Translations under genes and position numbers: made by a program
The notes under the pieces: generated by a model
Seen by the model: only the letters and a program-made list of their open reading frames with translations
Told to the model about the DNA's origin: nothing
Database searches by the model: none
Assembly: GCA_047639575.1 (NCBI GenBank)
Contig: JBLIOB010000001.1
Coordinates: 178 to 64,177 of the forward strand
Source: Parvicellaceae bacterium
GTDB lineage: Bacteria; Bacteroidota; Bacteroidia; Flavobacteriales_D; Parvicellaceae
Length of the DNA: 64,000 nt
Reading direction: 5' to 3'
Part shown: positions 1-64,000 of the stretch, piece by piece
How the letters are laid out: each line of letters opens with the position of its first letter
Numbering within the stretch: position 1 is the stretch's first letter

Positions 1-57
1 AAAGAAATAAATTTAAAACTATGAGATGAACTGATTAAAAACGCGAAAAATTGGGCA

Positions 58-166
58 CAAAAATAAGGCAAGCTACTCACATCGCACTGCTACAACCGTT
101 TACCCTTGCTATGTTCCCATCCTGGGGGATTCAACAGGAGCTAGTCGTGTGAGACTTGCCTCGCGG
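58..166 (-). ncRNA. ffs: Signal recognition particle RNA (small 4.5S type)
   Basis: The minus-strand read forms a long hairpin closed by GGCAAG...CTTGCC (plus 67-88 pairs with 148-160). The apex reads CCAGG-AUG-GGAA-CAU-AGCA-AGGG: a GGAA tetraloop flanked by the AGG and AGCA loops of SRP domain IV. A T-run follows. No ORF here. Confidence 0.75.
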
Positions 167-236
167 TAAAAGTACAACAACTTTATTATTTGCAAAATAT
201 TATAGCACTAAAAAAGGCTAAAAATTAAGAAGCCTG

Positions 237-725
237 CTAAATCCAGGCTATTGTGAAAGCGCAAAAGGCAATAGCCAAAATAGCAAGCAACGTTCTTGTC
301 AACGATTTTTTCCAGAGATCCAATCGAACAACACCTCTCTTATGACTTGTTAATTCATTGATTGCATATAAAACATCCTCAATAAACGTGTCAGAATCTT
401 TTAAAAGATAGTCTGTAGCCCCCTTTTTAATAATCTGTATAACAACATTCAATTTAGATTGCCCACTAAAAAATATTACGGGAAGCGAAGTTTTATTTTT
501 TTTCGCCTTTTTCATAATGTCTAGCCCATTTTCCGCCTTGCTATTTTCACTATCCAAATGATAGTCTAATATTAAGACATCAGAGTTTGGGTTAGATGAA
601 AAATAATCATCGCCAGACACAAAAGCAGACACATTATAATTAGGATTCTTACTTAGTTCATAAGACAATAACGATCTTACAATTTCACTATCTTCGATAA
701 TATCGATATTGTATTTCTCTTCCAT
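237..725 (-). CDS. Response-regulator receiver domain protein with C-terminal transmembrane tail anchor
   Basis: 162 aa. Receiver signature: IDIIEDS acidic pair, VLILDYH phospho-acceptor Asp, IFFSGQ, KKGATDYLLK. The protein ends in a hydrophobic helix, TLLAILAIAFCAFTIAWI. Overlaps the upstream gene by 38 nt. Confidence 0.75.
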   Translation of the reverse strand: MEEKYNIDIIEDSEIVRSLLSYELSKNPNYNVSAFVSGDDYFSSNPNSDVLILDYHLDSENSKAENGLDIMKKAKKNKTSLPVIFFSGQSKLNVVIQIIKKGATDYLLKDSDTFIEDVLYAINELTSHKRGVVRLDLWKKSLTRTLLAILAIAFCAFTIAWI

Positions 726-1818
726 GGCGTTTGTTTTTTATTAGGTTATTTCTCTCCTCAAAAAGTTTAACATTTATGCTCAATTCTTTGAAGTTTATCA
801 TTTTCAAAAATCTATAGTTACGAATCACAACCAGTGCTTCAAACGTTATAGCGTAGATCAGTACTAATTTTACCAAAATGATTGACTCAAGCCCTTCTTC
901 AATAAAATAATGTCCACATACCCCTATTAAAAGTGCCAATAAAAGCACAAAAGTAGTCGCTTGGGTATGATTAAAGCCTAAAATCAACAATTTGTGATGA
1001 AGGTGATTTCTGTCTGCCTTAAATGGCGTATTCCCCATTAATATTCGACCAATCAAAAGTCTAATAGCATCAAGTATGGGCACCAATAGAAAGCCAATAA
1101 TTAGAAAAATATCTGGATTCATCGTTATACCTTTACTTGAGATAGTCGAGATTGAAAACCCATATATTAATAGACCTAATGCCAGCGAACCGGAGTCACC
1201 CATGTAAATTTTGGCTGGTGAATAATTGAGAACTGCAAACCCAAGCAAACTTAGTGTTAACCAACCTAACATTGGTAAATTAACGGTGCCTGATTCAAAG
1301 TTCATAAAGAATAATATGGCAAAAATTCCAATCGAGAAGGTGACACATAATCCATCTATTCCATCTAAGAAATTAACCGCATTAATCAATCCTACGCCTA
1401 TTACAAAAGAAATTAAAATTGAAATTAGTAAGCTTAATTCTCCAATTCCAAACAATCCATATAATGATTCTATCCTATAGCCTGAACATACAACTAGACC
1501 AACTGCAAAAAACTGCAAAATAAACTTAATTTTATAGGAGAGATCGGACCTATCGTCTATGGCTCCTGTAACTAATAAAATTGCGGTTGAAATCAAAAGT
1601 GCCATTTCTTTACTGAAGATTTCCGGTTTGCAGAATACAACAAAACCTATCAAGGAAACCGTTACAAACACTACTCCTCCAGAAGTAGGAACGATGTTCT
1701 TATGAAGTTTTCTTGCATTTGGATGATCTACAAGACCTAACCTACCAGCAAATTTGATTTGAAGTTTGAGTAATGCATAAGTTGCAACAATAGGTATTAG
1801 AAATATAAAATAATTCAT
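688..1818 (-). CDS. Undecaprenyl-phosphate sugar-1-phosphate transferase (MraY/WecA family, GT4)
   Basis: 376 aa polytopic membrane protein with motifs DDRSDL, NAVNFLDGIDGL and MGDSGSLALG. Confidence 0.8.
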   Translation of the reverse strand: MNYFIFLIPIVATYALLKLQIKFAGRLGLVDHPNARKLHKNIVPTSGGVVFVTVSLIGFVVFCKPEIFSKEMALLISTAILLVTGAIDDRSDLSYKIKFILQFFAVGLVVCSGYRIESLYGLFGIGELSLLISILISFVIGVGLINAVNFLDGIDGLCVTFSIGIFAILFFMNFESGTVNLPMLGWLTLSLLGFAVLNYSPAKIYMGDSGSLALGLLIYGFSISTISSKGITMNPDIFLIIGFLLVPILDAIRLLIGRILMGNTPFKADRNHLHHKLLILGFNHTQATTFVLLLALLIGVCGHYFIEEGLESIILVKLVLIYAITFEALVVIRNYRFLKMINFKELSINVKLFEERNNLIKNKRHGREIQYRYYRR

Positions 1819-1823
1819 AGTTC

Positions 1824-3026
1824 TTATTTTTGATAGTAATGTTTGGTTCTTGATAAATGCATAATTCCCTGATCTAGCAATATTTTATTGGAAACACGCG
1901 ACAAATCCAAAGCGACTTGAGACTTCTTATAATTATATTCGAATGATCTCAGCAACATAACATATTGCCTTCCTACCAACTTCCAGGTGTAATGTTGATT
2001 TGCAACTTCCTTCAAATTGGTTCTTACTCTGACCAAATCACTGTATGTAAACGATTCCAGCTGCAGTTCCAAATCTTCCCTCCCTTTAAAATAGAGTGCC
2101 TTATCATGTGTGGTGTATCTATTAAACGAAACATCAAACGCTAATACCGGAAGTCCCAAATACATTGCTTCTATCAGTGATGGGTTCGTTCCTCCTGCGC
2201 TGTGACCATGAATATATAGATGTGCATTAGATCTAATTACATTTAATAAAACAGGGTCGTATATGGGGTCTAACAAATGAATATTTGGATAAGAACTGTA
2301 GTTCTTCTTTAAGTAAATTCCATACTTACTATTCTCCCAGTTTCCAACAACGACCAGATTCCGTTTTCCGTTATCTGTGAATGCTTCCAAAATCATATCT
2401 AAATTATTTTCAGGCTCAATCCTAGCCACTTTAAATGCATACAGCCCATTAATAAATGGGTACTTCAATCTATCAATGGGCCTTATCGCAATAGGCTTAG
2501 CATGATCAGCGCCATAGGGTATTAAATGGCTTAATGTTTTATATTTAATTGAGGTGTAACGCTTAATGCCCATATTGTCTGTAATGTCGGCATGAGAGTA
2601 TTTTACCGCTAGTCTTTCAGAATATTTAAGAAATGATTTAGCCGTTCTACCCCACTTCGCCCTCCTCCATTCTAATCCGTCTATGTTCACAATTAATTTT
2701 CTATTTGTTAAGCGTCTAACAAATGGAAATGCAATACCTCCTGAAACCCCAAGAGAAAGGATATGCTGATGATTAAAAACTGCCAAAAACAATGATAATA
2801 CATCGTAAACAATACTCTGAGGACCATTTGCATTGAACGGTAAGTAAATTAGCTTAGCTCCTTTATAATTCTCTAATCGTTCTTCTTTTGAATAAAATTT
2901 TCTACTACAGAAAACGGTTACGTTATAATTATTCGTCAAATATGGAAGTATGTTATCAACCATGGTTTCAAACCCTCCGTATCTCCCTGGCACTCCAACC
3001 GTACCAATAATTGCTAGTCTTTTCAT
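1824..3026 (-). CDS. Glycosyltransferase (DUF1972 N-terminus + GT1 C-terminus)
   Basis: 400 aa. N-terminus MKRLAIIGTVGVPGRYGGFET is typical of DUF1972-type GT-B enzymes. C-terminal region contains HSAGGTNPSLIEAM. Confidence 0.7.
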   Translation of the reverse strand: MKRLAIIGTVGVPGRYGGFETMVDNILPYLTNNYNVTVFCSRKFYSKEERLENYKGAKLIYLPFNANGPQSIVYDVLSLFLAVFNHQHILSLGVSGGIAFPFVRRLTNRKLIVNIDGLEWRRAKWGRTAKSFLKYSERLAVKYSHADITDNMGIKRYTSIKYKTLSHLIPYGADHAKPIAIRPIDRLKYPFINGLYAFKVARIEPENNLDMILEAFTDNGKRNLVVVGNWENSKYGIYLKKNYSSYPNIHLLDPIYDPVLLNVIRSNAHLYIHGHSAGGTNPSLIEAMYLGLPVLAFDVSFNRYTTHDKALYFKGREDLELQLESFTYSDLVRVRTNLKEVANQHYTWKLVGRQYVMLLRSFEYNYKKSQVALDLSRVSNKILLDQGIMHLSRTKHYYQK

Positions 3027-3074
3027 TTCTTAGTTTTTTATCCTTAATAACAGATTAGCGAAGACTAAGCCAAA

Positions 3075-3104
3075 ATTAAAAAAGCCCCTATTTCAGGGGC
3101 TTTA
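3075..3104 (-). terminator. Intrinsic terminator-like hairpin inside the EPS gene train
   Basis: Minus strand reads AAAGCCCCUGAAAUAGGGGCUUUUUUAAUUUU. GC-rich 6-7 bp stem (plus 3083-3088 with 3096-3101), GAAAUA loop, U-run. It sits in the 128-nt gap between two glycosyltransferase genes. Confidence 0.6.
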
Positions 3105-3154
3105 GGAAATAAACACAAAATGTAAGTCTAGATTTGGGAAAGTAATTCCCATAA

Positions 3155-4321
3155 TTAGGCAGCTCTAATTCTGCCTTGTTGAAGTAACACTTCATCCCCG
3201 AAATGAGCATTAAGGAAAATGCCAAGCCTTTCATTGAACGAAGATGTGGTTAATTTACTATTGAATATAAATTTACCTCTCATGCCATGCGTCCTAATCT
3301 CCTCTGGGTAATCCAAATAATACTCAATTGCTTTCGCTAATGATCTAGCATCATTATGTTTCACCAAAAAACCACTCTTTTTATTTGAAATAATTTCTTT
3401 GGCTCCACCATGATCTGTCGCAATAACCGCTCTACAACAACTCATTCCCTCTAATACAGTTGTTGGAAAAGGGTCTTTCATTACACTAGGAACTAAAATC
3501 ACATTAGCCTTGGAGAAATGACCCTTTACATCAGGTGTGAAAGGAAGAATATTCACAATACTTTGTAAGTTATCTTCAATCACTCTTTTTAACAAATCAT
3601 CTCTAAGGTATTTCTTGCTTTCTACTGTATCTCCAACGATATGAAATCTCGCCTTCTTGAGTTTATCTGATGGAATAATTTTCAAAGCATCCATCAAATA
3701 CCATTGTCCTTTTCCCGGCTTTATCCGTCCAATTAAAAAGAATCGAATAGGCCCTTTCACTATGTTTTGACCAGCAACAATAGATTGAATCCCGTTATAT
3801 ATCACCTCTGTTTTACCAGATCTAATATACTTATGTAGATTATTCTCAACCGCTTTCGACACACATACAATTTTTCGATTGTAACGATTTGCCATTTTCG
3901 CAATTTGACGCGCTACTACTTTTGGCTTTTCAACTATTTCATGACAATGGAGAAAAGAAGGTATTTTCAATCGATCGGTAATTTTACTTACATAAACACC
4001 AGCCATTGTATTATGATACGCTAAACTAAAATTATGGATAGCGTGTAAATTTTTAATCAAATGTTTAGTCTTCTGATAATCGGAATAAAAAGAAGATATT
4101 CCTTTAACACTCATCCTATTTCTGTATATAACTGAAAGAAAATCGACAAAAATTATATCTGTGTTTTCAACTTGATCCGTAATAAATTTGGTCAGTTCTC
4201 CATCTTTAGGCAGCAGGATGATTTTCCTCGTTGAGGCGGGAAACACCTTAAGGGCGTTAACTAAAATTCGGTCTGCACCATAAAGTTCATTACTTGGATG
4301 TGTTACTAATATTGTTTTCAT
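3155..4321 (-). CDS. Glycosyltransferase family 4/1 (GT-B)
   Basis: 388 aa. C-terminal pattern PTTVLEGMSCCRAVIATDHGG is typical of GT1/GT4 nucleotide-sugar binding domains. Confidence 0.7.
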   Translation of the reverse strand: MKTILVTHPSNELYGADRILVNALKVFPASTRKIILLPKDGELTKFITDQVENTDIIFVDFLSVIYRNRMSVKGISSFYSDYQKTKHLIKNLHAIHNFSLAYHNTMAGVYVSKITDRLKIPSFLHCHEIVEKPKVVARQIAKMANRYNRKIVCVSKAVENNLHKYIRSGKTEVIYNGIQSIVAGQNIVKGPIRFFLIGRIKPGKGQWYLMDALKIIPSDKLKKARFHIVGDTVESKKYLRDDLLKRVIEDNLQSIVNILPFTPDVKGHFSKANVILVPSVMKDPFPTTVLEGMSCCRAVIATDHGGAKEIISNKKSGFLVKHNDARSLAKAIEYYLDYPEEIRTHGMRGKFIFNSKLTTSSFNERLGIFLNAHFGDEVLLQQGRIRAA

Positions 4322-4322
4322 A

Positions 4323-5609
4323 TCATGCTCTTAAAAGTGGATAATTAATCATTTGGGACTTTCCCTGATCTGACTGATGCGTAATTGAATCATAGATCTC
4401 ATTAAATTTTTTTGCTTTAACCGTCCATGTCAGATGGTTATTGAAATGTTGCTTCGCCTTAGTTCCTTTATACATGAGCATATCTGGATTGCAATAAAAT
4501 TGCATTAGTGCGTTAGCCATCTCAACAATAGATTCTTCTCTATAAAGACTAGCCACTCGCACTCCTGAATAATCATCAATTAACTCTCCAGGCCCAACAT
4601 TATTCAAGCAAACAACGGGTATCCCATAAGATAGTGCTTCGGGTATTACCATTCCGGCACCTTCATGAGACGGGAATAAAAACACTGAACTATCGTTGAA
4701 TAAATTCATCATTTCAGAACGCTCAACCCAATCAACGATACTAACATATTCTGATATCCCTTGCTCGACTACTAGTCGCTCCAATAACCCTTTCTGTTTT
4801 CCCTTTCCAACAAGTTTTAATTGAATGTTTGCACGTTTATCTTTTGGAATTGATTTAATAAACTTTGCAAAAGATTCAATAGTCAAATCGAAACCTTTCA
4901 TTGGCACAAATCGACCACAGCTTAACACTGTAAATCCTCGTTTAATATCCCTAGACACGTAATTTGGAAGTTCGCTAGCAACGGCAGGAATAATAGAAAA
5001 TTTATCTTGTTCTACGCTAATCACGTCTTGTACGCTAGAATTAATCCCTATAATATGATCTGTTCTTTCAACAGCTTTTCTGTAATTCGGATCTAACTTT
5101 CTAAAACTCCATTTTATCAAATAGTATAATCGATCTCTTATGAGTTCAATAATTGGATAAGGCCTCAGGAACTCTTTTTCAATCTTAGGGTGATGTCCAA
5201 TTGGCCCCCATACAGTTGGTTTACCAAGTTTCCACATAAAATGAGGTTGACTATCGCTATGAAAATTCAATGAATGTGCAACATCAAAATCCAACTGTAA
5301 TTTCTTTATTTCATTAACAATGTAGTATTGCCAAAACCAATAATAGATAACATAGCCGCGCCTTCCGCTGATTTTCTTTATTCTCATTACCCAATTGGGT
5401 AAGTCGAAATAAAAAAAAGACATATTATCAAGCACTTTATCTCGTGGGTTTTCAGCTCGAAACCTGTCAATTTCAGCTTGATTATTCTTTCTAGTGAATA
5501 GAAGAACCCGGTTGTATTTAGCTACATGATAAGCGCTGTTCCAGCCAGTAGCGTCTTCAGATCCTTTGTACGGATTTACAGCATATGCGGTCATTAATAT
5601 TATTCTCAT
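4323..5609 (-). CDS. Glycosyltransferase family 1
   Basis: 428 aa. C-terminal FLFPSHEGAGMVIPEALSYGIPVV motif. Stop lies 1 nt from the next gene's start. Confidence 0.65.
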   Translation of the reverse strand: MRIILMTAYAVNPYKGSEDATGWNSAYHVAKYNRVLLFTRKNNQAEIDRFRAENPRDKVLDNMSFFYFDLPNWVMRIKKISGRRGYVIYYWFWQYYIVNEIKKLQLDFDVAHSLNFHSDSQPHFMWKLGKPTVWGPIGHHPKIEKEFLRPYPIIELIRDRLYYLIKWSFRKLDPNYRKAVERTDHIIGINSSVQDVISVEQDKFSIIPAVASELPNYVSRDIKRGFTVLSCGRFVPMKGFDLTIESFAKFIKSIPKDKRANIQLKLVGKGKQKGLLERLVVEQGISEYVSIVDWVERSEMMNLFNDSSVFLFPSHEGAGMVIPEALSYGIPVVCLNNVGPGELIDDYSGVRVASLYREESIVEMANALMQFYCNPDMLMYKGTKAKQHFNNHLTWTVKAKKFNEIYDSITHQSDQGKSQMINYPLLRA

Positions 5610-5649
5610 TTTATCCGTATTTCGCCAGAGGCGAGAGAAGCTTCCTGAT

Positions 5650-8274
5650 CTAAGCGACCAGAGATAGCTCCTCTATGATTATATTAATTGTAGTTTTTTT
5701 GTCATTATTTTCAATCGATCTATAAACACCTTTGTACTTACTAGAAAAATCACTGAATAATTGCTGATATTTTAAATTAAGTATCCTAATTTGATTTGCA
5801 GTCATTTCTTGTTTTCTACTTAAAATAACTTCTGGAGACGCATACAGATAAAAATTCATTTCTGGTTTTCTTACCAGGCCGTAAAAAAGCTTCACGAGTT
5901 TAGGGCTCAGTGATATATTAGATCTCTTTGCATCGTTGATAAAATCAAAATAATACCGATCATAAAGCACTATTTTCCCTCGCCACGTATATTTATAGGC
6001 AACGTAGATTTGTCCTAACAAATAGTCTAAATAGTAGTACCCAAACCTAAATATTGAGCTAACTACACTCTCATTTGTTCCTTGACGCGGAAGATTTATT
6101 GAAGCTCTTTTATCTGCTACATCCTTTCCATGCTGATATGCACTAAGTATTGGCAGTAAATTTGGCCGATGCCTTAATAAAACAACTTCTTTTCTAAACT
6201 GTTTTTTCAATCGATCTTCTAACTCCTGAACGATAGTAGTTTTACCAACTCCGTCAACTCCGCTAATTGTACATATAAAACCGCGATTGTTAATCAACTG
6301 TCGCAACGTATCAAAAAAGTAAACAAAACGTTCTGTCACCTTCTTTTTCAAAGAGAAACTTGATCTAAATACACTTAACATGTATCTCGATTTACTTGGC
6401 GTCAAATCCAAAAGCTCATCGATCGACTGATAGTTAAACATATACTTACTATTAAAATAGCGAACAGCTTTACCTTTATCTAGCCAATTCGCTCGTTGAA
6501 ATAGTTCTTGATATTTTTCCGGGATACACCCTTTATTCAGACCATAAAACAAAATGCAATTCTCAAGTTCAAATTGCAATTTTGGCCGCATTACTCCAAG
6601 TTGCTTCATACTTGAATTAATTAACACTTCTTCATTTAAGTATTGTTTGCCCTTACAAACCATTTTCGAAATCAGATCTATATATAATACCTCTCCGGTT
6701 AACAGTGATATCATCAATTGGGACAAGTAACTTTTCGTTACCACTTTAATCTTACTGATGCCAGGGTGCATTTTTAAATACTCGATCGTTTCCTTTCTCA
6801 ACCCCGTAGAAACTAATATGTCAAGATCCGCCTCCAAGCTTATTTCTAACGGATGAACGAATTGTTTAATAAACGTGTGACGCTTGCCTTCCAAGAAAAT
6901 ACAGAGATCACGAATTAGTGATATTCTATCATTTTCAGCTACACCATAACCTAACCCACGGAAAGCTTCTTGCCAACAGAACACTAGTCTTAATTGATCA
7001 ACTGACAATTCTGATTGACAAGACATCATTGCTAGTTGAAAAGACACATTATCTAATAAATAGTACTTTAAGTATTTAACAGGATCAATATCCCATTTTT
7101 GGACATATTCTTCCAATCCCCATTTCTTAAACTCATTCCAAATTGTGCATTCAATAGCCTGCCAAGAATTGTTATTAATGAGTACACCTCGTTGAATGAT
7201 GAAATGAAAAAAATCGGAAAGCATCGAACAGTAATTTGACGCTAGTTCAAAATCTATTAAGTACAATGACTCACCGCTATTAGAAGTATTCCAAGGAGTG
7301 AAATCACCATGACTTTTGGTCATTAAAACTTGATTACCTTTTAATTCTGCAAGAATTTCTTCTAATGACGCCCCCAGATATGGCGAATGTGGAATAACTT
7401 TTGACTTCGAATTATGAAGTAAATCAATATTGCTCACTATGGAGAGATACTGACGAGATTGCTGAAAAGGAAGTTGAATCACTGATTTTTCCATCACCTC
7501 TTTTAAGAAAACCACATGAGATTTAGATAGTTTTTTTGACGCTTGAATCTTTTGGGTTTCACCGTTTACAATGGCATAATTAGAAAAGCTATTGACTTTG
7601 GGCAAAGAGACTGAGTTTAAGTTTAAATTCTTCCAAACCCCATTCATTTTTAATTCATGATTCTGTAATTCCCTTGTTAAAGCAGTTTTGGATATTTTCA
7701 CAAAATATGAATGCCCGCTGTGCTCATAAAAAACAATAGGTGTATTCCCGAAACCTTTACTACCTCCAGAAAACGCATAATTAAAACCTAAAATTTTGAT
7801 ATGATTACAGGCACTGACGTCTGGCCGAACAATCACATTACAAAACCCTGAAACAAACAATCTACTCGCTTTTATTAAATGCAATAAACGCATCCCAGTA
7901 ACAAGAACTTTTGATCTTTTAGTAAAAGGCTGATATAGCTTTAAAAAACTCAAAGACCGTTTACTAAACATCCACCGAAGGCTGCCATCTTTGCGGTTGA
8001 TAAAACTCATTTTTATTTTCTCAGTGTGGCCGACAGACAAACTGCATGAAAAGTCCAAAATCAACTCAAAGTCATCCAATTCGTAAGACTTATACCTGAT
8101 CATCTCTCCTGCGAGATTCACCAAGATTTTATTGGCCTTGACACCCACATACTCACCTATAATTGGCTCATTTTCAACTAATCTTTGATACGGATCGAAA
8201 ATGAAAACACTTTTATTAGATGGGACCATCGAATGGATCCAATTATTTAGGTCTGAGGCGAGAATATTTTTCAT
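5650..8274 (-). CDS. Fusion protein: APH/choline-kinase-like phosphotransferase + thymidylate-kinase-like P-loop kinase
   Basis: 874 aa. Central HGDFTPWN catalytic loop and LIDFELAS (the DFG-equivalent) match the aminoglycoside/choline kinase fold. C-terminal ISGVDGVGKTTIVQEL Walker A with LLRHRP resembles dTMP-kinase-like proteins. About 190 aa between the two are unassigned. Confidence 0.55.
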   Translation of the reverse strand: MKNILASDLNNWIHSMVPSNKSVFIFDPYQRLVENEPIIGEYVGVKANKILVNLAGEMIRYKSYELDDFELILDFSCSLSVGHTEKIKMSFINRKDGSLRWMFSKRSLSFLKLYQPFTKRSKVLVTGMRLLHLIKASRLFVSGFCNVIVRPDVSACNHIKILGFNYAFSGGSKGFGNTPIVFYEHSGHSYFVKISKTALTRELQNHELKMNGVWKNLNLNSVSLPKVNSFSNYAIVNGETQKIQASKKLSKSHVVFLKEVMEKSVIQLPFQQSRQYLSIVSNIDLLHNSKSKVIPHSPYLGASLEEILAELKGNQVLMTKSHGDFTPWNTSNSGESLYLIDFELASNYCSMLSDFFHFIIQRGVLINNNSWQAIECTIWNEFKKWGLEEYVQKWDIDPVKYLKYYLLDNVSFQLAMMSCQSELSVDQLRLVFCWQEAFRGLGYGVAENDRISLIRDLCIFLEGKRHTFIKQFVHPLEISLEADLDILVSTGLRKETIEYLKMHPGISKIKVVTKSYLSQLMISLLTGEVLYIDLISKMVCKGKQYLNEEVLINSSMKQLGVMRPKLQFELENCILFYGLNKGCIPEKYQELFQRANWLDKGKAVRYFNSKYMFNYQSIDELLDLTPSKSRYMLSVFRSSFSLKKKVTERFVYFFDTLRQLINNRGFICTISGVDGVGKTTIVQELEDRLKKQFRKEVVLLRHRPNLLPILSAYQHGKDVADKRASINLPRQGTNESVVSSIFRFGYYYLDYLLGQIYVAYKYTWRGKIVLYDRYYFDFINDAKRSNISLSPKLVKLFYGLVRKPEMNFYLYASPEVILSRKQEMTANQIRILNLKYQQLFSDFSSKYKGVYRSIENNDKKTTINIIIEELSLVA

Positions 8275-8295
8275 TCAAATTATTTAAATAGACTT

Positions 8296-8312
8296 ATGCG
8301 TAATTCATGCCA
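8296..8312 (-). promoter_or_regulatory. Weak sigma-54 (-24/-12)-like element
   Basis: Minus strand reads TGGCAT-GAATT-ACGCAT, with the GG and GC dinucleotides at consensus spacing (consensus TGGCAC-N5-TTGCW). It lies about 22 nt upstream of the start of 5650..8274. The -12 half deviates (ACGC instead of TTGC). Confidence 0.2.
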
Positions 8313-8402
8313 CATGCACTACTCTCTTTATTAATAAGGATTTCTAAGATGTTAATGGTTTAAACTGTCCAGAACAGAGAGCGTTTTTCCCAGAATGGGA
8401 TG

Positions 8403-9698
8403 TTAATTTGATACGGCTCCAAACCGTTTCTGAAGTCGATTTAAGCTAACACGATCAAAACTAGTCATGTGCTTTCGTTGTTTGATAACAAATAACACGA
8501 TCAAGTACTGATAAAAAAGAATTCCATAATTCGCATCTCCAAAAAATCCAAACTCAGTAAATGAATTAATTAATATCGGAATGAACAGGGCGATAAAAAA
8601 CTGTCGGTACGGACTAACTTTTTCAATTACAAAATTCCTGACCGTACAAACTACATTCCAAAAAGCAATAAAAAAGCCGATAAAGCCTAAGTTCATAAGA
8701 ACTTGCATAAAAGTGTTATGTGTCATCTTACCTGGATAGGTAAATAAACCTTGAAAATAGTCGGTGTAGTTTATTCGCATAAAACCGTAGCCCAACCAAG
8801 GCTCTTTAACAATCCCTTCATTCAGAAGAGCAGTCCAAAAAGGAAGGCGACCCGTCATACTCATTACTTCCTCTACACCTCCACCATCTTTAAATATTAC
8901 AAACTTTAATGCCAAGGGAACAGAAATCACAGCCCCGACTACCATAACCAAAATGATCTTTTTATTTTTTGTCATTAATCCTATGATCGCTGTAATTAAA
9001 AAAAAGCCAATCATAGATGATCTAGAACTAGTTAGCGCCAAGACAATCATGGCAATTATCATCTTTATAATAACCCAAAATTTCTTATCGAATTTTAAAC
9101 TTAAATAGCACATCGCTGCCCCAATTGAAGAGAGCATTCCGAGTTCATTTGGGTTCATTAAATAGCCTCCTAGTCTTTGCTCTTCGCCTCCCCGCATCCC
9201 ACGGTAAAATGTATCTTCGCTTATCAAACTACCTATTAAAAATGTAAGTAATATTGGAATTATTGCATTAGCAAATAACCTTACCATATTGACTTCATGT
9301 TGTGGGAAATGAAAATTGATTGTATAAACAACTTGAATAAACACAATCACAAAGACAAAACTCTCTACGGTCATTCCTAACTGCAAAGCCGAGTATGCCG
9401 GATCTGTACTCCACATAAAAGAAGCGAGCCCCAGAATTAGATACAGCGTATACAGTATTGGGCTGAATAAATTTTTATATTCAAAATTTTGAATACAACC
9501 TAACTTCCTTAGTTTGTAGGAATAGAAAAAAATAAAACCTGTACACCCAATTCTGAAGATAATTTTGAATATCTGAGTAATCCCTCTATCCTCTACAATT
9601 GAAAAATAACCAACTATTTTAAAAAATAAAATCAGCGTCAGAATTATGCCTGCCTTCTTAATATAAACAGGCAACCTGCTATTTTGATGAACGCTCAA
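8403..9698 (-). CDS. wzy: O-antigen ligase/Wzy-like polysaccharide polymerase
   Basis: 431 aa with about 11 TM helices. Wzy_C-like segment LTSSRSSMIGFFL. Located inside the EPS locus. Confidence 0.6.
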   Translation of the reverse strand: MSVHQNSRLPVYIKKAGIILTLILFFKIVGYFSIVEDRGITQIFKIIFRIGCTGFIFFYSYKLRKLGCIQNFEYKNLFSPILYTLYLILGLASFMWSTDPAYSALQLGMTVESFVFVIVFIQVVYTINFHFPQHEVNMVRLFANAIIPILLTFLIGSLISEDTFYRGMRGGEEQRLGGYLMNPNELGMLSSIGAAMCYLSLKFDKKFWVIIKMIIAMIVLALTSSRSSMIGFFLITAIIGLMTKNKKIILVMVVGAVISVPLALKFVIFKDGGGVEEVMSMTGRLPFWTALLNEGIVKEPWLGYGFMRINYTDYFQGLFTYPGKMTHNTFMQVLMNLGFIGFFIAFWNVVCTVRNFVIEKVSPYRQFFIALFIPILINSFTEFGFFGDANYGILFYQYLIVLFVIKQRKHMTSFDRVSLNRLQKRFGAVSN

Positions 9699-10798
9699 TT
9701 ATTATAAAGTTTGTTGATTTCTTGAGCAATTAAAGTCCAACTAAAATGGTGAGCAATGGTTCTTCTACAATTTTCTGCCATTTTACTGTAATGTTTAGTG
9801 CCATGCAATTCTTGAAATTTTTTAAGCGCTTCAGCCAAAAGCTTTGGAGAGTTATTTTCTAATGATAAGCCACAATGGTATTTACTAACCTGTTCAGCCA
9901 AATTAGTTTCTGGAGATACAATTACCGGAACACCCAATGCCATACTTTCTAAGACAACACCAGGAATTCCTTCGTTCCTTGATGTTAGGACCAAGGCTGT
10001 AGACTCTCCTATCAACTCATCTTTTTCTTTCCCAAATAATGGACCAAGACATACAATATGTTTGGCCAAATTATTTTTGCGGATTAGAAGCTGAAAAGCT
10101 TTTGATTGATTTCCTCCGCCAATTACTTTCAAGTTTATATCTACTCCTTGTCTAACGCATTCCTTTACTGCCTGAACAAGTATATCCAAGCCTTTAGTTT
10201 GAATGTCAATTCTACCGCAAAAAACAAATTGAAGTTTAGATGACTTTTTCCCTGAGAATGATTTCAACTCTTGTCCATTAGGGATTAATACATACTTTGT
10301 GCTAATCTTTTTAGATCGTATACCCTCTATTTCAGATTGACCAATGAGCTGAATTACTTTTGCATGATTTAGAAAATAACGATCGAACAATATAAAGTAA
10401 AGGGTCTTTTTCAATTTACTAGTATGCAATACTCGTAGATTATAGCCGCCATGAAGATTCACCACGTACTTTATATTCTCTTTGATTAAAAGTCGGGACA
10501 CCATAAAAAATTGGGGAATAAAAGCACCATGAAAATGAAATACAACGCCATTTGAATCTTCTTCAAGAATTGCTTCTTTCAATCTCCGATCTAAACTAAA
10601 TTTTGCTTCATCTTGAAATAATTTAGTTATATATGGGCGTTTTGGGTAATCATGGACAAGTACCTTTGTAATCCCCCAAATTTCAACATTTAAACCAATA
10701 CTATTTTGAGCAGCTGCCAAGCTACTCACTACCTTATTTACTCCGTTTTGGCGATTAGGATTAGCTTTCCCAAGAATGATATGAATAACCTTCATCAT
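9695..10798 (-). CDS. Glycosyltransferase family 1
   Basis: 367 aa. LVLTSRNEGIPGVVLESMALGVPVIVS motif. 4-nt overlaps with both neighbours. Confidence 0.7.
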   Translation of the reverse strand: MMKVIHIILGKANPNRQNGVNKVVSSLAAAQNSIGLNVEIWGITKVLVHDYPKRPYITKLFQDEAKFSLDRRLKEAILEEDSNGVVFHFHGAFIPQFFMVSRLLIKENIKYVVNLHGGYNLRVLHTSKLKKTLYFILFDRYFLNHAKVIQLIGQSEIEGIRSKKISTKYVLIPNGQELKSFSGKKSSKLQFVFCGRIDIQTKGLDILVQAVKECVRQGVDINLKVIGGGNQSKAFQLLIRKNNLAKHIVCLGPLFGKEKDELIGESTALVLTSRNEGIPGVVLESMALGVPVIVSPETNLAEQVSKYHCGLSLENNSPKLLAEALKKFQELHGTKHYSKMAENCRRTIAHHFSWTLIAQEINKLYNN

Positions 10799-12021
10799 CT
10801 TTTGTGCAATTTTAACTTGCCAAGGAAATAAGTCAAACCAATGACTTGTGTACTATAAAATCCAATTATTACACCCGCTAATCCCAATTCATGAATTAAC
10901 GGATATGCCAGCAGTAAACTCACCGCGCTGCTAATAGCATAACTATGAAAAATCAATCTATTCTGCTCAATTGTTCGAATATAGAATCTAAGTATTGTAC
11001 CAGCATACACAAGGAAGTACATGATAGCGAAAGCGCTAAAAAGAGTCCCATAACTAATCATTTCCTGTCCATAGACCCAGGATAAAACTTCTTGATCAGC
11101 AAACACAAAAAATAGAATTATGGTGCTTACTGGAATCAGCGCTTTTAAAGACAATATGCGCGTTTCTTTTTTGAGCAATTTCAAACCACCAACAGACATT
11201 TGTTTCGCCATGGAAATCGGAACAATATTTTCTAGGGCCAAAAAGAGGACATGTAATACTCCCATTAAATTTTGCATCATCCGAACTACACCCAGTGCGG
11301 ACACACCCAGCCATAAACCAGCCATCAATCCAAATGCATTACCAGAAAACCATTGTAAAAAAGAGGTCCCAACAAGGTATTTCGAAAAAGCCCAATTTTG
11401 CTTGGCGAGTTTCCATATTCGCTTCCTTTTAATTTCGGCTATTCTAACTGGATACCTTGCCATCCCCATTAAAACACTCAATCCATAAGTTAAAACCAAA
11501 ACATATACTGCAGAAGTAATGGTCAGAACATCTTGATATGATAGCAGAAGAATCAATGGCACTTGCAACCCATAGGCAACAGCATCTCTAAAAAACACCT
11601 TGATTTCCGATTTACTTACAAATCCAATTCTTCGATCAAAATCTTGTATCTGATAAAGGAAAATAAATAGACTTCCTCCCACGGCAAGCTCTATACGTTC
11701 CGATTGAAATACAATAAGAAAAACGACAAATGCAACCAGCATTGAAAGAGAAGCCACGAATAAAGCTATAATCTTTTGCTGTCCCAAGTAGAATGGTTTA
11801 TTCATCTTTTCGGCATACTGACTGTAAATCGTTTGTGAGATAAAACTTTGCTGAAAACTGAATAAAACGAAATTGGTCATCCAGATAATACTAAACTCTC
11901 CAAAGGACTCAATACCAATTTTTCTAGTAAGAACAATTGCCATTAAGAAATTAGTTCCACTAACTAGCCCTTGATCCGCAAACACGAGCAATGTTCTATA
12001 TTTCCACCACCATCTTCTCAC
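10795..12021 (-). CDS. wzx: Polysaccharide flippase (Wzx/MOP superfamily)
   Basis: 408 aa polytopic membrane protein. Position and size match a Wzx flippase. Translationally coupled to the wzc-like gene. Confidence 0.55.
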   Translation of the reverse strand: MRRWWWKYRTLLVFADQGLVSGTNFLMAIVLTRKIGIESFGEFSIIWMTNFVLFSFQQSFISQTIYSQYAEKMNKPFYLGQQKIIALFVASLSMLVAFVVFLIVFQSERIELAVGGSLFIFLYQIQDFDRRIGFVSKSEIKVFFRDAVAYGLQVPLILLLSYQDVLTITSAVYVLVLTYGLSVLMGMARYPVRIAEIKRKRIWKLAKQNWAFSKYLVGTSFLQWFSGNAFGLMAGLWLGVSALGVVRMMQNLMGVLHVLFLALENIVPISMAKQMSVGGLKLLKKETRILSLKALIPVSTIILFFVFADQEVLSWVYGQEMISYGTLFSAFAIMYFLVYAGTILRFYIRTIEQNRLIFHSYAISSAVSLLLAYPLIHELGLAGVIIGFYSTQVIGLTYFLGKLKLHKR

Positions 12022-14303
12022 CTAATGTAATACCACAAATAGTTCTTAATTCTCTTGATAAAGTTGGCTCCCTGCGCTTCATAGCTCAATCCGCTCCCAA
12101 TATATAACCCGTTAAAATTACTAGCCTTATGAGCAGAATTTAATATGATATGAATATTGTCTATCCCATGCTCTTGCTGTATTAGATCCGGATTTACAGC
12201 AAAATGCTTTTTGGTATATCTTGCTCTTATTATAAATAGATTAATCGAGGCCAATTTCATCATTGGGATTGCTTCTGGAGAAATGGCAGTTGGCGGAGTA
12301 TCGATGACCACCACATCATACTTTTTGAATAAGTTAGTAGTCAAGCTTTCAAATTTTTTAACACCACTTATTTGAGTAGCTTCATCTCGAATTCCTCTCA
12401 CAACAATCAAATCAGGAAGAGACGAATCCGTATAAATTACATGGTCTTCTAGCGGCCCAATATCTTTAAACGTACTAATTAGCTTTTCTTCTTCCAAACT
12501 ATTATTCAAACCGTGTAAGCCGTTACAAGAATCAAAATCCGCATATAAAGTGGAGTATCCCAATTGTGTGAAATGTTTTGCCATTCTTGTCGCAACAAGA
12601 CTTCTACCTTCTCCTCTTATAGAAGATGCAATAGCCACAATTTTAGGCTGTTCATCATCTATTTTGCTAAGGATCCCAGATGCCAAATTCCCAACCTCAA
12701 CATCCAAGTTATTGAATCGAAATTTCTTTCTAACAACGCCAATAATAGAAGTATCCGTTTTCCGTTCAATATCAGTTCGATAAATAATTTTGCCTGATGC
12801 TGAGTCTTTTATAAAAACAAACGCAATACCGAGAATAATTCCTAGCAAACCTGACACAAAAGTTATTAGGGTTTTATTAGGCGAAATTGGTTTCGAATTC
12901 AATGTCGCAGGCTGTATAATTCGATGAAAAGAGATTAACGCGCTACTAGCAATTGCAGCCTCTGTTCGCTTCTGAGATAGAAATGTATAGACCTGTTCAT
13001 TTAGTAAAAACTCTCGTTCTAAAACCTTCATTTCTCTCTCTCTAGTAGGAAATCCGTCAAACATTTGTTCCTCTTTGGAAATCCTACTTTTCATCTCTAA
13101 TCTCTTCGTTTTAATATCACTTTTACTTGTTTTAATCGCTTCTTCTATGTAATTTTTTATTTCCTGTATTTTCTTGTCAACAGCCAATATTTTAGGATCT
13201 TCTACCGTGTATTTCAACAGTAAATCATGCCGTTCATCGATGTATTGTTTCATCTTTTTCACTAACTCAGTCATTAGTAAATCTCCATAACCAAAATTGA
13301 TTGAGGTCTGATTAAAATAGTCCCCCGACTGCATGTATTCATCCAAAGAATCAATTGATTCCTGCTGTATTTGAACGTTAATTAACTGTATCTTCAGATT
13401 AGCCAATGACCGCAATCCTGTCTCGGTTTCTTGCTTTGTGTTTACAACCTTATTTTCTATTTTATATTTCTCTAATACACCTTCAGACTCAACCAATTTT
13501 TGCGTAACCTCAGCCAGCCGCTCATCTATAAAGTTCAGCGTGTTTTGTGCAGCTGAACTTTTTGTTTTAACGTAATCTTCGATATAAACTTCACATAGGT
13601 GATTAACAATATGCTGGGCTCTTCTAGCATTCTGATCATCATAAACGATTCTGAGAACAGGTATTTCTTTATCAATTGCATTAATATGCAGATGTTCCAA
13701 AACTTTATTTACAACAGATTCTGAAGAATTCAATTCAATTCGATACGAGCCAACAGCCATTTGATCGTCATAGCCTTCTTTTATGCTTATCACAACCATA
13801 TAATCTTTTAATTTAATAGAGTCTCCATAATGATATTTAGACTTCGTTAATGCTCCTTTAACAAGCTCAATACCATTTTGTGATGCGTTGACAACAATAT
13901 TATTTGGCGGTGCCTTATCTTTATAAGAAACAAAATCAATCTCCAACGGAGAATCAACGCCATAAATCAATTCTTCTTTTCCAGCTCCTTGTCTGAACAC
14001 TCGAACACCTGCATTAATTTGATTCACAACGGCCTTTAATAATAAAGGTGATTCCAAAACCTGTGCTTCAGATTCTATCTTGTTTTCTGATGAAAAAATA
14101 TCCAGGTCGCTATATAAATTGTTGCTAGAGAATCCATACGCCTGATCATCTAATTTAATTTTCGCCACACTTTGATAAATTGGCGTAGCCTTTTTTATAT
14201 AATTCCTAGCTAATAGAATTGCTAATACAAGTACCAACGCTATAAATGGCGACCCCTTCACATAAGGCAAAAGTCCAATTTTTATTTGCTGAATTTGATT
14301 CAT
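12018..14303 (-). CDS. wzc: Wzc/GumC-type chain-length determinant with BY-kinase-like domain (Walker A Lys replaced by Arg)
   Basis: 761 aa. N-terminal Wzz-like periplasmic/coiled-coil region flanked by TM helices. C-terminal P-loop domain has SSIRGEGRS and Walker B VVVIDTPP. Tyr-containing tail NYLWYYIR. Confidence 0.7.
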   Translation of the reverse strand: MNQIQQIKIGLLPYVKGSPFIALVLVLAILLARNYIKKATPIYQSVAKIKLDDQAYGFSSNNLYSDLDIFSSENKIESEAQVLESPLLLKAVVNQINAGVRVFRQGAGKEELIYGVDSPLEIDFVSYKDKAPPNNIVVNASQNGIELVKGALTKSKYHYGDSIKLKDYMVVISIKEGYDDQMAVGSYRIELNSSESVVNKVLEHLHINAIDKEIPVLRIVYDDQNARRAQHIVNHLCEVYIEDYVKTKSSAAQNTLNFIDERLAEVTQKLVESEGVLEKYKIENKVVNTKQETETGLRSLANLKIQLINVQIQQESIDSLDEYMQSGDYFNQTSINFGYGDLLMTELVKKMKQYIDERHDLLLKYTVEDPKILAVDKKIQEIKNYIEEAIKTSKSDIKTKRLEMKSRISKEEQMFDGFPTREREMKVLEREFLLNEQVYTFLSQKRTEAAIASSALISFHRIIQPATLNSKPISPNKTLITFVSGLLGIILGIAFVFIKDSASGKIIYRTDIERKTDTSIIGVVRKKFRFNNLDVEVGNLASGILSKIDDEQPKIVAIASSIRGEGRSLVATRMAKHFTQLGYSTLYADFDSCNGLHGLNNSLEEEKLISTFKDIGPLEDHVIYTDSSLPDLIVVRGIRDEATQISGVKKFESLTTNLFKKYDVVVIDTPPTAISPEAIPMMKLASINLFIIRARYTKKHFAVNPDLIQQEHGIDNIHIILNSAHKASNFNGLYIGSGLSYEAQGANFIKRIKNYLWYYIR

Positions 14304-15052
14304 TATCTTGTCAACAATGTACCCAACAGCACTATAGCGGTTAACGTGCTTGCAATTGGGATTAGCGTTGGAGCCTTCTTCTCTATTGTTTTCCCAGGGC
14401 GCGCAGGAACATGAATTATATCACCATCTTTTAAATTGATTTGTAACAACTTTAACTGATCCTTTCCGTCCAGGTTTAATTGATACATTTTATCATCTCG
14501 AATGAATCTAATTTTTTTTGTCTGTGCGTAATACAGCATTCCTTCTGCCTTACCTATCAGTGTAACTAGCGTGTTCTTTTCCTCATCTAGCAAATAATTA
14601 CCGGGTGATTTTACCTCGCCCAAAATCGTTACTTCTTTATTAAGCAGCCTAACTTTGATAATAGGATTCAGCAAAAAAACAGAGTATAAACTCACCAGAG
14701 TGTCCTCGGCCTGAGAAAGAGTGAGCCCTCCTAATTTAATTAACCCTAGTTTGGGAAAACTCACCTCTCCTTTTGAATTAATTAAAACCCATTTTCCGAA
14801 GGACTCATGAGAATTATAAATCGTGAATAATGATCCTACACTCAAATCATCATGATTCCATATGCTTAGACTTATTTTATCATCTGGCTTTAGCACATGT
14901 TGTTTTGTGCCCATTGTATCTAACAACGCACTGTAATCTTTTTGTACTTCAACTTTATTAAAGTTCTTACTAGCACCACAAGACGTGGCTATTAATAGTA
15001 TTGTCATCAAATAAAATTGAAAAAAATTAAATCGATTCATCTTAAAATCCAT
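14303..15052 (-). CDS. wza: Polysaccharide export outer-membrane lipoprotein (Wza family)
   Basis: 249 aa. Lipobox LLIATSCG. Poly_export-like LKPDDKISLSIWNHDDL. C-terminal hydrophobic helix. Confidence 0.75.
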   Translation of the reverse strand: MDFKMNRFNFFQFYLMTILLIATSCGASKNFNKVEVQKDYSALLDTMGTKQHVLKPDDKISLSIWNHDDLSVGSLFTIYNSHESFGKWVLINSKGEVSFPKLGLIKLGGLTLSQAEDTLVSLYSVFLLNPIIKVRLLNKEVTILGEVKSPGNYLLDEEKNTLVTLIGKAEGMLYYAQTKKIRFIRDDKMYQLNLDGKDQLKLLQINLKDGDIIHVPARPGKTIEKKAPTLIPIASTLTAIVLLGTLLTR

Positions 15053-15536
15053 TTTGTAGCAACATGATTATCGACCAAACAATTAAAATGAACAGCACAA
15101 CAATGGGTACTGTAATTTTGGAAAGAAAATGATAACGTTCATTTTCCGCCAGTAAATAATTGAGTTGGAATGCTCTTCTAACCACAGACGCCATTTTCAA
15201 AAGACCATCATCACCTTTGTCTATGTAGTCGTATGCACCATATTTAAGGGCGTTTATTGCAACCTCTAATTCTTCTTGTGCACTTAAAAAGATGACTTGA
15301 ATTTCTGGATATAACCCCTTAATTTGTTTCAAAATGGTAAGGCCATCACTATCACCTAAACCGTGATCCAGTAACACAATTTCGGGGATCTTGTATAAAT
15401 TGTCAACCGCTGTTTTTCCCGAATGATATACTTCAATCTGGGTTAAATGTTCATTTTGAAGCTGCTTTTCGATCGCATTCGCATAAAAAACATCGTCTTC
15501 TACAACAAAAATTAGAGGGAATTTTCTACGTTTCAT
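15042..15536 (-). CDS. Response-regulator receiver domain protein with C-terminal transmembrane tail anchor
   Basis: 164 aa. Receiver signature FVVEDD, VLLDHGL, IFLSAQ, KYGAYDYIDK, then ITVPIVVLFILIVWSIIMLL near the C-terminus. The 3' end overlaps the wza start by 11 nt. Confidence 0.75.
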   Translation of the reverse strand: MKRRKFPLIFVVEDDVFYANAIEKQLQNEHLTQIEVYHSGKTAVDNLYKIPEIVLLDHGLGDSDGLTILKQIKGLYPEIQVIFLSAQEELEVAINALKYGAYDYIDKGDDGLLKMASVVRRAFQLNYLLAENERYHFLSKITVPIVVLFILIVWSIIMLLQNGF

Positions 15537-15548
15537 ATTGGGGGAGTT

Positions 15549-15977
15549 TTATGATACTGATTTAGTCATCAGATCAGGGTTAATAGATCTGTTAGTTGTA
15601 TTGATAAATTCTTGTGACATCACAAATCTCTGAATACGGCCAATAGGAATAACTTTTCTAGAAATCGCCCAGCTATTTTCTGGGGAGAGATGATAGATTG
15701 GCACATCAGACTGGAATAAATTCACTTTCTCTAGAAACTGCTTGGTCAGAATTCCATTCCCAGCATAATATTCATCTAATATGCACAGATCAGGAGTGAT
15801 CGCTGACACCGCCATGAATGAATTTTCGGATGCCTCTAAATTAATTAATTGCGTATGCTCTATATCCAGATGATGTTGCCAGAAAAAATCGCTTTTGAGC
15901 GTAGAGCTGATAATGAGTAATGTGGAATTTTTCATGTCTGTCGATTTGATATCAACAGTCCAATCTATAGTCCACAA
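15549..15977 (-). CDS. Hypothetical protein, possible degenerate (pseudo-)receiver
   Basis: 142 aa (start may be the internal MKNSTLLIISS). Beta-alpha pattern LLIISS / DLCILDEY / VPIYHLS resembles a receiver, but the N-terminal acidic pair is Ser-Ser. Confidence 0.35.
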   Translation of the reverse strand: MWTIDWTVDIKSTDMKNSTLLIISSTLKSDFFWQHHLDIEHTQLINLEASENSFMAVSAITPDLCILDEYYAGNGILTKQFLEKVNLFQSDVPIYHLSPENSWAISRKVIPIGRIQRFVMSQEFINTTNRSINPDLMTKSVS

Positions 15978-16045
15978 AATGCAACTGCCTGATATACATA
16001 AAGTTACATTGCTTGAACTAAGAAGGTATTCCCGAATTGGGAAGT

Positions 16046-18508
16046 TTAATCCTCAATTTGAGAAAAATCGTTGCGAAGAGCATCCACCGACTCCTGAAGC
16101 CCTAGCAAGAAAGAATTCACTAGATCATTATCAATCTTTGTATCAAACGCTTCAATCAACCTCACTAATTCCTTTAGTTGTGGAGCTACCGTATCAATAG
16201 ATGGTTTTAATTTATGAGCTACTTTAGACATCTTCAATACGTCTCCTTGTGACATTGCTTCTTCTAAAGACGAAGAACATTCAACACATGATTTCACAAA
16301 CGTTGAAAGCATTTTGAAAATAAATTCTTGATCACCATCTGCTATTCTAGCAAGTTTATCTAGAGAATAATAATTAGTGGAATCGATAATTTTTTGAAAA
16401 GATGGGTTTGCATTTTTCAATTCTTTTGGTTCTTCGATCGCGTTAATATTATTAGATATAATGGCGTATAGATCATTCATACTGAACGGTTTACTTAAAT
16501 AATCTTGCATTCCAACCGTAAGACACTTTTGATTGTCCCCCTTTATTGCGTTAGCCGTTAAAGCAATAATTGGCGTTGATAATTTCAGTTTTTCTCTTAT
16601 AATTTCAGTTGCTTCATACCCATTTAAATTAGGCATCATAATATCCATTAGAATAAGATCAAATTTATATTGCATTAGCATCTCAACAGCTTCAAGACCG
16701 TCACAAGCTTCCTCTACTATCACACCCTTCTTCATTAACACAGCAGACGCCATCATTCTATTCATCTCATTATCATCTACCAAAAGAACTGAAATTCCAT
16801 TCAAGTTTTGAATTTCTGCAACCTCCAATGCTTCCGGAAAAGGTTTTTTTGATATTTTAAGAGGCAGCTTAACCGTAAATAAAGAACCTATTGTAATTTG
16901 ACTTTGCACTTCAACACTTCCATCCATAATTTCAGTGAGTTGCTTTACGATTGCTAATCCTAATCCAGTCCCTCCGTATTGTCTAGTAACTCCTTCATCC
17001 GATTGGTTAAAACTTTCAAAAATATGATGTAGTTTATCATTTGGAATTCCAATGCCGCTATCTTTAACTTCAATGCATAGTTCATGTAATTCAGAAGACA
17101 TCTTCTTTTGTTGAACCGTGACAACCACACCGCCATTTTGAGTAAACTTAACCGCGTTAGAACACAGGTTAAGCATTACTTGATAAATTCTCAATGAATC
17201 GCCCAGGTAACAGTCGGCAACGTTTTTCTCCACATTAATTTTAAAGTAGATCCCTTTTTCCTCAGCTCGAAAAGCAACAGCTGCATAAATTTGATCTGAA
17301 ATAGATTTGAATTGAAAAGGAATTTTTTCAATACTTACTTTCCCTGCCTCTAATTTTGAAAAATCAAGAACATCATTGATAATACCTAATAAATTATTTG
17401 AAGATATTTGAATGGACTCTAAATAATGAAGTTGTTCTTCACTTAATTGGGAGTCGAGCAATAAGTGGTTTAAGCCAATAATTCCATTCAACGGAGTTCT
17501 CATCTCATGACTCATTTTAGCTAAGAATTCTTCTTTAATTTGAGCGGAACGTTCGGCTAACATTTTAGCATCTCTCAGGTCCTGCTCCATCGATTTTCGA
17601 ACAGTTATATCAACATACACTCCAATAGAACCAACAACCTCATTTTTATGATTAAACACCGGAGCGCCAGAAATCAACACCCATGCATATTCGTTATTTT
17701 TCTTCTTTAACTTAACCTCATAAATCGAAGACTGCCCTTTACTCCTCTTCATATTTTCTGAATCCATAACATTATTATAATGTTCATCCAAAAATGTGAG
17801 AGCAGCATTCTTTCCAATTAACTCTTTTTGGGAATATCCTGACAATTCGCAAAACATAGGGTATGCTCTAATAATAGACCCCTCGAGATCTACTTCCAAA
17901 AGTCCCAACTCCATGTTTTCTATAATTTTATGGTACTTCTCTTCGTTCCTTTTAACTTCTTGTTCTAGCTTGTTTTTTTCTGTTATATCAGATATTTGAA
18001 CCAACCGGGCGACTCTATTCTGGAACGGTATCGTGCAAGCCTGGATTTCCACAATTAATTCATCACCACTTTTAGTAATATGGGTCCATTTTAGAATGTT
18101 CTCAAAACCGTCACTACTATGTACAATTTCAGAAACATCTTTTATAAGCCTATCCTTATCTTTTTTCAGGTGCATTTCAAAAATTGACAGTTTAATAAAC
18201 TCTTTTTTGGAATAGCCATACTTTTCAGTTGCCCGCTCATTTACTTGTAAAATTTGATAGTCATTAGGACAGAAAATCAGCAAGGGCAATGGATTATTAT
18301 CGAATAACATTTTAAAATGTTCTGCTCTTTCCTTCAATTCCTCAGCTCGAAGTTCAACTTTAGACTCTAATCTTTCATTTAGATTCTTCAATCCTTCATT
18401 CGCTTCATAGAGTTTTGTAGCTTTTTCCTCAAGGATTTTTTCCGCCTCTATTCTAGCTGCATGTTCACGCTCAAATTTCCGTTTCCATATATCAAGTTCA
18501 CTACTCAC
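16046..18508 (-). CDS. Hybrid sensor histidine kinase (coiled coil, 2 PAS, HisKA, HATPase, receiver, HPt)
   Basis: 820 aa. H-box FLAKMSHEMRTPLNGIIG. G-box GGTGLGLAIVKQL. Receiver VLLVDDNEMN...LILMDIMMP...ALTANA. C-terminal HPt-like VAHKLKPS. No TM segment, so predicted cytoplasmic. Confidence 0.85.
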   Translation of the reverse strand: MSSELDIWKRKFEREHAARIEAEKILEEKATKLYEANEGLKNLNERLESKVELRAEELKERAEHFKMLFDNNPLPLLIFCPNDYQILQVNERATEKYGYSKKEFIKLSIFEMHLKKDKDRLIKDVSEIVHSSDGFENILKWTHITKSGDELIVEIQACTIPFQNRVARLVQISDITEKNKLEQEVKRNEEKYHKIIENMELGLLEVDLEGSIIRAYPMFCELSGYSQKELIGKNAALTFLDEHYNNVMDSENMKRSKGQSSIYEVKLKKKNNEYAWVLISGAPVFNHKNEVVGSIGVYVDITVRKSMEQDLRDAKMLAERSAQIKEEFLAKMSHEMRTPLNGIIGLNHLLLDSQLSEEQLHYLESIQISSNNLLGIINDVLDFSKLEAGKVSIEKIPFQFKSISDQIYAAVAFRAEEKGIYFKINVEKNVADCYLGDSLRIYQVMLNLCSNAVKFTQNGGVVVTVQQKKMSSELHELCIEVKDSGIGIPNDKLHHIFESFNQSDEGVTRQYGGTGLGLAIVKQLTEIMDGSVEVQSQITIGSLFTVKLPLKISKKPFPEALEVAEIQNLNGISVLLVDDNEMNRMMASAVLMKKGVIVEEACDGLEAVEMLMQYKFDLILMDIMMPNLNGYEATEIIREKLKLSTPIIALTANAIKGDNQKCLTVGMQDYLSKPFSMNDLYAIISNNINAIEEPKELKNANPSFQKIIDSTNYYSLDKLARIADGDQEFIFKMLSTFVKSCVECSSSLEEAMSQGDVLKMSKVAHKLKPSIDTVAPQLKELVRLIEAFDTKIDNDLVNSFLLGLQESVDALRNDFSQIED

Positions 18509-19044
18509 TTTCGTGCAATCTGAAAATTAATTTCGGTGCCATTGCCAGATTTGTCTTCTAACTCAACCTCTAATGTCTCTTTGTAATAAATTCCACATCC
18601 ATGAATTAATCCAAGGGCAAAATGGCCCATTGATCGTTCACTTTTATAAATCATTTCAAGATGATTCTGATCATGCCTGATCATTTGAAAGGATGGCAAT
18701 TCTGCATCCGGATATAGTTTTACAACCTCCACATGAACGTATGATTCAACCTTCTCTAAAAAATCCAATGAATTCTCTATACCTGCAAAAAAATTCTGAT
18801 ATGTATTGCTAAAACTATTGAACATGTATTTCCCAAACGTTTCCAGCAAAATAGGAACTTCTATGTTTTTTAGTTTAGAAAGAGCCACTACTAATTGAAC
18901 TATTTCCTCATGAGGATATGTGCCAACTGAAGTATATGCCCCTATATGACCCAAATTTGCAGATTGAATCATTTTATCCGAGACGTCAAGTCCAAAATTA
19001 TCTTCAACCATTTTAATGTATTCCGTAAACACTACTCCTTTCAT
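18505..19044 (-). CDS. hnoX: H-NOX (haem nitric oxide/oxygen binding) sensor protein
   Basis: 179 aa. Starts MKGVVFTEYIKMV. Candidate proximal His in SYVHVEVVKLYP followed by a conserved Pro. Y-x-S-x-R haem-propionate motif as YKSER, then LGLIHG. 4-nt overlaps with the kinase and the sigma-54 regulator genes. Confidence 0.8.
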   Translation of the reverse strand: MKGVVFTEYIKMVEDNFGLDVSDKMIQSANLGHIGAYTSVGTYPHEEIVQLVVALSKLKNIEVPILLETFGKYMFNSFSNTYQNFFAGIENSLDFLEKVESYVHVEVVKLYPDAELPSFQMIRHDQNHLEMIYKSERSMGHFALGLIHGCGIYYKETLEVELEDKSGNGTEINFQIARK

Positions 19045-20390
19045 ACCAATTCTTTTTGTTCTTGTAATAATCTATAAATTGTTGATTTACCTACATCTAA
19101 TATTTGGGCAACCTTTATAACGTTGTTATTATTTTGATTTAGATATAATCTAATAATTTCATTACTGTATTCTTTCAAAGTAAGTTCTTGGTTCATTAGC
19201 TCCTCAATCCCAACATCACCTGACGAAATTGCGTGAAAATTAATATCATCAACATCTATTGTATTATTTTCACATATGGCACAAGACAATTCAACCAAAG
19301 CTCTTAGCTCCCTTACATTTCCAGGGTAATTGTACGTGAGTAATCTGTCTTGAGCCCGCTGAGTAATATCGGTCGGTGCTAATTTGTTTTGCTTTTGAAA
19401 ATCTTTAATAAAAAATTTAGCTAAAATCAGTATGTCTTCCTTTCTTTTTCTCAGGGCTGGCAATTCGATCGGTAAACCGATTAATCGATAATAAAGATCT
19501 TCTCGAAAGTTTCCATTTTTCACCTCCTCTTGGAGATTTTTATGAGTTGCACAAATAATTCGAATGTCTAGTTTCACTAATGAATTATCTCCAATTCTGC
19601 TCAACTCTCTTTCCTGTAGTACTCGTAAAAGTTTAGCTTGTAAGGCAATGTCCATGTCTCCTATCTCATCTAAGAATAGAGTTCCTTTGTTTGCCGCTTC
19701 AAACTTGCCAATTCGTCTTGAATTTGCACCTGTAAAGGCACCTTTCTCGTACCCGAACAATTCACTTTCCAGAAGCTCCGAAGGGATTGCAGAAACATTC
19801 ACGGCTACAAACTTGCTTTTTTTTCTGTCTGAATTATAATGAATTGCTTTGGCCACAAGCTCCTTCCCTGTTCCCGTTTCGCCATATATAGAAACGTTAA
19901 TATTCGTTTTGCAAGCTTTTTCCATTAACTTAAAAACGCCTATTAACAATTGGCTATTTCCTTTTATATAATTGCCAAATGCATATTTATTAATTACTTC
20001 TTCTTCAAGCTCTACTATTCTTTCTTTTAGCTCTTGTTTTTCCAGAACAATATTAATCGTATTCCATAATCTTTCTTTTGTATCATCGTCTTTCACTATA
20101 TAGTCATAAGCGCCATTATTCAATAAAGTAATCGCAGTTCTCACATCTTCCTGACCTGACACAACAATTACCTCCGACTGAGGACACGATGACAACAACC
20201 TTTTTAAACAGTCTTCTCCACTGATATCGGGAAGACCAAAATCCATGATGATTAGATCGAACCGATTTCGACTTGAGAAAAATGATTTAGACGTTTCAAA
20301 ACATTGAACTTCGAAATCAGGGTTTAAGCTCACCTGATACTTCAACATTTGGGAGTACCATTGGTCGTCTTCAATAATAGCTATTTTCAT
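19041..20390 (-). CDS. Sigma-54-dependent response regulator (NtrC family)
   Basis: 449 aa. Receiver (IIEDD, LIIMDFGLPD), AAA+ domain with GETGTGKE, the GAFTGA loop and RED/RLIG motifs, and a C-terminal Fis-type HTH. Confidence 0.9.
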   Translation of the reverse strand: MKIAIIEDDQWYSQMLKYQVSLNPDFEVQCFETSKSFFSSRNRFDLIIMDFGLPDISGEDCLKRLLSSCPQSEVIVVSGQEDVRTAITLLNNGAYDYIVKDDDTKERLWNTINIVLEKQELKERIVELEEEVINKYAFGNYIKGNSQLLIGVFKLMEKACKTNINVSIYGETGTGKELVAKAIHYNSDRKKSKFVAVNVSAIPSELLESELFGYEKGAFTGANSRRIGKFEAANKGTLFLDEIGDMDIALQAKLLRVLQERELSRIGDNSLVKLDIRIICATHKNLQEEVKNGNFREDLYYRLIGLPIELPALRKRKEDILILAKFFIKDFQKQNKLAPTDITQRAQDRLLTYNYPGNVRELRALVELSCAICENNTIDVDDINFHAISSGDVGIEELMNQELTLKEYSNEIIRLYLNQNNNNVIKVAQILDVGKSTIYRLLQEQKELV

Positions 20391-20637
20391 ATTCTAATAA
20401 ATGGAATGTTTCCCAAAACGGAACACGCGAACAAAAATCCTAGACTTCTCTTTACACTTAAGAAAGTGTTAATTCAGTCAATATAACGTGGCAACAGGAC
20501 GGAAACAATTATTTTCATTAATGGTTTTAGGCTATTTTACGCACCGTAGAATACAGGCTAAAATTCTAATTAATTGGTTCTACGTAACTTCCTACGTTAT
20601 AGTTTCCCGTTTTGGGATTATATTTATTTGAAAAAAG

Positions 20638-21069
20638 CTAAAATCCGTTAGATCTTCTAGTCATAAAATCTTGTAATATGACCGTAGCACTTACTTCATC
20701 TACTAATTCTTTATTAGCACGTTGTTTTTTAGATAAACCAGAATCGATCATTGATTGAAATGCAATTTTAGAAGTAAATCGTTCGTCTATTCTATGAACT
20801 GGGAGAGACGGGAACGTCCTTTGTAAATGAATTGCAAAATTATTGATTGCTTCGGAAGAGTCTGTTTCTTTATTCTGGAGGTTTTTGGGTTCTCCAATAA
20901 CAAAGCATTCAATCGTATTTTTGCTTTCGTATTCTTTCAAATAGACAATTAGGTCTTTAGCATGTACTGTAGTCAAACCCGAGGCTATGATTTGTAAATC
21001 ATCCGTTGCTGCAATCCCTACCCTTTTTGTCCCGTAATCTATCGCTACTATCTTCGCCATTCTGAACAA
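20638..21069 (-). CDS. ruvX: Holliday-junction resolvase-like nuclease RuvX/YqgF
   Basis: 143 aa. VAIDYGTKRVGIA N-terminus and DERFTS motif. Confidence 0.85.
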   Translation of the reverse strand: MFRMAKIVAIDYGTKRVGIAATDDLQIIASGLTTVHAKDLIVYLKEYESKNTIECFVIGEPKNLQNKETDSSEAINNFAIHLQRTFPSLPVHRIDERFTSKIAFQSMIDSGLSKKQRANKELVDEVSATVILQDFMTRRSNGF

Positions 21070-21151
21070 AACTACGTTTTAATGTAAATATTCTACAATC
21101 TTAATTATTCCATTGAATTGAAAATTATATTTGTATCGTAATACTGAAAAC

Positions 21152-21958
21152 ATGAGGGAAGTAATTGAACAAGCTTGGGAGAATAGAGAGTTGCTTAAAG
21201 AAGCATCAACCCAGGAAGCTATAAGGGCTGTTATTGAGGAAATTGATAAGGGAAGGTTAAGAGTTGCCGAACCAATTAACGATGATTGGCAAGTTAATGA
21301 GTGGGTGAAAAAAGCGGTAGTCCTTTATTTTCCAATTCAAAAAATGGAAACGATCGAAGCTGGACCATTAGAGTGGCATGATAAAATGAAACTCAAATCT
21401 AACTATGCTGAGCTTGGAGTGCGAGTTGTACCTCATGCAGTAGCCAGATATGGAGCTTACCTGGCTTCAGGAGTTATCATGATGCCTTCTTATGTGAATA
21501 TTGGAGCATATGTAGATTCTGGAACAATGGTAGACACGTGGGCCACTGTAGGGTCTTGTGCTCAAATTGGCAAAAACGTGCATCTAAGTGGTGGTGTCGG
21601 TATCGGTGGAGTTCTTGAACCTTTACAAGCTGCGCCCGTAATTATCGAAGATGGAGCTTTTGTAGGTTCAAGATGTATAGTAGTTGAAGGCGCAAGAATT
21701 AGTAAAGAAGCTGTTCTAGGAGCAAACGTGGTGATTACAAAGTCCACTAAAATTATTGATGTATCAGGATCTGAACCTATAGAGCATAGAGGGTATGTAC
21801 CCCCAAGGAAAGTAGTTATTCCTGGCTCATACCCTAAGAAATTCAATGCTGGAACCTACAATGTTCCTTGCGCACTTATTATTGGAGAAAGAAAACCAAG
21901 TACGGATTTAAAAACTTCATTAAACGATGCTCTAAGAGAATATGATTTAGCCGTATAA
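21152..21958 (+). CDS. dapD: 2,3,4,5-tetrahydropyridine-2,6-dicarboxylate N-succinyltransferase
   Basis: Hexapeptide-repeat transferase with a DapD-type N-terminal domain. I place the start at ATG 21152 (MREVIE) rather than the TTG at 21131 used by the ORF track. Confidence 0.85.
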   Translation: MREVIEQAWENRELLKEASTQEAIRAVIEEIDKGRLRVAEPINDDWQVNEWVKKAVVLYFPIQKMETIEAGPLEWHDKMKLKSNYAELGVRVVPHAVARYGAYLASGVIMMPSYVNIGAYVDSGTMVDTWATVGSCAQIGKNVHLSGGVGIGGVLEPLQAAPVIIEDGAFVGSRCIVVEGARISKEAVLGANVVITKSTKIIDVSGSEPIEHRGYVPPRKVVIPGSYPKKFNAGTYNVPCALIIGERKPSTDLKTSLNDALREYDLAV

Positions 21959-21998
21959 CAGTTGAAGTTCATCTAATATCAAACCTTATCTTTGAGCC

Positions 21999-23111
21999 AT
22001 GCGAATCGGATTTGACGCTAAAAGGGCATATCATAACAATACTGGACTAGGTAATTACAGTAGGGATCTTATTCAAGGAATGGCAAATTCCTATAAGGAT
22101 GATGACTATTTCTTATTTACTCCTAGCCTCTCGGAGAATCCAAGAATTGCATTCACCAATTACTTCCCTAATGTCAATGCGGTTATTCCGCAGTCAACTT
22201 TAGATCGACAATTTAAAAGCTATTGGCGATCTGTGAACTTGGAAAAGGATTTGATTAAAAACGGAATTGAGTTATACCATGGCTTAAGCCAAGAAATACC
22301 GAAACGTAAGGGCGGAAAAGTGAAATACGTTGTAACGATTCACGATTTAATTTTCTTGAGATTTCCAGAGACTTACAAGGCAATTGATCGGAAGATATAT
22401 GATAAAAAGTTTCGGTATGCGACTGAAAATGCGGACTTAGTAATAGCTATCTCTGAGCAAACGAAATCAGACCTCATCGAATTTTATGATGCGGACCCGG
22501 ATAAAATTCGAGTCGTTTATCAAAGTTGTCACGATCAATTTAAACAGGAGTTAACTGCGGATTCTAAAACCAAAATAATAGAAAAACACAAATTACCGTC
22601 AGACTATATCTTGTATGTTGGTACGATTGAAAAAAGAAAAAACTTAGTTTCTTTGATTAAGGCATGTGCAAATATTAACACGCCCATTGTGGCAATTGGG
22701 AACCAAACCGATTACTTCAACGAGGTGAAAAAGGTTGTTGCTGCTAATGGTATGGAAAAGCAAGTTCATTTTCTTCAAGACATTCCCTTTACAGATCTGC
22801 CGGCCATATACCAGTCCGCCAAATTGTTTTGCTACCCATCGGTTTTTGAAGGATTTGGTATTCCAATTATTGAAGCGCTTTATTCCAAAATTCCGGTGAT
22901 CACTTCTAAGGGTGGAGTTTTCTCAGAAACTGGAGGTCCGAGTTCTACCTACATTGACCCGCTTGATATAGATCAGCTGAGTTCAGCAATTGAAAAAACG
23001 TTGAGCACTAACAATTCTGAGCAAATAGCTGAAGGCTATAAATTTGTTCAGAAATTCTCTACGGAAAATCATATCAAAGGCATTCGAAACGTTTACAAGG
23101 AATTATTTTAA
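21999..23111 (+). CDS. Glycosyltransferase family 1/4
   Basis: 370 aa. C-terminal CYPSVFEGFGIPIIEALYSKIPVITS motif. Confidence 0.7.
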   Translation: MRIGFDAKRAYHNNTGLGNYSRDLIQGMANSYKDDDYFLFTPSLSENPRIAFTNYFPNVNAVIPQSTLDRQFKSYWRSVNLEKDLIKNGIELYHGLSQEIPKRKGGKVKYVVTIHDLIFLRFPETYKAIDRKIYDKKFRYATENADLVIAISEQTKSDLIEFYDADPDKIRVVYQSCHDQFKQELTADSKTKIIEKHKLPSDYILYVGTIEKRKNLVSLIKACANINTPIVAIGNQTDYFNEVKKVVAANGMEKQVHFLQDIPFTDLPAIYQSAKLFCYPSVFEGFGIPIIEALYSKIPVITSKGGVFSETGGPSSTYIDPLDIDQLSSAIEKTLSTNNSEQIAEGYKFVQKFSTENHIKGIRNVYKELF

Positions 23112-23674
23112 TGGAAGAACAAATTGAAAAGGCAATTGAAACGCTACGAAACGGTGGTGTAATTCTTTATCCAACAGATACAATTTGGGGATTAGGCTGC
23201 GATGCTTCAAATGAAGAAGCAGTACAGAAATTATATGCTATTAAAAAGCGGTCTGATTCAAAAAGTTTGATCGTACTAATTGATCATCATCAAAAATTAG
23301 GAAGGTATGTAAAGCACATTCCTGATGCAGCGTGGGACATTATTGATCACAGCGCAAAGCCGACTACCTTAATTCTTGACGGTGCTTATAATATGGCGTC
23401 TGGAGTAATAGCCGAAGATGGTTCTATTGGCATTCGAGTTTGTAGCATGGAATTTTGTCAGAAATTAATTAGAAGGTTAAATAAGCCACTAGTTTCAACC
23501 TCTGCCAATATTAGTGGAAGTAAACCAGCACCTAATTTCCAAGATATATCTCTTGAAATTAAAAATCAGGTTGACTATATCGTTGACTTACCCAAATATC
23601 ATAAAACATCAGGAAATGCATCTAGTATTATAAAACTAGATCAGCATGCAAACGTTACTGTAATCCGAAAGTAG
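23111..23674 (+). CDS. tsaC: L-threonylcarbamoyladenylate synthase (YrdC/TsaC)
   Basis: 187 aa YrdC-only protein. ILYPTDTIWGLGCDA and STSANISG motifs. Confidence 0.85.
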   Translation: MEEQIEKAIETLRNGGVILYPTDTIWGLGCDASNEEAVQKLYAIKKRSDSKSLIVLIDHHQKLGRYVKHIPDAAWDIIDHSAKPTTLILDGAYNMASGVIAEDGSIGIRVCSMEFCQKLIRRLNKPLVSTSANISGSKPAPNFQDISLEIKNQVDYIVDLPKYHKTSGNASSIIKLDQHANVTVIRK

Positions 23675-23677
23675 CTT

Positions 23678-24529
23678 TTAAGCCGAATGAAATGCGGCTA
23701 ACCCTTCAATAGGTGCTTCTATAACCTGTCCGAGGGTAATTCCTCTCATTTTACAAATATCAGCTAATATCAGTCGGTTGTAAAAACCAACCGAACCCAC
23801 AATATGGAGCGGTACATCTTGATGCTGACTGTATTTACAAATGTGCTTATCAAGGAATGATTCCAAACACTGAATAATCAAATTTTTAGCGTAGAATTCG
23901 TCCTCCTTTATCTGATAAATCCATTTTGAAAAAGAGGCTAAGAATCGATTTGGTAAATCACCGATATATACCTCATCCAGCAGTTGTTCTTTAGAGTAAC
24001 CGAATTTTTTATCAAAAAGATCTCGCATGGTATCTGGTACCTCATGATCTAGATAATCCTTAATTAACTTTTTCCCTATTTGAGATCCACTACCTTCATC
24101 TCCAAGTATATATCCTAACGCAGTTACGTTTCTTACAATTTCGGTACCATCAAAGAAACAAGAATTGGATCCAGTACCCAGAATAGCCGCCATACCTGGC
24201 TGATCTCCACATAAAGCACGCGCTGCTCCAAGCAGGTCATGGTCTACATTTATTTCAGCTTTAGGAAATACGGCTTCGAATGCGTCTTCTAATATTTTAC
24301 ATTTTTCTGCGCTTGAGCAACCTGCTCCGTAAAACCATATTTGTTTAATTTCAAATACGCCCACGTCTTCTAATTGAGGAAGCAGTTCTTGTAAGAAAGT
24401 TACTTTACAATCTTCAGTGGATTTGAAAAACGGATTAAGCCCTTGGGTTTTAGCCTCGATTAAGCCCCCTTTGTCTTTTATTACTTTCCAGTCTGTTTTG
24501 GTTGAACCACTATCAGCGATCAGAATCAT
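23678..24529 (-). CDS. BadF/BadG/BcrA/BcrD-type ATPase, N-acetylglucosamine kinase-like
   Basis: 283 aa. MILIADSGSTKTDW N-terminus and GTGSNS, GYILGDEGSG motifs. Confidence 0.7.
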   Translation of the reverse strand: MILIADSGSTKTDWKVIKDKGGLIEAKTQGLNPFFKSTEDCKVTFLQELLPQLEDVGVFEIKQIWFYGAGCSSAEKCKILEDAFEAVFPKAEINVDHDLLGAARALCGDQPGMAAILGTGSNSCFFDGTEIVRNVTALGYILGDEGSGSQIGKKLIKDYLDHEVPDTMRDLFDKKFGYSKEQLLDEVYIGDLPNRFLASFSKWIYQIKEDEFYAKNLIIQCLESFLDKHICKYSQHQDVPLHIVGSVGFYNRLILADICKMRGITLGQVIEAPIEGLAAFHSA

Positions 24530-24531
24530 GC

Positions 24532-27195
24532 TTACAAAGTAAACTTAATTCCTGCATTAATTTGTCTAAATCCTCCAGGCATTATTCCAGAAGATACTCG
24601 ATGCAACCTAGAAGCCTTATAGACCTTATTTGTTAAGTTTTTCCCTACAACAAAAATACTCATGTTGCTCAATAGTTTTTTCTTGCTTTTGATTCTATAT
24701 CCAATGTTAGCATCGATAACGGAATATGCATCTAACTTTCCAATTGCCCCTTCAGCAGTTTCATTCTCAAAGTTTAAATACTCGGAGTATTGGGCACCTA
24801 CAACGCTATAACTTGCGCCTATACTAAATCCTTTATACGCATAGCTTAAGCTTCCCGTTATTATTTGGGAAGGGGTATAAGGAGCTCTATTATCAGCAAT
24901 TTTTCCTTCTCCAAATTCATATTCAACTGATTCTATACTTCCGAAATCAGCATAAACTAGATCTCTAGAAATTAGACTGTCGCCTGCGAAAAACACGTTA
25001 AACCCTCCTCTTTCCGTATTGATCTTATCAATTAATTCATTCTTAGAATCTGTCGTATGGTTTGCTTTAAACATGTCCGAATCTTTTAATTTGCCATCTA
25101 ATATTGTTGACTTCATCATGGTTAAAGCAACGCCAACCACAATCTTATGTTCTTCTAATTTTAAAAGATGAGCTAAATCAAAGTTCGCACTTACTTCCAA
25201 TCCCTTAATATCTACAGATCCTAAAGTCTCGAAAGCCTCTTTTCGTCCAGCCGCGTAGTAATTTTGAATTACGTTATAAAATGAAGTGACCTGTCCAGAT
25301 AACTTACCTTGAAAAGCATATCCCCTTGTACCGACTTCAAAACTATTGCTTGTTTCAGATTTGATATTTACCTCATCTATTGCCGGGGATGTATTTACTA
25401 TCCCCTCTTCATCAACTCCAACAAACCCAACGCTTGACGTTGGAGGTGTAAACCCTTGATAATACCCACCAAAAATTTCCAGCTTATTTAAATTTGTATC
25501 TACTAATACTTGCTGTATAGATATACCAGGTAGCAACTGACTAAATTTATTTAGCGTTGATCCGTAGTGTTTTGATCCATCATTTAAAGGGTCATTCGAA
25601 ATAGATAGCAAATTAAACTTCCGCATTTCTATTAGCTCATATCTAAGCATTGGAGAGAAACTAAATTTCTTATATGTAAACTGATTTTTTACGTAGCCAG
25701 ACATAGCCGTCATTGAAAACTTCTCATCTTTTATCAAGTTTCCGCTTCGTGCAAACCTGCTGGAGTCTCCAGTTATTTCTTGATTGAAAAATTGCTCTGT
25801 ATGCACATTCAATCCAACCGTCAACTGCCCTTTGAAATCAGATGAAAGATCATACTTCCATTTAAAGTCTTCTTTTACTCCAGCTACTCTAAAAACTCTG
25901 TTTCGGGCTTTCGTTGACTCTCTTCCGTTGCTCAATCTACCAACTCTCACATAATCGTCTCCAGAAAATGTTTGATCTGTTAAGTATGAATATCTACTAT
26001 TGAAAATATCTTCTCCCAAATAAGTTCGTACATCAGAGGCTGCTAACAAGGTTGTGTTCTGTCTCCACCAATCTCTTGAAAATTGTGAGGCGTAAACAGT
26101 TGTTGTAAACATCGTTTTTTCATTTAAACTGTACTTATAGATTAAATCCAACGCATATCTTTTAGTAGATAAATCATCAGAATCAAATGGATTTTGAATT
26201 GGATCAAGCGCAAACGTCAATGGAGTTTGTCCGCTGTAAGTGGCTTGTGATTCTTCTTGATGAAAATTGAATTTCGCGTATAGAGTCGATTTACTCCCTA
26301 GGTCTGCGTAGACTTTTCCGGTGGTATTAAATATCTTAGAAGAGGTATTATTTTGGAATCCATTGAACGACTTATTTAAGATCTGCAGTTCCGCTCCAAC
26401 ATTGTTTCGTGTTCCTCCTAAAGTTACGAATTGGGATTGGTATCCTCTTTGACCGCCAACTAATGAAACTCCTAGTTCTGGTTTTAATGAAGGTCTTTTG
26501 GTAATGTAATTAATGACGCCATACATATTATTTGGCCCCATTGTTAAAACATCTGCGCCTTTAATAATTTCAATTCCGTCCAATCGATCAGCGGGTGGAT
26601 TATAATAAGCTGATGGTGACAAATAAGGAGCAGGTGCAATCGGAATTCCGTCTTCTAATAACAATACTTTTTCGGATCGTCTTGGATACGACCCTCTAAT
26701 CCCAATATTTAGTCTATTGGAAATACCCATATCTCCAGCAACATTTACTCCTACTACTTTCTTTAAAATTTCTTCACTTCCTAGCGGCTGAACTTTTCTC
26801 AACTCCATTTGAGATATTACATTTGATGTTCCCTGATAATGGCTGCTGTATCCCGGCCTGATATAGACAATTTCAAAAGGATCCATGAGTGTAAACAAAG
26901 GACTCATTTCAACGGTACCAATGTCAGTGATTCCATCGTTAAACTCTACCTCTGCGATCACCACTTTTGCATAACCTAAAGTAGTAATCGAAACATGGTA
27001 AACTCCGCTTTTCACATTTTCGATGAAAATGTTTCCCTCTTCATCTGAATAAGTGTTAATCAAATCGCCAATAGAAACAGAAACACTTTGCATGTTTGCT
27101 CCTCCGTTACTAGAAACTACTTTTGCTTTTAAAGTTCCTGCATACGCTGAAATACTTAACAATAACAACACAACAACCCCGCAATACTTCATCAA
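24532..27195 (-). CDS. TonB-dependent receptor with carboxypeptidase-regulatory-like N-domain
   Basis: 887 aa. Signal peptide, CarbopepD_reg-like beta sandwich, plug (NVAGDMGISNRLNIGIRG) and a long beta-barrel. Confidence 0.8.
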   Translation of the reverse strand: MMKYCGVVVLLLLSISAYAGTLKAKVVSSNGGANMQSVSVSIGDLINTYSDEEGNIFIENVKSGVYHVSITTLGYAKVVIAEVEFNDGITDIGTVEMSPLFTLMDPFEIVYIRPGYSSHYQGTSNVISQMELRKVQPLGSEEILKKVVGVNVAGDMGISNRLNIGIRGSYPRRSEKVLLLEDGIPIAPAPYLSPSAYYNPPADRLDGIEIIKGADVLTMGPNNMYGVINYITKRPSLKPELGVSLVGGQRGYQSQFVTLGGTRNNVGAELQILNKSFNGFQNNTSSKIFNTTGKVYADLGSKSTLYAKFNFHQEESQATYSGQTPLTFALDPIQNPFDSDDLSTKRYALDLIYKYSLNEKTMFTTTVYASQFSRDWWRQNTTLLAASDVRTYLGEDIFNSRYSYLTDQTFSGDDYVRVGRLSNGRESTKARNRVFRVAGVKEDFKWKYDLSSDFKGQLTVGLNVHTEQFFNQEITGDSSRFARSGNLIKDEKFSMTAMSGYVKNQFTYKKFSFSPMLRYELIEMRKFNLLSISNDPLNDGSKHYGSTLNKFSQLLPGISIQQVLVDTNLNKLEIFGGYYQGFTPPTSSVGFVGVDEEGIVNTSPAIDEVNIKSETSNSFEVGTRGYAFQGKLSGQVTSFYNVIQNYYAAGRKEAFETLGSVDIKGLEVSANFDLAHLLKLEEHKIVVGVALTMMKSTILDGKLKDSDMFKANHTTDSKNELIDKINTERGGFNVFFAGDSLISRDLVYADFGSIESVEYEFGEGKIADNRAPYTPSQIITGSLSYAYKGFSIGASYSVVGAQYSEYLNFENETAEGAIGKLDAYSVIDANIGYRIKSKKKLLSNMSIFVVGKNLTNKVYKASRLHRVSSGIMPGGFRQINAGIKFTL

Positions 27196-27284
27196 ATCCT
27201 TTATTTAGATCAATTTTAAATAACGACACAAATCTAGGTGCTGTAAGGATATTAGACAATACCTGAATTAAGGTATTTTACGTT

Positions 27285-27668
27285 TTAGGCACTTTTATTT
27301 CTAATTAAATTAATACTGTAAATGTTTAAGCTTTCCATTAAATTGGTCACTGCATTTTCATCTTTAACAATGTAGACATCAGGATAATAACCCTGCGTAT
27401 TGAAGGTCTGTTTCAGGCCTCTATCGCTTGATAAAATAATTACAAATACACCTCGATAATATTGTTTTAAAAGGCTTAAAACTTCCACACCATTCAAATC
27501 AGGTAGGGAGCAATCAATAATCGCGACATCGGGTTTTGAATCTAAATCTGTAAAAAACCGATAGGCATTAGCGTGCAAAATAACACTAACATGATCTTCA
27601 AAATTAAGCCGCTCTTTAATTAAACTACCGTAAAAGTTATCGTCATCTACTATTGATATTTTCATCAT
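27285..27668 (-). CDS. Stand-alone response-regulator receiver protein
   Basis: 127 aa. IVDDD, AIIDCSLPD, IILSS receiver motifs. No output domain and no TM. Confidence 0.75.
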   Translation of the reverse strand: MMKISIVDDDNFYGSLIKERLNFEDHVSVILHANAYRFFTDLDSKPDVAIIDCSLPDLNGVEVLSLLKQYYRGVFVIILSSDRGLKQTFNTQGYYPDVYIVKDENAVTNLMESLNIYSINLIRNKSA

Positions 27669-27774
27669 TGTTTTCCAATTGAGTATTTATTTACATCAAA
27701 TATTGGAATCGCTCAGGACATTAGAACGTATCAACTTCCCTATAGGTTATATCAATTACCGATTGCAGGGTTTA

Positions 27775-28458
27775 CTAGTTTGAACTAGCGAAAAGAAACT
27801 TATTTGGACTAACTAATTGTGTTTTAACTGCGTACATCACGATTCCAGCTGTGTTATTTACGCCTAACTTTCTCATGATGTTCTTTCGATGCGTATTCAC
27901 CGTATGGCTACTTAGAAACAGCATATCGGCTACTTGAGTGTTAGTATACCCTTCAGCTATATGCGTAATCACTTCCATTTCTCGTTGAGACAACGAAATA
28001 GGATCGCAATTCATTTCTTCAAACTCTATTTCGTCAACGTTGATTTTCTCTTCACGTATTTTTTGAAGAATTTGACCACAGAAAAATTTATTTCCAGCTG
28101 CTGTTTCAATAACTGACTCGGCAATTTCTGATGCGGAACAATCTTTTTTAATATGACTGGTAATCCCTACTTTAATCGCATTGATTATAGTCTGTGCGGA
28201 TTGCTCAATAGTAATTGCAACAAATTTAACTTCAGGATGCACTTTTAAAACCGATGGGATAACTTGAATATCAAACTCGTTCGAAGTGTAATCTATCAAA
28301 ACAATCTGAGGCTTATTCTGTTTTACAAGTTGCAATAGATCATCTCCATTTACAGCTTCATCAATCACTTTAATCTGGCCAGAAGTTTCAAGTACCGTTC
28401 TTAAACCAATTCGAATTAGTTCACTAGAATCTGCAAGTAATACACTTATTTTATCCAT
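27775..28458 (-). CDS. LuxR/NarL-family two-component response regulator
   Basis: 227 aa. Receiver domain plus C-terminal LSQREMEVITHIAEGYTNTQVADMLFLSSHTVNTHRKNIMRKLG HTH. Confidence 0.85.
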   Translation of the reverse strand: MDKISVLLADSSELIRIGLRTVLETSGQIKVIDEAVNGDDLLQLVKQNKPQIVLIDYTSNEFDIQVIPSVLKVHPEVKFVAITIEQSAQTIINAIKVGITSHIKKDCSASEIAESVIETAAGNKFFCGQILQKIREEKINVDEIEFEEMNCDPISLSQREMEVITHIAEGYTNTQVADMLFLSSHTVNTHRKNIMRKLGVNNTAGIVMYAVKTQLVSPNKFLFASSN

Positions 28459-28579
28459 TAGCTGAGCACAAACTTAAGTGTTATTTAGAATCGTTCCAAA
28501 TAAAACATTGAACTTTATTAACAATGTTATTATAACCTGCCTGCAATTTACAATTCTTAGAAACATTAACTTCGAAGCA

Positions 28580-29626
28580 ATGAATTTCTTCTCTAATTTT
28601 TTCATAGCTATTATCCTCTCCGTTTCCTTTGCTGGCATCTCTCAAAACCTGCCTAAACTTTATAATTGTCCTTTAATTACAGAAGACATTAAAGTAGATG
28701 GAAACGACACTGAACTTAGTTGGTCTAGGGCTACTTGGACTCCCATATTTGTTGATATTGAAGGAGATTCTGCTAAAAAACCTTTTTTAGAAACCAAAGT
28801 GAAAATACTTTGGGATAGCACCTACCTATATGTCTTTGCTTCTTTAGCTGAACCAAACATTTGGGCAAGTTTAGAAAATCACGATGATATCGTTTATCGA
28901 GATAATGATATCGAAGTCTTTATTGATCCTGATGGAGACTCCCACAACTATATGGAGATTGAAGTGAATGCCCTCAATACCGTTTTAGATTTATTAATGG
29001 TTAAACCATATCGAAATGGTGGTCCGTTGATCATGGAATGGAATCCAGCAAAATTGAAAACAGCCGTTCATTTATATGGTACTTTAAATAACTCGTCTGA
29101 TACCGATTCCAGTTGGACCGTGGAAATGGCGATTCCGATGAGTGCCCTTTGTTTCAATAAACCAAAATCTTGGCCAGCTCCTGGGGATTACTGGAGAATC
29201 AATTTCTCTAGAGTTCATTACAGCTTGGTTAAAGCTGGAAATGGATATGAAAAAGCAAAAGGTAGTGATGGCAACTTGTTACCTGAATACAATTGGGTTT
29301 GGAGTCCACAGGGACAAATCAATATGCACATGCCAGAGCAATGGGGGTATTTACTTTTTAATTCCGTCAAAATGGATTTTACTGAGAAGTTACCTGTTGA
29401 CGCCAAAATAAGAGCTGTTTTACATAAAGAATATCAGGCTCAAAAATCAAGTTTAGTTTTAATTGGAACTTATAGAGGTACGACAACAAAAAAGGTGATG
29501 TTTGATAAACGTACATACGAACTCTCTACTAAAGTCACTGAAAATCACTTTGAAATAACCGCAAAGGGCAAAGAAAGAACTTGGCATCTTACCGATGATT
29601 CTAAACTATGGATAACCGGCAATTGA
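28580..29626 (+). CDS. Secreted carbohydrate-binding family 9-like (DOMON-like) protein
   Basis: The signal peptide starts at ATG 28580 (MNFFSNFFIAIILSVSFAG). Pattern WDSTYLYVFA...DNDIEVFIDPDGDSHNYMEIEVN is typical of CBM9-like domains. The ORF-track start (GTG 28478) is probably too far upstream. Confidence 0.5.
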   Translation: MNFFSNFFIAIILSVSFAGISQNLPKLYNCPLITEDIKVDGNDTELSWSRATWTPIFVDIEGDSAKKPFLETKVKILWDSTYLYVFASLAEPNIWASLENHDDIVYRDNDIEVFIDPDGDSHNYMEIEVNALNTVLDLLMVKPYRNGGPLIMEWNPAKLKTAVHLYGTLNNSSDTDSSWTVEMAIPMSALCFNKPKSWPAPGDYWRINFSRVHYSLVKAGNGYEKAKGSDGNLLPEYNWVWSPQGQINMHMPEQWGYLLFNSVKMDFTEKLPVDAKIRAVLHKEYQAQKSSLVLIGTYRGTTTKKVMFDKRTYELSTKVTENHFEITAKGKERTWHLTDDSKLWITGN

Positions 29627-29628
29627 AA

Positions 29629-30723
29629 ATGAAGTATTCATACTTATTAGCTTTTTGCTTTTTGATAATTGGATGTTCGGATCCAGTTGAACCGGATCTA
29701 CATGTTGTGGTAAACGAAGCTGATATTCTAAAGGAATCATTTCCAAACAAAAATTGGATGTGGGTTCGAAATGATGCTAAAGCTACTGACGAAGAGCTAA
29801 ATCAAAAATTCAAAAAACTAGTTGAACATGGATTTTCAGGAGTCCTAATTGCAGGAGATCATGAGCGAATGTTTCGTGCAGCGAAATCCGCAGGCCTCGA
29901 AACACATATTTGGATGTGGACCATGAATCGTGGTGATAAAGAAATCATGGACAATCATTCAGATTGGTATGCAATCAATAGGAAAGGAGAGTCTTGTCAT
30001 GACAAGCCGCCTTATGTTGGTTACTACCGATGGTTATGCCCAACTAAAAAGCCAGTAAGGAACTTTTTAAAAGAACAAGTCAAGCAATTAGTTGCTAAAG
30101 ACTATATAGATGGCATCCACCTAGATTATGTGCGCCATTGCGATGTGATTTTACCGCGTGCCCTTTGGGAAAAGTATGGATTGGTTCAAGACCATGAAAT
30201 GCCCGAATATGATTATTGTTATTGTGACGATTGTAAAAGTCATTATATGTCGGCTGATTACGGAGGTGCTAGATTCCTTAGTCCATCACTTGAAAAAGAC
30301 CCTCCTTCTAAACAAGAATGGGTTCAGTATCGATCAGATATGATAACAGAAGTAGTTAATGAATTAGCTGCAGTTTGCCATGCAGCTGGTAAGCCGATTT
30401 CGGCAGCTGTTTTCCCTACTCCTGCCATTGCTAAAAAATTGGTACGTCAAGATTGGTTGAAATGGGATTTGGACATGGTCTTCCCTATGGTCTATCATGT
30501 ATTCTATGAAGAAAAATTGAGTTGGGTGAATACCGCAACGAAAGAAGGAGTTGATAGCCTGAATGGAGCGATACCATATTATACTGGCCTTTATATGCCT
30601 GATTTAAAAACTGCTCCACAATTGGACACTGCGATCGTTAATGCGCTGACAGCCAAGGCGAATGGGTTCTGCCTTTTAGGCGAATTGACCAAGTCTCAAT
30701 GGGAAGTTTTAAGAAATCATTAA
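29629..30723 (+). CDS. Lipoprotein, glycoside-hydrolase-like family 10 (GHL10/DUF187-like)
   Basis: Lipobox LLAFCFLIIGCS after ATG 29629. IDGIHLDYVRH motif of a TIM-barrel GHL10-type protein. Confidence 0.45.
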   Translation: MKYSYLLAFCFLIIGCSDPVEPDLHVVVNEADILKESFPNKNWMWVRNDAKATDEELNQKFKKLVEHGFSGVLIAGDHERMFRAAKSAGLETHIWMWTMNRGDKEIMDNHSDWYAINRKGESCHDKPPYVGYYRWLCPTKKPVRNFLKEQVKQLVAKDYIDGIHLDYVRHCDVILPRALWEKYGLVQDHEMPEYDYCYCDDCKSHYMSADYGGARFLSPSLEKDPPSKQEWVQYRSDMITEVVNELAAVCHAAGKPISAAVFPTPAIAKKLVRQDWLKWDLDMVFPMVYHVFYEEKLSWVNTATKEGVDSLNGAIPYYTGLYMPDLKTAPQLDTAIVNALTAKANGFCLLGELTKSQWEVLRNH

Positions 30724-30750
30724 AATAAGTTTGCATTTTTTCATTAAGTC

Positions 30751-30781
30751 TTTGTGTGGATCAAAAATTCTACTACTTTTG
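30751..30781 (+). promoter_or_regulatory. Bacteroidota-type promoter (TTTG -33, TAnnTTTG -7) for tRNA-Asp
   Basis: TTTG at 30751-30754 and TACTTTTG at 30774-30781, spaced 19 nt. It lies about 85 nt upstream of the tRNA. Confidence 0.35.
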
Positions 30782-30865
30782 TCGTCCGCTTGCAACAATG
30801 GTTGTAAGAGGAAACAATTTCCACGAAGCTTAGCTGTTGCTAAGAGCTGAAAAGTTTGGAAAATT

Positions 30866-30942
30866 GGTCTGGTAGTTCAGTTGGTTAGAATACCTGCCTG
30901 TCACGCAGGGGGTCGCGGGTTCGAGTCCCGTCCAGACCGCCA
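30866..30942 (+). tRNA. tRNA-Asp (anticodon GTC), CCA encoded
   Basis: The cloverleaf can be drawn by hand. Acceptor GGTCTGG/CCAGACC, anticodon stem CCTGC/GCAGG with loop CTGTCAC, T-arm GCGGG-TTCGAGT-CCCGT, discriminator G, then CCA. Confidence 0.95.
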
Positions 30943-31022
30943 GTTCGCAAGAACAAAAAGTAAGTCTTTATGGCTGAAGACCTAGAGAAGCCCGAGGAGT
31001 ATCAAAATCCTCGGGCTTTTTG
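30925..31022. repeat. attL: 98-bp direct repeat (last 18 nt of tRNA-Asp plus trailer and terminator)
   Basis: Matches 48625..48722 at 95/98 positions, at an offset of exactly 17,700 bp. Mismatches are at 30968, 30977 and 31012. Confidence 0.9.
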
Positions 31023-31026
31023 TTTT
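30988..31026 (+). terminator. Intrinsic terminator after tRNA-Asp trailer
   Basis: AAGCCCGAGGA-GTATCAAAA-TCCTCGGGCTT followed by TTTTGTTTT. Confidence 0.75.
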
Positions 31027-31033
31027 CTATAAA

Positions 31034-31057
31034 GGGGTCAGTTTAGGGATCAGATTA
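31034..31057 (+). repeat. Tandem 12-mer GGGGTCAGTTTA-GGGATCAGATTA (candidate arm-type recombinase site, attL arm)
   Basis: Starts 12 nt inside attL. Near-identical to the tandem GGGATCAGATTA x2 at 48477..48500, in the same orientation. Confidence 0.5.
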
Positions 31058-31222
31058 AAAATTCAATCAGAAAAGCTTACGTCACAATCTATGTCCTTAG
31101 GACTTAACCATCGATCCAGCTTTATTCGATTCTGCATATTATTTAGTAAGTTAACTAACTTATTGTACGCGTGCTAAGTCAAATATTGGCTTTCATTACA
31201 TACCAAAAGAACAATCTCTCTT

Positions 31223-33481
31223 ATGGCAAATTATGATTTTCAAAGTCTATTATCTCCATTAGATTTTGAACACCTGGTTAAGGATTTATTGTCAGCTGAG
31301 CTTCAGATTGAGTTCACAACATTTGCCAGCGGTAAAGATGGTGGTGTGGATTTGAGGTATTCAAAAAATGGTGAGTCAAATATTATTATTCAATGCAAAC
31401 GGGTTAAATATATTGGGAAAAAAGTTCTTCAAAAAGAGGCTGATAAGGTTAAGGAGTTGAATCCGGACTTTTACTATTTCGTTACTTCATCTGATCTTAG
31501 TGTTGCCAAAACCGATCAAATAAAGGAGTTGTTTAAAAACTGGATTGATAGTGATGAATACATATATACTAGGGAAAAACTAAATAGTCTTATAGATAAG
31601 CATAAAGACATTCATCAAAAACATTACAAATTATGGTTGAATAGCTCGACTATTTTCAATTCGCTAATTAATAACCATCTGTATGAAAGAGCAAAATCCC
31701 TGATTAATAGCATTTCTTCCTCTTATAAATACTATGTTAAAAATGACAGTATAAAAGACGCTATTAATATTTTGAATGAGAGTCAGTTTTTAATTATTAG
31801 TGGTATACCTGGTATTGGAAAAACAACATTAGCAAAACTTCTGCTCTGGGAGTACTTACAAAAAGGGTTTGAAGTAGTCGAAATCAGAAAAGTTATTGAA
31901 GGTGAACAAATTTTAATTGAAGAATCAGAAGCAAAACAAGTTTTTTATTTTGATGACTTTTTAGGCGAGAATTTTTTAAAATATGATGTTATTGAAGGAC
32001 GTTCATATGATCTTGTACAATTTATTCAACGAATAATGAGCAGTAAAAACAAGATTCTAATAATGACCACAAGGGAATACATATTAAATCAGGCGAAAGA
32101 AAAATACGACAAACTGGATTCAAATGAACTAAATATTTATAAGTACACTCTAGACCTAGACAACTACACGAAGAGAATAAAAACACTGATTCTATATAAC
32201 CATTTATTCTACTCGAAAATTAATGAAGCGTACATAAATAATATTATTTCTTCGAAGGCTTACAAAAAGATAATAAATCACAAAAATTATAGTCCCCGTA
32301 TTATCGAACAGATGACCACAAGGCTTCATAATGTAGCTCCAGATGATTATTCTGACGTGTTTTTGAATAATTTAGATAATCCATTTGGGATTTGGGACAA
32401 AGCTTTTAAAGCCGAAATATCTGAAGGCTCAAAATACACTTTGTATATACTATTGTCCATTGGTAAAGCTATTTCACTTTCAGATTTAAAAAAATCTTTA
32501 ACCTATTTTCACCAGATATCTGCAAAGAAAAATTCACTCGACTTTAGAACATTAGATTTTAAAAATTATTTAAAAGAACTTGAAGGAAGCTTTATAAAAA
32601 TTGATGTTACGGACGACTTAAATCACTATGTAGATTTTCAAAATCCTTCAATTAAAGACTTTTTACTAGAAATAATTAAGTCAAATGATGAAATCGCATT
32701 GATGCTTTTGCAATCTGCTTTTTTCTTCAACCAGTTTGTTTATGTAGTGAATTATTTGACTGAAAAAAATAATGATTTGGTAGAAACTAAAAACATAATA
32801 AGCTCAGTTGTAATAAATCGGTTTGAAGAATTCGAAAATTCAAGTAGTTTTTTTAGTGGCTATGAATTTGAAAATGAAAGGCGTGATATTAATATCATTG
32901 AAAGTTTGTCTGAGTACATGCAACGACATACTAATGATGAGCTTCTCGAATTTCTAATAAGTAAATTTGAAAAATTGGAGATTAGTCAGCTTTATACATC
33001 TGAAGAACCAGGGTACATTATGTTTTATTCAACCTTCAAGGAACGCATATCAATACCATTTAATCAAATATTGAAGCAATTATTCGACAACATTAGTTGG
33101 TTCAGAAGCGTAAAAAATTTCCTTCTCCTAAAACCGATTTCTGAAAAAGAATTTTCAGCATTTATAGAAGATCACAAGGAGTCTGTTGATGTAAAGGTTA
33201 TCGATGCAATTAGAAACGATATAGAATATGCACGCTCCGAGTCTTCCTTGAATACGCTTATTAGTAACATTGAATCTGAAATTGATAATTTGAATTTAAT
33301 TTCCAAATTCAATTATTCAAAATTAAAAATAGAGATAACCGATAAAATTAAAAGCGTTGTAACTGATGAAGATGAAAACAACGAGTTTTTAGACCAAGAA
33401 ATTAATATTGAAGAGGAATTTAACATGGAAGAATCAAATTTTAACGAAGATGAATATTTCAAAATTGAAATGTTTGATTGA
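31223..33481 (+). CDS. Mrr-like restriction endonuclease domain fused to STAND-type P-loop NTPase
   Basis: 752 aa. N-terminus LDFEHLVKDLL...GKDGGVDL...IIIQCKR (PD-(D/E)xK Mrr_cat pattern). Walker A ISGIPGIGKTTLAKLL and Walker B VFYFDDFLG. About 450 aa helical C-terminal region with an acidic tail. Confidence 0.7.
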   Translation: MANYDFQSLLSPLDFEHLVKDLLSAELQIEFTTFASGKDGGVDLRYSKNGESNIIIQCKRVKYIGKKVLQKEADKVKELNPDFYYFVTSSDLSVAKTDQIKELFKNWIDSDEYIYTREKLNSLIDKHKDIHQKHYKLWLNSSTIFNSLINNHLYERAKSLINSISSSYKYYVKNDSIKDAINILNESQFLIISGIPGIGKTTLAKLLLWEYLQKGFEVVEIRKVIEGEQILIEESEAKQVFYFDDFLGENFLKYDVIEGRSYDLVQFIQRIMSSKNKILIMTTREYILNQAKEKYDKLDSNELNIYKYTLDLDNYTKRIKTLILYNHLFYSKINEAYINNIISSKAYKKIINHKNYSPRIIEQMTTRLHNVAPDDYSDVFLNNLDNPFGIWDKAFKAEISEGSKYTLYILLSIGKAISLSDLKKSLTYFHQISAKKNSLDFRTLDFKNYLKELEGSFIKIDVTDDLNHYVDFQNPSIKDFLLEIIKSNDEIALMLLQSAFFFNQFVYVVNYLTEKNNDLVETKNIISSVVINRFEEFENSSSFFSGYEFENERRDINIIESLSEYMQRHTNDELLEFLISKFEKLEISQLYTSEEPGYIMFYSTFKERISIPFNQILKQLFDNISWFRSVKNFLLLKPISEKEFSAFIEDHKESVDVKVIDAIRNDIEYARSESSLNTLISNIESEIDNLNLISKFNYSKLKIEITDKIKSVVTDEDENNEFLDQEINIEEEFNMEESNFNEDEYFKIEMFD

Positions 33482-33566
33482 ACAAAACTTTAACTACCAA
33501 ATAAGCGCTTTAAAAATATCAGTCATGAGCGTGAAAGAAAAATACATTTAAATAGTAAAATAAACG

Positions 33567-35339
33567 ATGGGGCATATAATAAGTAACATTCAAATAAAAA
33601 ACTTCAAATCTGTCAAAAACCAAGAATTTGATTTATCTGCTTTCTCACCTCTTATTGGATACAATAACGCTGGAAAATCAAACATTTTGGAAGCAATAAA
33701 ATGGGTTTTAAGAAAAACATCATTAAAAAAAGATAGTTTCAACGATATAACTCAACCAATAATAATGATTGGTAAAATCGAAGGAATCACAACCGACATA
33801 TTAGACAATATTGACCCAGTTCATAGAACCAGAATAGTACCATTTCTTAACAATGAAACATTAACCATAAAGAGAATTCAGACAAGTCCAAGTCAGTCTG
33901 CCGCTCAAATTCAATTGCAAGTTTTAGACCCTACCGATGGTACCACATGGCAAAACAATCCTACCGGAATAGATAATGCAATAAAAGATTTATTCCCAGA
34001 ACCTATTCACATAGGCGCAATGGAAAATTCCGAAGATGACATTTCAAAATCTAGCACTTCATCTACTATTGGCAAACTATTAGCAGAAATAATAGAACCA
34101 ATTGAGCTGCAATATGGCCAACAAGTAAATACAGCGCTGAATGGTCTTAAGGAAATTTTGGATGCCGAAGGAATTCAACGTGCACCAGAACTTACGACTT
34201 TTGACCAAGAAATAAATGAAAAATTGGAAGCCTTTTTCCCCGATATAAAAGTAAAAGTGCACATTCCAACACCAGAATTAAAAGAAGTTTTCAAAAAAGG
34301 AACAATTAAAGTATATGAAAACTTATTGCCAACACCTAAGGATGTCAGTCTGCTGGGTCATGGTGCACAACGGTCCATTCAAATGACACTTATTAGACAT
34401 TTAGCGGATTTAAAATTAATCAGTCAAGAAAATAGGACAACAACATTATTACTGATTGATGAACCTGAACTTTATTTGCATCCGCAAGCAATAGAAATAT
34501 TAAGAAATTCACTTAAGGTATTATCCAATCAAGGGTATCAGGTTATATTTTCAACGCATTCACCTTTTATGATTACTCAAAAAGATGTAGGAAATACGAT
34601 CCTAATTAGAAAAAATGACGCTCTAGGAACATATAAAAGAACAACTCTAAAAAGTGCCATTCCGATTGTGGAACAAGAAGCCTCACATCAACTTACCTTA
34701 TTATACTCTTTGAGTAATTCTAGTAACATTTTGTTTTCAGAAAAAGTAATACTTACAGAAGGTAAAACAGAAAACAAATTACTACCCATTATTATTGAAA
34801 AAGTTACTGGGAAAACAATTTTATATCATAAAGCAGCTTTAGTTAAGTTGGATGGTTCGGGAAACACTAAAAAAACAATGCGAGTCCTTACAACAATGGA
34901 CCTGCCAACCAAAGCAATCGTAGATTTAGATTTCGCTTTAAAAAACGGAATAAGAGAGGGTTATTTACAAGCAGACGATGCCGATATCATAAGCTGTCTT
35001 GCCGAAATAACAAACTTAGCCGCTGGAAATAATATTGCAATAGGCTCTGACGGTTGGCCAACAAGCAGTAATGGTTCAATCTCGGCCGCTGCGGGTTTTT
35101 CAATTTTAGCTCAATCCACAAATACAGAAGATAACATTATTAATATCTGTGCTAAGATGAAAGATCACAACATATGGGTCTGGAAGCACGGGACAATTGA
35201 GGATCAGCTCGATCTTGATGGAAAAAGTGAGGCTATTTGGGCAGCATTTAATGAGTCATTGGAGCAATCTGATTTAGAAACAATCTTGCCTGTAAAACAT
35301 CAAGATATTGAGGATTGTATTAACTGGCTATTAGATTAA
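33567..35339 (+). CDS. OLD-family nuclease (ABC-type ATPase + Toprim)
   Basis: 590 aa. IKNFKSVKNQEFDL...GYNNAGKSNILEAI (Walker A), LLLIDEPELYLHP (Walker B), FSTHSP. C-terminal Toprim VILTEGKTE, AIVDLDF, and terminal HGTIEDQL. Confidence 0.75.
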   Translation: MGHIISNIQIKNFKSVKNQEFDLSAFSPLIGYNNAGKSNILEAIKWVLRKTSLKKDSFNDITQPIIMIGKIEGITTDILDNIDPVHRTRIVPFLNNETLTIKRIQTSPSQSAAQIQLQVLDPTDGTTWQNNPTGIDNAIKDLFPEPIHIGAMENSEDDISKSSTSSTIGKLLAEIIEPIELQYGQQVNTALNGLKEILDAEGIQRAPELTTFDQEINEKLEAFFPDIKVKVHIPTPELKEVFKKGTIKVYENLLPTPKDVSLLGHGAQRSIQMTLIRHLADLKLISQENRTTTLLLIDEPELYLHPQAIEILRNSLKVLSNQGYQVIFSTHSPFMITQKDVGNTILIRKNDALGTYKRTTLKSAIPIVEQEASHQLTLLYSLSNSSNILFSEKVILTEGKTENKLLPIIIEKVTGKTILYHKAALVKLDGSGNTKKTMRVLTTMDLPTKAIVDLDFALKNGIREGYLQADDADIISCLAEITNLAAGNNIAIGSDGWPTSSNGSISAAAGFSILAQSTNTEDNIINICAKMKDHNIWVWKHGTIEDQLDLDGKSEAIWAAFNESLEQSDLETILPVKHQDIEDCINWLLD

Positions 35340-35374
35340 ACAAGTTTGTATTAATACAGGGGAAAATCACATAA

Positions 35375-36079
35375 ATGGCTATATCAGATAAATCAAGAAA
35401 AAACCTATGGGCTAAATCCGGAAATCGTTGTGCAATTTGCAAAACAGAATTATTTGCAAAAGATGAAAGTGAAAATGAGTTTAACATCGGTGAAGAATGC
35501 CATATAATAAGTAAAAAAGATACTGGCCCAAGACATAAAGAAGGCCTAAGTGATTACGATCATCATAGTAATTTATTATTACTGTGTCGTAATCATCATA
35601 AAGAAGTTGACGAACTAATGGATACGTTTACCGAAGATCTCCTTAATTACATAAAAATTAATCATGAAAATTGGGTGAGAAAATCTCTTTCTAAATCAAT
35701 AGAAGGGGAATCACCGGAAGAACCAGCTTTTTTAACCTCGATTAAAACCGGAGCCCAACTACTAAATACATTACGATCAACTTTAGCTACTTCCATCGAC
35801 TTTGATGAAGTGCGTACTCAAGAAGAGTCGGTGATCGTTGGAGGAGCAAGTCAAACTTTAACAGAGTATTTAGATATTCTAGAAATTGTGGAACCCGGGG
35901 ATATTCCAGGATTATCATTACAAATGAAAGAATTTATAGAATCTTTGGAATCAAAAGGGTTCTTGCTTTTCGGACAACGTCAAGTGAGATCAATTCAAGT
36001 TGGAAGCAAATCTGAAAAAATAGATGTTGCTAATTTTGCAATTAAAAGAATTGATAGTCCTGATATCATTGCTTTATGA
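35375..36079 (+). CDS. HNH endonuclease with unassigned C-terminal domain
   Basis: 234 aa. CAICKTEL...ECHIISKK...LLLLCRNHHKEVD is an HNH/zinc-finger core. The remaining 130 aa have no motif I recognise. Lies 35 nt after the OLD gene. Confidence 0.75.
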   Translation: MAISDKSRKNLWAKSGNRCAICKTELFAKDESENEFNIGEECHIISKKDTGPRHKEGLSDYDHHSNLLLLCRNHHKEVDELMDTFTEDLLNYIKINHENWVRKSLSKSIEGESPEEPAFLTSIKTGAQLLNTLRSTLATSIDFDEVRTQEESVIVGGASQTLTEYLDILEIVEPGDIPGLSLQMKEFIESLESKGFLLFGQRQVRSIQVGSKSEKIDVANFAIKRIDSPDIIAL

Positions 36080-36206
36080 CCATTTGCAATTAAGAAACGA
36101 AGTTTGTGCCAGTCTTGAACTCTGAAGACTCTATTTATCGTTAAGTAAGTACTTATTAAATAGATCTGTTGAACGCCCATTTTTTTTCACATTCAAATGA
36201 TCTATT

Positions 36207-37412
36207 ATGGTCATAGATTCGGATAAAATCCTATTTTTTATAATTCAATTTAAAAGCTTAATCATGAATCTTGACGACATATTAGGTAAAGTTGACAAAT
36301 CCTTTGATTGGGACAAAACAAAAAAACTCAACTTTGCAAAGGTCTTCGTAACATTCGTTAAAGTTCGAGCCGCCTACTTGGACCCAAAAAAACGTGCCCG
36401 AATCGACCTTGAATTTAATCGAAGCATAATTATAGAACTATTTCAATTCAAGCCAAATATTAAATTTTTAATCGGTGACTGCGAGGATCAAGCGGTTCTG
36501 TTAGATGTACGAAAACGAGAATCAATGCACTCTCGAAACGAGTTGTTTTTCAATACCGCCTCTGCCCCATTCCAAGAAGACTTTTCAGAGGCCGTGCTAT
36601 TTGTTTTTAAAAACTATGTAGACAAAATCAATAATACTTTTGATTTTAAACTGCTAACATCGTCAATTGATCAGCTAGCAACTGAGCTAAGAGACGAACT
36701 AATATCCACCCATTACGTCCTGGATTATTTTATCAAACTGAAGCTGGAAATTCTCGATGAAGAATTCCCTCGTTTTTTCGATCCATATTTAAAAACGAAT
36801 AAATGGTCGATTGATGACAAGGTCAAATTAGTGCAAAAATTAATTAGCGAATATCGAATAGCACTTCTGGAAGATCGGTTTATTAATCCGGTAGAAAACT
36901 TTATGGTGTTAGGATACCGATATAAGGTATCTAAAGCCACTTCAGACAAATATGTACTGGCAATTGTATCGTTGCTAAATGATAGACTAGTTGCTTGGGA
37001 CGAACCTAGAATTGAGCTTACATTGAATGACAAAGTAGATCCTAGAATCGAAACTAACTCTGATGAAAACGAGATTTACAGCTACTTTCAAAAACTTAGA
37101 AACAAAAACAAAAAAGGACAGGAGATCATGTCTGAAAAAGAGATTCGCTTATTTATCGGATCAGCATTCGTTAATTGTGAATATCAGAAACTTGAGAACA
37201 AATTAAAGCCTAAAACTACGCAGCAGGCATTAAGAAAATTGGTACACGGATTTTACTACGAGGATAGGAATACCCAAGCTAATAAGCAGAAAGAATATTG
37301 CTTATTACTTATCAATAGTTTTGAGCAGTTTAAATCTTACGATCGAGCTGATGGTGTAGATGATTTATCAAAAAAATTAGGCAATTCTGTGGAAGGACAT
37401 TATCCTTTTTGA
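36207..37412 (+). CDS. Hypothetical protein (no recognisable domain)
   Basis: 401-aa ORF (alternative start ATG 36264, MNLDDILG). Codon-consistent long ORF followed by a hairpin at 37435-37461. Confidence 0.5.
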   Translation: MVIDSDKILFFIIQFKSLIMNLDDILGKVDKSFDWDKTKKLNFAKVFVTFVKVRAAYLDPKKRARIDLEFNRSIIIELFQFKPNIKFLIGDCEDQAVLLDVRKRESMHSRNELFFNTASAPFQEDFSEAVLFVFKNYVDKINNTFDFKLLTSSIDQLATELRDELISTHYVLDYFIKLKLEILDEEFPRFFDPYLKTNKWSIDDKVKLVQKLISEYRIALLEDRFINPVENFMVLGYRYKVSKATSDKYVLAIVSLLNDRLVAWDEPRIELTLNDKVDPRIETNSDENEIYSYFQKLRNKNKKGQEIMSEKEIRLFIGSAFVNCEYQKLENKLKPKTTQQALRKLVHGFYYEDRNTQANKQKEYCLLLINSFEQFKSYDRADGVDDLSKKLGNSVEGHYPF

Positions 37413-37434
37413 CCAAGAATTGGTGTTTGTAACT

Positions 37435-37472
37435 GGGGGATTAGGGGATCGGTCATCCCCCCTTACTTTATT
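37435..37472 (+). terminator. Hairpin/terminator-like element upstream of the excisionase gene
   Basis: GGGGGAT-TAGGGGATCGGTC-ATCCCCC (alternative inner stem GGGGAT/ATCCCC), followed by the T-rich CTTACTTTATT. Contains GATTAGGGGATC, which resembles the att-arm 12-mer junction GATTAGGGATC. Confidence 0.35.
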
Positions 37473-37505
37473 GATGACCATTGTATCGAATTAAAACTCA
37501 ATACA

Positions 37506-37814
37506 ATGAAAAAAGAAAACAATAAAGAACAAGACGAAAGGCTCCTCTTCAACTTAACCGTAACAGAATTACGTGCTTTAGTAAAAGAGCTATTATTAGA
37601 AACTTCGAACGAAAAACCTTCTGAACCAAACGGACCTGACGAATTAATTCCTCGCAAGGATTTAGCGCGAGAATTCAAAGTATCCTTAGTAACTATAGAC
37701 AGATGGACTAAACTTAATCTTCTTCCTAAAGCAATTAAACAAGGCGGTCGTATTTACTTTTCCAGAGCTGACATAAATAAGATGATTTCAGAGAAAGGAG
37801 AACGAAATGCTTAA
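37506..37814 (+). CDS. Helix-turn-helix excisionase/AlpA-like DNA-binding protein
   Basis: 102 aa. LIPRKDLAREFKVSLVTIDRWTKLNLLPKAIKQGGRIYFSRADINKMI matches the HTH_17/MerR-type excisionase pattern common in Bacteroidota integrative elements. Confidence 0.7.
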   Translation: MKKENNKEQDERLLFNLTVTELRALVKELLLETSNEKPSEPNGPDELIPRKDLAREFKVSLVTIDRWTKLNLLPKAIKQGGRIYFSRADINKMISEKGERNA

Positions 37815-38127
37815 GCTAGACCCTAAAATTACCCTGCAAGGAATTATTGATGGATTAACAACCAAACTGAATTCCTACTTAAGCGCAGAGCGCCCTTCAT
37901 ACAAAACAACAAAGGCTATGAAGAACTTAATCAATGACCTCTATCTCGTTTTTGACAATATGGACTTGCTACTTCTCTTCAGTATTTGGACAATTGTAGA
38001 GAAAAGAATCTTTGAAATCGAAGATTTAGATCCTGAAGTTTCCGTTTTCGTTATTGAACTGAGACGATCAAATAAAAATGACAATAAGGCAATTATTAAT
38101 CTAAATAATCAATCAGATGAAAAATGA
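37807..38127 (+). CDS. Hypothetical protein
   Basis: 106 aa. Overlaps the upstream gene by 8 nt and the downstream gene by 11 nt, so probably translationally coupled. Confidence 0.45.
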   Translation: MLKLDPKITLQGIIDGLTTKLNSYLSAERPSYKTTKAMKNLINDLYLVFDNMDLLLLFSIWTIVEKRIFEIEDLDPEVSVFVIELRRSNKNDNKAIINLNNQSDEK

Positions 38128-39361
38128 ATTCCCAAAAGGAGTCTTTCCAGCTGAAGTTGAGGAGATGATTGACGAATGCGTTAAGGTTAATGGATTTAAC
38201 AGAGACATTCTATGCTGTGCCTTTCTCACAACCGTATCGAGCATTGTAGGCAATAAATTAAAAGTTAAGATTCAGGACTCGTGGCACGAGAGTATCTGCA
38301 TTTGGGTAGCTATAGTTGGGTTCTCAGGTTTAAAGAAGTCACCTGCTATTAAAACCATGATGAAACCAATATTAGACAAAGAAGCAAAATGGTATTTGGA
38401 ATACATGGAAGTGCAAAAAGAACAATCTGATGATTCGGATAAGCCAAAATGTAAACAAATCTACGTGGATGATGCGACTTTCGAAGCACTGGTTACTGTA
38501 CTATCTAACAATCCAAATGGAGTGGTGTTGAAGAAAGATGAACTAATGACATTAATTAAAGACTCAGGGCGGTATAGTGGTGCAAGTCAACTTGAGAAAC
38601 TTATGTCAATTTTTAGCGGTGAGGATATTAGAATCAATCGTAAAGGCGATGATTACAATGAACTCATCGTTAGCCCTTTTGTAAATATTATTGGAGGCAT
38701 ACAAAACAAAGTAGTGGATGAACTTTTCAAGGCGGGCAGACAAGACAATGGATTTGTTTATCGGTTTTTATTCTGCAAACCAGAATCACCCGAACGAAAT
38801 ATGCCCGAAGGGGAATGCAACGAAGTTATAAGATCTAAATATTACAATCTTGTTAATCGAGTTTTCGAACTTCCTGAATCGCAGACTTCAAAAAATCAAA
38901 GCCGAAATATTCACCTTTCTCCCGATGCTTCAATAGAATTTAAAAGTTGGCAAACAAACTTCATTTATAAAGATGCAGAACATGATGAAGACTTAATTAG
39001 CTATAAATCAAAGATGGAAGCGAATGCCTGCAGGATTGCGCTTATTCTGGAAACCGCCACATCAGCAGCTAAAAAATCTGCACCGGTCGAAATCTCAAAA
39101 AATTCAATGGAGAATGCCATTAGAATTAGCATGTATTTTATCCGTTGCTATTTGAGCATAACTAAACCAGGTCCATCTGAAAACGTAATTATTAAAGTAA
39201 GAATCAGCGCGCTTAGACAACGGGCAATTGTTTTGTTTAAAGGAGGGCTCAACCTTAAAGAAATTATAGTTAAAACTTATAATGAAGGTTATAGAAATTC
39301 CGAAATAAATCAGGCTTTAGGTGTGCCCAAGGCCACTATTAGCTTATATACCAAGACTTAA
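38117..39361 (+). CDS. DUF3987-family protein (primase/helicase-associated, YfjI-like)
   Basis: 414 aa. VDDATFEALVTVLSNNPNGVVLKKDELMTLI and FVNIIGGIQ patterns are typical of DUF3987 proteins of integrative elements. C-terminal HTH-like tail. Confidence 0.6.
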   Translation: MKNEFPKGVFPAEVEEMIDECVKVNGFNRDILCCAFLTTVSSIVGNKLKVKIQDSWHESICIWVAIVGFSGLKKSPAIKTMMKPILDKEAKWYLEYMEVQKEQSDDSDKPKCKQIYVDDATFEALVTVLSNNPNGVVLKKDELMTLIKDSGRYSGASQLEKLMSIFSGEDIRINRKGDDYNELIVSPFVNIIGGIQNKVVDELFKAGRQDNGFVYRFLFCKPESPERNMPEGECNEVIRSKYYNLVNRVFELPESQTSKNQSRNIHLSPDASIEFKSWQTNFIYKDAEHDEDLISYKSKMEANACRIALILETATSAAKKSAPVEISKNSMENAIRISMYFIRCYLSITKPGPSENVIIKVRISALRQRAIVLFKGGLNLKEIIVKTYNEGYRNSEINQALGVPKATISLYTKT

Positions 39362-39565
39362 CCCCATGAACAGTGTTTATGCACCAACACCTTTGTTTAC
39401 AGATAGTTAAACATTAAACAATGAACACCAGTCCAAATTAATTTGAATTACGCTATTTCCATTTAAACTATAAGTAAAGCAGCTTAAGTATAAGTTAAAC
39501 ATCGGTTAAGCGGGGTTATGTTTAACCGCTTAAGCTATAGCTTACTTTAGTTTTAAATCCAATTT

Positions 39566-39916
39566 ATGAAACGTAAAGACCCCTACTCTGGTGAAGAATT
39601 TTACCCACACAGGAACAACCAGAAATTCGCTAGTAAAGAAAATCAGATCAAGTTCAATAATGCAAAGGCTCAACAAAAAAGAGATGCAACTGCCACAGTA
39701 AACAAATGGCTTAACTCAAACCGAAACATCCTTAAAAAACTATTAGGTAAGAAGAACTCCGTTTCAAAAAGCCAAGACTATTTGCTTGGCGCTGGATTCC
39801 ATTTTCACTACTTCAGTAATAGTGCTGTAATTGATGGAACACCTTGTCAGATCATTTATGAATATTACATCGTAAACAATGGTGATAAGACCTTCACTAT
39901 TAAAAAACTAAAATAA
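39566..39916 (+). CDS. Hypothetical protein
   Basis: 116 aa basic protein. Its stop overlaps the next start (TAATG). Confidence 0.45.
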   Translation: MKRKDPYSGEEFYPHRNNQKFASKENQIKFNNAKAQQKRDATATVNKWLNSNRNILKKLLGKKNSVSKSQDYLLGAGFHFHYFSNSAVIDGTPCQIIYEYYIVNNGDKTFTIKKLK

Positions 39917-40113
39917 TGGATTACTTATCAATTGGAGATCCTTCTATTCCAAGTTTTAGCTTACCAGTAAAGGCTCAAGTTCCTGCGTCAAATAATAATG
40001 CTATTTGGTGGGTAATTGGAGGGGCGGTTGTAATTGGAGTTATTGGTTATTTAGCTTACCATTATGCCTATAAAATCAAAACTAGAACCAATACAACTGA
40101 AAGCGATATTTAG
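39916..40113 (+). CDS. Small membrane protein
   Basis: 65 aa with one clear TM helix (AIWWVIGGAVVIGVIGYLAYHYA). Confidence 0.4.
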   Translation: MDYLSIGDPSIPSFSLPVKAQVPASNNNAIWWVIGGAVVIGVIGYLAYHYAYKIKTRTNTTESDI

Positions 40114-41540
40114 GGTTCCAGCATCAATTTTACAGTCCTAGCTTTATGCCCACCAATAACAAAAGAACATAGATATATTCCTGGCGAGAACCCATTTAAA
40201 TCGAGTTCGATTTGACCTTCACGAAATAGAACTAGCCTTTCTAAGATTACTTTACCCATTAGGTCTGATATAATCACCTTTTCAATCTCTATCTCAGATT
40301 CAAATTGAATTGTAGTCGAACTGGAAAATGGATTGGGAAAAGCACTTATAGAAATATTAGCAATTTCTTCCTTTATTCCAATCCCATTACACCCCAAATC
40401 AATACATCCATAATAATCCGTTCTAAATAACCACAAATCTTGAGAAAATCCAGCATCGGCAAACACTACTCCCAAAAAGAGTAAGCTGCTATCCCCCAGC
40501 TCTTCTACATCATAGATATAATGATCATTTAAGCGCTTATCAGGCCTTCGTTGCCATATTTCGTTACAGTTACTATCAACTTTAACTATCCAACCCTGAG
40601 GGTCACTTAATGAAGGCGGATGCACCGTACCTGCAGCAATGAAAGAACCATCATCCAGTTCATGCCCCGCATACAAGTTCGCTCGGTATATATCTGTTTG
40701 ATCAAAAATAATTTGATTCTGGATAATTCCGTTCGTATTTAACTTCGTTATCTGGCCAGTGTATTCGCTAGCGGTGGACCACAGACCGTAGCACCAATAT
40801 CCAGTCTTTCCTGCCTCTACAAAAGCAATTTCACCTCCAAAACTAGTTCCGTAATCCCTTTCCCATTCAAACGCTCCAGATTCATCGACCTTTACTAAGT
40901 GCCAATTACCATTTGGCTCTATACTGTAGTTATATCCGGACATTAGATATCCTGAATCAACTCCAGGAACTATGCTAAATGCAATATCCGCACCCGCACC
41001 ACCGTACGTGCTACTGTCAAGTATATTACCAAGCGTATCTGTTTTTAGAAACAAAAAATCATTTCCGTTAGAAGGCGAATATTGATATCCACAAAACACA
41101 TAATTTGAATCATTAGCTACACAACCACCTAACAGAATCATCTGAAGAGAATTCACTGTGTAGTATCTGGACCAAACAAGTTCACCTGATTTTTTAATCT
41201 TGAAAGTAAATGCGCGTATAGTGTCTATAGCATTTACATTTCCATAACCAATGATATTATCTTCATGATCAACGTAAAATCCAAGATAGCCAACATCTAA
41301 ACTTATAGAATCGATAATGGTGAAATCAACAATTTTATTTCCGTTCGTATCAAACTTTGATAATATTAGATCCCGCTTAACAAAATCATCGGTCCATCCT
41401 ATCGTATAGAGCGTATCATCAATCATTTCCATCCCAATTCCAGCTTCAACCGCACCCCAATCATAGGTGTTATTAAAGAATTGTTGAGCATTGCTGCTAA
41501 ATCCAATTGAGATAAACGATATGATGAGTAGAACTCTCAC
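40110..41540 (-). CDS. Secreted repeat protein with T9SS C-terminal sorting domain
   Basis: 476 aa. Signal peptide, repeated propeller-like segments, and a C-terminal Por_Secre_tail pattern (FPNPFSSSTTIQFE...GIYLCSFVIGG). 4-nt overlap with the upstream giant gene. Confidence 0.65.
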   Translation of the reverse strand: MRVLLIISFISIGFSSNAQQFFNNTYDWGAVEAGIGMEMIDDTLYTIGWTDDFVKRDLILSKFDTNGNKIVDFTIIDSISLDVGYLGFYVDHEDNIIGYGNVNAIDTIRAFTFKIKKSGELVWSRYYTVNSLQMILLGGCVANDSNYVFCGYQYSPSNGNDFLFLKTDTLGNILDSSTYGGAGADIAFSIVPGVDSGYLMSGYNYSIEPNGNWHLVKVDESGAFEWERDYGTSFGGEIAFVEAGKTGYWCYGLWSTASEYTGQITKLNTNGIIQNQIIFDQTDIYRANLYAGHELDDGSFIAAGTVHPPSLSDPQGWIVKVDSNCNEIWQRRPDKRLNDHYIYDVEELGDSSLLFLGVVFADAGFSQDLWLFRTDYYGCIDLGCNGIGIKEEIANISISAFPNPFSSSTTIQFESEIEIEKVIISDLMGKVILERLVLFREGQIELDLNGFSPGIYLCSFVIGGHKARTVKLMLEP

Positions 41541-44500
41541 TTTCTAATAATAATTTTATCAAATTTAATTATAATGCCTCCTTCAATAACTTGAATAACA
41601 TACATCCCTTCTGGTTGGTCTTGAAGATCAACTGTTTTAGTTGTTCCGACAAAATTCAAATCCTGTACAAGTCTCCCATCCATCGTATATATACGCACTT
41701 TACCAGCTTCGAGTTCAACTTCCGATAATATATTAAGCATTCCCGATGTAGGGTTTGGATTAATATCCACTTCTTTTTCGATGATTTCATTTCCTGGATT
41801 CTCTTTATCTGACTTTATACTGCTCAGCGACTTACCTGCACCTAGAATATCTTCACCTCCAATGTATGGGAAACTATTTTTCACAAAATTCAAAATGGCT
41901 TCGGCATTTGCACGCACACCAACATCCCCTTTGTTAGCAATCACATCTAGTTCATTCATCTCAGATGAAGTAAGACTATAATAGCCGCCTGGTCGCTGTT
42001 TTACATGGGTCAGCAGTTCATGAAAATCACAAAAACTAATAACATTATCCCCTTTCTTATCTCCTGGAAGTTCATACTTTTTCATGTCTTCTCCTGCCAG
42101 GCGGATACTAGTCAAATGCTGACTTGCTTTAACCGGATCTCTTTTAATTTCAATTGGCACAAGAGCGCATGATGCTTCACTAGAACCGTCAAGCTCAAGA
42201 TAATAAACAGCAGTATCAATCCAAGTACTATCGATCCATGCACTGTCCAAAAATCGTCTGGTTAATCGCGCTAACTCAATGTTTTTGTTCAAATTAACCA
42301 TTGCAATTTCCTTTTCGATTTGGTCCAACGGTCTTATACCAGTTTGAACATTCTGAATTTGATTTAAGATTCCATTTGGTATGTTATCTGATTCCAGCCA
42401 AAAAAGAACTTTTTCACTAAGTGGACTATTTGCAAGAAGCACTTGTTTTAAATTTCCATTTGGCGGGTTAGACCATAAATATTCAATCAATACTTTATCA
42501 CTTAAAAAAGGCGATAGTGAAAGCAATTCATTTTTAACCTGGCCATCTGGTCCATTTGCAATTACGTCTAGCAAGGCATCAGCATCACCAGCATCAATTT
42601 GTTCCTCAAACAATATTTTTTGTTCCAGCAATGCAAAATATTTTCCTTTCCCAGTCCCTATAGGAGTGTTAACTAAACTGGTTACGCACTGTTCCACAGG
42701 TTCTGGCACACCTATGCAAATTTCTGCAGTACTTAGGTCAAAAGCGCAAGACGTTGGAACGTATCCTTCTCCTATGTACGAATCATATTCAAATAAATTA
42801 GTACCAGGGTTTCTATAATGCTGGTACTTGCTATTTAAAATGTCGCATGTTCCAGTCCAGTTATTTGCCATTTTAGAAAATTGCAATGGGCTTCCACAAT
42901 CTCCCTGATTTGCCATTAATCCAGTACTATGATGGTGCCCCACAATTGAATTACTTCCTATATCAAACCCATTACAATCATATTCTAATGCTAAATTATT
43001 TTGACTTGTTTGCAGGCCTATTGATATATCTGCAAAATCATTTAGGAAAATTTCACTTGCCAAGATATCACCGTTCTTTTTAAAAATTCCAGTACTTAAA
43101 TATGATTCTGTAGAAGAATAAGAGGTGAAATCATTATCTTCTATTTTAGAACCACTTACACCGTCACTGTAGATGCCAAAGTCCCAATATCGAGTTCCAG
43201 AAGTACCAACAGCGCCATCAGCGTTTGAAATTTGAAATTTATTTCGAGTTACATCCGATTTCGTATTTGTTCCAGCCATCCGAATTCCATATACACAATT
43301 TGAAAAATTGTTTTGATCTATTGTCGCTTTTCTATGTGTCGACCCTTCCAATGAAATTACTCCAGCATATAAGTTGTTAAATGAATTGGACCTTGTGAAA
43401 TCTGAACAGAATGGATCAAAAAATCCACAAACTGGACCTACTCTCATGCTAGCATCAAGCATAACTAAGCCGCTTCCTCTTTTATCAAAATCAAATTCTT
43501 CCCAGGCTAAATTGTCAAATACGTTGTTTTCAAAATCTACACCTTGAATATCATACATTGTGACATGGGCGTACGGTCCATCTTCTTTATCAGGATAATT
43601 TAAATCTGTTAAAAAGAGTGAATTTGTCACTTTAGACAAATTATTTCCTCCAACATCATAGCTCATGAATTCAATGGATCTCCAATTATTTCTAAACGTT
43701 GAATTATTCGCTGATATTACTCCTCCTGTTGTGTTCCAATCCAAATTTCCATTTGAATCCTCGCCAATTAATTGAACTGCATTTCTAGCATACTCAATTA
43801 CCGCGTTTTCAAGTAATACAATTCCACGATTTGCAGGATTCAATTGGCTGCTTGATACATCTCCCTCAATAATTATCCCATCCCAAAACACTCCGCATTG
43901 ATTCGTTATGGTTCCTCCGTTAACTGTAAACTTGCCGCCTTTTTTAACCGTAATCGATTTTCCAGCCGACATAAAAATCTTACCTTCTAAAATCACCTCA
44001 GAATTTGTAGGAACAATTAGATTATTTAAATACTTTTCTTCACCAGTAATAGTTCTTAGAGACTGACCATGACTTAAATCTTCACCCAAATTATTTACAG
44101 GAAGTTTAGATTTCCAGATACCTCGTCCATAAGTTGAAATAAATATCTCTTTGGTACAATTGTTAATCTCCAAGTCGGAAACCATTGCCACAGGCAAATT
44201 ATTATTAAAACATTCCCAGGGAGTACTTTCATCCGTAGCATCGGATTTATAATAAACACCTACATCTGTTGCGGCATAAATAGAGTTTCCGCCCCCATCA
44301 ACAAATACAAGCTTCTGTACCGGTAAGCCCGGCAAACCCAAGGATACGTCAGTCCATGATGCTCCATTGTCATCAGTGAATAAAACGCTTCTTTTTCCTG
44401 AAGGAGTGGCTGAAGTATAATTAGTTGAAATCCAAATTTTAGAGGGATCCTCGGGATGAAAAGTTACATGGGTAATTGTAGCCCACTTTAACGCATCGAA

Positions 44501-47035
44501 TAATTCAGGCGAATTAGAGCCTCTTGTCAAATCAGTCCAGTTAGATCCATTATCTAATGTTAAAAAAAGCTTACTATGGATATCAGAAGGACTTGTAACT
44601 CCTTCCGCATTCAAGTGATTTCCAGCAGCTACAATAACTATATTATCATTTTTATCATAAATATTCACGCTGCGATATTTGGTTTTGAAATCGGCAACAA
44701 ATGGATCACTTGGATTAACAATATTAAATGATCCAAAATTGTCATTCGTATTTCTTAAATATTTAAGTCCTCCATACCAAACACGGTCAGGATTCAACTT
44801 TGATCGGTCAAAATTTGACTCTAAACTTCCATCACTTAACCCTCCGGATCCTGGACCTCCACAAGAACTAATACCAGTAAGCGTTGTTAGGTTCCAACCA
44901 CCGCAGCAACCATGCTGAATTACACTTGTGGTACCCGTAAGTTCGTTAATATGAACATCTCCTCCATCGGAGCCACATCCTCGCGTCCAAGATTCACCGT
45001 CACCGCCAAGAGTTCCATTATCTTGAGTCCCTCCAATGATAACTTTTGAACTTTTATCAGTAACATCCATTCCATAGAACTGCGTATTATTTAGCCCTTT
45101 CCCATTAATATTCAAAGTTGTGGCATAACCATCTGGTGTAAATGTTATTCCACCGTCATTCCCTATCAAAACCACATCGTTTCCATTTCCCGTTGGATCC
45201 GAAGCAACAATTTGAATAGCTCTTGTATCACCATGTATCCCATGAAATCCCGCTGGACCAACTTCAGTTGAGATTCCAGAACTAAGATTGCCTTTTAACA
45301 AAACCACATTATCCATGTACCACCATTCAGGGAAATCCTTATTAATTGCAAAATCACCATGAAACAAACTTACCCCTGAACAATCATCATAAAAACTCCA
45401 AGTAATCCCATAATCTGATGATTTATATATTATTTGTTCATCGGTTGCTGCATAAATATTACCCATATTATCATGTTCAACTTCAATATTTCTATGCACT
45501 AAAAGCTCGTTTAAAATCACATCTATGTTATCCATTATCACTTTGTCCGCTCCAGCATAGGTTGCATTACTCGTAGCTTCAAACCATAAATCGGTCATTC
45601 CAAAATCACCCAAACTTGGATCAACCAAAAACGGCAAAGTTTCATTCGAGTATACCATATCTGTGGTTGCGATTGCGCCAGAATTACTTTCCCAAATTGG
45701 TAAAAACTGATCTCCTAATCCAGATACAAAATGTCTCGCAAAAACGGTCAATTTAGTATCCTTCGGCACCCTTGCATCAAATACCAAATCAAAGTTCCTT
45801 CCAAATTGCCAACCAAAAATATCCGAGGCTTTCAATCTTGCTTTTGGTTGACGTGGCTGAATTGGATCATTTATGTCCGGTAATGCAGCAGCCACAATAT
45901 TTGTTGGATCAAGAGGGTCAATTTCATATTTCCAAGTTCTAAAGCCATAATTAGGAGCACTTGATGAAGAGACAAAGGGATGGGTCAATTGATTTCCGAT
46001 TGTTCCGCCTTCCATGTCTCCAGCTATTTCCAAAACAGAGCCATTACCCATAATTACTATTTGATCTGTAAAATTGTGCCAAGTTGCACCTCGATCTGTA
46101 GAAACGAGCGCGTTTGATGAACTATTCCCGTCAGCTTTACTACCAACTACTACAATTGTGTTTCCTCCATCATCCATAACCTCAATGTCATGAAACCAGT
46201 GGTTATTTGCACCATGAATTTGCGAAGCGGGAGGTGTTACTTCGGTGTAAATATTTGAGCAGGTGTTGTACCAAAACAACCTTCTTCCAAAAGAAACAAG
46301 TGCCTCACACGGTACATTTGGGTCAAAATCTACGTTATGTGAGACTGCTCCTGCAACTTGATCAACAGGTATCGCAGAAGGAACATCAACAATATTCCAA
46401 TTTTTACCTTTGTTTGTTGAAATGAGTAATCCCATTCCGTAATTAAATTGGCCTAATCCCAGCGCAGCCAATACAACATTATCATCTCCGGGCTTAACTG
46501 CAAAATCATTAATCCCAATTCCCGGATGTCTCAGATTATCTGTAACACAATTCCAGTTGACTCCACCATCTTCAGTTCTCCAAATACCAGAAGTTGCGGC
46601 ACCTGCTAAAATCGTATTCCTGTCATTCTCGTACATATGGACAGCAATTATTCTCCCTTGACTTTGTACATCAAAGAAAAATGGACCTACGAATCCCCAA
46701 TCACTCTCTCCCCCATCGCAAACTGCGGATCCTGAGAAAGCCTTAACCGCATCAACAAATGTACCCGGCTTTCCCGTTTCCATTGCCGAGGTTCCTCTAA
46801 GACGGTCATCAAATAACCATTTAGTTCTTTCATATTCTTTCAGCTGAGACTGTGTCCAGTTTAACTTAATATTTGAAGCATCTATGGCATTCGTTACATT
46901 ATAAAAGTTATAAGAAGCATCTATTCCTTCCAAATGCGACTTTGGCGTTTGAGCGGTCGCATGACTGTATAGACACAACATTAATATCCCTATTAAGGAG
47001 CCTATTTCACAGATTTTTTTTAGCTGGAATTTCAT
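41537..47035 (-). CDS. Giant secreted BNR/Asp-box repeat + right-handed beta-helix protein with T9SS C-terminal sorting domain
   Basis: 1832 aa. Signal peptide. At least six Asp-box motifs (TEDGGVNW, STNKGKNW, STDRGATW, SSDYGITW, TLDNGSNW, TDDNGASW). The central region has parallel beta-helix-like repeats. C-terminal NPNPTSGMLNI...GMYVIQV sorting domain. Confidence 0.7.
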   Translation of the reverse strand: MKFQLKKICEIGSLIGILMLCLYSHATAQTPKSHLEGIDASYNFYNVTNAIDASNIKLNWTQSQLKEYERTKWLFDDRLRGTSAMETGKPGTFVDAVKAFSGSAVCDGGESDWGFVGPFFFDVQSQGRIIAVHMYENDRNTILAGAATSGIWRTEDGGVNWNCVTDNLRHPGIGINDFAVKPGDDNVVLAALGLGQFNYGMGLLISTNKGKNWNIVDVPSAIPVDQVAGAVSHNVDFDPNVPCEALVSFGRRLFWYNTCSNIYTEVTPPASQIHGANNHWFHDIEVMDDGGNTIVVVGSKADGNSSSNALVSTDRGATWHNFTDQIVIMGNGSVLEIAGDMEGGTIGNQLTHPFVSSSSAPNYGFRTWKYEIDPLDPTNIVAAALPDINDPIQPRQPKARLKASDIFGWQFGRNFDLVFDARVPKDTKLTVFARHFVSGLGDQFLPIWESNSGAIATTDMVYSNETLPFLVDPSLGDFGMTDLWFEATSNATYAGADKVIMDNIDVILNELLVHRNIEVEHDNMGNIYAATDEQIIYKSSDYGITWSFYDDCSGVSLFHGDFAINKDFPEWWYMDNVVLLKGNLSSGISTEVGPAGFHGIHGDTRAIQIVASDPTGNGNDVVLIGNDGGITFTPDGYATTLNINGKGLNNTQFYGMDVTDKSSKVIIGGTQDNGTLGGDGESWTRGCGSDGGDVHINELTGTTSVIQHGCCGGWNLTTLTGISSCGGPGSGGLSDGSLESNFDRSKLNPDRVWYGGLKYLRNTNDNFGSFNIVNPSDPFVADFKTKYRSVNIYDKNDNIVIVAAGNHLNAEGVTSPSDIHSKLFLTLDNGSNWTDLTRGSNSPELFDALKWATITHVTFHPEDPSKIWISTNYTSATPSGKRSVLFTDDNGASWTDVSLGLPGLPVQKLVFVDGGGNSIYAATDVGVYYKSDATDESTPWECFNNNLPVAMVSDLEINNCTKEIFISTYGRGIWKSKLPVNNLGEDLSHGQSLRTITGEEKYLNNLIVPTNSEVILEGKIFMSAGKSITVKKGGKFTVNGGTITNQCGVFWDGIIIEGDVSSSQLNPANRGIVLLENAVIEYARNAVQLIGEDSNGNLDWNTTGGVISANNSTFRNNWRSIEFMSYDVGGNNLSKVTNSLFLTDLNYPDKEDGPYAHVTMYDIQGVDFENNVFDNLAWEEFDFDKRGSGLVMLDASMRVGPVCGFFDPFCSDFTRSNSFNNLYAGVISLEGSTHRKATIDQNNFSNCVYGIRMAGTNTKSDVTRNKFQISNADGAVGTSGTRYWDFGIYSDGVSGSKIEDNDFTSYSSTESYLSTGIFKKNGDILASEIFLNDFADISIGLQTSQNNLALEYDCNGFDIGSNSIVGHHHSTGLMANQGDCGSPLQFSKMANNWTGTCDILNSKYQHYRNPGTNLFEYDSYIGEGYVPTSCAFDLSTAEICIGVPEPVEQCVTSLVNTPIGTGKGKYFALLEQKILFEEQIDAGDADALLDVIANGPDGQVKNELLSLSPFLSDKVLIEYLWSNPPNGNLKQVLLANSPLSEKVLFWLESDNIPNGILNQIQNVQTGIRPLDQIEKEIAMVNLNKNIELARLTRRFLDSAWIDSTWIDTAVYYLELDGSSEASCALVPIEIKRDPVKASQHLTSIRLAGEDMKKYELPGDKKGDNVISFCDFHELLTHVKQRPGGYYSLTSSEMNELDVIANKGDVGVRANAEAILNFVKNSFPYIGGEDILGAGKSLSSIKSDKENPGNEIIEKEVDINPNPTSGMLNILSEVELEAGKVRIYTMDGRLVQDLNFVGTTKTVDLQDQPEGMYVIQVIEGGIIIKFDKIIIRK

Positions 47036-47202
47036 AGATCATAAGTGTTAAGTAGCGTTCACATTAAACATAAACAAAAAACTTCACTTTACACCACAAC
47101 ATGTTCTATTAGTGATCTTTATGTCACACAACTTTCATATTCATTGAGTTTCTACTCCTTCTTTTAAATGTTTCTACAAAACATATGGTAAAATAGATTG
47201 AG

Positions 47203-48447
47203 CTAAAAGTAATCAGCATATTCAGTCGCGGTCAACTCAGCATCTAACTTCAAATACTTCATAAAACTCTTTTCCGTTTTATGCCCACTAAACATCATTA
47301 TAGCCTGAGCAGGCATGCCAACAATAAACTTTAATGTACAAAACGTCCTTCTACAAGAATGCGTTGATATTTCTTGATATTTGGGCCTAAACTCTTCGAT
47401 CGTTTTACCAGAACTTCTCTTATAGATTGTAATCGAATCATCTATTTCCGCACGTTTACATAAATCACGAATTGTATGATTAAACAAGGTTAGTTTTCTA
47501 CTATCGAAAGTTGGCAATTCAGCTTTATATTTTTCAAGTATTAGTCTTACGCGAGTACTTATCGGAATTTCTTGCTTAGAGCCCGTCTTTTTACTTCTTA
47601 TTATTAATCTATCTCTCTCAAAATATTGGGGTTTAAGCCTTGAGAAATCACTAAATCTTAATCCTGTTTCACAGCCGATCATGAATAAATCCCTAACTAT
47701 AATCTCATTTTCGTTTTTTAACTCCAAAGATTCAAGACGTAATAATTCGTCAGACTTGAGATAGACCTTATCCACTTCCTCCATTAATGTTGGCAAATGT
47801 TTCAAACTGTACCTTGGGTGTATTTCCCGATCAAAGCACCAATTTAAAAAGACCTTCAAGTTCTTATGCTGTTTCCCCACCGTATTAACCGACAAACCAT
47901 GATCACCTTTTGAATTGACAGCTTCATAAATTAAATATTGGTCCCAAGCATCCACGAAACCTTCATGTTGCAACTTGATAGAACGAAAAGTTAAAGACTG
48001 CCCAAACTTCACTTCTCCAGCTTGAAGATGCTTTCTTAATGAATTGTGGTAATCACGCACATCACCGAGTTCTGTTCTTTTAAAAGACACGAAATCTTCG
48101 AAATGATCCCAGAACTCCTTCTTTACTTTTGGCTGGATAGGATTGGCTTTAAGATTTAAAAACTCTTGCCTCAATATTTCAGCCTTTGGTATCCACCCTT
48201 CTGATTTATACCCATTATACAAGTCTATCATAAGACGAGACAACTTCTCTAATTGCAGATTAATTTGACCGTTATCTGGCAATTCCAACAACTCTTTTGC
48301 ACGTTGCTTTCGATCATTCCAATATTTAGGCTCAATCTTATAACCCGTAGACAGTTTTATACGTTGTCCATTAAAATTGAAGATGAGATTAATCAGCGAT
48401 TTGTTCTTCGCATTTTTGTTTTTAAGATTAAAATTCACTTCTGCCAT
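47203..48447 (-). CDS. int: Tyrosine recombinase/integrase (Bacteroidota type with N-terminal arm-binding domain)
   Basis: 414 aa. Catalytic pattern GLRFSD (Arg), HSCRRTF (His-x-x-Arg), and GHKTEKSFMKYL (His ... Tyr). Lies 177 nt from attR. Confidence 0.9.
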   Translation of the reverse strand: MAEVNFNLKNKNAKNKSLINLIFNFNGQRIKLSTGYKIEPKYWNDRKQRAKELLELPDNGQINLQLEKLSRLMIDLYNGYKSEGWIPKAEILRQEFLNLKANPIQPKVKKEFWDHFEDFVSFKRTELGDVRDYHNSLRKHLQAGEVKFGQSLTFRSIKLQHEGFVDAWDQYLIYEAVNSKGDHGLSVNTVGKQHKNLKVFLNWCFDREIHPRYSLKHLPTLMEEVDKVYLKSDELLRLESLELKNENEIIVRDLFMIGCETGLRFSDFSRLKPQYFERDRLIIRSKKTGSKQEIPISTRVRLILEKYKAELPTFDSRKLTLFNHTIRDLCKRAEIDDSITIYKRSSGKTIEEFRPKYQEISTHSCRRTFCTLKFIVGMPAQAIMMFSGHKTEKSFMKYLKLDAELTATEYADYF

Positions 48448-48476
48448 ATTGATCGTTTGTTCAAATATACGAAAAG

Positions 48477-48500
48477 GGGATCAGATTAGGGATCAGATTA
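48477..48500 (+). repeat. Tandem 12-mer GGGATCAGATTA x2 (candidate arm-type recombinase site, attR arm)
   Basis: Perfect tandem copy 30 nt upstream of the integrase start codon and 125 nt inside attR. Matches 31034..31057. Confidence 0.5.
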
Positions 48501-48624
48501 TCTATATTTATCATTATATCAATTTTTCTTTCGCAACCCAAAAAACATCTTAAAGCGCAACTACTAAAGGCTTTTAAAGAAACAATAGACAACATTTAAC
48601 AAAGTTAGAAAACATGGTTTTGCG

Positions 48625-48722
48625 GTCCCGTCCAGACCGCCAGTTCGCAAGAACAAAAAGTAAGTCTATATGGCTGTAGACCTAGAGAAGCCCGAGGAGT
48701 ATCAAAATCCTTGGGCTTTTTG
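48625..48722. repeat. attR: 98-bp direct repeat containing a displaced tRNA-Asp 3' fragment
   Basis: GTCCCGTCCAGACCGCCA plus trailer and terminator, 95/98 identical to 30925..31022. No 5' tRNA half is present here. Confidence 0.9.
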
Positions 48723-48838
48723 CTGCTTAGAACTTTTTTGCAAACAATTTGCAAGCAGAATTGAAAAGAACTGATACCAGAAGATGTATTCAAAACATCC
48801 TTCAAAAATGAAAAAGGCTTTAAAATTAATTAGTCGAA

Positions 48839-49480
48839 TTACTCGGTTACATCTACTTCCGTTTCAATCACATCACCATTGGCTACCATGATTCCGTCAG
48901 CGATAAAAGAAATTGTTTCCAAAGGTTCTGTAATTGCATCAATATCAGCCTGAGTTACTTCACCACCTTCTTTCATTGCATCTTCCAGGTAATGTTTCTG
49001 CATTTCAACTGTTTCGACTTCTTTAATACCAACACCATGGAAAACTACATGCTTTCCATGACTTGATTCAATTGGAAGCGTAAAATGGTCCTTAAACTTA
49101 ACTCTTACCATTTCTCCATTGTCGTTTCCAACCTTGATCCAACAACCGGCCATTTGACACACCTCATGGGCAGTGCTAGCTATTACCATTTCCGTTTCAG
49201 TAGTTTCATTTACTGCTGCTAATAGATCATCTACTGTACTAATATCAGTCACCGGAAAATCTCTATTCATTCCATAAACCATATAGTCTTGTTCATTATA
49301 AACGGCTTTTGTTGGAGCTTCCGTTTCTACATCATGATCGTGATCTTCCATTAACCCTGCTTCTACAGAATCAACATCCGTATTATTTCCAGTTATATCT
49401 ACAACTTCAGTAGATCCGCAAGCAGTAATTAATCCGGCACCGATTAGAAATGCTGGAATATATATGATTAACCTTTTCAT
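48839..49480 (-). CDS. DUF4920-like lipoprotein
   Basis: Lipobox LITACGS after the internal start MKRLIIY. QMAGCWIKV motif. Confidence 0.45.
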   Translation of the reverse strand: MKRLIIYIPAFLIGAGLITACGSTEVVDITGNNTDVDSVEAGLMEDHDHDVETEAPTKAVYNEQDYMVYGMNRDFPVTDISTVDDLLAAVNETTETEMVIASTAHEVCQMAGCWIKVGNDNGEMVRVKFKDHFTLPIESSHGKHVVFHGVGIKEVETVEMQKHYLEDAMKEGGEVTQADIDAITEPLETISFIADGIMVANGDVIETEVDVTE

Positions 49481-49561
49481 CTTTAAGCTTTTATAAGTAA
49501 GCCGCAAAGATAAGCTATAATGCTAATTAAAATTAACTGTGAAAATTAGAATAAATATGTA

Positions 49562-51691
49562 CTAGAGCGAAATGATCTTGAAATCAGTTCGTCTGTTCCT
49601 AGCTCTATTCATATCGGAATCATTTGGGTATTTAGGTTTACCCTCACCATACCCTTTGAATTTTAAACGGGACGACTTTACCCCCTTTAGAGATAAGTAT
49701 TCTAAAACGGTAAACGCACGATCTTGAGAAAGCGCCAAATTTCTTGCGTCATTTCCAACATCATCTGTATGCCCTTGAATCTCAACTTTAATTTTAGGAT
49801 TGTCAATTAAATATTGTGCGAAGCCGTCCAAAATGATTTCCGAATCCGGCTCTACATCCGCAGAACTGGTTGTATACAGGATGTCATCAATAGTATAAGA
49901 CTTCCCCACTACCAATTCCGAAACTTCTAATTTTTCTGGATCCTTAACGACTAAAGGAATTTTCTTAGCAATAAAATCCTTCGCCTTGAAAACTTTAGAA
50001 TCAAACGAATGACCATCTTTTTTTACAGATAGCAAAACGTCTTTAGGTGCATCATGTTTACCCATGTTAACGATGGCCACTATTTGTCCTTTGTCGTTTA
50101 TTTTAGATGGCGCTTTTACCGTTGTTGTTTTCCCATCATCATCTTTAAAAGTCAATTCCACCTCAACATCTGTGACAGGTATTCCTTTGTCATCATTAAT
50201 TTCACCTTTATATAGCACAACCGCATCCGGTCTCACATTATGTGGTAATATGAAAGAATAAATATCTCTTAAACCAACTCCCCCACTCTTATTAGAAGAA
50301 ATAAAAGCATGCTCCCCGTCAATACTAACGATTAACCCTTCTTCATCTCCTTCTGAATTGATTGGAAAACCTAAGTTTTTTGGCTTTGACCATTTTTTAG
50401 TTTTCGGATCTTGCTGCGAGTAAAACACATCATATCCACCTGCTCCTAGCCGTTTCTTATTGGTGTGGGCCACATAGTATAGCGTTCTGCTATCAGAATG
50501 CATAAACGGAGCTTTCTCATGGTCTCCTGAATTAATCGTAGGCCCCATATTTTTAGCTATTCCCCAAGTTCCGTCTTCCTGCCGCTCTGAATAAAACAAA
50601 TCCATCGTTATTTGACCTTGAGCGTTCTTGTAACAATCTGGTCTGGCGGAAGCAAAGTATAACGTATTTCCGTCTGCGCTGATAGACGGCTGGGCTTCCC
50701 AAGTTCCAGGATCCGTAGAGTTTACATTCGGACCTAAATTCTCCATATCCGTCCACTCGTATACGTTTCTTTTCTTCTTTTCATCGTAATGTTCTTCATA
50801 GTTAGTAACGTAAATATCACATAGTGATTGGCCTGAATTTGGATCGGTTTTACAAGCACATACATACATTTCATGATTATCTATTGAAAAAGATACTCCT
50901 CCTAACTTATCAAATTCTCCATGATTAAATGGCTGAGGCATCATTCTACCCTTATCCCAAGGATCCTTATAACTTCCTCTATTCGAAATAGTTAAGTCCT
51001 CTAGTGTCTGCGTCAGCATATCTCCTTTGCCTTTATATTCATACCTACGTGTATACATCAGTATTTCATTATCCGGTGAGATCATGGGCAAGAATTCATC
51101 TTTTTGAGAAGAAACATTTTGAACCAATTTTGGATCAAACTTCACTGGTTTGCTATAAAAATCTAGAAAAAAATCGATTTCTGGAAGTACTGCTTTTACA
51201 TCGTCTACTTGCTCAGAATATCGTCTGCCTAATTTGTCTTCATCGTCTGTAGGAAATTTCAAATATTGATTGAAATACTTTCTGGCCATTTCATCGTTAG
51301 TCTTATTATAATAGATGATTCCAAGATTATAATACATATCAGCATGATATTCAGGACAAACCCCAATAAGCTGCTCATAATACTTAATGGAATGCTCAAA
51401 GTACTCGCCTCCTTCAGATTTTGCTTTGATAAAGTTCTTCTTGGCTAATTCCCATAAACAAACGCCACATTCTTCGTCAATTTCTAGCGCATCCTTTAAC
51501 GCTTGATACCTCTTTTGATAAGGAATTCCCTTGTCATGGGATGACTTAAGAAGCTTAGCTATTTTCTTATTGGTCGGTACTTTCAAACATGCTTCTTCAA
51601 TTTCTTCCTCCTCGTTCTCTTGCGAAAACATTACTAAAGGCTGTGCGATGAAAATCGCAAGGGCAAATAAAATTTTAAATCTCATCATCAA
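49562..51691 (-). CDS. OmpA-family protein with TPR and TolB-like (PD40) beta-propeller repeats
   Basis: 709 aa. Signal peptide. C-terminal OmpA_C motif (IQGHTDDVGNDARNLALSQDRA...NRRTDF). Confidence 0.8.
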   Translation of the reverse strand: MMMRFKILFALAIFIAQPLVMFSQENEEEEIEEACLKVPTNKKIAKLLKSSHDKGIPYQKRYQALKDALEIDEECGVCLWELAKKNFIKAKSEGGEYFEHSIKYYEQLIGVCPEYHADMYYNLGIIYYNKTNDEMARKYFNQYLKFPTDDEDKLGRRYSEQVDDVKAVLPEIDFFLDFYSKPVKFDPKLVQNVSSQKDEFLPMISPDNEILMYTRRYEYKGKGDMLTQTLEDLTISNRGSYKDPWDKGRMMPQPFNHGEFDKLGGVSFSIDNHEMYVCACKTDPNSGQSLCDIYVTNYEEHYDEKKKRNVYEWTDMENLGPNVNSTDPGTWEAQPSISADGNTLYFASARPDCYKNAQGQITMDLFYSERQEDGTWGIAKNMGPTINSGDHEKAPFMHSDSRTLYYVAHTNKKRLGAGGYDVFYSQQDPKTKKWSKPKNLGFPINSEGDEEGLIVSIDGEHAFISSNKSGGVGLRDIYSFILPHNVRPDAVVLYKGEINDDKGIPVTDVEVELTFKDDDGKTTTVKAPSKINDKGQIVAIVNMGKHDAPKDVLLSVKKDGHSFDSKVFKAKDFIAKKIPLVVKDPEKLEVSELVVGKSYTIDDILYTTSSADVEPDSEIILDGFAQYLIDNPKIKVEIQGHTDDVGNDARNLALSQDRAFTVLEYLSLKGVKSSRLKFKGYGEGKPKYPNDSDMNRARNRRTDFKIISL

Positions 51692-51794
51692 TTCAATCTA
51701 ACTACTAGCGTGGCGTCACTATTTACATCAGAACTATTACAAAAATGCGTCCAAACGCATTTGAATAACTTAAAATCTTCGGATTTGTTACAGA

Positions 51795-53525
51795 TTAATC
51801 CAAATCCTCAAGGGGTGGGACCTCCAATTCTCCCTCGCTTTTAGCAATAATTGTAGCTACCGTAGCATCTCCAGTTACATTAACTACTGTTCTGCACATA
51901 TCTAAGATTCTATCAATCGGTAAAATAATAGCGATCCAAGCAGGATTCAATCCTATCGATTCTAGCACAATCATTAACATAACTATTCCAGCACTAGGAA
52001 CGGCCGCAGAGCCAATTGACGCTAATGTTGCCATTCCCATAATGGTAACTTGGTGTCCGATGCTCAAATCAATACCGTGCATTTGTGCTAAAAAGATAGC
52101 AGCAACTGCTTGATACAAACTAGTCCCATCCATATTAACGGTGGCTCCAATAGGTAAAACAAAGCTGGATATTTTCTTCTTTACTCCAATTCGATCTTCA
52201 ACACATTCTATAGTTACTGGTAATGTGGCAGCACTGGAGCTAGTTGAAAATGCCATGAACTGAGCCGGACTGATTCTTTTGAAAAATCCAGTATAGGTTA
52301 TTTTTTTCTTCGCTACAATTAGCATGGTCACGGGATAAATAACAAATACCATCAATATCAAACCTCCAAGAACCGTCAGTGTATACTTTCCAAGTAAAAT
52401 GAAGATTCCTCCCATTTCCTGGGGGGAACTGGCCATTTTGGTCATCAACCCTGCCATTAAACAGAAAACGAAAAATGGAGCATATTTCATAATAATGTCA
52501 ACCATTTTTACGAAAATATCGTTGGCACCTTGCACAAAGGAATCGACACCTTTCATCCGTTCTTTTGGCAACATTCCCATCACTATTCCAAAGAAGATTG
52601 CAAAGAAGATAACTTGCAGCATGGCCGCTTCGCCAAGCGATACAAAAATGTTTTCAGGAACTACTTCCACTAGCGCATTTAATGGCCCTTTACCTGTGCT
52701 TTTCTTTTTCTTCTCGGCAAATTTTGCAACGCTTTCTTTAACATCTTGCGGTACATTTTGTCTTTCTGACCTAACTTGCGCCACAAGTGCTTGCACGGAT
52801 TCGTCTTCTACTAATCGCTGATCTCCTAAAATTTCTTTATTATTTTCTCCTGCCCACAATTCATAATCAATTCGATATTTGTTCATGGCATGCTTGTCTA
52901 ATCCCTTTCCAGGGGCAAAAGTATTAACCAAAAGCAACCCTATCGTAACCGCGAAAACCGTTGTAATTAAGTACATCCCTAGGGTTTTACCTCCTAGTTT
53001 TCCAAGTTTAGACATATCTGCCAAGCTAGACACACCAACAATTATTGAAAACAGTACTAATGGTATCGCTATAAACTTTAACAGCCGGATAAAAATGGTT
53101 CCCCATGGACTAATCCAATCTGCCGTGATATTAGTCATCGAATTAAGTCCAGACCCTTTATAGGAAAATTGAAATTCCGTAACATTCTTGTCTAGACCAA
53201 GTCTACAGACTAAAAAAGCTCCTTTAGAATGATCTAAAGGGTCGATCCAATCCCTTTTCATAATTGGCACAATTTTACCTTCTTGATCATAGAGCATAAT
53301 GCTTGATGTTTTTGCTTGATCGAAGTCGGCAATTTGAATCATATGATCTTTGAGCAGCGTAATGGTAGAATCTTCAATTTCCATTGGAGTTACTGTCACA
53401 TTAGCCACATCGCCCTCAACCATACCGCCAAAGAAACCTCCGGCTACCATGCTCCAAACAATACCAAGTATTAATGCAATAATGATCTTCCAATGAAGTG
53501 CTATTTTCTTTTTACCCTTACTCAT
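51795..53525 (-). CDS. Dicarboxylate/amino acid:cation symporter (DAACS family) with extra domains
   Basis: 576 aa. [23 protein letters not shown] and NVTGDA motifs. An insert of about 100 aa follows TM1, and there is a charged insert mid-protein. Confidence 0.8.
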
Positions 53526-54601
53526 AATTTTATCGTTCTACTTCTTAAAAGATGATCAACTAATACGATTGCAGACATGGCTTCTACTATTGGTACTGCT
53601 CTTGGCACAACACATGGGTCGTGTCTTCCTTTGCCAGTTACCGTAACTTCATTCCCGGCAATGTCTACAGAAGACTGGTCTTGCATAATTGTTGCAACAG
53701 GCTTAAATGCCACATTGAAATAAATGTCTTCACCATTACTAATTCCTCCCTGAATACCTCCAGATCTATTAGATGTGGTTGATACTTTCTCGGATTCAGC
53801 TTGAAACAGGTCATTGTGAGCTGATCCTTTCATTTTGGTTCCTTCGAAGCCTGAACCATATTCAAAGCCTTTAACTGCATTAATACTCAGCATCGCTTTG
53901 CCCAGGTCTGCATGCAACTTGTCAAAAACAGGAGCTCCAAGTCCAACTGGTGATCCTTTAATTACGCAAGACACAACTCCACCCACCGTATCGCCAGCTT
54001 TTCGAATCTCTTTAATGAAATTAATCATCTCCTCTGCAAATTCAGAGTCAGGGGTACGAAGTATATTATTTTCGCTGTTGGATAGGTCATACGCAGTATA
54101 ATCTGACGGCAACTTATGTGGTCCAACTGCTGAAACAAAAGCTTGAACGCTCATGTTATAATGTGCTAAAATCTGCTTACCTACGGCTCCGGCTACAACC
54201 CTGCAAACAGTTTCTCTTGCTGAAGACCGACCACCTCCGCGATAATCTCTTACCCCGTATTTCTCTTGGTAGGTGAAATCAGCATGTGAAGGTCTAAATT
54301 GATCTTTTATATGGGCGTAGTCTTTTGATTTCTGGTTTTCGTTTCGAATAATAAAACCAATCGGTGTTCCAGTGGTTGTTCCTTCAAATATTCCGGATAA
54401 AAACTCTACAGAATCCCCTTCTTTTCGTTGGGTAACGATTTCACTTTGACCGGGCTTTCTTCTATCTAGTTCATTCTGGACAAATGCTAAATCTATTTTC
54501 AAACCTGCCGGACATCCATCAATAACTCCACCTAGTGCAGCACCGTGTGATTCACCAAATGATGTTAACCTAAATATTTCTCCAAATGAATTTCCAGCCA
54601 T
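53522..54601 (-). CDS. aroC: Chorismate synthase
   Basis: 359 aa. [16 protein letters not shown] and [13 protein letters not shown] motifs. Confidence 0.95.
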
Positions 54602-54688
54602 AGATAGGATAAAAATAGCACCTAGTTTTCAGCTAAACTAACATTGCTACATTTTTAATAAAACAGATAAAGTCTGTACCTTCGGTTC

Positions 54689-55285
54689 ATGGATGACGAA
54701 TCACTTAGCAATTCTTTTATTGATACAGATATCTGTGTGGAATTCCACTGCGACAGCACAGGACAACCGTTTCAATTTTGTATCGAGTGCGAAAGCGAAT
54801 TAATTGAATCCAATAAGCATTATTTCATCGAGAAAGCGGTACGTAAATATCCTGACTCAGATAAAACATTAACGATCTTCGAGTTCGCTATTTGCCAGGA
54901 ATGTATATATACCAGACAACAGGAGTTAAGTGAAGATTCAGAAGAAGCTTTGGCAAATTTCTATGCTGGAAAGACTATCACCAAACCACCGTTTCTACAT
55001 AAGGGGTTTGAAAGTTTGTACATCAGTAGCTCGTTAGAAACCTGCGCGTTTTCTGGGAAACCGTTAGAAGACAGTCAGGAATACCAAATCGTTGGTGAGT
55101 TTAATGGAAAGCAAATGAGACTCAGCAACTTTCCATTTGCAATTTCAGGAGAGCAAATTGAGGCGATTTCCGAGATTTTATCTGAAGAAACTAAAGGCGG
55201 CTTTGACGACTTTATTGGCAAACACTTTAGCGGACCTCCTGAATTCCAAGAACTTTGGGAAAAACCAAAAGTGATTCTTGTTTGA
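54689..55285 (+). CDS. Hypothetical Cys-rich protein
   Basis: 198 aa. CVEFHC...FCIEC and CQEC pairs suggest a zinc ribbon. Confidence 0.4.
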   Translation: MDDESLSNSFIDTDICVEFHCDSTGQPFQFCIECESELIESNKHYFIEKAVRKYPDSDKTLTIFEFAICQECIYTRQQELSEDSEEALANFYAGKTITKPPFLHKGFESLYISSSLETCAFSGKPLEDSQEYQIVGEFNGKQMRLSNFPFAISGEQIEAISEILSEETKGGFDDFIGKHFSGPPEFQELWEKPKVILV

Positions 55286-55384
55286 TAAACATACAGGATT
55301 TTCTTTGATTTCACTTGTCAAATAGTACCTTCGTGATTCATTACCCTCCGCAAAAAGTAAAGAACATAATTATAGAACATTAGT

Positions 55385-56023
55385 ATGGACTATCCAGCTC
55401 CGTGGAAACTTAATGGCGAAGGAATTATTCTGACCTATAGCTTTAATAAAAATTGGATTTTAGAGAACGGATTCGTTCCCGCTCATTTGCATTATAAATT
55501 CAAAGGCGGATTATCTTTTGTGATGATCGTTGATTATAAGGAATCAGATTGTGGACCTTATCAAGAGCTGGTATTTATTCCAGGGCTTTTCAATATTGAA
55601 GGGAAGTATCAGTTAATGATTACCAAAACCTACGTGAATTCTGAAGAGAGTAAAGTTGCTGGCAGATCCAATTGGGGGATTCCAAAAGAATTAGCAGAAC
55701 TTAATTGGAAGAAAGACGGTTCTACAGTTCTGTTTAACGCAAAGATCAACGATAACAAGTTTTTCGAGACACAAATTCAGTCCAATTCCATCGCGTTTCC
55801 AGTAAATAACACACTGATTCCTTTTAAGTTTTATCAAGAATTGGAAGAAAACTCATTTTTATTTCAACCAAAAGGCAGAGGAAGAGCTACTTCTGCTAAA
55901 GTTAAAGGAACGAGAAGCGTTCAAACGAAGTTTCCTGATTTATCTAATGGAAAATATATCAACTGCCTTCATATTAAGAACTTCAATTTGTCTCTTCCTA
56001 AATCAGAAATAAAAGGGATTTAA
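55385..56023 (+). CDS. Acetoacetate decarboxylase-like family protein
   Basis: 212 aa. N-terminal YPAPWKLNGEGIIL is typical of the ADC-like beta-cone family. Confidence 0.4.
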   Translation: MDYPAPWKLNGEGIILTYSFNKNWILENGFVPAHLHYKFKGGLSFVMIVDYKESDCGPYQELVFIPGLFNIEGKYQLMITKTYVNSEESKVAGRSNWGIPKELAELNWKKDGSTVLFNAKINDNKFFETQIQSNSIAFPVNNTLIPFKFYQELEENSFLFQPKGRGRATSAKVKGTRSVQTKFPDLSNGKYINCLHIKNFNLSLPKSEIKGI

Positions 56024-56953
56024 CCGAACGCCATTTTTTGAAAACTCTAAAGCTGGCGCAGGAATTTTTATAAAACCGAAAGTCCCGAAGAAAGCTTTCA
56101 AGAAACCACTTTTTAGTTTCTTTTGGTACTTACCAGATCCTATTTTAGTTAAATCTGCATCAAGGCTCAAGTACCACTGACGATGTCTATCTAATCCTTT
56201 ACACCAGGCATTTCCATTACAATATAAATCCGGGTTTTTAGTTCCGCTTATCATTTGAGTCGCCCCATACCCGATCGCTACATTTAACCAACCTGGAAAC
56301 CTCTGGTTTTCTTTGAACGCGAATGACTTCAAGTTAAAAGAAAGCCAATAAGTTTGGCCGTTATAATCTTTTAATAATCGCTCACCAACTGTACTTCCTA
56401 AAGCGTTAGGTCTAAAGCCAGCGTAATCAGTTAAGTGAGCTGAAAATTTCATTTTTATTCGCTGATCATCCCACAGTAATTCTTGCGCTACTACAAGGCC
56501 AGTGCCCGCTACATTGGCAACCATGTCTCCAATACTGAAACCCCATCCAGTTGAAAATGCATCTAATGTTTCTAAGCCTGTTTGATAAAGCAAACCCAAA
56601 CCAGCGCCATACCAGATCGCTCTTTTTCTCTTAGCTCCAGTCCACTGTAAGGCTTTTACTCCAGCGTATCCTATATAGTACGCAGTTAACGTATGGCCCA
56701 CTTTGTCCATTTGTAGCCATTCCGCATTATCATTAAATAAATGAAATGATGATCTTGGATATTGGGAGTACCAAACTTGATTTAATGCGAGAAGTGATCC
56801 AGCTGTTCCAATAGTTTCAATTGCCACCACTCCGGCCAGTCTCTTTTTATTTATCGTATCTGGAAAATCAAAAAAAGACTGGGAACTACCTCCAACAGAG
56901 ATTAATAATGCGATTATAACAAGTACCAACTTCACAAAGTAAAGGTAGAGCAA
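56003..56953 (-). CDS. DUF2279-like outer-membrane/lipoprotein
   Basis: 316 aa. Signal sequence and DKVGHTLTAYY motif. Confidence 0.45.
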   Translation of the reverse strand: MLYLYFVKLVLVIIALLISVGGSSQSFFDFPDTINKKRLAGVVAIETIGTAGSLLALNQVWYSQYPRSSFHLFNDNAEWLQMDKVGHTLTAYYIGYAGVKALQWTGAKRKRAIWYGAGLGLLYQTGLETLDAFSTGWGFSIGDMVANVAGTGLVVAQELLWDDQRIKMKFSAHLTDYAGFRPNALGSTVGERLLKDYNGQTYWLSFNLKSFAFKENQRFPGWLNVAIGYGATQMISGTKNPDLYCNGNAWCKGLDRHRQWYLSLDADLTKIGSGKYQKKLKSGFLKAFFGTFGFIKIPAPALEFSKNGVRLNPFYF

Positions 56954-56990
56954 TTCTCAGTACTATTTTTTTTACTTACTTTTCGTTTTC

Positions 56991-57671
56991 ATGAGCCCTA
57001 ATCAACTTCGTTATGCCTTCACTTTTACAGGTGTTAGTATTGCAATATATTTATTGCTGACAACAATAATGATGTTCTTATACTACGGTGGCGATCGATT
57101 TAATCCAACATTAGAAGGTTACAATTTTTTCGGTTCCTTTTTTAGTGATCTCGGAAGGACACACGGCTTTACTGGTAAATCAACCATTTGGACCTCAATT
57201 CCCTACATGTTTTCAATGGTTTTAATGGGAAGTGGTGTGGTCGTGTTTTTCAGAGTTCATAAAAACCTAGTGCCAGCTGGTAATAAATTGGTTGTTAAAA
57301 TAACCACCATTTTAGGTACTATTTCTGGGTTAGGCTATATGGCCATTGCACTTACTCCATGGAACTTAGTGCCTAAAGCCCACATTTATAGTGTTTTCTC
57401 GTGCTTTACCGCTTTTATGATTTGTAGCTTTTTACTTTTTATTAGCATCAAACAACAGCCGAATTATCCAAAAATATTTGGAATTATTTTCCTTGCTTTT
57501 GGATTTTTTCTTGCGGCTTATATCTTTTTCCTAATTTTAGGTCCTAGTACAGAATTTGAATCTGGAAGAATTGTTCAAGGATCTGGACAAAAACTGCTGA
57601 TTTATACGCAATCGATTTTGATGATAATCTGTTGCTATGGAGCTTACAAACACTCTGCCCGTTATGCGTAA
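56991..57671 (+). CDS. Integral membrane protein
   Basis: 226 aa with about 6 TM helices. Confidence 0.5.
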   Translation: MSPNQLRYAFTFTGVSIAIYLLLTTIMMFLYYGGDRFNPTLEGYNFFGSFFSDLGRTHGFTGKSTIWTSIPYMFSMVLMGSGVVVFFRVHKNLVPAGNKLVVKITTILGTISGLGYMAIALTPWNLVPKAHIYSVFSCFTAFMICSFLLFISIKQQPNYPKIFGIIFLAFGFFLAAYIFFLILGPSTEFESGRIVQGSGQKLLIYTQSILMIICCYGAYKHSARYA

Positions 57672-58182
57672 AATAATAATACCTATTCTAACCTCTCTGT
57701 TTCTATTTTCATGCTCTGCAGTTGAAAAGAAACCCGTTCACATATTAGTGAATGAAGAAATTTTAGACCCTCTTCAAATGTATCAGGATTTTGATCTAGA
57801 GCAATTACAAAATCTAACAGGGCTATCTGAACAAGATTCAGTTAATGTGAATTATGAGATTAATGGCAAAACCGTTTTATTCTCATTGATTAACCGAGGT
57901 AAAACTTCGGTTATTGTAGGGAAACAACAAAACGTAAAAACGTCCGAAGGTGAGGATCAACAATATTATTTAGAGGGTACAGAATATAAAAACTTAACAA
58001 TGGTTACTATCTCATTGCATGAAGAACATATTGTGAATACAGGCGATAAGTTTGAATTGGAAGTTGAATTTGAAGAATATGGAAATTATCTGGTGGGCTT
58101 TTTATATCACATGGAAAATGGTGGAACCGCAATTACTAATATCCGTTGGAAATATTCTGAAATATTTGATTTAGGCAAGTGA
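57664..58182 (+). CDS. Lipoprotein, hypothetical
   Basis: Start placed at MRKIIIPILTSLFLFSCS (lipobox) rather than the ORF-track start 57637. Confidence 0.45.
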   Translation: MRKIIIPILTSLFLFSCSAVEKKPVHILVNEEILDPLQMYQDFDLEQLQNLTGLSEQDSVNVNYEINGKTVLFSLINRGKTSVIVGKQQNVKTSEGEDQQYYLEGTEYKNLTMVTISLHEEHIVNTGDKFELEVEFEEYGNYLVGFLYHMENGGTAITNIRWKYSEIFDLGK

Positions 58183-58829
58183 CAAAAAGTGAAAGCGTTG
58201 AATACGTTATTCGGGAGCTTGAGAACCTTTACCCCGAAACTCCAATTCCATTGGATCATAGTAATAATTATACTCTTCTCGTTGCAGTGCTTCTTTCTGC
58301 TCAGTGCACGGACGTTAGGGTAAATAAAACGACCCCTGAATTATTTGCGCTAGCTGACAATCCTCATGATATGATCTTGGTGTCTACCGAAGAAATCAGG
58401 CAAATAATAAGACCATGTGGCTTGTCTCCAAGAAAGTCAAAAGCAATAACAGATCTATCTCATTTACTAATAGAGCATCACGAAGGCGAAGTTCCAGCCT
58501 CATTTGAAGCATTAGAAGCTTTACCTGGCGTAGGACATAAAACAGCTTCGGTTGTTATGGCTCAAGCCTTTAAAGTCCCTGCTTTTCCGGTTGACACGCA
58601 CATCCATCGGTTAATGTATAGATGGAACTTAACCAATGGAAAAAATGTAGATCAGACGGAAAAGGATGCTAAAAGACTTTTCCCTAAAGAACTTTGGAAT
58701 AAATTGCACCTGCAAATCATATTCTATGGGCGCGAATATTCTCCGGCACGTGGTTGCAAGTACGATGTTGATTTCATTACCAGAACAATAGGTAGGAAAT
58801 CGGAAATTGATAAAATGAAACTGGATTAA
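58179..58829 (+). CDS. nth: Endonuclease III-like HhH-GPD DNA glycosylase lacking the C-terminal Fe-S Cys cluster
   Basis: 216 aa. HhH LPGVGHKTASVV with the catalytic Lys, and VDTHIHRL with the Asp. The C-terminus has only one Cys instead of the C-x6-C-x2-C-x5-C cluster. Confidence 0.75.
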   Translation: MTKSESVEYVIRELENLYPETPIPLDHSNNYTLLVAVLLSAQCTDVRVNKTTPELFALADNPHDMILVSTEEIRQIIRPCGLSPRKSKAITDLSHLLIEHHEGEVPASFEALEALPGVGHKTASVVMAQAFKVPAFPVDTHIHRLMYRWNLTNGKNVDQTEKDAKRLFPKELWNKLHLQIIFYGREYSPARGCKYDVDFITRTIGRKSEIDKMKLD

Positions 58830-59686
58830 TGAGTGATGTAATTCGCATAGGCGGTGTTCCTGAACATTTTAATCTTCCTTGGCATTTGGCGATGGAAGAA
58901 GGCTTATTTACTGATCAAGGTCTTGATGTTTCGTGGGAGGATTTCCCAGGAGGCACTGGAGCTATGGCTAGGGAATTGCGTCATGGTAAAATAGACGTTG
59001 CATTAATTCTTACGGAGGGTATCGTTGCGGATATTGTAAAAGGAAATAAAACTTCGATTGTAGGGTTTTATGTAAAGTCACCCCTAACCTGGGGAGTTCA
59101 TACTTCAGCACATAACGACTTTCAGCAGCCAGAAGACATTAAAAACAAGTTGTTTGCTATAAGTAGATGGGGTTCTGGATCTCATTTAATGGCTTACGTA
59201 TACGCAGAACAAAAAGGTTGGGTGCGAGATGATTTTGACTTTAGAGTAGTAGCTAATTTAAAAGGAGCTCGTGAAACGTTAGGTTATCAGGGAGCTAACC
59301 TATTTCTCTGGGAGAAGTTCACAACTAAACCATTGGTCGATTCTGGTGAATTAAGACTCATTGACAGTATTAAAACTCCATGGCCATGTTTTGTTATTGC
59401 TGTCAGAAATGAAATTCTGGCCACTCGACTTGACGATATTAAGTCATTAATTCAGATCATTAAGAAAAGGTCGGAGGTTTTTATGCAGCAATCCAGTGCA
59501 ATTGAATTGATCTCCAATCGATACGGTATTGAAAAAAAGGATGCTGAACAGTGGATGAATATGACTGAATGGGAAACTACAAATGATATTCATCCGGAGG
59601 TAATTCAAAAAGTACAAGACACACTTCAGAACTTAGGCGTTATTTCAAATCAAATGAACTACGAAGACTTTTGCATTAGTCTTTAA
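58829..59686 (+). CDS. NMT1/THI5-like periplasmic-binding-fold protein (no signal peptide)
   Basis: 285 aa. IRIGGVPEHFNLPW N-terminus is typical of SsuA/THI5-like binding-fold proteins. Confidence 0.4.
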   Translation: MSDVIRIGGVPEHFNLPWHLAMEEGLFTDQGLDVSWEDFPGGTGAMARELRHGKIDVALILTEGIVADIVKGNKTSIVGFYVKSPLTWGVHTSAHNDFQQPEDIKNKLFAISRWGSGSHLMAYVYAEQKGWVRDDFDFRVVANLKGARETLGYQGANLFLWEKFTTKPLVDSGELRLIDSIKTPWPCFVIAVRNEILATRLDDIKSLIQIIKKRSEVFMQQSSAIELISNRYGIEKKDAEQWMNMTEWETTNDIHPEVIQKVQDTLQNLGVISNQMNYEDFCISL

Positions 59687-59909
59687 ACTCCTATTCTAGC
59701 TACCGATTCTCCCCTCAACTTCAATTAATCTCATTAATCCATTTCTTTTTCACTATTTACAAAGTACGTATTACATTGTGACACTACCATTTTTAATACT
59801 TCATTGATTATAATTAACCACCCACTAAAGTACGCATAATTTCAAAACAGTGTTTCACGGCCCATCGTCTCGAGCTAGGTTTACAATGTCAAACAAACAC
59901 ACAGACATT

Positions 59910-60611
59910 ATGAAAACTTTAAGAAACACAACAATGATTATAGCTATTCTTTTAACCGGATTATTCAGTAACCAACTATTCGCAAATACAGTTATTGGCG
60001 AATTAGAAAAAGAAAATCCGATTCAGAAAAAACGAGAGAAATTAAAGCAACTAAGAAAATTTAAAAGAAGTATCAATAAAAAATCCAACCTCGCGGGATT
60101 CTCTTACCATCAAAAAATGTACGTAGTTAATGCAGACATCTCAACAGTTTGGGAAGCTTATACGCAAGCTAAACCCACGGAAGTTTGGAAAGGACCTTTA
60201 AACACTTTCAAGAATTCTTATTCACAGGCAGATGATACATTATATGACACAAATGATTCTCTAATTCCATCAATAGAATTGGGGATGGTATTTGAATTGA
60301 ATTTGAGAGTCGCTAAGTTAATGGATGTAGCCGTTGCCTTTCAAATTACGGAACTTGATTCTACTAATAAGCTCATCGAATTCACTTATGGTAAAGACAA
60401 CAAATCTCATGGAAGACAACGTATAGTATTCATCGCGGACGGAGCTCAAACAATCATTGCTCATTACTCAAACTTTAAAAGTAGCAGCAAGTTTAGAGAC
60501 AAGCATTTATATCCATTGTTTCATGAGAGATGTATGGATGAGTTTCACGCTAACATGAACAAGTCTATCCTTAACGAACAAGTAACAGAACTATTAAGCT
60601 CATTAAAATAA
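59910..60611 (+). CDS. Secreted hypothetical protein
   Basis: Signal peptide MKTLRNTTMIIAILLTGLFSNQLFA at ATG 59910. The ORF-track GTG start at 59850 is probably too early. Confidence 0.45.
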   Translation: MKTLRNTTMIIAILLTGLFSNQLFANTVIGELEKENPIQKKREKLKQLRKFKRSINKKSNLAGFSYHQKMYVVNADISTVWEAYTQAKPTEVWKGPLNTFKNSYSQADDTLYDTNDSLIPSIELGMVFELNLRVAKLMDVAVAFQITELDSTNKLIEFTYGKDNKSHGRQRIVFIADGAQTIIAHYSNFKSSSKFRDKHLYPLFHERCMDEFHANMNKSILNEQVTELLSSLK

Positions 60612-60623
60612 ACATAGGGATTA

Positions 60624-60675
60624 AGGTAGGTGGTTGATGTGTTTGTTTAACCTACCTCCCTTTGTTTGTTTAATT
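60624..60675 (+). terminator. Hairpin plus T-rich tract after 59910..60611
   Basis: AGGTAGGT-18 nt loop-ACCTACCT followed by CCCTTTGTTTGTTTAATTTTTT. Confidence 0.4.
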
Positions 60676-60736
60676 TTTTACCTCGGTACTAAATAGATCT
60701 CGAAGTAATCCAGTATAGCCCACTGGAGAAATGAAG

Positions 60737-60768
60737 GCTTGACGTTTACGTCAGGCTTTTTGTTTCGA
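60737..60768 (+). terminator. Strong intrinsic terminator in an intergenic region
   Basis: GCTTGACG-TTTA-CGTCAGGC (8 bp including one G-U pair) followed by TTTTTGTTT. Confidence 0.6.
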
Positions 60769-61181
60769 AATTTTAATCAAAGCTGTTGAAGGGAATGGAG
60801 TGTCACAGATCATTAATATTGACAAGAGTGGAGCAAACACATCCGCCATTGTTGCAAACCTTCAATATCCTAAATGTTCTGGGAGTCTAGCCTCAAAAAC
60901 AACGTTAGGAAACGAAACCTCCACGCTAGGAAATTCAATGACTCCAGACTCCAATATATCACGTAAACTTCGGCACACATGAAAAATTTTCACACATAAT
61001 AAATAAACGGTATGTCCATAACCTTTATTGAACCTTCACGTATATTGAAGAACGTGATTCTCAGTTTGTTTTCATTTCACTAATTTGAGTTGATTATATC
61101 CTGCAAAATCAACTGTAGAAAACAAAGTCATTTGCAGTATAAGGATCACATTTTATTAATAATATTAATCATTACTATATT

Positions 61182-63122
61182 ATGAAAAAGACAATATTAA
61201 TTGCAACTCTAGCCCTATACAGTTTAACAAACTTTGGACAAGTTATTAATCTAGGAACTGCGGCTGATTTTGTCCTCTTTACTACCACAGGAGCTGTTAG
61301 TAATACAGGAATTTCTCATGTAACTGGGGATGTGGGCACAACTGCGGGTGCAATTAGCGGTTTTAGCAATATAGATGGTGTAAATCATAATGGTGATGCA
61401 ACAAGTTTTAATGCCTCAACTGACTTATTAACTGCTTACAAACAACTACACGCAGCTGTACCAACTTTCTTTCCTGGTCCATTACTGGGATATGGACAAA
61501 GATTCTTTGCGGGCGTTTTCTCAATTCCCCAAGCCGCCTCACTTGACGATTGCTTAATATTAGATGGGCAAGGAGATTCAAATGCTGTATTTATTATTCA
61601 GATACAAGGCACATTTTCTACCGGCCCTTCAGCTAAAGTTAGGTTGATTAATGGGGCATTAGCCTGTAATGTATTTTGGAAAGTTGAGGGTGCAATTAGC
61701 ATGGGTGCGGGAACTTTAATGAGAGGCAATCTTATTGCAAACAATGGGGCAATTCATATGGCTGCAGGTGACACATTAGAAGGTAGAGCTTTCTCAACCA
61801 CAGGAGCAATTACAATAGATGGAACACTAGCATTTATGCCAAAAGGAGATGGAAGGGCAATTCTTACCGGCCCTAATGCACCGGCTCTTGGCTCAACTAT
61901 AAACTATTCTGTATTTTCTTCTAATGGGTTAGTTAGAGATAATGGCTTAACACATTTAGCCGGTGATGTTGGAACAAATTTAGGTTCAACTTCAGGTTAC
62001 AATCCTTTGAACGTAGCAGGCACTATTCACCCTATTCCAGATGCCTCTACATTATTATGCTCAAGCGATTTACTTAATATTTATAATTATCTCAATGCTT
62101 TACCTTCTGATATCGAACTACTATATCCTGTACAATTTGGAAACAAATTAGTACTTACACCACATGTATATCTTATGAATGCTGCAGCTGTATTAACTGA
62201 CACATTATACTTGAATGCACAAGGTAATGCGAATGCGGTTTTTGTTATCAAAATAAATGGAGCTCTTACTACAAGTACCTATGCAAAAGTAAAATTGATT
62301 AACAGCGCCCAATCAAAAAATATATTTTGGTTAATCAATGGAGCAGCTACATTAAATAACTATTCTGTATTTAGAGGAACAATCATTTGTAATAATGCGT
62401 CAATTGTTTTAAACGTTGGGGCAAGTATTGATGGTTCAATATTTACAACCGCTGGGAATATAACAACAACTTCAGATACTATTAGAGATTTAAATCTTAC
62501 TTCAACGAATCTTCCAGGTATAATCTGTACATGTCCGATTCTTTCTACCCTTCCTATTGAATTACTGTCATTTACAGGCGAGTACTATAATCAAAGCATA
62601 GTATTGGAATGGAGTACTGCAACTGAAATAAATAATGACTATTTCGAAGTATTAAGAAGTACCAATGGAATATCATATGAAGTGCTTGAAACTATTAATG
62701 GAGGTGGAAATTCAACGACAATGTTGGCTTATGACTTTACAGATTCAAATCCCGCTGATGGCACAAATTATTATATGCTTAGACAAACTGATTATGACGG
62801 TCAGTTCGAAGAATATGGTCCGGAGGTAGTTGATGTATTAAATGCAGTTGATGAAAGCATGTGCGTTTTAACTGTATATCCAAACCCTTGTCCAGGTAAT
62901 TGCAGAGCAAAGCTTTCAGAGTGCCCTAAAGGCTCTTCCGAAATTCGTTTAATGATGACGGATGCAACGGGGCATATCATAAATGAAATTTATGCGATTA
63001 GAGATTATGATGGAACATTTGATATTCAAATTGATACTAGCAACAATCTTAAGCCAGGATTATACATAATCACAACTGTTGTTGGTGAAGAAAAGATCTC
63101 AGAAAAGTTAATAGTAGGATAA
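61182..63122 (+). CDS. Tandem DUF3494 ice-binding-like protein with T9SS C-terminal sorting domain
   Basis: 646 aa. Two copies of the LGTAADFVLFTTTGAVSNTG..HVTGDVGT / LGSTINYSVFSSNGLVRDNG..HLAGDVGT start motif with ...AVFIIQI / AVFVIKI beta-solenoid cores. C-terminal VYPNPCPG...GLYIITT sorting domain. Confidence 0.75.
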   Translation: MKKTILIATLALYSLTNFGQVINLGTAADFVLFTTTGAVSNTGISHVTGDVGTTAGAISGFSNIDGVNHNGDATSFNASTDLLTAYKQLHAAVPTFFPGPLLGYGQRFFAGVFSIPQAASLDDCLILDGQGDSNAVFIIQIQGTFSTGPSAKVRLINGALACNVFWKVEGAISMGAGTLMRGNLIANNGAIHMAAGDTLEGRAFSTTGAITIDGTLAFMPKGDGRAILTGPNAPALGSTINYSVFSSNGLVRDNGLTHLAGDVGTNLGSTSGYNPLNVAGTIHPIPDASTLLCSSDLLNIYNYLNALPSDIELLYPVQFGNKLVLTPHVYLMNAAAVLTDTLYLNAQGNANAVFVIKINGALTTSTYAKVKLINSAQSKNIFWLINGAATLNNYSVFRGTIICNNASIVLNVGASIDGSIFTTAGNITTTSDTIRDLNLTSTNLPGIICTCPILSTLPIELLSFTGEYYNQSIVLEWSTATEINNDYFEVLRSTNGISYEVLETINGGGNSTTMLAYDFTDSNPADGTNYYMLRQTDYDGQFEEYGPEVVDVLNAVDESMCVLTVYPNPCPGNCRAKLSECPKGSSEIRLMMTDATGHIINEIYAIRDYDGTFDIQIDTSNNLKPGLYIITTVVGEEKISEKLIVG

Positions 63123-63289
63123 TGTAAGTTGATACCCTTAAAATAGACCATTTGTTACGTGATTTTCATAGTCTTTTTTATGCGGTTTGCATGTCCTTAA
63201 ATATCCATTTTTTCAAAGTTTCGTCCCGAAAAGGTAACCGAATTAACTATTTATCCTAACCCAATAAAAAGTAAAATTTATCAAACGAA

Positions 63290-63975
63290 ATGGACGCCAG
63301 CACATAGTCGAGTACACGGGGTCCGCCAGAACTAACTGACGGACTGCGCCTCTCACACCACAGGTCCTTCGTCAGGCTCAGAATAAACCAAGCGGGTCTC
63401 GTACTTGGCGGTTCACTGAGCGTACTATAAAAGCTCTTTTCACCGGTTGAAGCTATTCTCTACTTTCATAAAGGGCTATAACTCTACTGGAAAACTATCC
63501 GTAACGTAGAAATTACTCCCTATTCAATTTCGAAAAGACTATCGTTAAGTCCTTCCCTACTTTACGCAGGTACTATGACCGCTGCTGACTTCTCTGCTTT
63601 GCCAACTCGTGATTAGCCCAATGCGGCAAGCTGGCTCGTTCGCTAAAATGATTTACAAAATCATTTTTTTTCCGCTCCGCCCTCCAGGTAATTGCATCTT
63701 CTTTCATTCGATCCCTGCCGCATCTAGATAATTGACCTTTTGTAATTCTTTGGGGCTTTGCAAAGATGTGCTTGCTTACCCGATCAACTATACCCCATAT
63801 GCTGTTCCTGCTTGGTTTATCCTGAGCTCTTGTCGAAGGGTCAGTTCAGACTTTTGTAGTCGGTATTTGTTCTTTATTCAATCACAAATAACTTCAGTCC
63901 TAACCTCACGGTTAGAGACATTGAAGCTTACTAATGGTTCAAGCCATTACACCTGCCCACAAGAGACTTGCACCC
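63290..63975. other. ORF-free, GC-richer region with multiple hairpins and long-range complementarity (unassigned, possible large structured RNA or decayed repeat element)
   Basis: No credible ORF (none in the track for 63123-63731; only a spurious 82-aa ORF after that). By eye, far more G+C than the flanks. 63377-63393 is complementary to 63810-63826 (17 nt) and 63621-63628 to 63716-63723 (8 nt). Local hairpins at 63900-63916 and 63923-63940. Confidence 0.3.
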
Positions 63976-64000
63976 TCTAGATTAATCCCTATATTTATAA

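Follow-up and report, generated by a model that had tools for sequence, protein, structure and literature searches.

In a bacterium of Crocinitomicaceae type (Flavobacteriales), a 17.7-kb integrative island occupies the tRNA-Asp gene. The island lies in the window, the 64-kb stretch of DNA (64,000 nucleotides) analyzed here, and comprises 12 intact genes between direct repeats. Probably it is a genomic island that integrates site-specifically and belongs to an integrase clade of Flavobacteriales, many members of which target the 3′ end of tRNA-Asp. The features by which tRNA-borne islands are recognized are present: direct repeats containing the tRNA 3′ end, one of them attached to the intact tRNA, a relative whose target site is unoccupied, and an intact integrase. 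Present-day mobility is inferred. The original prediction described an island resembling a satellite or mobilisable element. Its integrative tRNA-Asp part is borne out by the empty site and by an att layout seen across the clade, whereas the satellite and mobilisable labels were guesses that found no support, no packaging, helper or relaxase gene being recognized.

The only tRNA gene called by ARAGORN in the window is an intact tRNA-Asp (GTC) at 30866..30942 on the plus strand, the target of integration (69.6 bits with the Rfam tRNA model; Rfam matched nothing beyond this tRNA). Its final 18 nucleotides, tRNA positions 60–77, form the start of a 98-nt direct repeat, the remaining 80 nt of which consist of the trailer hairpins and the terminator. 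The left copy, attL, is located at 30925..31022 (plus strand) and the right copy, attR, at 48625..48722 (plus strand). The repeat search and ARAGORN reproduced what had been predicted for the two copies in full: they are identical at 95 of 98 positions (97%) with a spacing of 17,700 nt, they contain the tRNA 3′ end, and the right copy carries only a 3′ fragment of the tRNA, without an ARAGORN call. The mismatches occur at 30968/48668 (T/A), 30977/48677 (A/T) and 31012/48712 (C/T). A family-level relative (L034) agrees with attR at all three positions; a genus-level relative (L040) agrees with attR at the paired two and with attL at the third. Across the whole 4.4-Mb assembly the repeat is found at these two sites only. 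A copy of 80 nt of host trailer within attP is unusual and implies either long residence in the lineage or homogenisation between the repeats.

Inward of each repeat we found a tandem pair of 12-mers, which are candidate arm-type integrase sites. The left arm contains GGGGTCAGTTTA and GGGATCAGATTA (31034..31057, plus strand); the right arm contains two exact copies of GGGATCAGATTA (48477..48500, plus strand), 30 nt upstream of the integrase start. The exact 12-mer GGGATCAGATTA is present three times in the 64 kb, in all cases adjoining an att site. A hairpin scan further revealed a terminator-like hairpin 3′ of orf401 (37444..37460, plus strand) that includes GATTAGGGGATC, a sequence resembling the arm-repeat junction.

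A search for an unoccupied tRNA-Asp site, proposed with the original prediction, was successful in L040, a metagenome contig of the genus-level relative. This contig is collinear with window positions 19683–31022 at 79% nucleotide identity, and the neighboring GHL10 protein is 88% identical. The homology ends exactly at 31022, the last position of attL, and jumps from there to 48625–48736, which places the boundaries at the repeat. Compared with this genus-level relative, the 17.6 kb enclosed by the repeats are inserted DNA. The segment that follows attR (48723..48736, plus strand; CTGCTTAGAACTTT) matches CTGCTTGGAACTTT at the L040 empty site and is the original chromosomal sequence 3′ of the tRNA-Asp terminator. 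In L034, the tRNA-Asp and its trailer are directly followed by a host gene. Family-level species-representative genomes keep the SDF-OmpA-DUF4920 genes, with no tRNA nearby. Comparison with a conspecific contig also revealed a second, independent rearrangement junction at 48737..48815, which extends to 93 nt past attR; rightwards from 48815 the window is 99.4% identical to that contig, in which DUF4920 leads to DUF218 and not to a tRNA.

As predicted, the tRNA-distal end of the island encodes a tyrosine integrase (47203..48447, minus strand; 414 aa) of the Bacteroidota type, with Arm-DNA-bind_5, SAM_5 and Phage_integrase domains (Pfam, 8.7e-13 for the latter). The catalytic set R-K-HxxR-H-Y is intact (GLR, KKTGSK, HSCRR, SGH and KYLKL), the residues being assigned by eye in the translation; a PDB sequence search with the integrase matched no solved structure. 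Homologues numbered 1258, the best of them 54% identical. At 19 of 71 related integrase loci, these 19 being from other Flavobacteriales, a 15–24-nt fragment of the tRNA-Asp 3′ end is found ∼180–220 nt upstream of the integrase gene and inverted relative to it, starting at tRNA position 58–63 (52 and 55 in two loci). Tandem 11–12-nt repeats lie 25–75 nt upstream of the integrase gene in nine of 16 inspected loci as detected by script, and in two more by eye. Their position is equivalent and their sequence varies with the integrase lineage; we read them as candidate arm-type sites. The distribution is sporadic: of 61 genomes in the family, 3 contain the clade (E ≤ 1e-40) and 3 contain DUF3987. 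Integrases 48% identical to this one in G023 and G043 belong to other elements, one of which adjoins tRNA-Met. A single-protein locus search of the genome contigs with the integrase yielded one match, 32% identical. In most loci of the clade DUF3987 is undetected within 10 kb of the integrase gene, so that integrase and core represent separable modules.

The core genes include orf401 (36207..37412, plus strand), which encodes a mostly helical 401-aa protein of a sparse family: 31 homologues were found among 1.84 billion representatives, and their alignment is too divergent to serve as a search pattern. One homologue, P0127, heads a similar module or island adjoining Hachiman and Kiwa. The AF2 model of orf401 (pLDDT 83) retrieved no match in PDB and BFVD fold searches, and the sequence has no Pfam match; viewed by eye, the predicted helical fold gives no hint of an AEP. 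On these grounds we rejected the idea that orf401 is a disguised primase or relaxase; it is possibly a DNA-binding regulator or initiator. The AlpA/excisionase-like gene of the original prediction is found at 37506..37814 (plus strand). It encodes a 102-aa HTH_17 protein of the MerR/excisionase type (Pfam HTH_17, 1.3e-7; PHROG 66 'excisionase and transcriptional regulator', 1.9e-9), a candidate recombination directionality factor or regulator. It is followed by orf106 (37807..38127, plus strand), an ORF call with no family at E ≤ 10. The overlaps of orf106 with its two neighbors, 8 and 11 nt, suggest that it is probably translationally coupled within the core operon.

The second of these neighbors (38117..39361, plus strand) encodes a 414-aa DUF3987 P-loop protein predicted to be a replicative helicase (Pfam DUF3987, 3.4e-54; PHROG 2373 DNA helicase, 1.7e-40), in which we read a Walker A motif (GFSGLKKS) and a Walker B motif (VVLKKDE). 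DUF3987 had been predicted to be a helicase of MGEs (PMC5862659), and work on a protein from a Flavobacteriia tRNA-integrated MGE established 5′–3′ helicase activity for the family (PMC11724360). The present protein is at most 31% identical to any database sequence and has no relative among the IMG/VR viral contigs. The gene had been announced as primase-associated; DUF3987 is indeed present, but no primase was found in the island. Compared with its relatives, the replication module is incomplete in that no AEP PrimPol, DUF6371/Zn-ribbon primase-like gene or PriCT domain was detected. Downstream of the DUF3987 gene lies a 204-nt non-coding spacer (39362..39565) in which, on inspection, short repeats, both direct and inverted, are closely packed (GTTAAACAT three times; GCTTAAG/CTTAAGC); it is a candidate replication origin. 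Beyond it are orf116 (39566..39916, plus strand), a core accessory protein with a 33%-identical homologue in the sister island L154, and orf65 (39916..40113, plus strand), a small ORF. The AF2 model of orf116, of moderate confidence (pLDDT 78), gave no match in a fold search. None of orf401, orf106, orf116 and orf65 matched a PHROG. A scan for sigma-70 promoters and terminators remained at or below shuffle expectation and is therefore uninformative for a Bacteroidota genome.

The payload, judged from family assignments, comprises three candidate nuclease-based anti-phage genes and a two-gene cassette of putative T9SS surface proteins, in line with the nuclease/NTPase block (31223–36079) and secreted-protein cargo (40110–47035) noted originally. 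The first gene (31223..33481, plus strand; GC content 29.3%) encodes a 752-aa Mrr-type nuclease with an nSTAND3 NTPase (Pfam nSTAND3, 1.8e-46; Mrr_cat, 7.5e-10), matched over its full length by the PADLOC candidate system PDC-S73 (1.6e-138). The second (33567..35339, plus strand; 590 aa) encodes an OLD-family ATPase-Toprim nuclease (PADLOC Old, 4e-228, residues 3–588; Pfam AAA_15, AAA_21 and OLD-like_TOPRIM). It displays the ABC-type ATPase head and C-terminal Toprim that characterize the family, and an anti-phage role is a candidate function. The gene for a 234-aa HNH nuclease (35375..36079, plus strand) starts 35 nt 3′ of the OLD gene; the protein matches Pfam HNH_2 (1.2e-6), the N-terminus of the PADLOC SAVED-HNH effector (7.8e-27) and PDC-M68A (2e-23), and its C-terminal half has no family assignment. 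The T9SS cassette encodes a 476-aa protein (40110..41540, minus strand; Por_Secre_tail, 1.6e-8) with paralogues on contigs C62, C152, C33 and C273, and a giant protein of 1832 aa with BNR/sortilin-like repeats (41537..47035, minus strand; Por_Secre_tail, 5.3e-11; Sortilin-Vps10, 1.6e-11) that has a 67% paralogue on contig C33 of the same genome. A check of composition supported the foreign look of the island in part: the defence block is atypical (GC content 31.8% versus 37.2% for the genome; 97.7th percentile of tetranucleotide distance), whereas core and T9SS genes are host-like. This composition, together with the old paralogues of the T9SS pair elsewhere in the genome (68–76% nucleotide identity), indicates that the island may have acquired some of its genes in situ. 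Both cargo classes, defence and T9SS, recur within 10 kb of the integrase gene in 16 sister loci.

The kinship with P4-like or PICI-like islands that had been proposed for the core did not hold up. The int-HTH_17-DUF3987 module, which we found again in L028, L154, L121, G003 and G009, has its nearest described relatives in elements of Bacteroidota: NBU-like IMEs such as MT836643, and a pAgo island of Seonamhaeicola. The latter, a tRNA-integrated MGE of Seonamhaeicola sp. S2-3 and relatives, encodes a long-B pAgo, the PrimPol AgaPP and the PriCT-DUF3987 helicase AgaPH (PMC11724360). It shares with our island a Flavobacteriia host, an integrase at one end and a tRNA at the other, a replication protein that is a DUF3987 helicase, HTH proteins, defence cargo that varies and a slightly low GC content (PMC11724360). 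Unlike it, our island has no AEP primase-polymerase (BT4734-like AgaPP), PriCT or pAgo, and carries orf401 and T9SS cargo instead. In MT836643, a gut-metagenome scaffold, an integrase composed of Arm-DNA-bind_5, SAM_5 and catalytic domains is likewise followed by HTH_17 and DUF3987. The sister islands L128–L179, from Crocinitomicaceae and Flavobacteriales MAGs, have in common with ours the tRNA-Asp 3′ fragment and the tandem 11–12-nt repeats upstream of the integrase gene, as well as T9SS-sorted proteins and defence systems as cargo. They differ in integrase sequence (at most 54% identity) and arm-repeat sequence, and most have no detectable DUF3987 within 10 kb. L154 is the closest in module content, sharing HTH_17, DUF3987 and orf116; unlike our island it has a DUF6371 primase-like gene and other cargo (GmrSD-like, RimK, resolvase).

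These features suggest how a site-specific island of this clade could move. The integrase would bind the tandem 12-mers of both arms through its Arm-DNA-bind_5 domain, with recombination taking place within or adjoining the 18-nt tRNA segment common to attP and attB, and the HTH_17 protein would act as excision cofactor or regulator. The excised circle would probably be replicated from the repeat-rich spacer by the DUF3987 helicase together with orf401, orf106 and orf116. Primase and polymerase would come from the host, since no primase is encoded by the element.

Several other explanations were weighed against an integrative island of the tRNA-Asp clade. By Pfam, PHROGs, NCBIfam and PADLOC, the island contains no primase, relaxase, MobC/NikA, T4SS, capsid, terminase, tail or packaging gene, as the original prediction had it for all the structural and transfer genes that it named. 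By these searches it matches neither an integrative conjugative element, which is defined by T4SS/Tra genes, nor a prophage with capsid, portal, terminase, tail and lysis genes. A phage satellite like P4, PICI, PICMI (PMC10803314) or VEIME (PMC9618062), excised and replicated upon helper induction and packaged in helper capsids, its defence genes protecting the host or interfering with the helper, we regard as unlikely. In its favor, the island has the integrase, AlpA-like HTH and helicase backbone that defines a satellite core, free of structural and conjugation genes, it is integrated at a tRNA, and its accessory defence genes are gathered at one end, much like the hotspots that known satellites have. 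Marine VEIMEs encoding integrase, AlpA, primase/helicase and excisionase have been found integrated in Flavobacteria among others (PMC9618062), and helper-interaction functions could be hidden in orf401, orf106, orf116 and orf65. Searches with Pfam and PHROG nevertheless recognized no terS, psu/sid/delta, cpm/ppi, capsid-size redirection, capsid-morphogenesis, cos/pac or phage-repressor-like gene, the four core ORFs remained without PHROG match, and orf401 and orf116 without fold match. Nor did a link to phages or viromes emerge: among 2.9 million IMG/VR contigs there was one distant match to the integrase clade and none to the DUF3987 protein, and the DUF3987 matches in a phage collection include a relaxase-carrying IME. 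Terminase_6N is missing from the assembly, although one would not look for a virulent helper there in any case, and 17.7 kb including 7 kb of T9SS genes is large and atypical for such a gene set. An extended version of this idea is distinctly improbable: an undescribed, helper-dependent, satellite-like Crocinitomicaceae element in which orf401, orf106 and orf116 would form a phage-sensing switch that fires an HTH_17-DUF3987 excision and replication operon, while the T9SS pair would block adsorption and the element would spread in helper capsids. If true, surface-level and intracellular immunity would be combined in one such element.

That the island is an immobilised remnant, integrated long ago and now fixed as a host-domesticated defence and surface-protein locus that has lost excision, appears quite unlikely. 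The host-like composition of core and T9SS genes, the three repeat mismatches, which fit some age, the primase missing relative to relatives and the rearrangement adjoining attR are all compatible with it; on the other hand, none of the 12 ORFs is disrupted, the catalytic residues of the integrase are preserved, the arm repeats match exactly, the 98-nt repeats are still 97% identical and the genus-level relative L040 has no island. Very improbable is a relaxase-less derivative of an NBU-like IME, conjugated in trans from an oriT, possibly within 39362–39565, with relaxase and T4SS supplied by a co-resident conjugative element. The order of integrase (Arm-DNA-bind_5), HTH_17 and DUF3987 is the same in MT836643, and the repeat-rich spacer directly follows DUF3987. 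However, MT836643 continues with a DUF6371/Zn-ribbon gene, a NikA-like protein and a MobA/VirD2 relaxase, none of which our island has; such IMEs are recognized by a relaxase of their own with an accessory protein and an oriT. Pfam and tblastn with the MT836643 relaxase and NikA uncovered no vestige of relaxase, NikA/MobC or primase, the host assembly (94% complete) is devoid of the conjugative markers PF03432 relaxase and CTnDOT TraJ (PF07863), and L154, the nearest related element, has no relaxase either. We give almost no credence to an assembly artefact, in which the 98-nt duplication or the end joins would stem from a mis-assembled, fragmented metagenome-type draft. The genome is in 429 contigs, and the discordance with the conspecific contig 93 nt from attR is real. 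Yet three mismatches are spaced along the repeat copies, whose longest shared exact run is 43 nt; the copies can therefore be distinguished by k-mers, which makes a duplication through repeat collapse unlikely. Moreover, both junctions are internal to a single contig, the sequence flanking attR agrees with the relative's empty site, and the tRNA-Asp fragment occupies its place near the integrase gene in 19 independent assemblies.

Islands of defence genes borne on tRNAs are already well known, and the integrative tRNA-Asp island described here does not overturn current understanding. It belongs to a recurring group that carries anti-phage genes together with secreted surface proteins. Its defence candidates include PDC-S73 and an OLD nuclease closely trailed by an HNH nuclease, and orf401, orf106 and orf116, having no recognizable family or fold, are candidates for new functions in excision, replication or transfer. 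The integrase clade, many of whose members target tRNA-Asp, provides, together with the tRNA fragment and the lineage-specific arm repeats at fixed distances from the integrase gene, a practical marker set for sister islands in MAGs. The island is a cleanly delimited and apparently intact case of little-studied aquatic Flavobacteriales moving anti-phage genes jointly with T9SS surface proteins.

The island is bounded by two 98-nt direct repeats, attL (30925-31022) and attR (48625-48722), which are 97% identical at a spacing of 17,700 and contain the tRNA 3' end, as the original prediction had it; the three mismatches lie at 30968/48668 (T/A), 30977/48677 (A/T) and 31012/48712 (C/T). The sole tRNA in the window, a tRNA-Asp(GTC) called by ARAGORN at 30866-30942 (+ strand), contributes only 18 nt (tRNA positions 60-77) to the repeat, the remaining 80 nt being the tRNA trailer, which includes a pair of small hairpins, plus an intrinsic terminator. 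Throughout the 4.4-Mb, 429-contig assembly the repeat occurs at these two places only and tRNA-Asp once. Repeat collapse during assembly is an unlikely source of the duplication because the longest exact stretch common to attL and attR is 43 nt.

The species-representative genomes included no member of the same genus, and family-level relatives kept the right-flank SDF-OmpA-DUF4920 genes but had no nearby tRNA. Scanning metagenomes for the GHL10 protein of the left flank yielded the genus-level relative L040 (contig Ga0316202_10000021; 88% aa identity), which is collinear with window positions 19683-31022 at 79% nt identity. Homology ends at the final base of attL, and the following 100 nt of L040 match 48625-48736. 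The order in L040 is tRNA-Asp, trailer, terminator and then GCTGCTTGGAACTTT, whose counterpart 3' of attR in the window is GCTGCTTAGAACTTT; nothing in L040 corresponds to the window DNA 3' of attL (TTTTCTATAAAGGGG...). L034, a Crocinitomicaceae MAG further removed, likewise has a host gene immediately after a tRNA-Asp whose trailer and terminator are homologous to those here. The search for an unoccupied site in related genomes, the main check proposed originally, was therefore positive, as both L040 and L034 carry tRNA-Asp without the island. The island is an insertion relative to L040. At the attL/attR mismatches L034 has the attR base at all three positions, and L040 has it at the paired two and the attL base at the third, a pattern that does not place the crossover. 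The first gene after tRNA-Asp in L040 encodes a 232-aa T9SS-sorted protein and has a copy of one and the same terminator sequence at either side (11361-11404 and 12220-12259), perhaps the mark of an earlier insertion at this site.

The tRNA-Asp trailer hairpin is a conserved host element. Its 8-nt loop, TATGGCTG, is invariant (window 30964-30981 and 48664-48681; L034 3840-3860; L040 11344-11362) and also occurs upstream of int in the related loci L136 and L137, the stem shows covariation within the family (GTCTT/AAGAC, GTCTA/TAGAC, CTCA/TGAG and CCCA/TGGG), and no Rfam family matched it. In Flavobacteriales bacterium UBA1986 (L032 2340-2404, - strand), the hairpin and a terminator, sharing 28 identical nt with the copy at attR, lie downstream of a protein-coding region in an 8-kb locus with no tRNA called; they could be left over from an att site or represent a terminator module used again.

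Beyond attR, the window departs from its relatives. The metagenome contig L035, from the same species, matches window 53899-48815 at 99.4% identity and runs on from DUF4920 into DUF218 without a tRNA, an order identical in the genus-level relative. A stretch of 295 nt that takes in the 3' end of DUF218 (L035 5092-5386) is missing from the window, and DUF4920 instead adjoins the tRNA-Asp/attR region; what remains of DUF218 is on contig C62 of the same assembly, where a 140-bp MITE cuts it short. The right flank has undergone a second, independent, strain-specific rearrangement; its breakpoint (48737-48815) falls 15-93 nt beyond attR and leaves the island's own junctions unaffected. The MITE-like repeat has 18-nt terminal inverted repeats (GGTTCTGTCGCATCTGTG) and about nine copies in the genome (C62 14258-14397, and on C297, C143, C423, C149, C80, C29, C51 and C142), one of which (C62 14258-14398) sits exactly at the DUF218 truncation point.

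The tyrosine integrase (47203-48447, - strand) comprises Arm-DNA-bind_5, SAM_5 and catalytic domains, with R, K, HxxR, H and Y readable in translation. Among 5.8 billion proteins it has 1258 homologues at E<=1e-30, none above 54% identity; an alignment of 24 homologues led to 79 loci from named genomes, mostly MAGs of Crocinitomicaceae and other Flavobacteriales. Of the 71 loci whose upstream DNA reached far enough, 19 carry a tRNA-Asp 3'-end fragment of 15-24 nt, starting at tRNA position 58-63 (52 and 55 in two loci), inverted relative to int and ~180-220 nt upstream of its start; the window attR, 178 nt upstream of int, shows the same layout. The integrase belongs to a Flavobacteriales clade, many of whose members target tRNA-Asp. 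That the tRNA fragment keeps a constant left boundary from one clade member to the next suggests strand exchange in or beside the 18-nt tRNA segment. Some members use other targets: a 48%-identical clade integrase (L022/L132 3808-5519, G043) follows a complete tRNA-Met at a distance of 386 nt, a sign of target switching in the clade.

Nine of the 16 loci inspected carry, between the tRNA fragment and int, a tandem 11-12-nt direct repeat that lies 25-75 nt before the int start codon, and two more were found by eye. The repeat varies by lineage (ATCTGACCCCT, ATCCGTCCCCC, TCTGTCCACGGT, TCGCGCCACGG and TGTTGCACAA); in the window it is TAATCTGATCCC, the reverse complement of GGGATCAGATTA, of which all three exact copies in the window (31046, 48477 and 48489) adjoin an att site, the copy at 31046 having a degenerate partner at 31034. 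Since their position is conserved while their sequence is lineage-specific, we infer that these repeats are candidate arm-type sites for the N-terminal Arm-DNA-bind domain. A terminator-like hairpin after orf401 (37435-37461) contains GATTAGGGGATC, one base longer than the tandem-repeat junction GATTAGGGATC; it may be a third putative integrase-binding site or a coincidence.

The core, all on the + strand, comprises orf401 (36207-37412), an HTH_17 gene (37506-37814; PHROG 66 'excisionase and transcriptional regulator', 1.9e-9), orf106 (37807-38127), a DUF3987 gene (38117-39361; DUF3987 3.4e-54; PHROG 2373 helicase, 1.7e-40), a 204-nt repeat-rich spacer (39362-39565) and orf116 (39566-39916), followed by orf65 (39916-40113, +); orf401, orf106, orf116 and orf65 matched no family, and orf116 no fold. 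The DUF3987 protein has a Walker A (GFSGLKKS) and a Walker B (VVLKKDE) motif, and its nearest homologue, only 31% identical, lies in a small int-HTH_17-DUF3987 element (L028); two family genomes (G003 and G009) also have int-HTH_17-DUF3987. DUF3987 has been predicted to be a replicative helicase of mobile elements (PMC5862659), and the PriCT-DUF3987 protein of a tRNA-integrated, pAgo-carrying Flavobacteriia element is a demonstrated 5'-3' helicase that binds the AEP PrimPol of its own element (PMC11724360). The sister island closest in module content, L154, shares int (44%), HTH_17, DUF3987 (28%) and orf116 (33%) and lacks a relaxase, but has an extra DUF6371 primase-like gene. Homologues of orf401 number 31 among 1.84 billion representatives, the best standing at the head of a similar series of small ORFs that leads into Hachiman and Kiwa; its mostly helical AF2 model (pLDDT 83) matched nothing in PDB or BFVD, nor did the protein match the phage collection. 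Given this sparse family, the similar module headed by the best homologue and the unmatched helical model, orf401 is not cargo.

How the island moves between cells was considered with respect to phage satellites and conjugative mobilisation. The island matched no capsid, terminase, portal, tail, lysis, relaxase, MobC/NikA, T4SS or primase in any library, bearing out the original remark on absent capsid, terminase, tail, relaxase and T4SS genes. For the satellite route, three of the DUF3987 matches in the phage collection are small gut scaffolds that are labelled 'Bacteriophage sp.' and carry no annotation; MT836643, the one looked at closely, encodes HTH_17, integrase, HTH_17, DUF3987, DUF6371/Zn-ribbon, MarR-like, NikA-like and relaxase proteins and is by gene content an NBU-like IME. 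IMG/VR gave one distant match for the integrase clade and none for the DUF3987 protein. For mobilisation, the HTH_17/DUF3987 core is related to that of Bacteroidota IMEs and of the pAgo-type element, but the island lacks the primase of both and the relaxase of the IMEs; a tblastn search of the island for remnants of a related IME's primase-like, NikA and relaxase proteins came back empty, and the assembly (94% complete) contained no Relaxase (PF03432), CTnDOT TraJ (PF07863) or Terminase_6N (PF03237). Of the predicted satellite or mobilisable element at tRNA-Asp, the integrative island with defence and secreted-protein cargo stands, but neither route is positively supported; either may apply, since four core ORFs lack an assigned function and helpers need not be resident.

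The defence block, on the + strand, encodes a 752-aa Mrr_cat-nSTAND3 protein (31223-33481; PADLOC candidate PDC-S73, 1.6e-138, full length), an OLD-family ATPase-Toprim protein (33567-35339; PADLOC Old, 4e-228) and an HNH nuclease (35375-36079) with an N-terminus like those of SAVED-HNH effectors and PDC-M68A. A second OLD-family gene elsewhere in the genome (C236 2740-4497), 47% identical to the island's, is followed after ~310 nt by a 438-aa ORF, whereas the island OLD has the closely spaced HNH gene. The T9SS pair, on the - strand, encodes a 476-aa protein (40110-41540; Por_Secre_tail) and an 1832-aa protein (41537-47035; Por_Secre_tail and Sortilin-Vps10). Composition marks just the defence block as foreign (GC 31.8% vs 37.2% for the genome; 97.7th percentile of tetranucleotide distance); the core (35.4%) and T9SS pair (37.8%) are host-like. 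The pair has old paralogues on C33, C62, C152 and C273, the closest (C33, C62 and C273) at 63-82% aa and 68-76% nt identity and C152 lower. This two-gene cassette is part of a multi-copy family in the genome (C33 1-3378, C62 163-1584, C152 3030-5063 and C273 1-2188), and several contigs end inside its paralogues.

A survey of the 10 kb downstream of int at 16 tRNA-Asp-type sister loci covered 76 ORFs of >=150 aa. Among these, surface or secreted proteins included Por_Secre_tail (5), CHU_C (2), PorP/SprF (2), FG-GAP (four proteins) and RHS-type (RHS/SpvB/TcdB_midN, two proteins) matches, and defence genes included type I R-M, McrBC, DndF/G, a reverse-transcriptase defence gene, PDC-S01, DrmMII and WYL. 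Defence genes and T9SS substrates thus look clade-typical rather than peculiar to this island, although some surveyed ORFs may be host DNA past the ends of short islands. Giant ORFs of 2100-2185 aa lie near the integrase in two sister islands (L172 14642-21199 and L173 14528-20830).

Taken together, the island is real and apparently intact, and, as a tRNA-Asp island with defence and T9SS cargo, a further example of an already known sort of element. Most worth pursuing are the layout of att sites and arm repeats at the level of the clade, and the core proteins without a known family.

Follow-up and report, generated by a model that had tools for sequence, protein, structure and literature searches.

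A compact Mrr nuclease-nSTAND3 protein of the PDC-S73 family as a candidate Avs-like anti-phage sensor in a tRNA-Asp integrative island

STAND/NLR-type sensors represent the clearest logic common to bacterial and eukaryotic innate immunity, and those nuclease-bearing Avs proteins that have been characterised (Avs1-4 and Avs8) are, to our knowledge, all very large, with long repeat sensors. A 752-aa open reading frame in a 64,000-nt stretch of a Parvicellaceae genome (contig JBLIOB010000001.1; hereafter the window) raises the question of whether a nuclease, a STAND NTPase and a sensor can form an immune protein within a single short polypeptide. The reading frame has an ATG start and zero internal stops, and is therefore intact. 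It is the first ORF past attL in a 17.7-kb tRNA-Asp integrative island delimited by 98-nt direct repeats that are 97% identical and spaced 17700 nt apart, so that placement of the tRNA, the repeats and the integrase bears out the original prediction of a first gene inside attL. A scan for sigma-70-type promoters was uninformative (22 sites vs. 22.5 expected). The setting comprises the following features:

30866–30942, forward strand: tRNA-Asp (GTC), the integration target of the island (ARAGORN)
30925–31022: attL, a 98-nt direct repeat that includes the tRNA 3′ end (repeat search)
31223–33481, forward strand: Mrr-nSTAND3 gene, 752 aa (ORF; full-length member of PADLOC PDC-S73, PDLC05079)
33567–35339, forward strand: OLD-family ABC-ATPase/TOPRIM nuclease, 590 aa (PADLOC Old, E 4e-228; Pfam AAA_15 and OLD-like_TOPRIM)
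47203–48447, reverse strand: tyrosine integrase of the island, 414 aa (Pfam Phage_integrase and Arm-DNA-bind_5)
48625–48722: attR, the second copy of the 98-nt direct repeat (repeat search)

The PADLOC search proposed with the original prediction returned an end-to-end match to a catalogued phage defence candidate family, PDC-S73 (model PDLC05079; E 1.6e-138, 461.7 bits, residues 1–734 against positions 1–727 of a profile that is also 752 long, with no architectural difference), and a genome-wide scan with this model recovered the locus at E 4.4e-138. PDC-S73 is among the 145 ‘guilt-by-embedding’ defence candidates (Payne et al., bioRxiv 10.1101/2024.01.29.577857). The Mrr-nSTAND3 gene thus belongs to an already recognised family, and because that family is catalogued as PDC-S73, the gene adds no new kind of system. 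A full-text search for PDC-S73 in one literature library found no paper, and one for nSTAND3 found only papers on Avs5 and fungal NLRs. Across public sequences, 881 homologs of approximately 750 aa share the Mrr_cat and nSTAND3 architecture, and the family is distributed over Bacteroidota, Bacillota, Pseudomonadota, Campylobacterota, Spirochaetota, Planctomycetota, Verrucomicrobiota and candidate-phyla-radiation (CPR) lineages. When the phylum was scanned with PDLC05079, members were found in 12 of 401 species genomes and 8 of 179 genera, and in none of 14 control genomes.

The N-terminal effector and the switch that follows it were delimited from domain profiles, conservation and the AlphaFold2 (AF2) model:

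31250–31501, forward strand: Mrr-type PD-(D/E)xK nuclease, residues 10–93 (Pfam Mrr_cat)
31502–31732, forward strand: helical linker, residues 94–170, with invariant K136-L137-W138 (AF2 helices 94–170; conservation)
31733–32206, forward strand: nSTAND3 P-loop NTPase core, residues 171–328 (Pfam PF20720)
32207–32677, forward strand: STAND helical and winged-helix domains, residues 329–485 (conservation; AF2 secondary structure)

All four motifs quoted in the original prediction were located in these domains, namely GKDGGVDL (residues 37–44) and IIQCKR (55–60) in the nuclease, and GIPGIGKTT (194–202) and FYFDDFLG (241–248) in the NTPase. Residues 10–93 match Pfam Mrr_cat (PF04471; E 7.5e-10, 39.4 bits against a cut-off of 21), and the conserved acidic residue and (E/Q)xK motif of Mrr-type nucleases are present. 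Residues E16, D39, G41, D43, Q57 and K59 are invariant in alignments of 69 and of 38 sequences, and from this conservation we propose E16, D43 and Q57-x-K59 as the putative catalytic residues of the Mrr domain. The domain match and the invariant site residues together uphold the predicted Mrr-type nuclease. Nuclease and linker (residues 3–158) also match the PADLOC model Aga_TIR-PNTD1-PNTD2 (E 4e-27), a name on whose meaning a literature search found nothing relevant, while a nuclease-only profile gave no meaningful match among PDB sequences.

Type IV restriction enzymes have Mrr_cat as their catalytic domain, and homologs carry the public name ‘restriction endonuclease’. The protein might accordingly be read as an NTP-dependent, Type IV-like restriction endonuclease, in which the C-terminal domain reads a DNA feature (modified bases, ends or structures) and the NTPase permits the Mrr domain to act on that DNA, so that self would be told from non-self by DNA rather than by sensing of a phage protein with abortive infection as the outcome. 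We consider this unlikely. N6-methyltransferases do recur beside homologs, PDC families were discovered inside BREX, DISARM or Type I R-M loci (bioRxiv 10.1101/2024.01.29.577857), and the protein has a weak match to PADLOC mREase_IV (E 0.017). On the other hand, Pfam and NCBIfam searches of the 752-aa protein detected no DNA-binding, McrB-type or helicase domain, and the NTPase belongs with the STAND switches, having a winged helix, rather than with the translocase or GTPase motors typified by McrB and helicases.

This switch is well defined. The Pfam nSTAND3 profile (PF20720) is covered over positions 1–153 of 155 (E 1.8e-46, 158.1 bits against a cut-off of 27.2), and the NTPase contains a Walker A motif (G194-x-P-G-x-G-K200-T), a Walker B motif (D244-D245) and a sensor-1 motif (T282-T283-R284). 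Residues G194, P196, G197, G199, K200, D244, D245, T283 and R284 show no variation across 69 sequences drawn from several phyla, and neither do P475, S476 and D479; among 108 sequences, the invariant residues of the nuclease, the NTPase and the P475/S476/D479 group reach at least 95% conservation. Downstream, AF2 predicts helices over residues 317–453, strands at 458–462 and 468–472, and a helix at 475–487, and the winged-helix part closes with a conserved F472-x-N-P-S-x-x-D479-F480 (FQNPSIKDF, 472–480). Foldseek matches this switch module to the switch modules of Avs, NLR and ORC/Cdc6 proteins, and with Pfam nSTAND3 and the conserved motifs confirms the predicted P-loop NTPase of STAND character. 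The original prediction was to be abandoned should nuclease or NTPase lack fold support; when checked, both were backed by Pfam and by structure.

The full-length AF2 model (pLDDT 83.7) finds its best Foldseek matches in human SAMD9 (E 2.4e-8), EfAvs5 (1.3e-6), the AVAST5 filament (2.6e-6) and Avs4 in complex with phage portal (3e-6), with further matches to the plant NLRs NRC2, Sr35 and RPP1 and to the wheat octameric G10-resistosome (9h2l). Whole-chain TM-scores are low (0.2–0.36), so the likeness lies at the domain level and not in the global pose. SAMD9 (9zjs), the best match, and the plant NLRs resemble the protein in their NTPase, helical and winged-helix core, but only this switch-module fold is shared (10–15% identity, TM 0.2–0.3), and their effectors and sensors are unrelated. 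The nearest structural neighbours, Avs and NLR proteins, sense proteins, which also counts against a Type IV-like restriction endonuclease. The tripartite order of Avs proteins was found, with the Mrr_cat effector (10–93), nSTAND3 (171–328) and a variable helical domain (486–716). The proposal that this nuclease-STAND fusion has the architecture of Avs/AVAST-type sensors is therefore backed by Pfam, by conservation and by the Foldseek matches to STAND immune proteins. At the sequence level, a full-length family profile searched against PDB sequences reached only generic P-loops (E at least 0.0056) and not the Avs5 chains, and of the seven families that match in PADLOC at E ≤ 0.1, none is Avs, AVAST or PD-Lambda-4.

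A close relative in build is Avs5 (AVAST type 5; 9jap, 9nc9), which is likewise built on the Pfam nSTAND3 module (bioRxiv 10.1101/2025.07.08.663546), is of similar length (768–833 vs. 752 aa), has the same effector-NTPase-helical sensor order and aligns across approximately 730 columns at the two Avs5-type E-values given above. Because the PDB entries of Avs5 are only 768–833 aa, the original description of the protein as much shorter than characterised Avs holds against Avs1-4 and Avs8, but not against Avs5. The two differ in their effectors, a Sir2 NADase in Avs5 and an Mrr nuclease in the PDC-S73 protein, and in their sensors, since that of PDC-S73 appears not to be TPR/Sel1/PPR-like and a Foldseek search with the sensor alone does not list the Avs5 chains. 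An acidic linker and a conserved tail motif further set the PDC-S73 protein apart. In effector type it instead resembles Avs4 (8dgf) and Avs8, where the N-terminus is likewise an Mrr-type nuclease whose site is of the D...QxK type, fused to a STAND NTPase. Unlike the PDC-S73 protein, whose sensor is approximately 230 aa and apparently non-repetitive, Avs4 (~1,540 aa) and Avs8A (~140 kDa) are about twice as long and carry large tandem-repeat sensors, and Avs8 has a second gene, Avs8B. In Avs8, which combines Mrr with a P-loop, DNase activity depends on ligand and ATP and requires the nuclease residues, and for both Avs4 and Avs8 it has been demonstrated that ligand-triggered oligomerisation activates the DNase (PMC12236752).

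The remainder of the chain is divided into three parts:

32678–33370, forward strand: variable sensor domain, residues 486–716 (column entropy; AF2)
33371–33442, forward strand: acidic disordered linker, residues 717–740 (pLDDT; tail charge statistics)
33443–33478, forward strand: conserved C-terminal motif, residues 741–752, NEDEYFKIEMFD (homolog tails)

An all-helical region of about 450 aa had been described here. It is not one unit: residues 329–485 form the STAND helical and winged-helix domains, which include β strands, and the sensor proper covers only about 230 aa (486–716) and contains a β-hairpin at 541–550. In the AF2 model the sensor is a compact, apparently non-TPR helical fold with this single hairpin. 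The proposed AlphaFold check on the C-terminal sensor gave a confident fold (pLDDT 91.7, pTM 0.82 for the C-terminal module alone), yet one lacking a PDB counterpart. A sensor-only Foldseek search against the PDB returned a best E of 0.03 at TM <0.4, a generic TPR/solenoid likeness and no analogue; with no match better than E 0.03, we assign the sensor to no fold family, and the same result is consistent with the earlier remark that TPR periodicity is not obvious. A search with a sensor profile was exhaustive over 1.84 billion representatives and yielded 902 clusters. Occurrence of the sensor in other architectures was rejected, as all full-length matches carry the module at approximately 485–770 of proteins of 740–805 aa.

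Whereas residues 1 to ~500 are conserved across homologs, the sensor is hypervariable (column entropy 2.4–2.9 bits, mean column identity 20%). In these alignments, a conserved core joined to a hypervariable sensor is the pattern of an arms race, and the sensor evolves fast. A Type IV-like enzyme could draw on the apparent lack of TPR-like protein-binding repeats in the sensor, but a hypervariable domain next to an enzymatic core that stays constant is typical of an arms race with a protein ligand, and the strongly acidic C-terminal region is unlike a DNA-binding module.

The C-terminus had been called an acidic low-complexity tail. Acidity is borne out by the homologs (median net charge of −11.5 over the last 60 aa in 74 homologs, vs. 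−0.9 per 60 aa in the body), and residues 717–732 have pLDDT <50 in the full-length model. The tail is not merely of low complexity, however, because it is closed by a conserved short motif, which recurs in the tails of 108 homologs and at 70 loci. Within it, F751 (F268 of the aligned fragment) is the sole invariant residue of the C-terminal module. The motif has pLDDT 85–88 in the full-length model vs. ~61–75 in the C-terminal module alone, two values derived from differing alignments, and the drop in the isolated module may hint at a contact between the tail and the N-terminal part of the model. Speculatively, the acidic linker and the invariant-Phe tail could act as an intramolecular latch that helps to keep the resting state closed. 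A broader and doubtful extension of this idea, which we offer tentatively, is that the latch replaces the large repeat sensor, with the linker mimicking DNA in the Mrr groove and the Phe motif docked on the N-terminal core until a ligand arrives, in which case phages could trigger or evade the system via the tail. The neighbouring, interchangeable OLD gene would then add another nuclease layer that has its own trigger and is kept nearby by selection.

By analogy with characterised Avs proteins, we consider it probable that Mrr-nSTAND3 works autonomously against phage as an NLR/Avs-like sensor and effector in one polypeptide, a ligand-triggered DNase activated by oligomerisation, and that it forms part of the island's cargo at the end next to the tRNA. 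As in Avs4, Avs8 and Avs5, the resting protein would be a closed, inactive monomer. A phage-derived ligand, most likely a protein, would bind the variable C-terminal domain and open the NTPase, and ATP binding would then drive assembly of a tetramer (Avs3/Avs4-like) or a helical filament (Avs5-like). Within such an oligomer, Mrr domains would be brought together into active nuclease units whose indiscriminate dsDNA cutting would abort the infection. The PDC-S73 family places effector, switch and a small, apparently non-repeat sensor within approximately 750 aa, and its vehicles are islands, plasmids and phages. Validation would make it a minimal, tractable model for how STAND proteins couple ligand binding to nuclease activation, for what a non-TPR sensor recognises and for whether a conserved C-terminal tail regulates the switch.

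Whether the sensor-effector acts alone is complicated by the OLD gene, which follows it after 85 nt with no terminator-like site found. OLD is by far the most frequent neighbour of Mrr-STAND genes (16 of 80 homolog loci, or 14 of the 55 with full flanks) and, where present, is always immediate; 15 of the 16 pairs are co-directional, often with gaps of 1–15 nt or overlaps, and a further pairing occurs on a metagenome contig (L172). In a reverse search, PDC-S73-like neighbours were found in 3 of 80 OLD loci. Such operon-like adjacency leaves room for functional coupling, and these observations could be taken to mean that Mrr-STAND and OLD form a coupled two-gene system, either as sensor and amplifier or as co-regulated layers that work only jointly. 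We hold this to be very unlikely, as 64 of the 80 loci lack OLD (~75–80% of members) and its distribution over the tree is patchy: it forces at least 12 changes, a number as low as in 176 of 500 label shuffles, and so clusters no more than shuffled labels do. Identities of OLD and STAND partners are uncorrelated (Mantel r 0.03, p 0.33), which argues against a specific complex; at L048 and L055, for example, the STAND proteins are 82% identical but the OLDs only 20%. Gene order varies as well, with OLD upstream of Mrr-STAND in most loci and downstream in this island, and relatives of OLD are found next to a wide range of defence genes, among them methyltransferases, Type I S subunits and SbcC/D-like proteins.

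On the phylogenetic scatter and the absence of co-divergence, OLD was rejected as an obligate partner. The obligate, co-evolving partner of Gabija, PARIS and retron-Eco8 type systems has no counterpart here, and among PADLOC models the OLD neighbours are matched most strongly by ‘Old’, whereas the best E-values obtained with GajA and AriA are far weaker. Among the titles and abstracts returned by a literature search combining OLD, TOPRIM, STAND and Mrr, none describes the pairing. OLD is swapped freely among loci, and the Mrr-STAND gene is most likely autonomous. The adjacent OLD is, speculatively, most likely an independent, co-located defence gene and not a subunit. The earlier label of a single-gene sensor is thus probably right, with the caveat, required by its immediate adjacency, that OLD adjoins the gene in ~20–25% of homolog loci.

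The mobile setting bears on one more reading. Homologs are found on 50 plasmids and in 3 phage records, and their neighbours include integrases, serine recombinases, N6-methyltransferases and T4SS coupling proteins in addition to OLD; at one locus (L023) the homolog likewise comes first next to a tRNA and lies close to an integrase. Such placement at an island edge, on conjugative plasmids and in ICE-like contexts would suit a toxin-like nuclease that stabilises the island by killing cells that lose it, or that attacks rival plasmids and ICEs in competition between elements. Bona fide defence genes, however, typically share these mobile-element contexts, no conserved antitoxin-like small partner adjoins the homologs, and both the architecture and the structural neighbours are typical of proteins that sense pathogens, which makes a role in island stabilisation or inter-element competition very improbable indeed. 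An Avs-like sensor-effector remains the preferred reading.

The homologs also include copies interrupted by nonsense mutations or frameshifts, as expected of a costly gene. A ~345-aa ‘short form’ consisting of winged helix and sensor was considered as an architecture of its own. One such locus (L173) was too short and was left out of the assessment, and another (L171) shows no upstream homology within the 177 nt of available contig. The short form was rejected as a separate architecture, as four of the five assessable loci are interrupted full-length genes: L169/L170 carry two frameshifts, and L172 and L174/L175 each have a single in-frame stop.

The Mrr-nSTAND3 gene opens a tRNA-Asp integrative island, with features at the following positions:

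30866-30942: tRNA-Asp, integration target of the island
30925-31022 and 48625-48722: 98-nt direct repeat (attL and attR), 97% identical, bracketing 17.7 kb
31223-33481, + strand: Mrr-nSTAND3 gene, an uninterrupted ORF of 752 aa
33567-35339, + strand: OLD-family ABC-ATPase/TOPRIM nuclease gene, directly downstream (PADLOC Old, E 4e-228)
47203-48447, - strand: tyrosine integrase of the island

The positions of the tRNA, repeat and integrase bear out the placement of the ORF as the first gene inside att, and all four motifs on which the original prediction based a nuclease-NTPase fusion are present in it. GC content is 0.29-0.31 across 31-34 kb vs ~0.35 in the rest of the window. A second direct repeat, of 27 nt and with many GGGATCAG(A/T)TTA units, occurs just inside attL (31031-31057) and between the integrase gene start and attR (48474-48500), and its copies could be arm-type integrase binding sites.

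In Pfam profile searches, residues 10-93 match Mrr_cat (E 7.5e-10) and residues 171-328 match nSTAND3 along the whole profile (E 1.8e-46). In PADLOC-DB, the protein matches the single-gene candidate family PDC-S73 over its full length (E 1.6e-138), but no Avs, AVAST, or PD-Lambda-4 model at E 0.1; no NCBIfam family matches it. The gene is thus another member of an already catalogued family. PDC systems are a set of 145 predicted candidates, picked out because they lie embedded within loci for BREX, DISARM or Type I R-M ("guilt-by-embedding"; bioRxiv 10.1101/2024.01.29.577857), and a full-text search of a literature collection found no mention of PDC-S73 by name. A word-indexed search recovered 881 homologs, nearly all of 745-775 aa with Mrr_cat and nSTAND3; where a source name is given, it is "restriction endonuclease" or "nSTAND3 domain-containing NTPase". 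Two more ORFs in the same genome (G000) match nSTAND3 weakly and may be additional STAND-type proteins:

G000:C248:1709-2155, + strand: 707-aa open frame, E 3.4e-6
G000:C73:11024-11293, + strand: 431-aa open frame, E 1.4e-5

Across 69 representatives from several phyla, invariant residues fall in the nuclease (E16, D39, G41, D43, Q57, K59), the linker (K136, L137, W138), Walker A (G194, P196, G197, G199, K200), Walker B and beyond (D244-D245-F-L-G), the sensor-1 region (T283-R284-E), and a winged-helix motif (F472, P475-S476, D479). Alignment columns up to about residue 485 have low entropy, and those at 500-750 have high entropy (2.4-2.9 bits); when distant genomes, plasmids, and phages are searched by tblastn, the alignments break off at about residue 500. 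The originally proposed ~450-aa helical region therefore does not stand as a single unit: it splits into the helical and winged-helix domains of the STAND module (329-485) and, C-terminal to them, a ~230-aa sensor.

The full-length AF2 model, built from a 69-sequence alignment, has a mean pLDDT of 83.7, with values below 50 only at residues 36-42 and in the acidic linker (717-732). In Foldseek searches against the PDB, the single best neighbour was human SAMD9 (9zjs, E 2.4e-8), ranking above the bacterial Avs5 and Avs4 structures: the EfAvs5 Sir2-STAND protein (833 aa, E 1.3e-6), an AVAST5 filament (768 aa, E 2.6e-6), and phage-portal-bound Avs4 (E 3e-6). Next in rank came resistosomes of plant NLRs and switches of the ORC/Cdc6 type. 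Because whole-chain TM-scores are low (0.2-0.36), this likeness is at the domain level. At the sequence level, profiles of the whole protein and of the nuclease alone reached no solved structure beyond the P-loop. The Pfam and Foldseek STAND matches support the original reading of an Mrr nuclease, a STAND NTPase, and a sensor. Folded by itself, the C-terminal module gave a highly confident model (pLDDT 91.7, pTM 0.82) of a compact helical domain with a single beta-hairpin, for which Foldseek found no PDB analogue (best match E 0.03, TM < 0.4; the matches are generic solenoid or TPR proteins).

The protein is best described as Avs-like: its NTPase is of the Avs5 type, its nuclease of the Avs4 type, and its sensor small and free of repeats. 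Avs5, a filament-forming protein (PDB 9jap, 9nc9), carries the same Pfam nSTAND3 module, and Avs8 is a ligand-activated DNase (PMC12236752). By analogy with Avs4, Avs8, and Avs5, ligand binding by the sensor would open the NTPase, ATP-dependent oligomerisation would juxtapose the Mrr domains, and non-specific DNA degradation would abort infection. The protein would thus work like an Avs; it is not filed under Avs1-5 or Avs8 because it matches none of the available Avs family models.

The C-terminal module is nearly constant in length (246-294 aa in 70 loci), with a mean column identity of only 20% and a sole invariant column, F751. This residue lies in a short motif (741-752; pLDDT 85-88 in the full-length model) preceded by the acidic linker, reading F-[DN]-E-[DE]-E-[YL]-F-K-I-E-[ML]-F in close relatives and I-x-x-[ML]-F-[DE]-[ST]-L in distant ones. 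The pattern [ILVMFY]xx[MLIF]Fxx[LMFI] occurs inside the last 25 residues of 58 of 74 members, whose last 60 aa have a median net charge of -11.5, in agreement with the acidic tail first proposed. Speculatively, linker and motif might form an autoinhibitory latch. The conserved tail is a modest new observation that merits experimental follow-up.

In an exhaustive sensor-profile search, 902 representative clusters reached E <= 1e-3, of which 437 reached <= 1e-10 and 61 reached <= 1e-30; none had an alternative long architecture. A length class of ~336-351 aa was present among them, corresponding to a recurrent C-terminal ORF of ~345 aa from gene callers. The members of this class that were sampled are mostly inactivated copies of the full-length gene, consistent with a costly gene: among metagenome contigs, L169/L170 have two frameshifts, and homology continues in frame past a single TAA at codon 384 (L172) or TGA at codon 372 (L174/L175). 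In L171, the 177 nt of contig available upstream of such an ORF show no homology; the contig of L173 is too short to assess.

The family has a mobile, accessory distribution. Among 401 species-level genomes from the window's phylum, 12 have a PDC-S73 match, distributed over 8 of 179 genera; none of 14 control genomes has one. In a species-representative collection, relatives are encoded on 254 stretches from Bacteroidota, Bacillota, Pseudomonadota, Campylobacterota, Spirochaetota, Planctomycetota, Verrucomicrobiota, Atribacterota, and Patescibacteria-type lineages. Recurrent neighbours include tyrosine integrases (10 loci), serine recombinases (6), N6-methyltransferases (5), T4SS coupling proteins (3), and VapE-like primases (2). 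Relatives also occur on 50 plasmids (25 conjugative; e.g., NZ_CP094625.1, NZ_CP091949.1) and in three phage records, Clostridium phage HM T (KU517658.1, 10220-11689) and two uncultured phage contigs, sharing the nuclease-NTPase core (residues 1 to ~495) at 29-43% identity. In an unrelated island of Larkinella arboricola, the homolog likewise comes first inside att, next to a tRNA, with a tyrosine integrase ~3 kb downstream:

L023:5806-5880: tRNA (Asn)
L023:5929-8295: Mrr-nSTAND3 homolog

The commonest neighbour is an OLD-family gene (16 of 80 loci: L004, L006, L007, L009, L015, L018, L033, L034, L039, L048, L055, L056, L062, L063, L075, L080; 14 of the 55 with adequate flanks), and L172 is a further case. 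Full-length OLD is the immediate neighbour in every such locus, co-directional in 15/16 and often separated by 1-15 nt; the adjacency involves ~20-25% of loci spread over many phyla. OLD as an obligate partner was rejected: 12 or more independent changes are needed to account for its presence across the family tree, where it clusters no more than labels assigned at random (176/500 shuffles), the partners are only 15-24% identical to the window's OLD (except L055, 57%), and OLD identity does not track STAND identity (Mantel r 0.03, p 0.33). At L048 and L055, the STAND proteins are 82% identical and the OLDs only 20%. Conversely, when metagenome loci were centred on OLD, a PDC-S73-like gene stood next to it in just 3 of 80; its other neighbours there are methyltransferases, Type I S subunits, and SbcC/D-like proteins. 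OLD is therefore most likely a preferred yet interchangeable companion and not a subunit. A title/abstract search found no description of the pairing, and this modular linkage is likewise a modest new observation worth experimental follow-up.

Two genes beyond OLD may form a further defence cassette of the island:

35375-36079, + strand: HNH protein of 234 aa, directly downstream of OLD, with a Pfam HNH_2 match
36207-37412, + strand: 401-aa protein, next in order, with no family match

In PADLOC, the first ~100 residues of the HNH protein hit SAVED_HNH/CBASS-type HNH effector models as well as PDC-M68A (E 8e-27 to 2e-23). The rest of the island (37506-39361, + strand; 40110-47035, - strand) encodes an HTH_17 excisionase-like protein, a DUF3987 protein (414 aa) of a putatively primase/helicase-like family, and two large T9SS-sorted proteins (476 and 1832 aa, Por_Secre_tail), placing secreted cargo next to defence genes.
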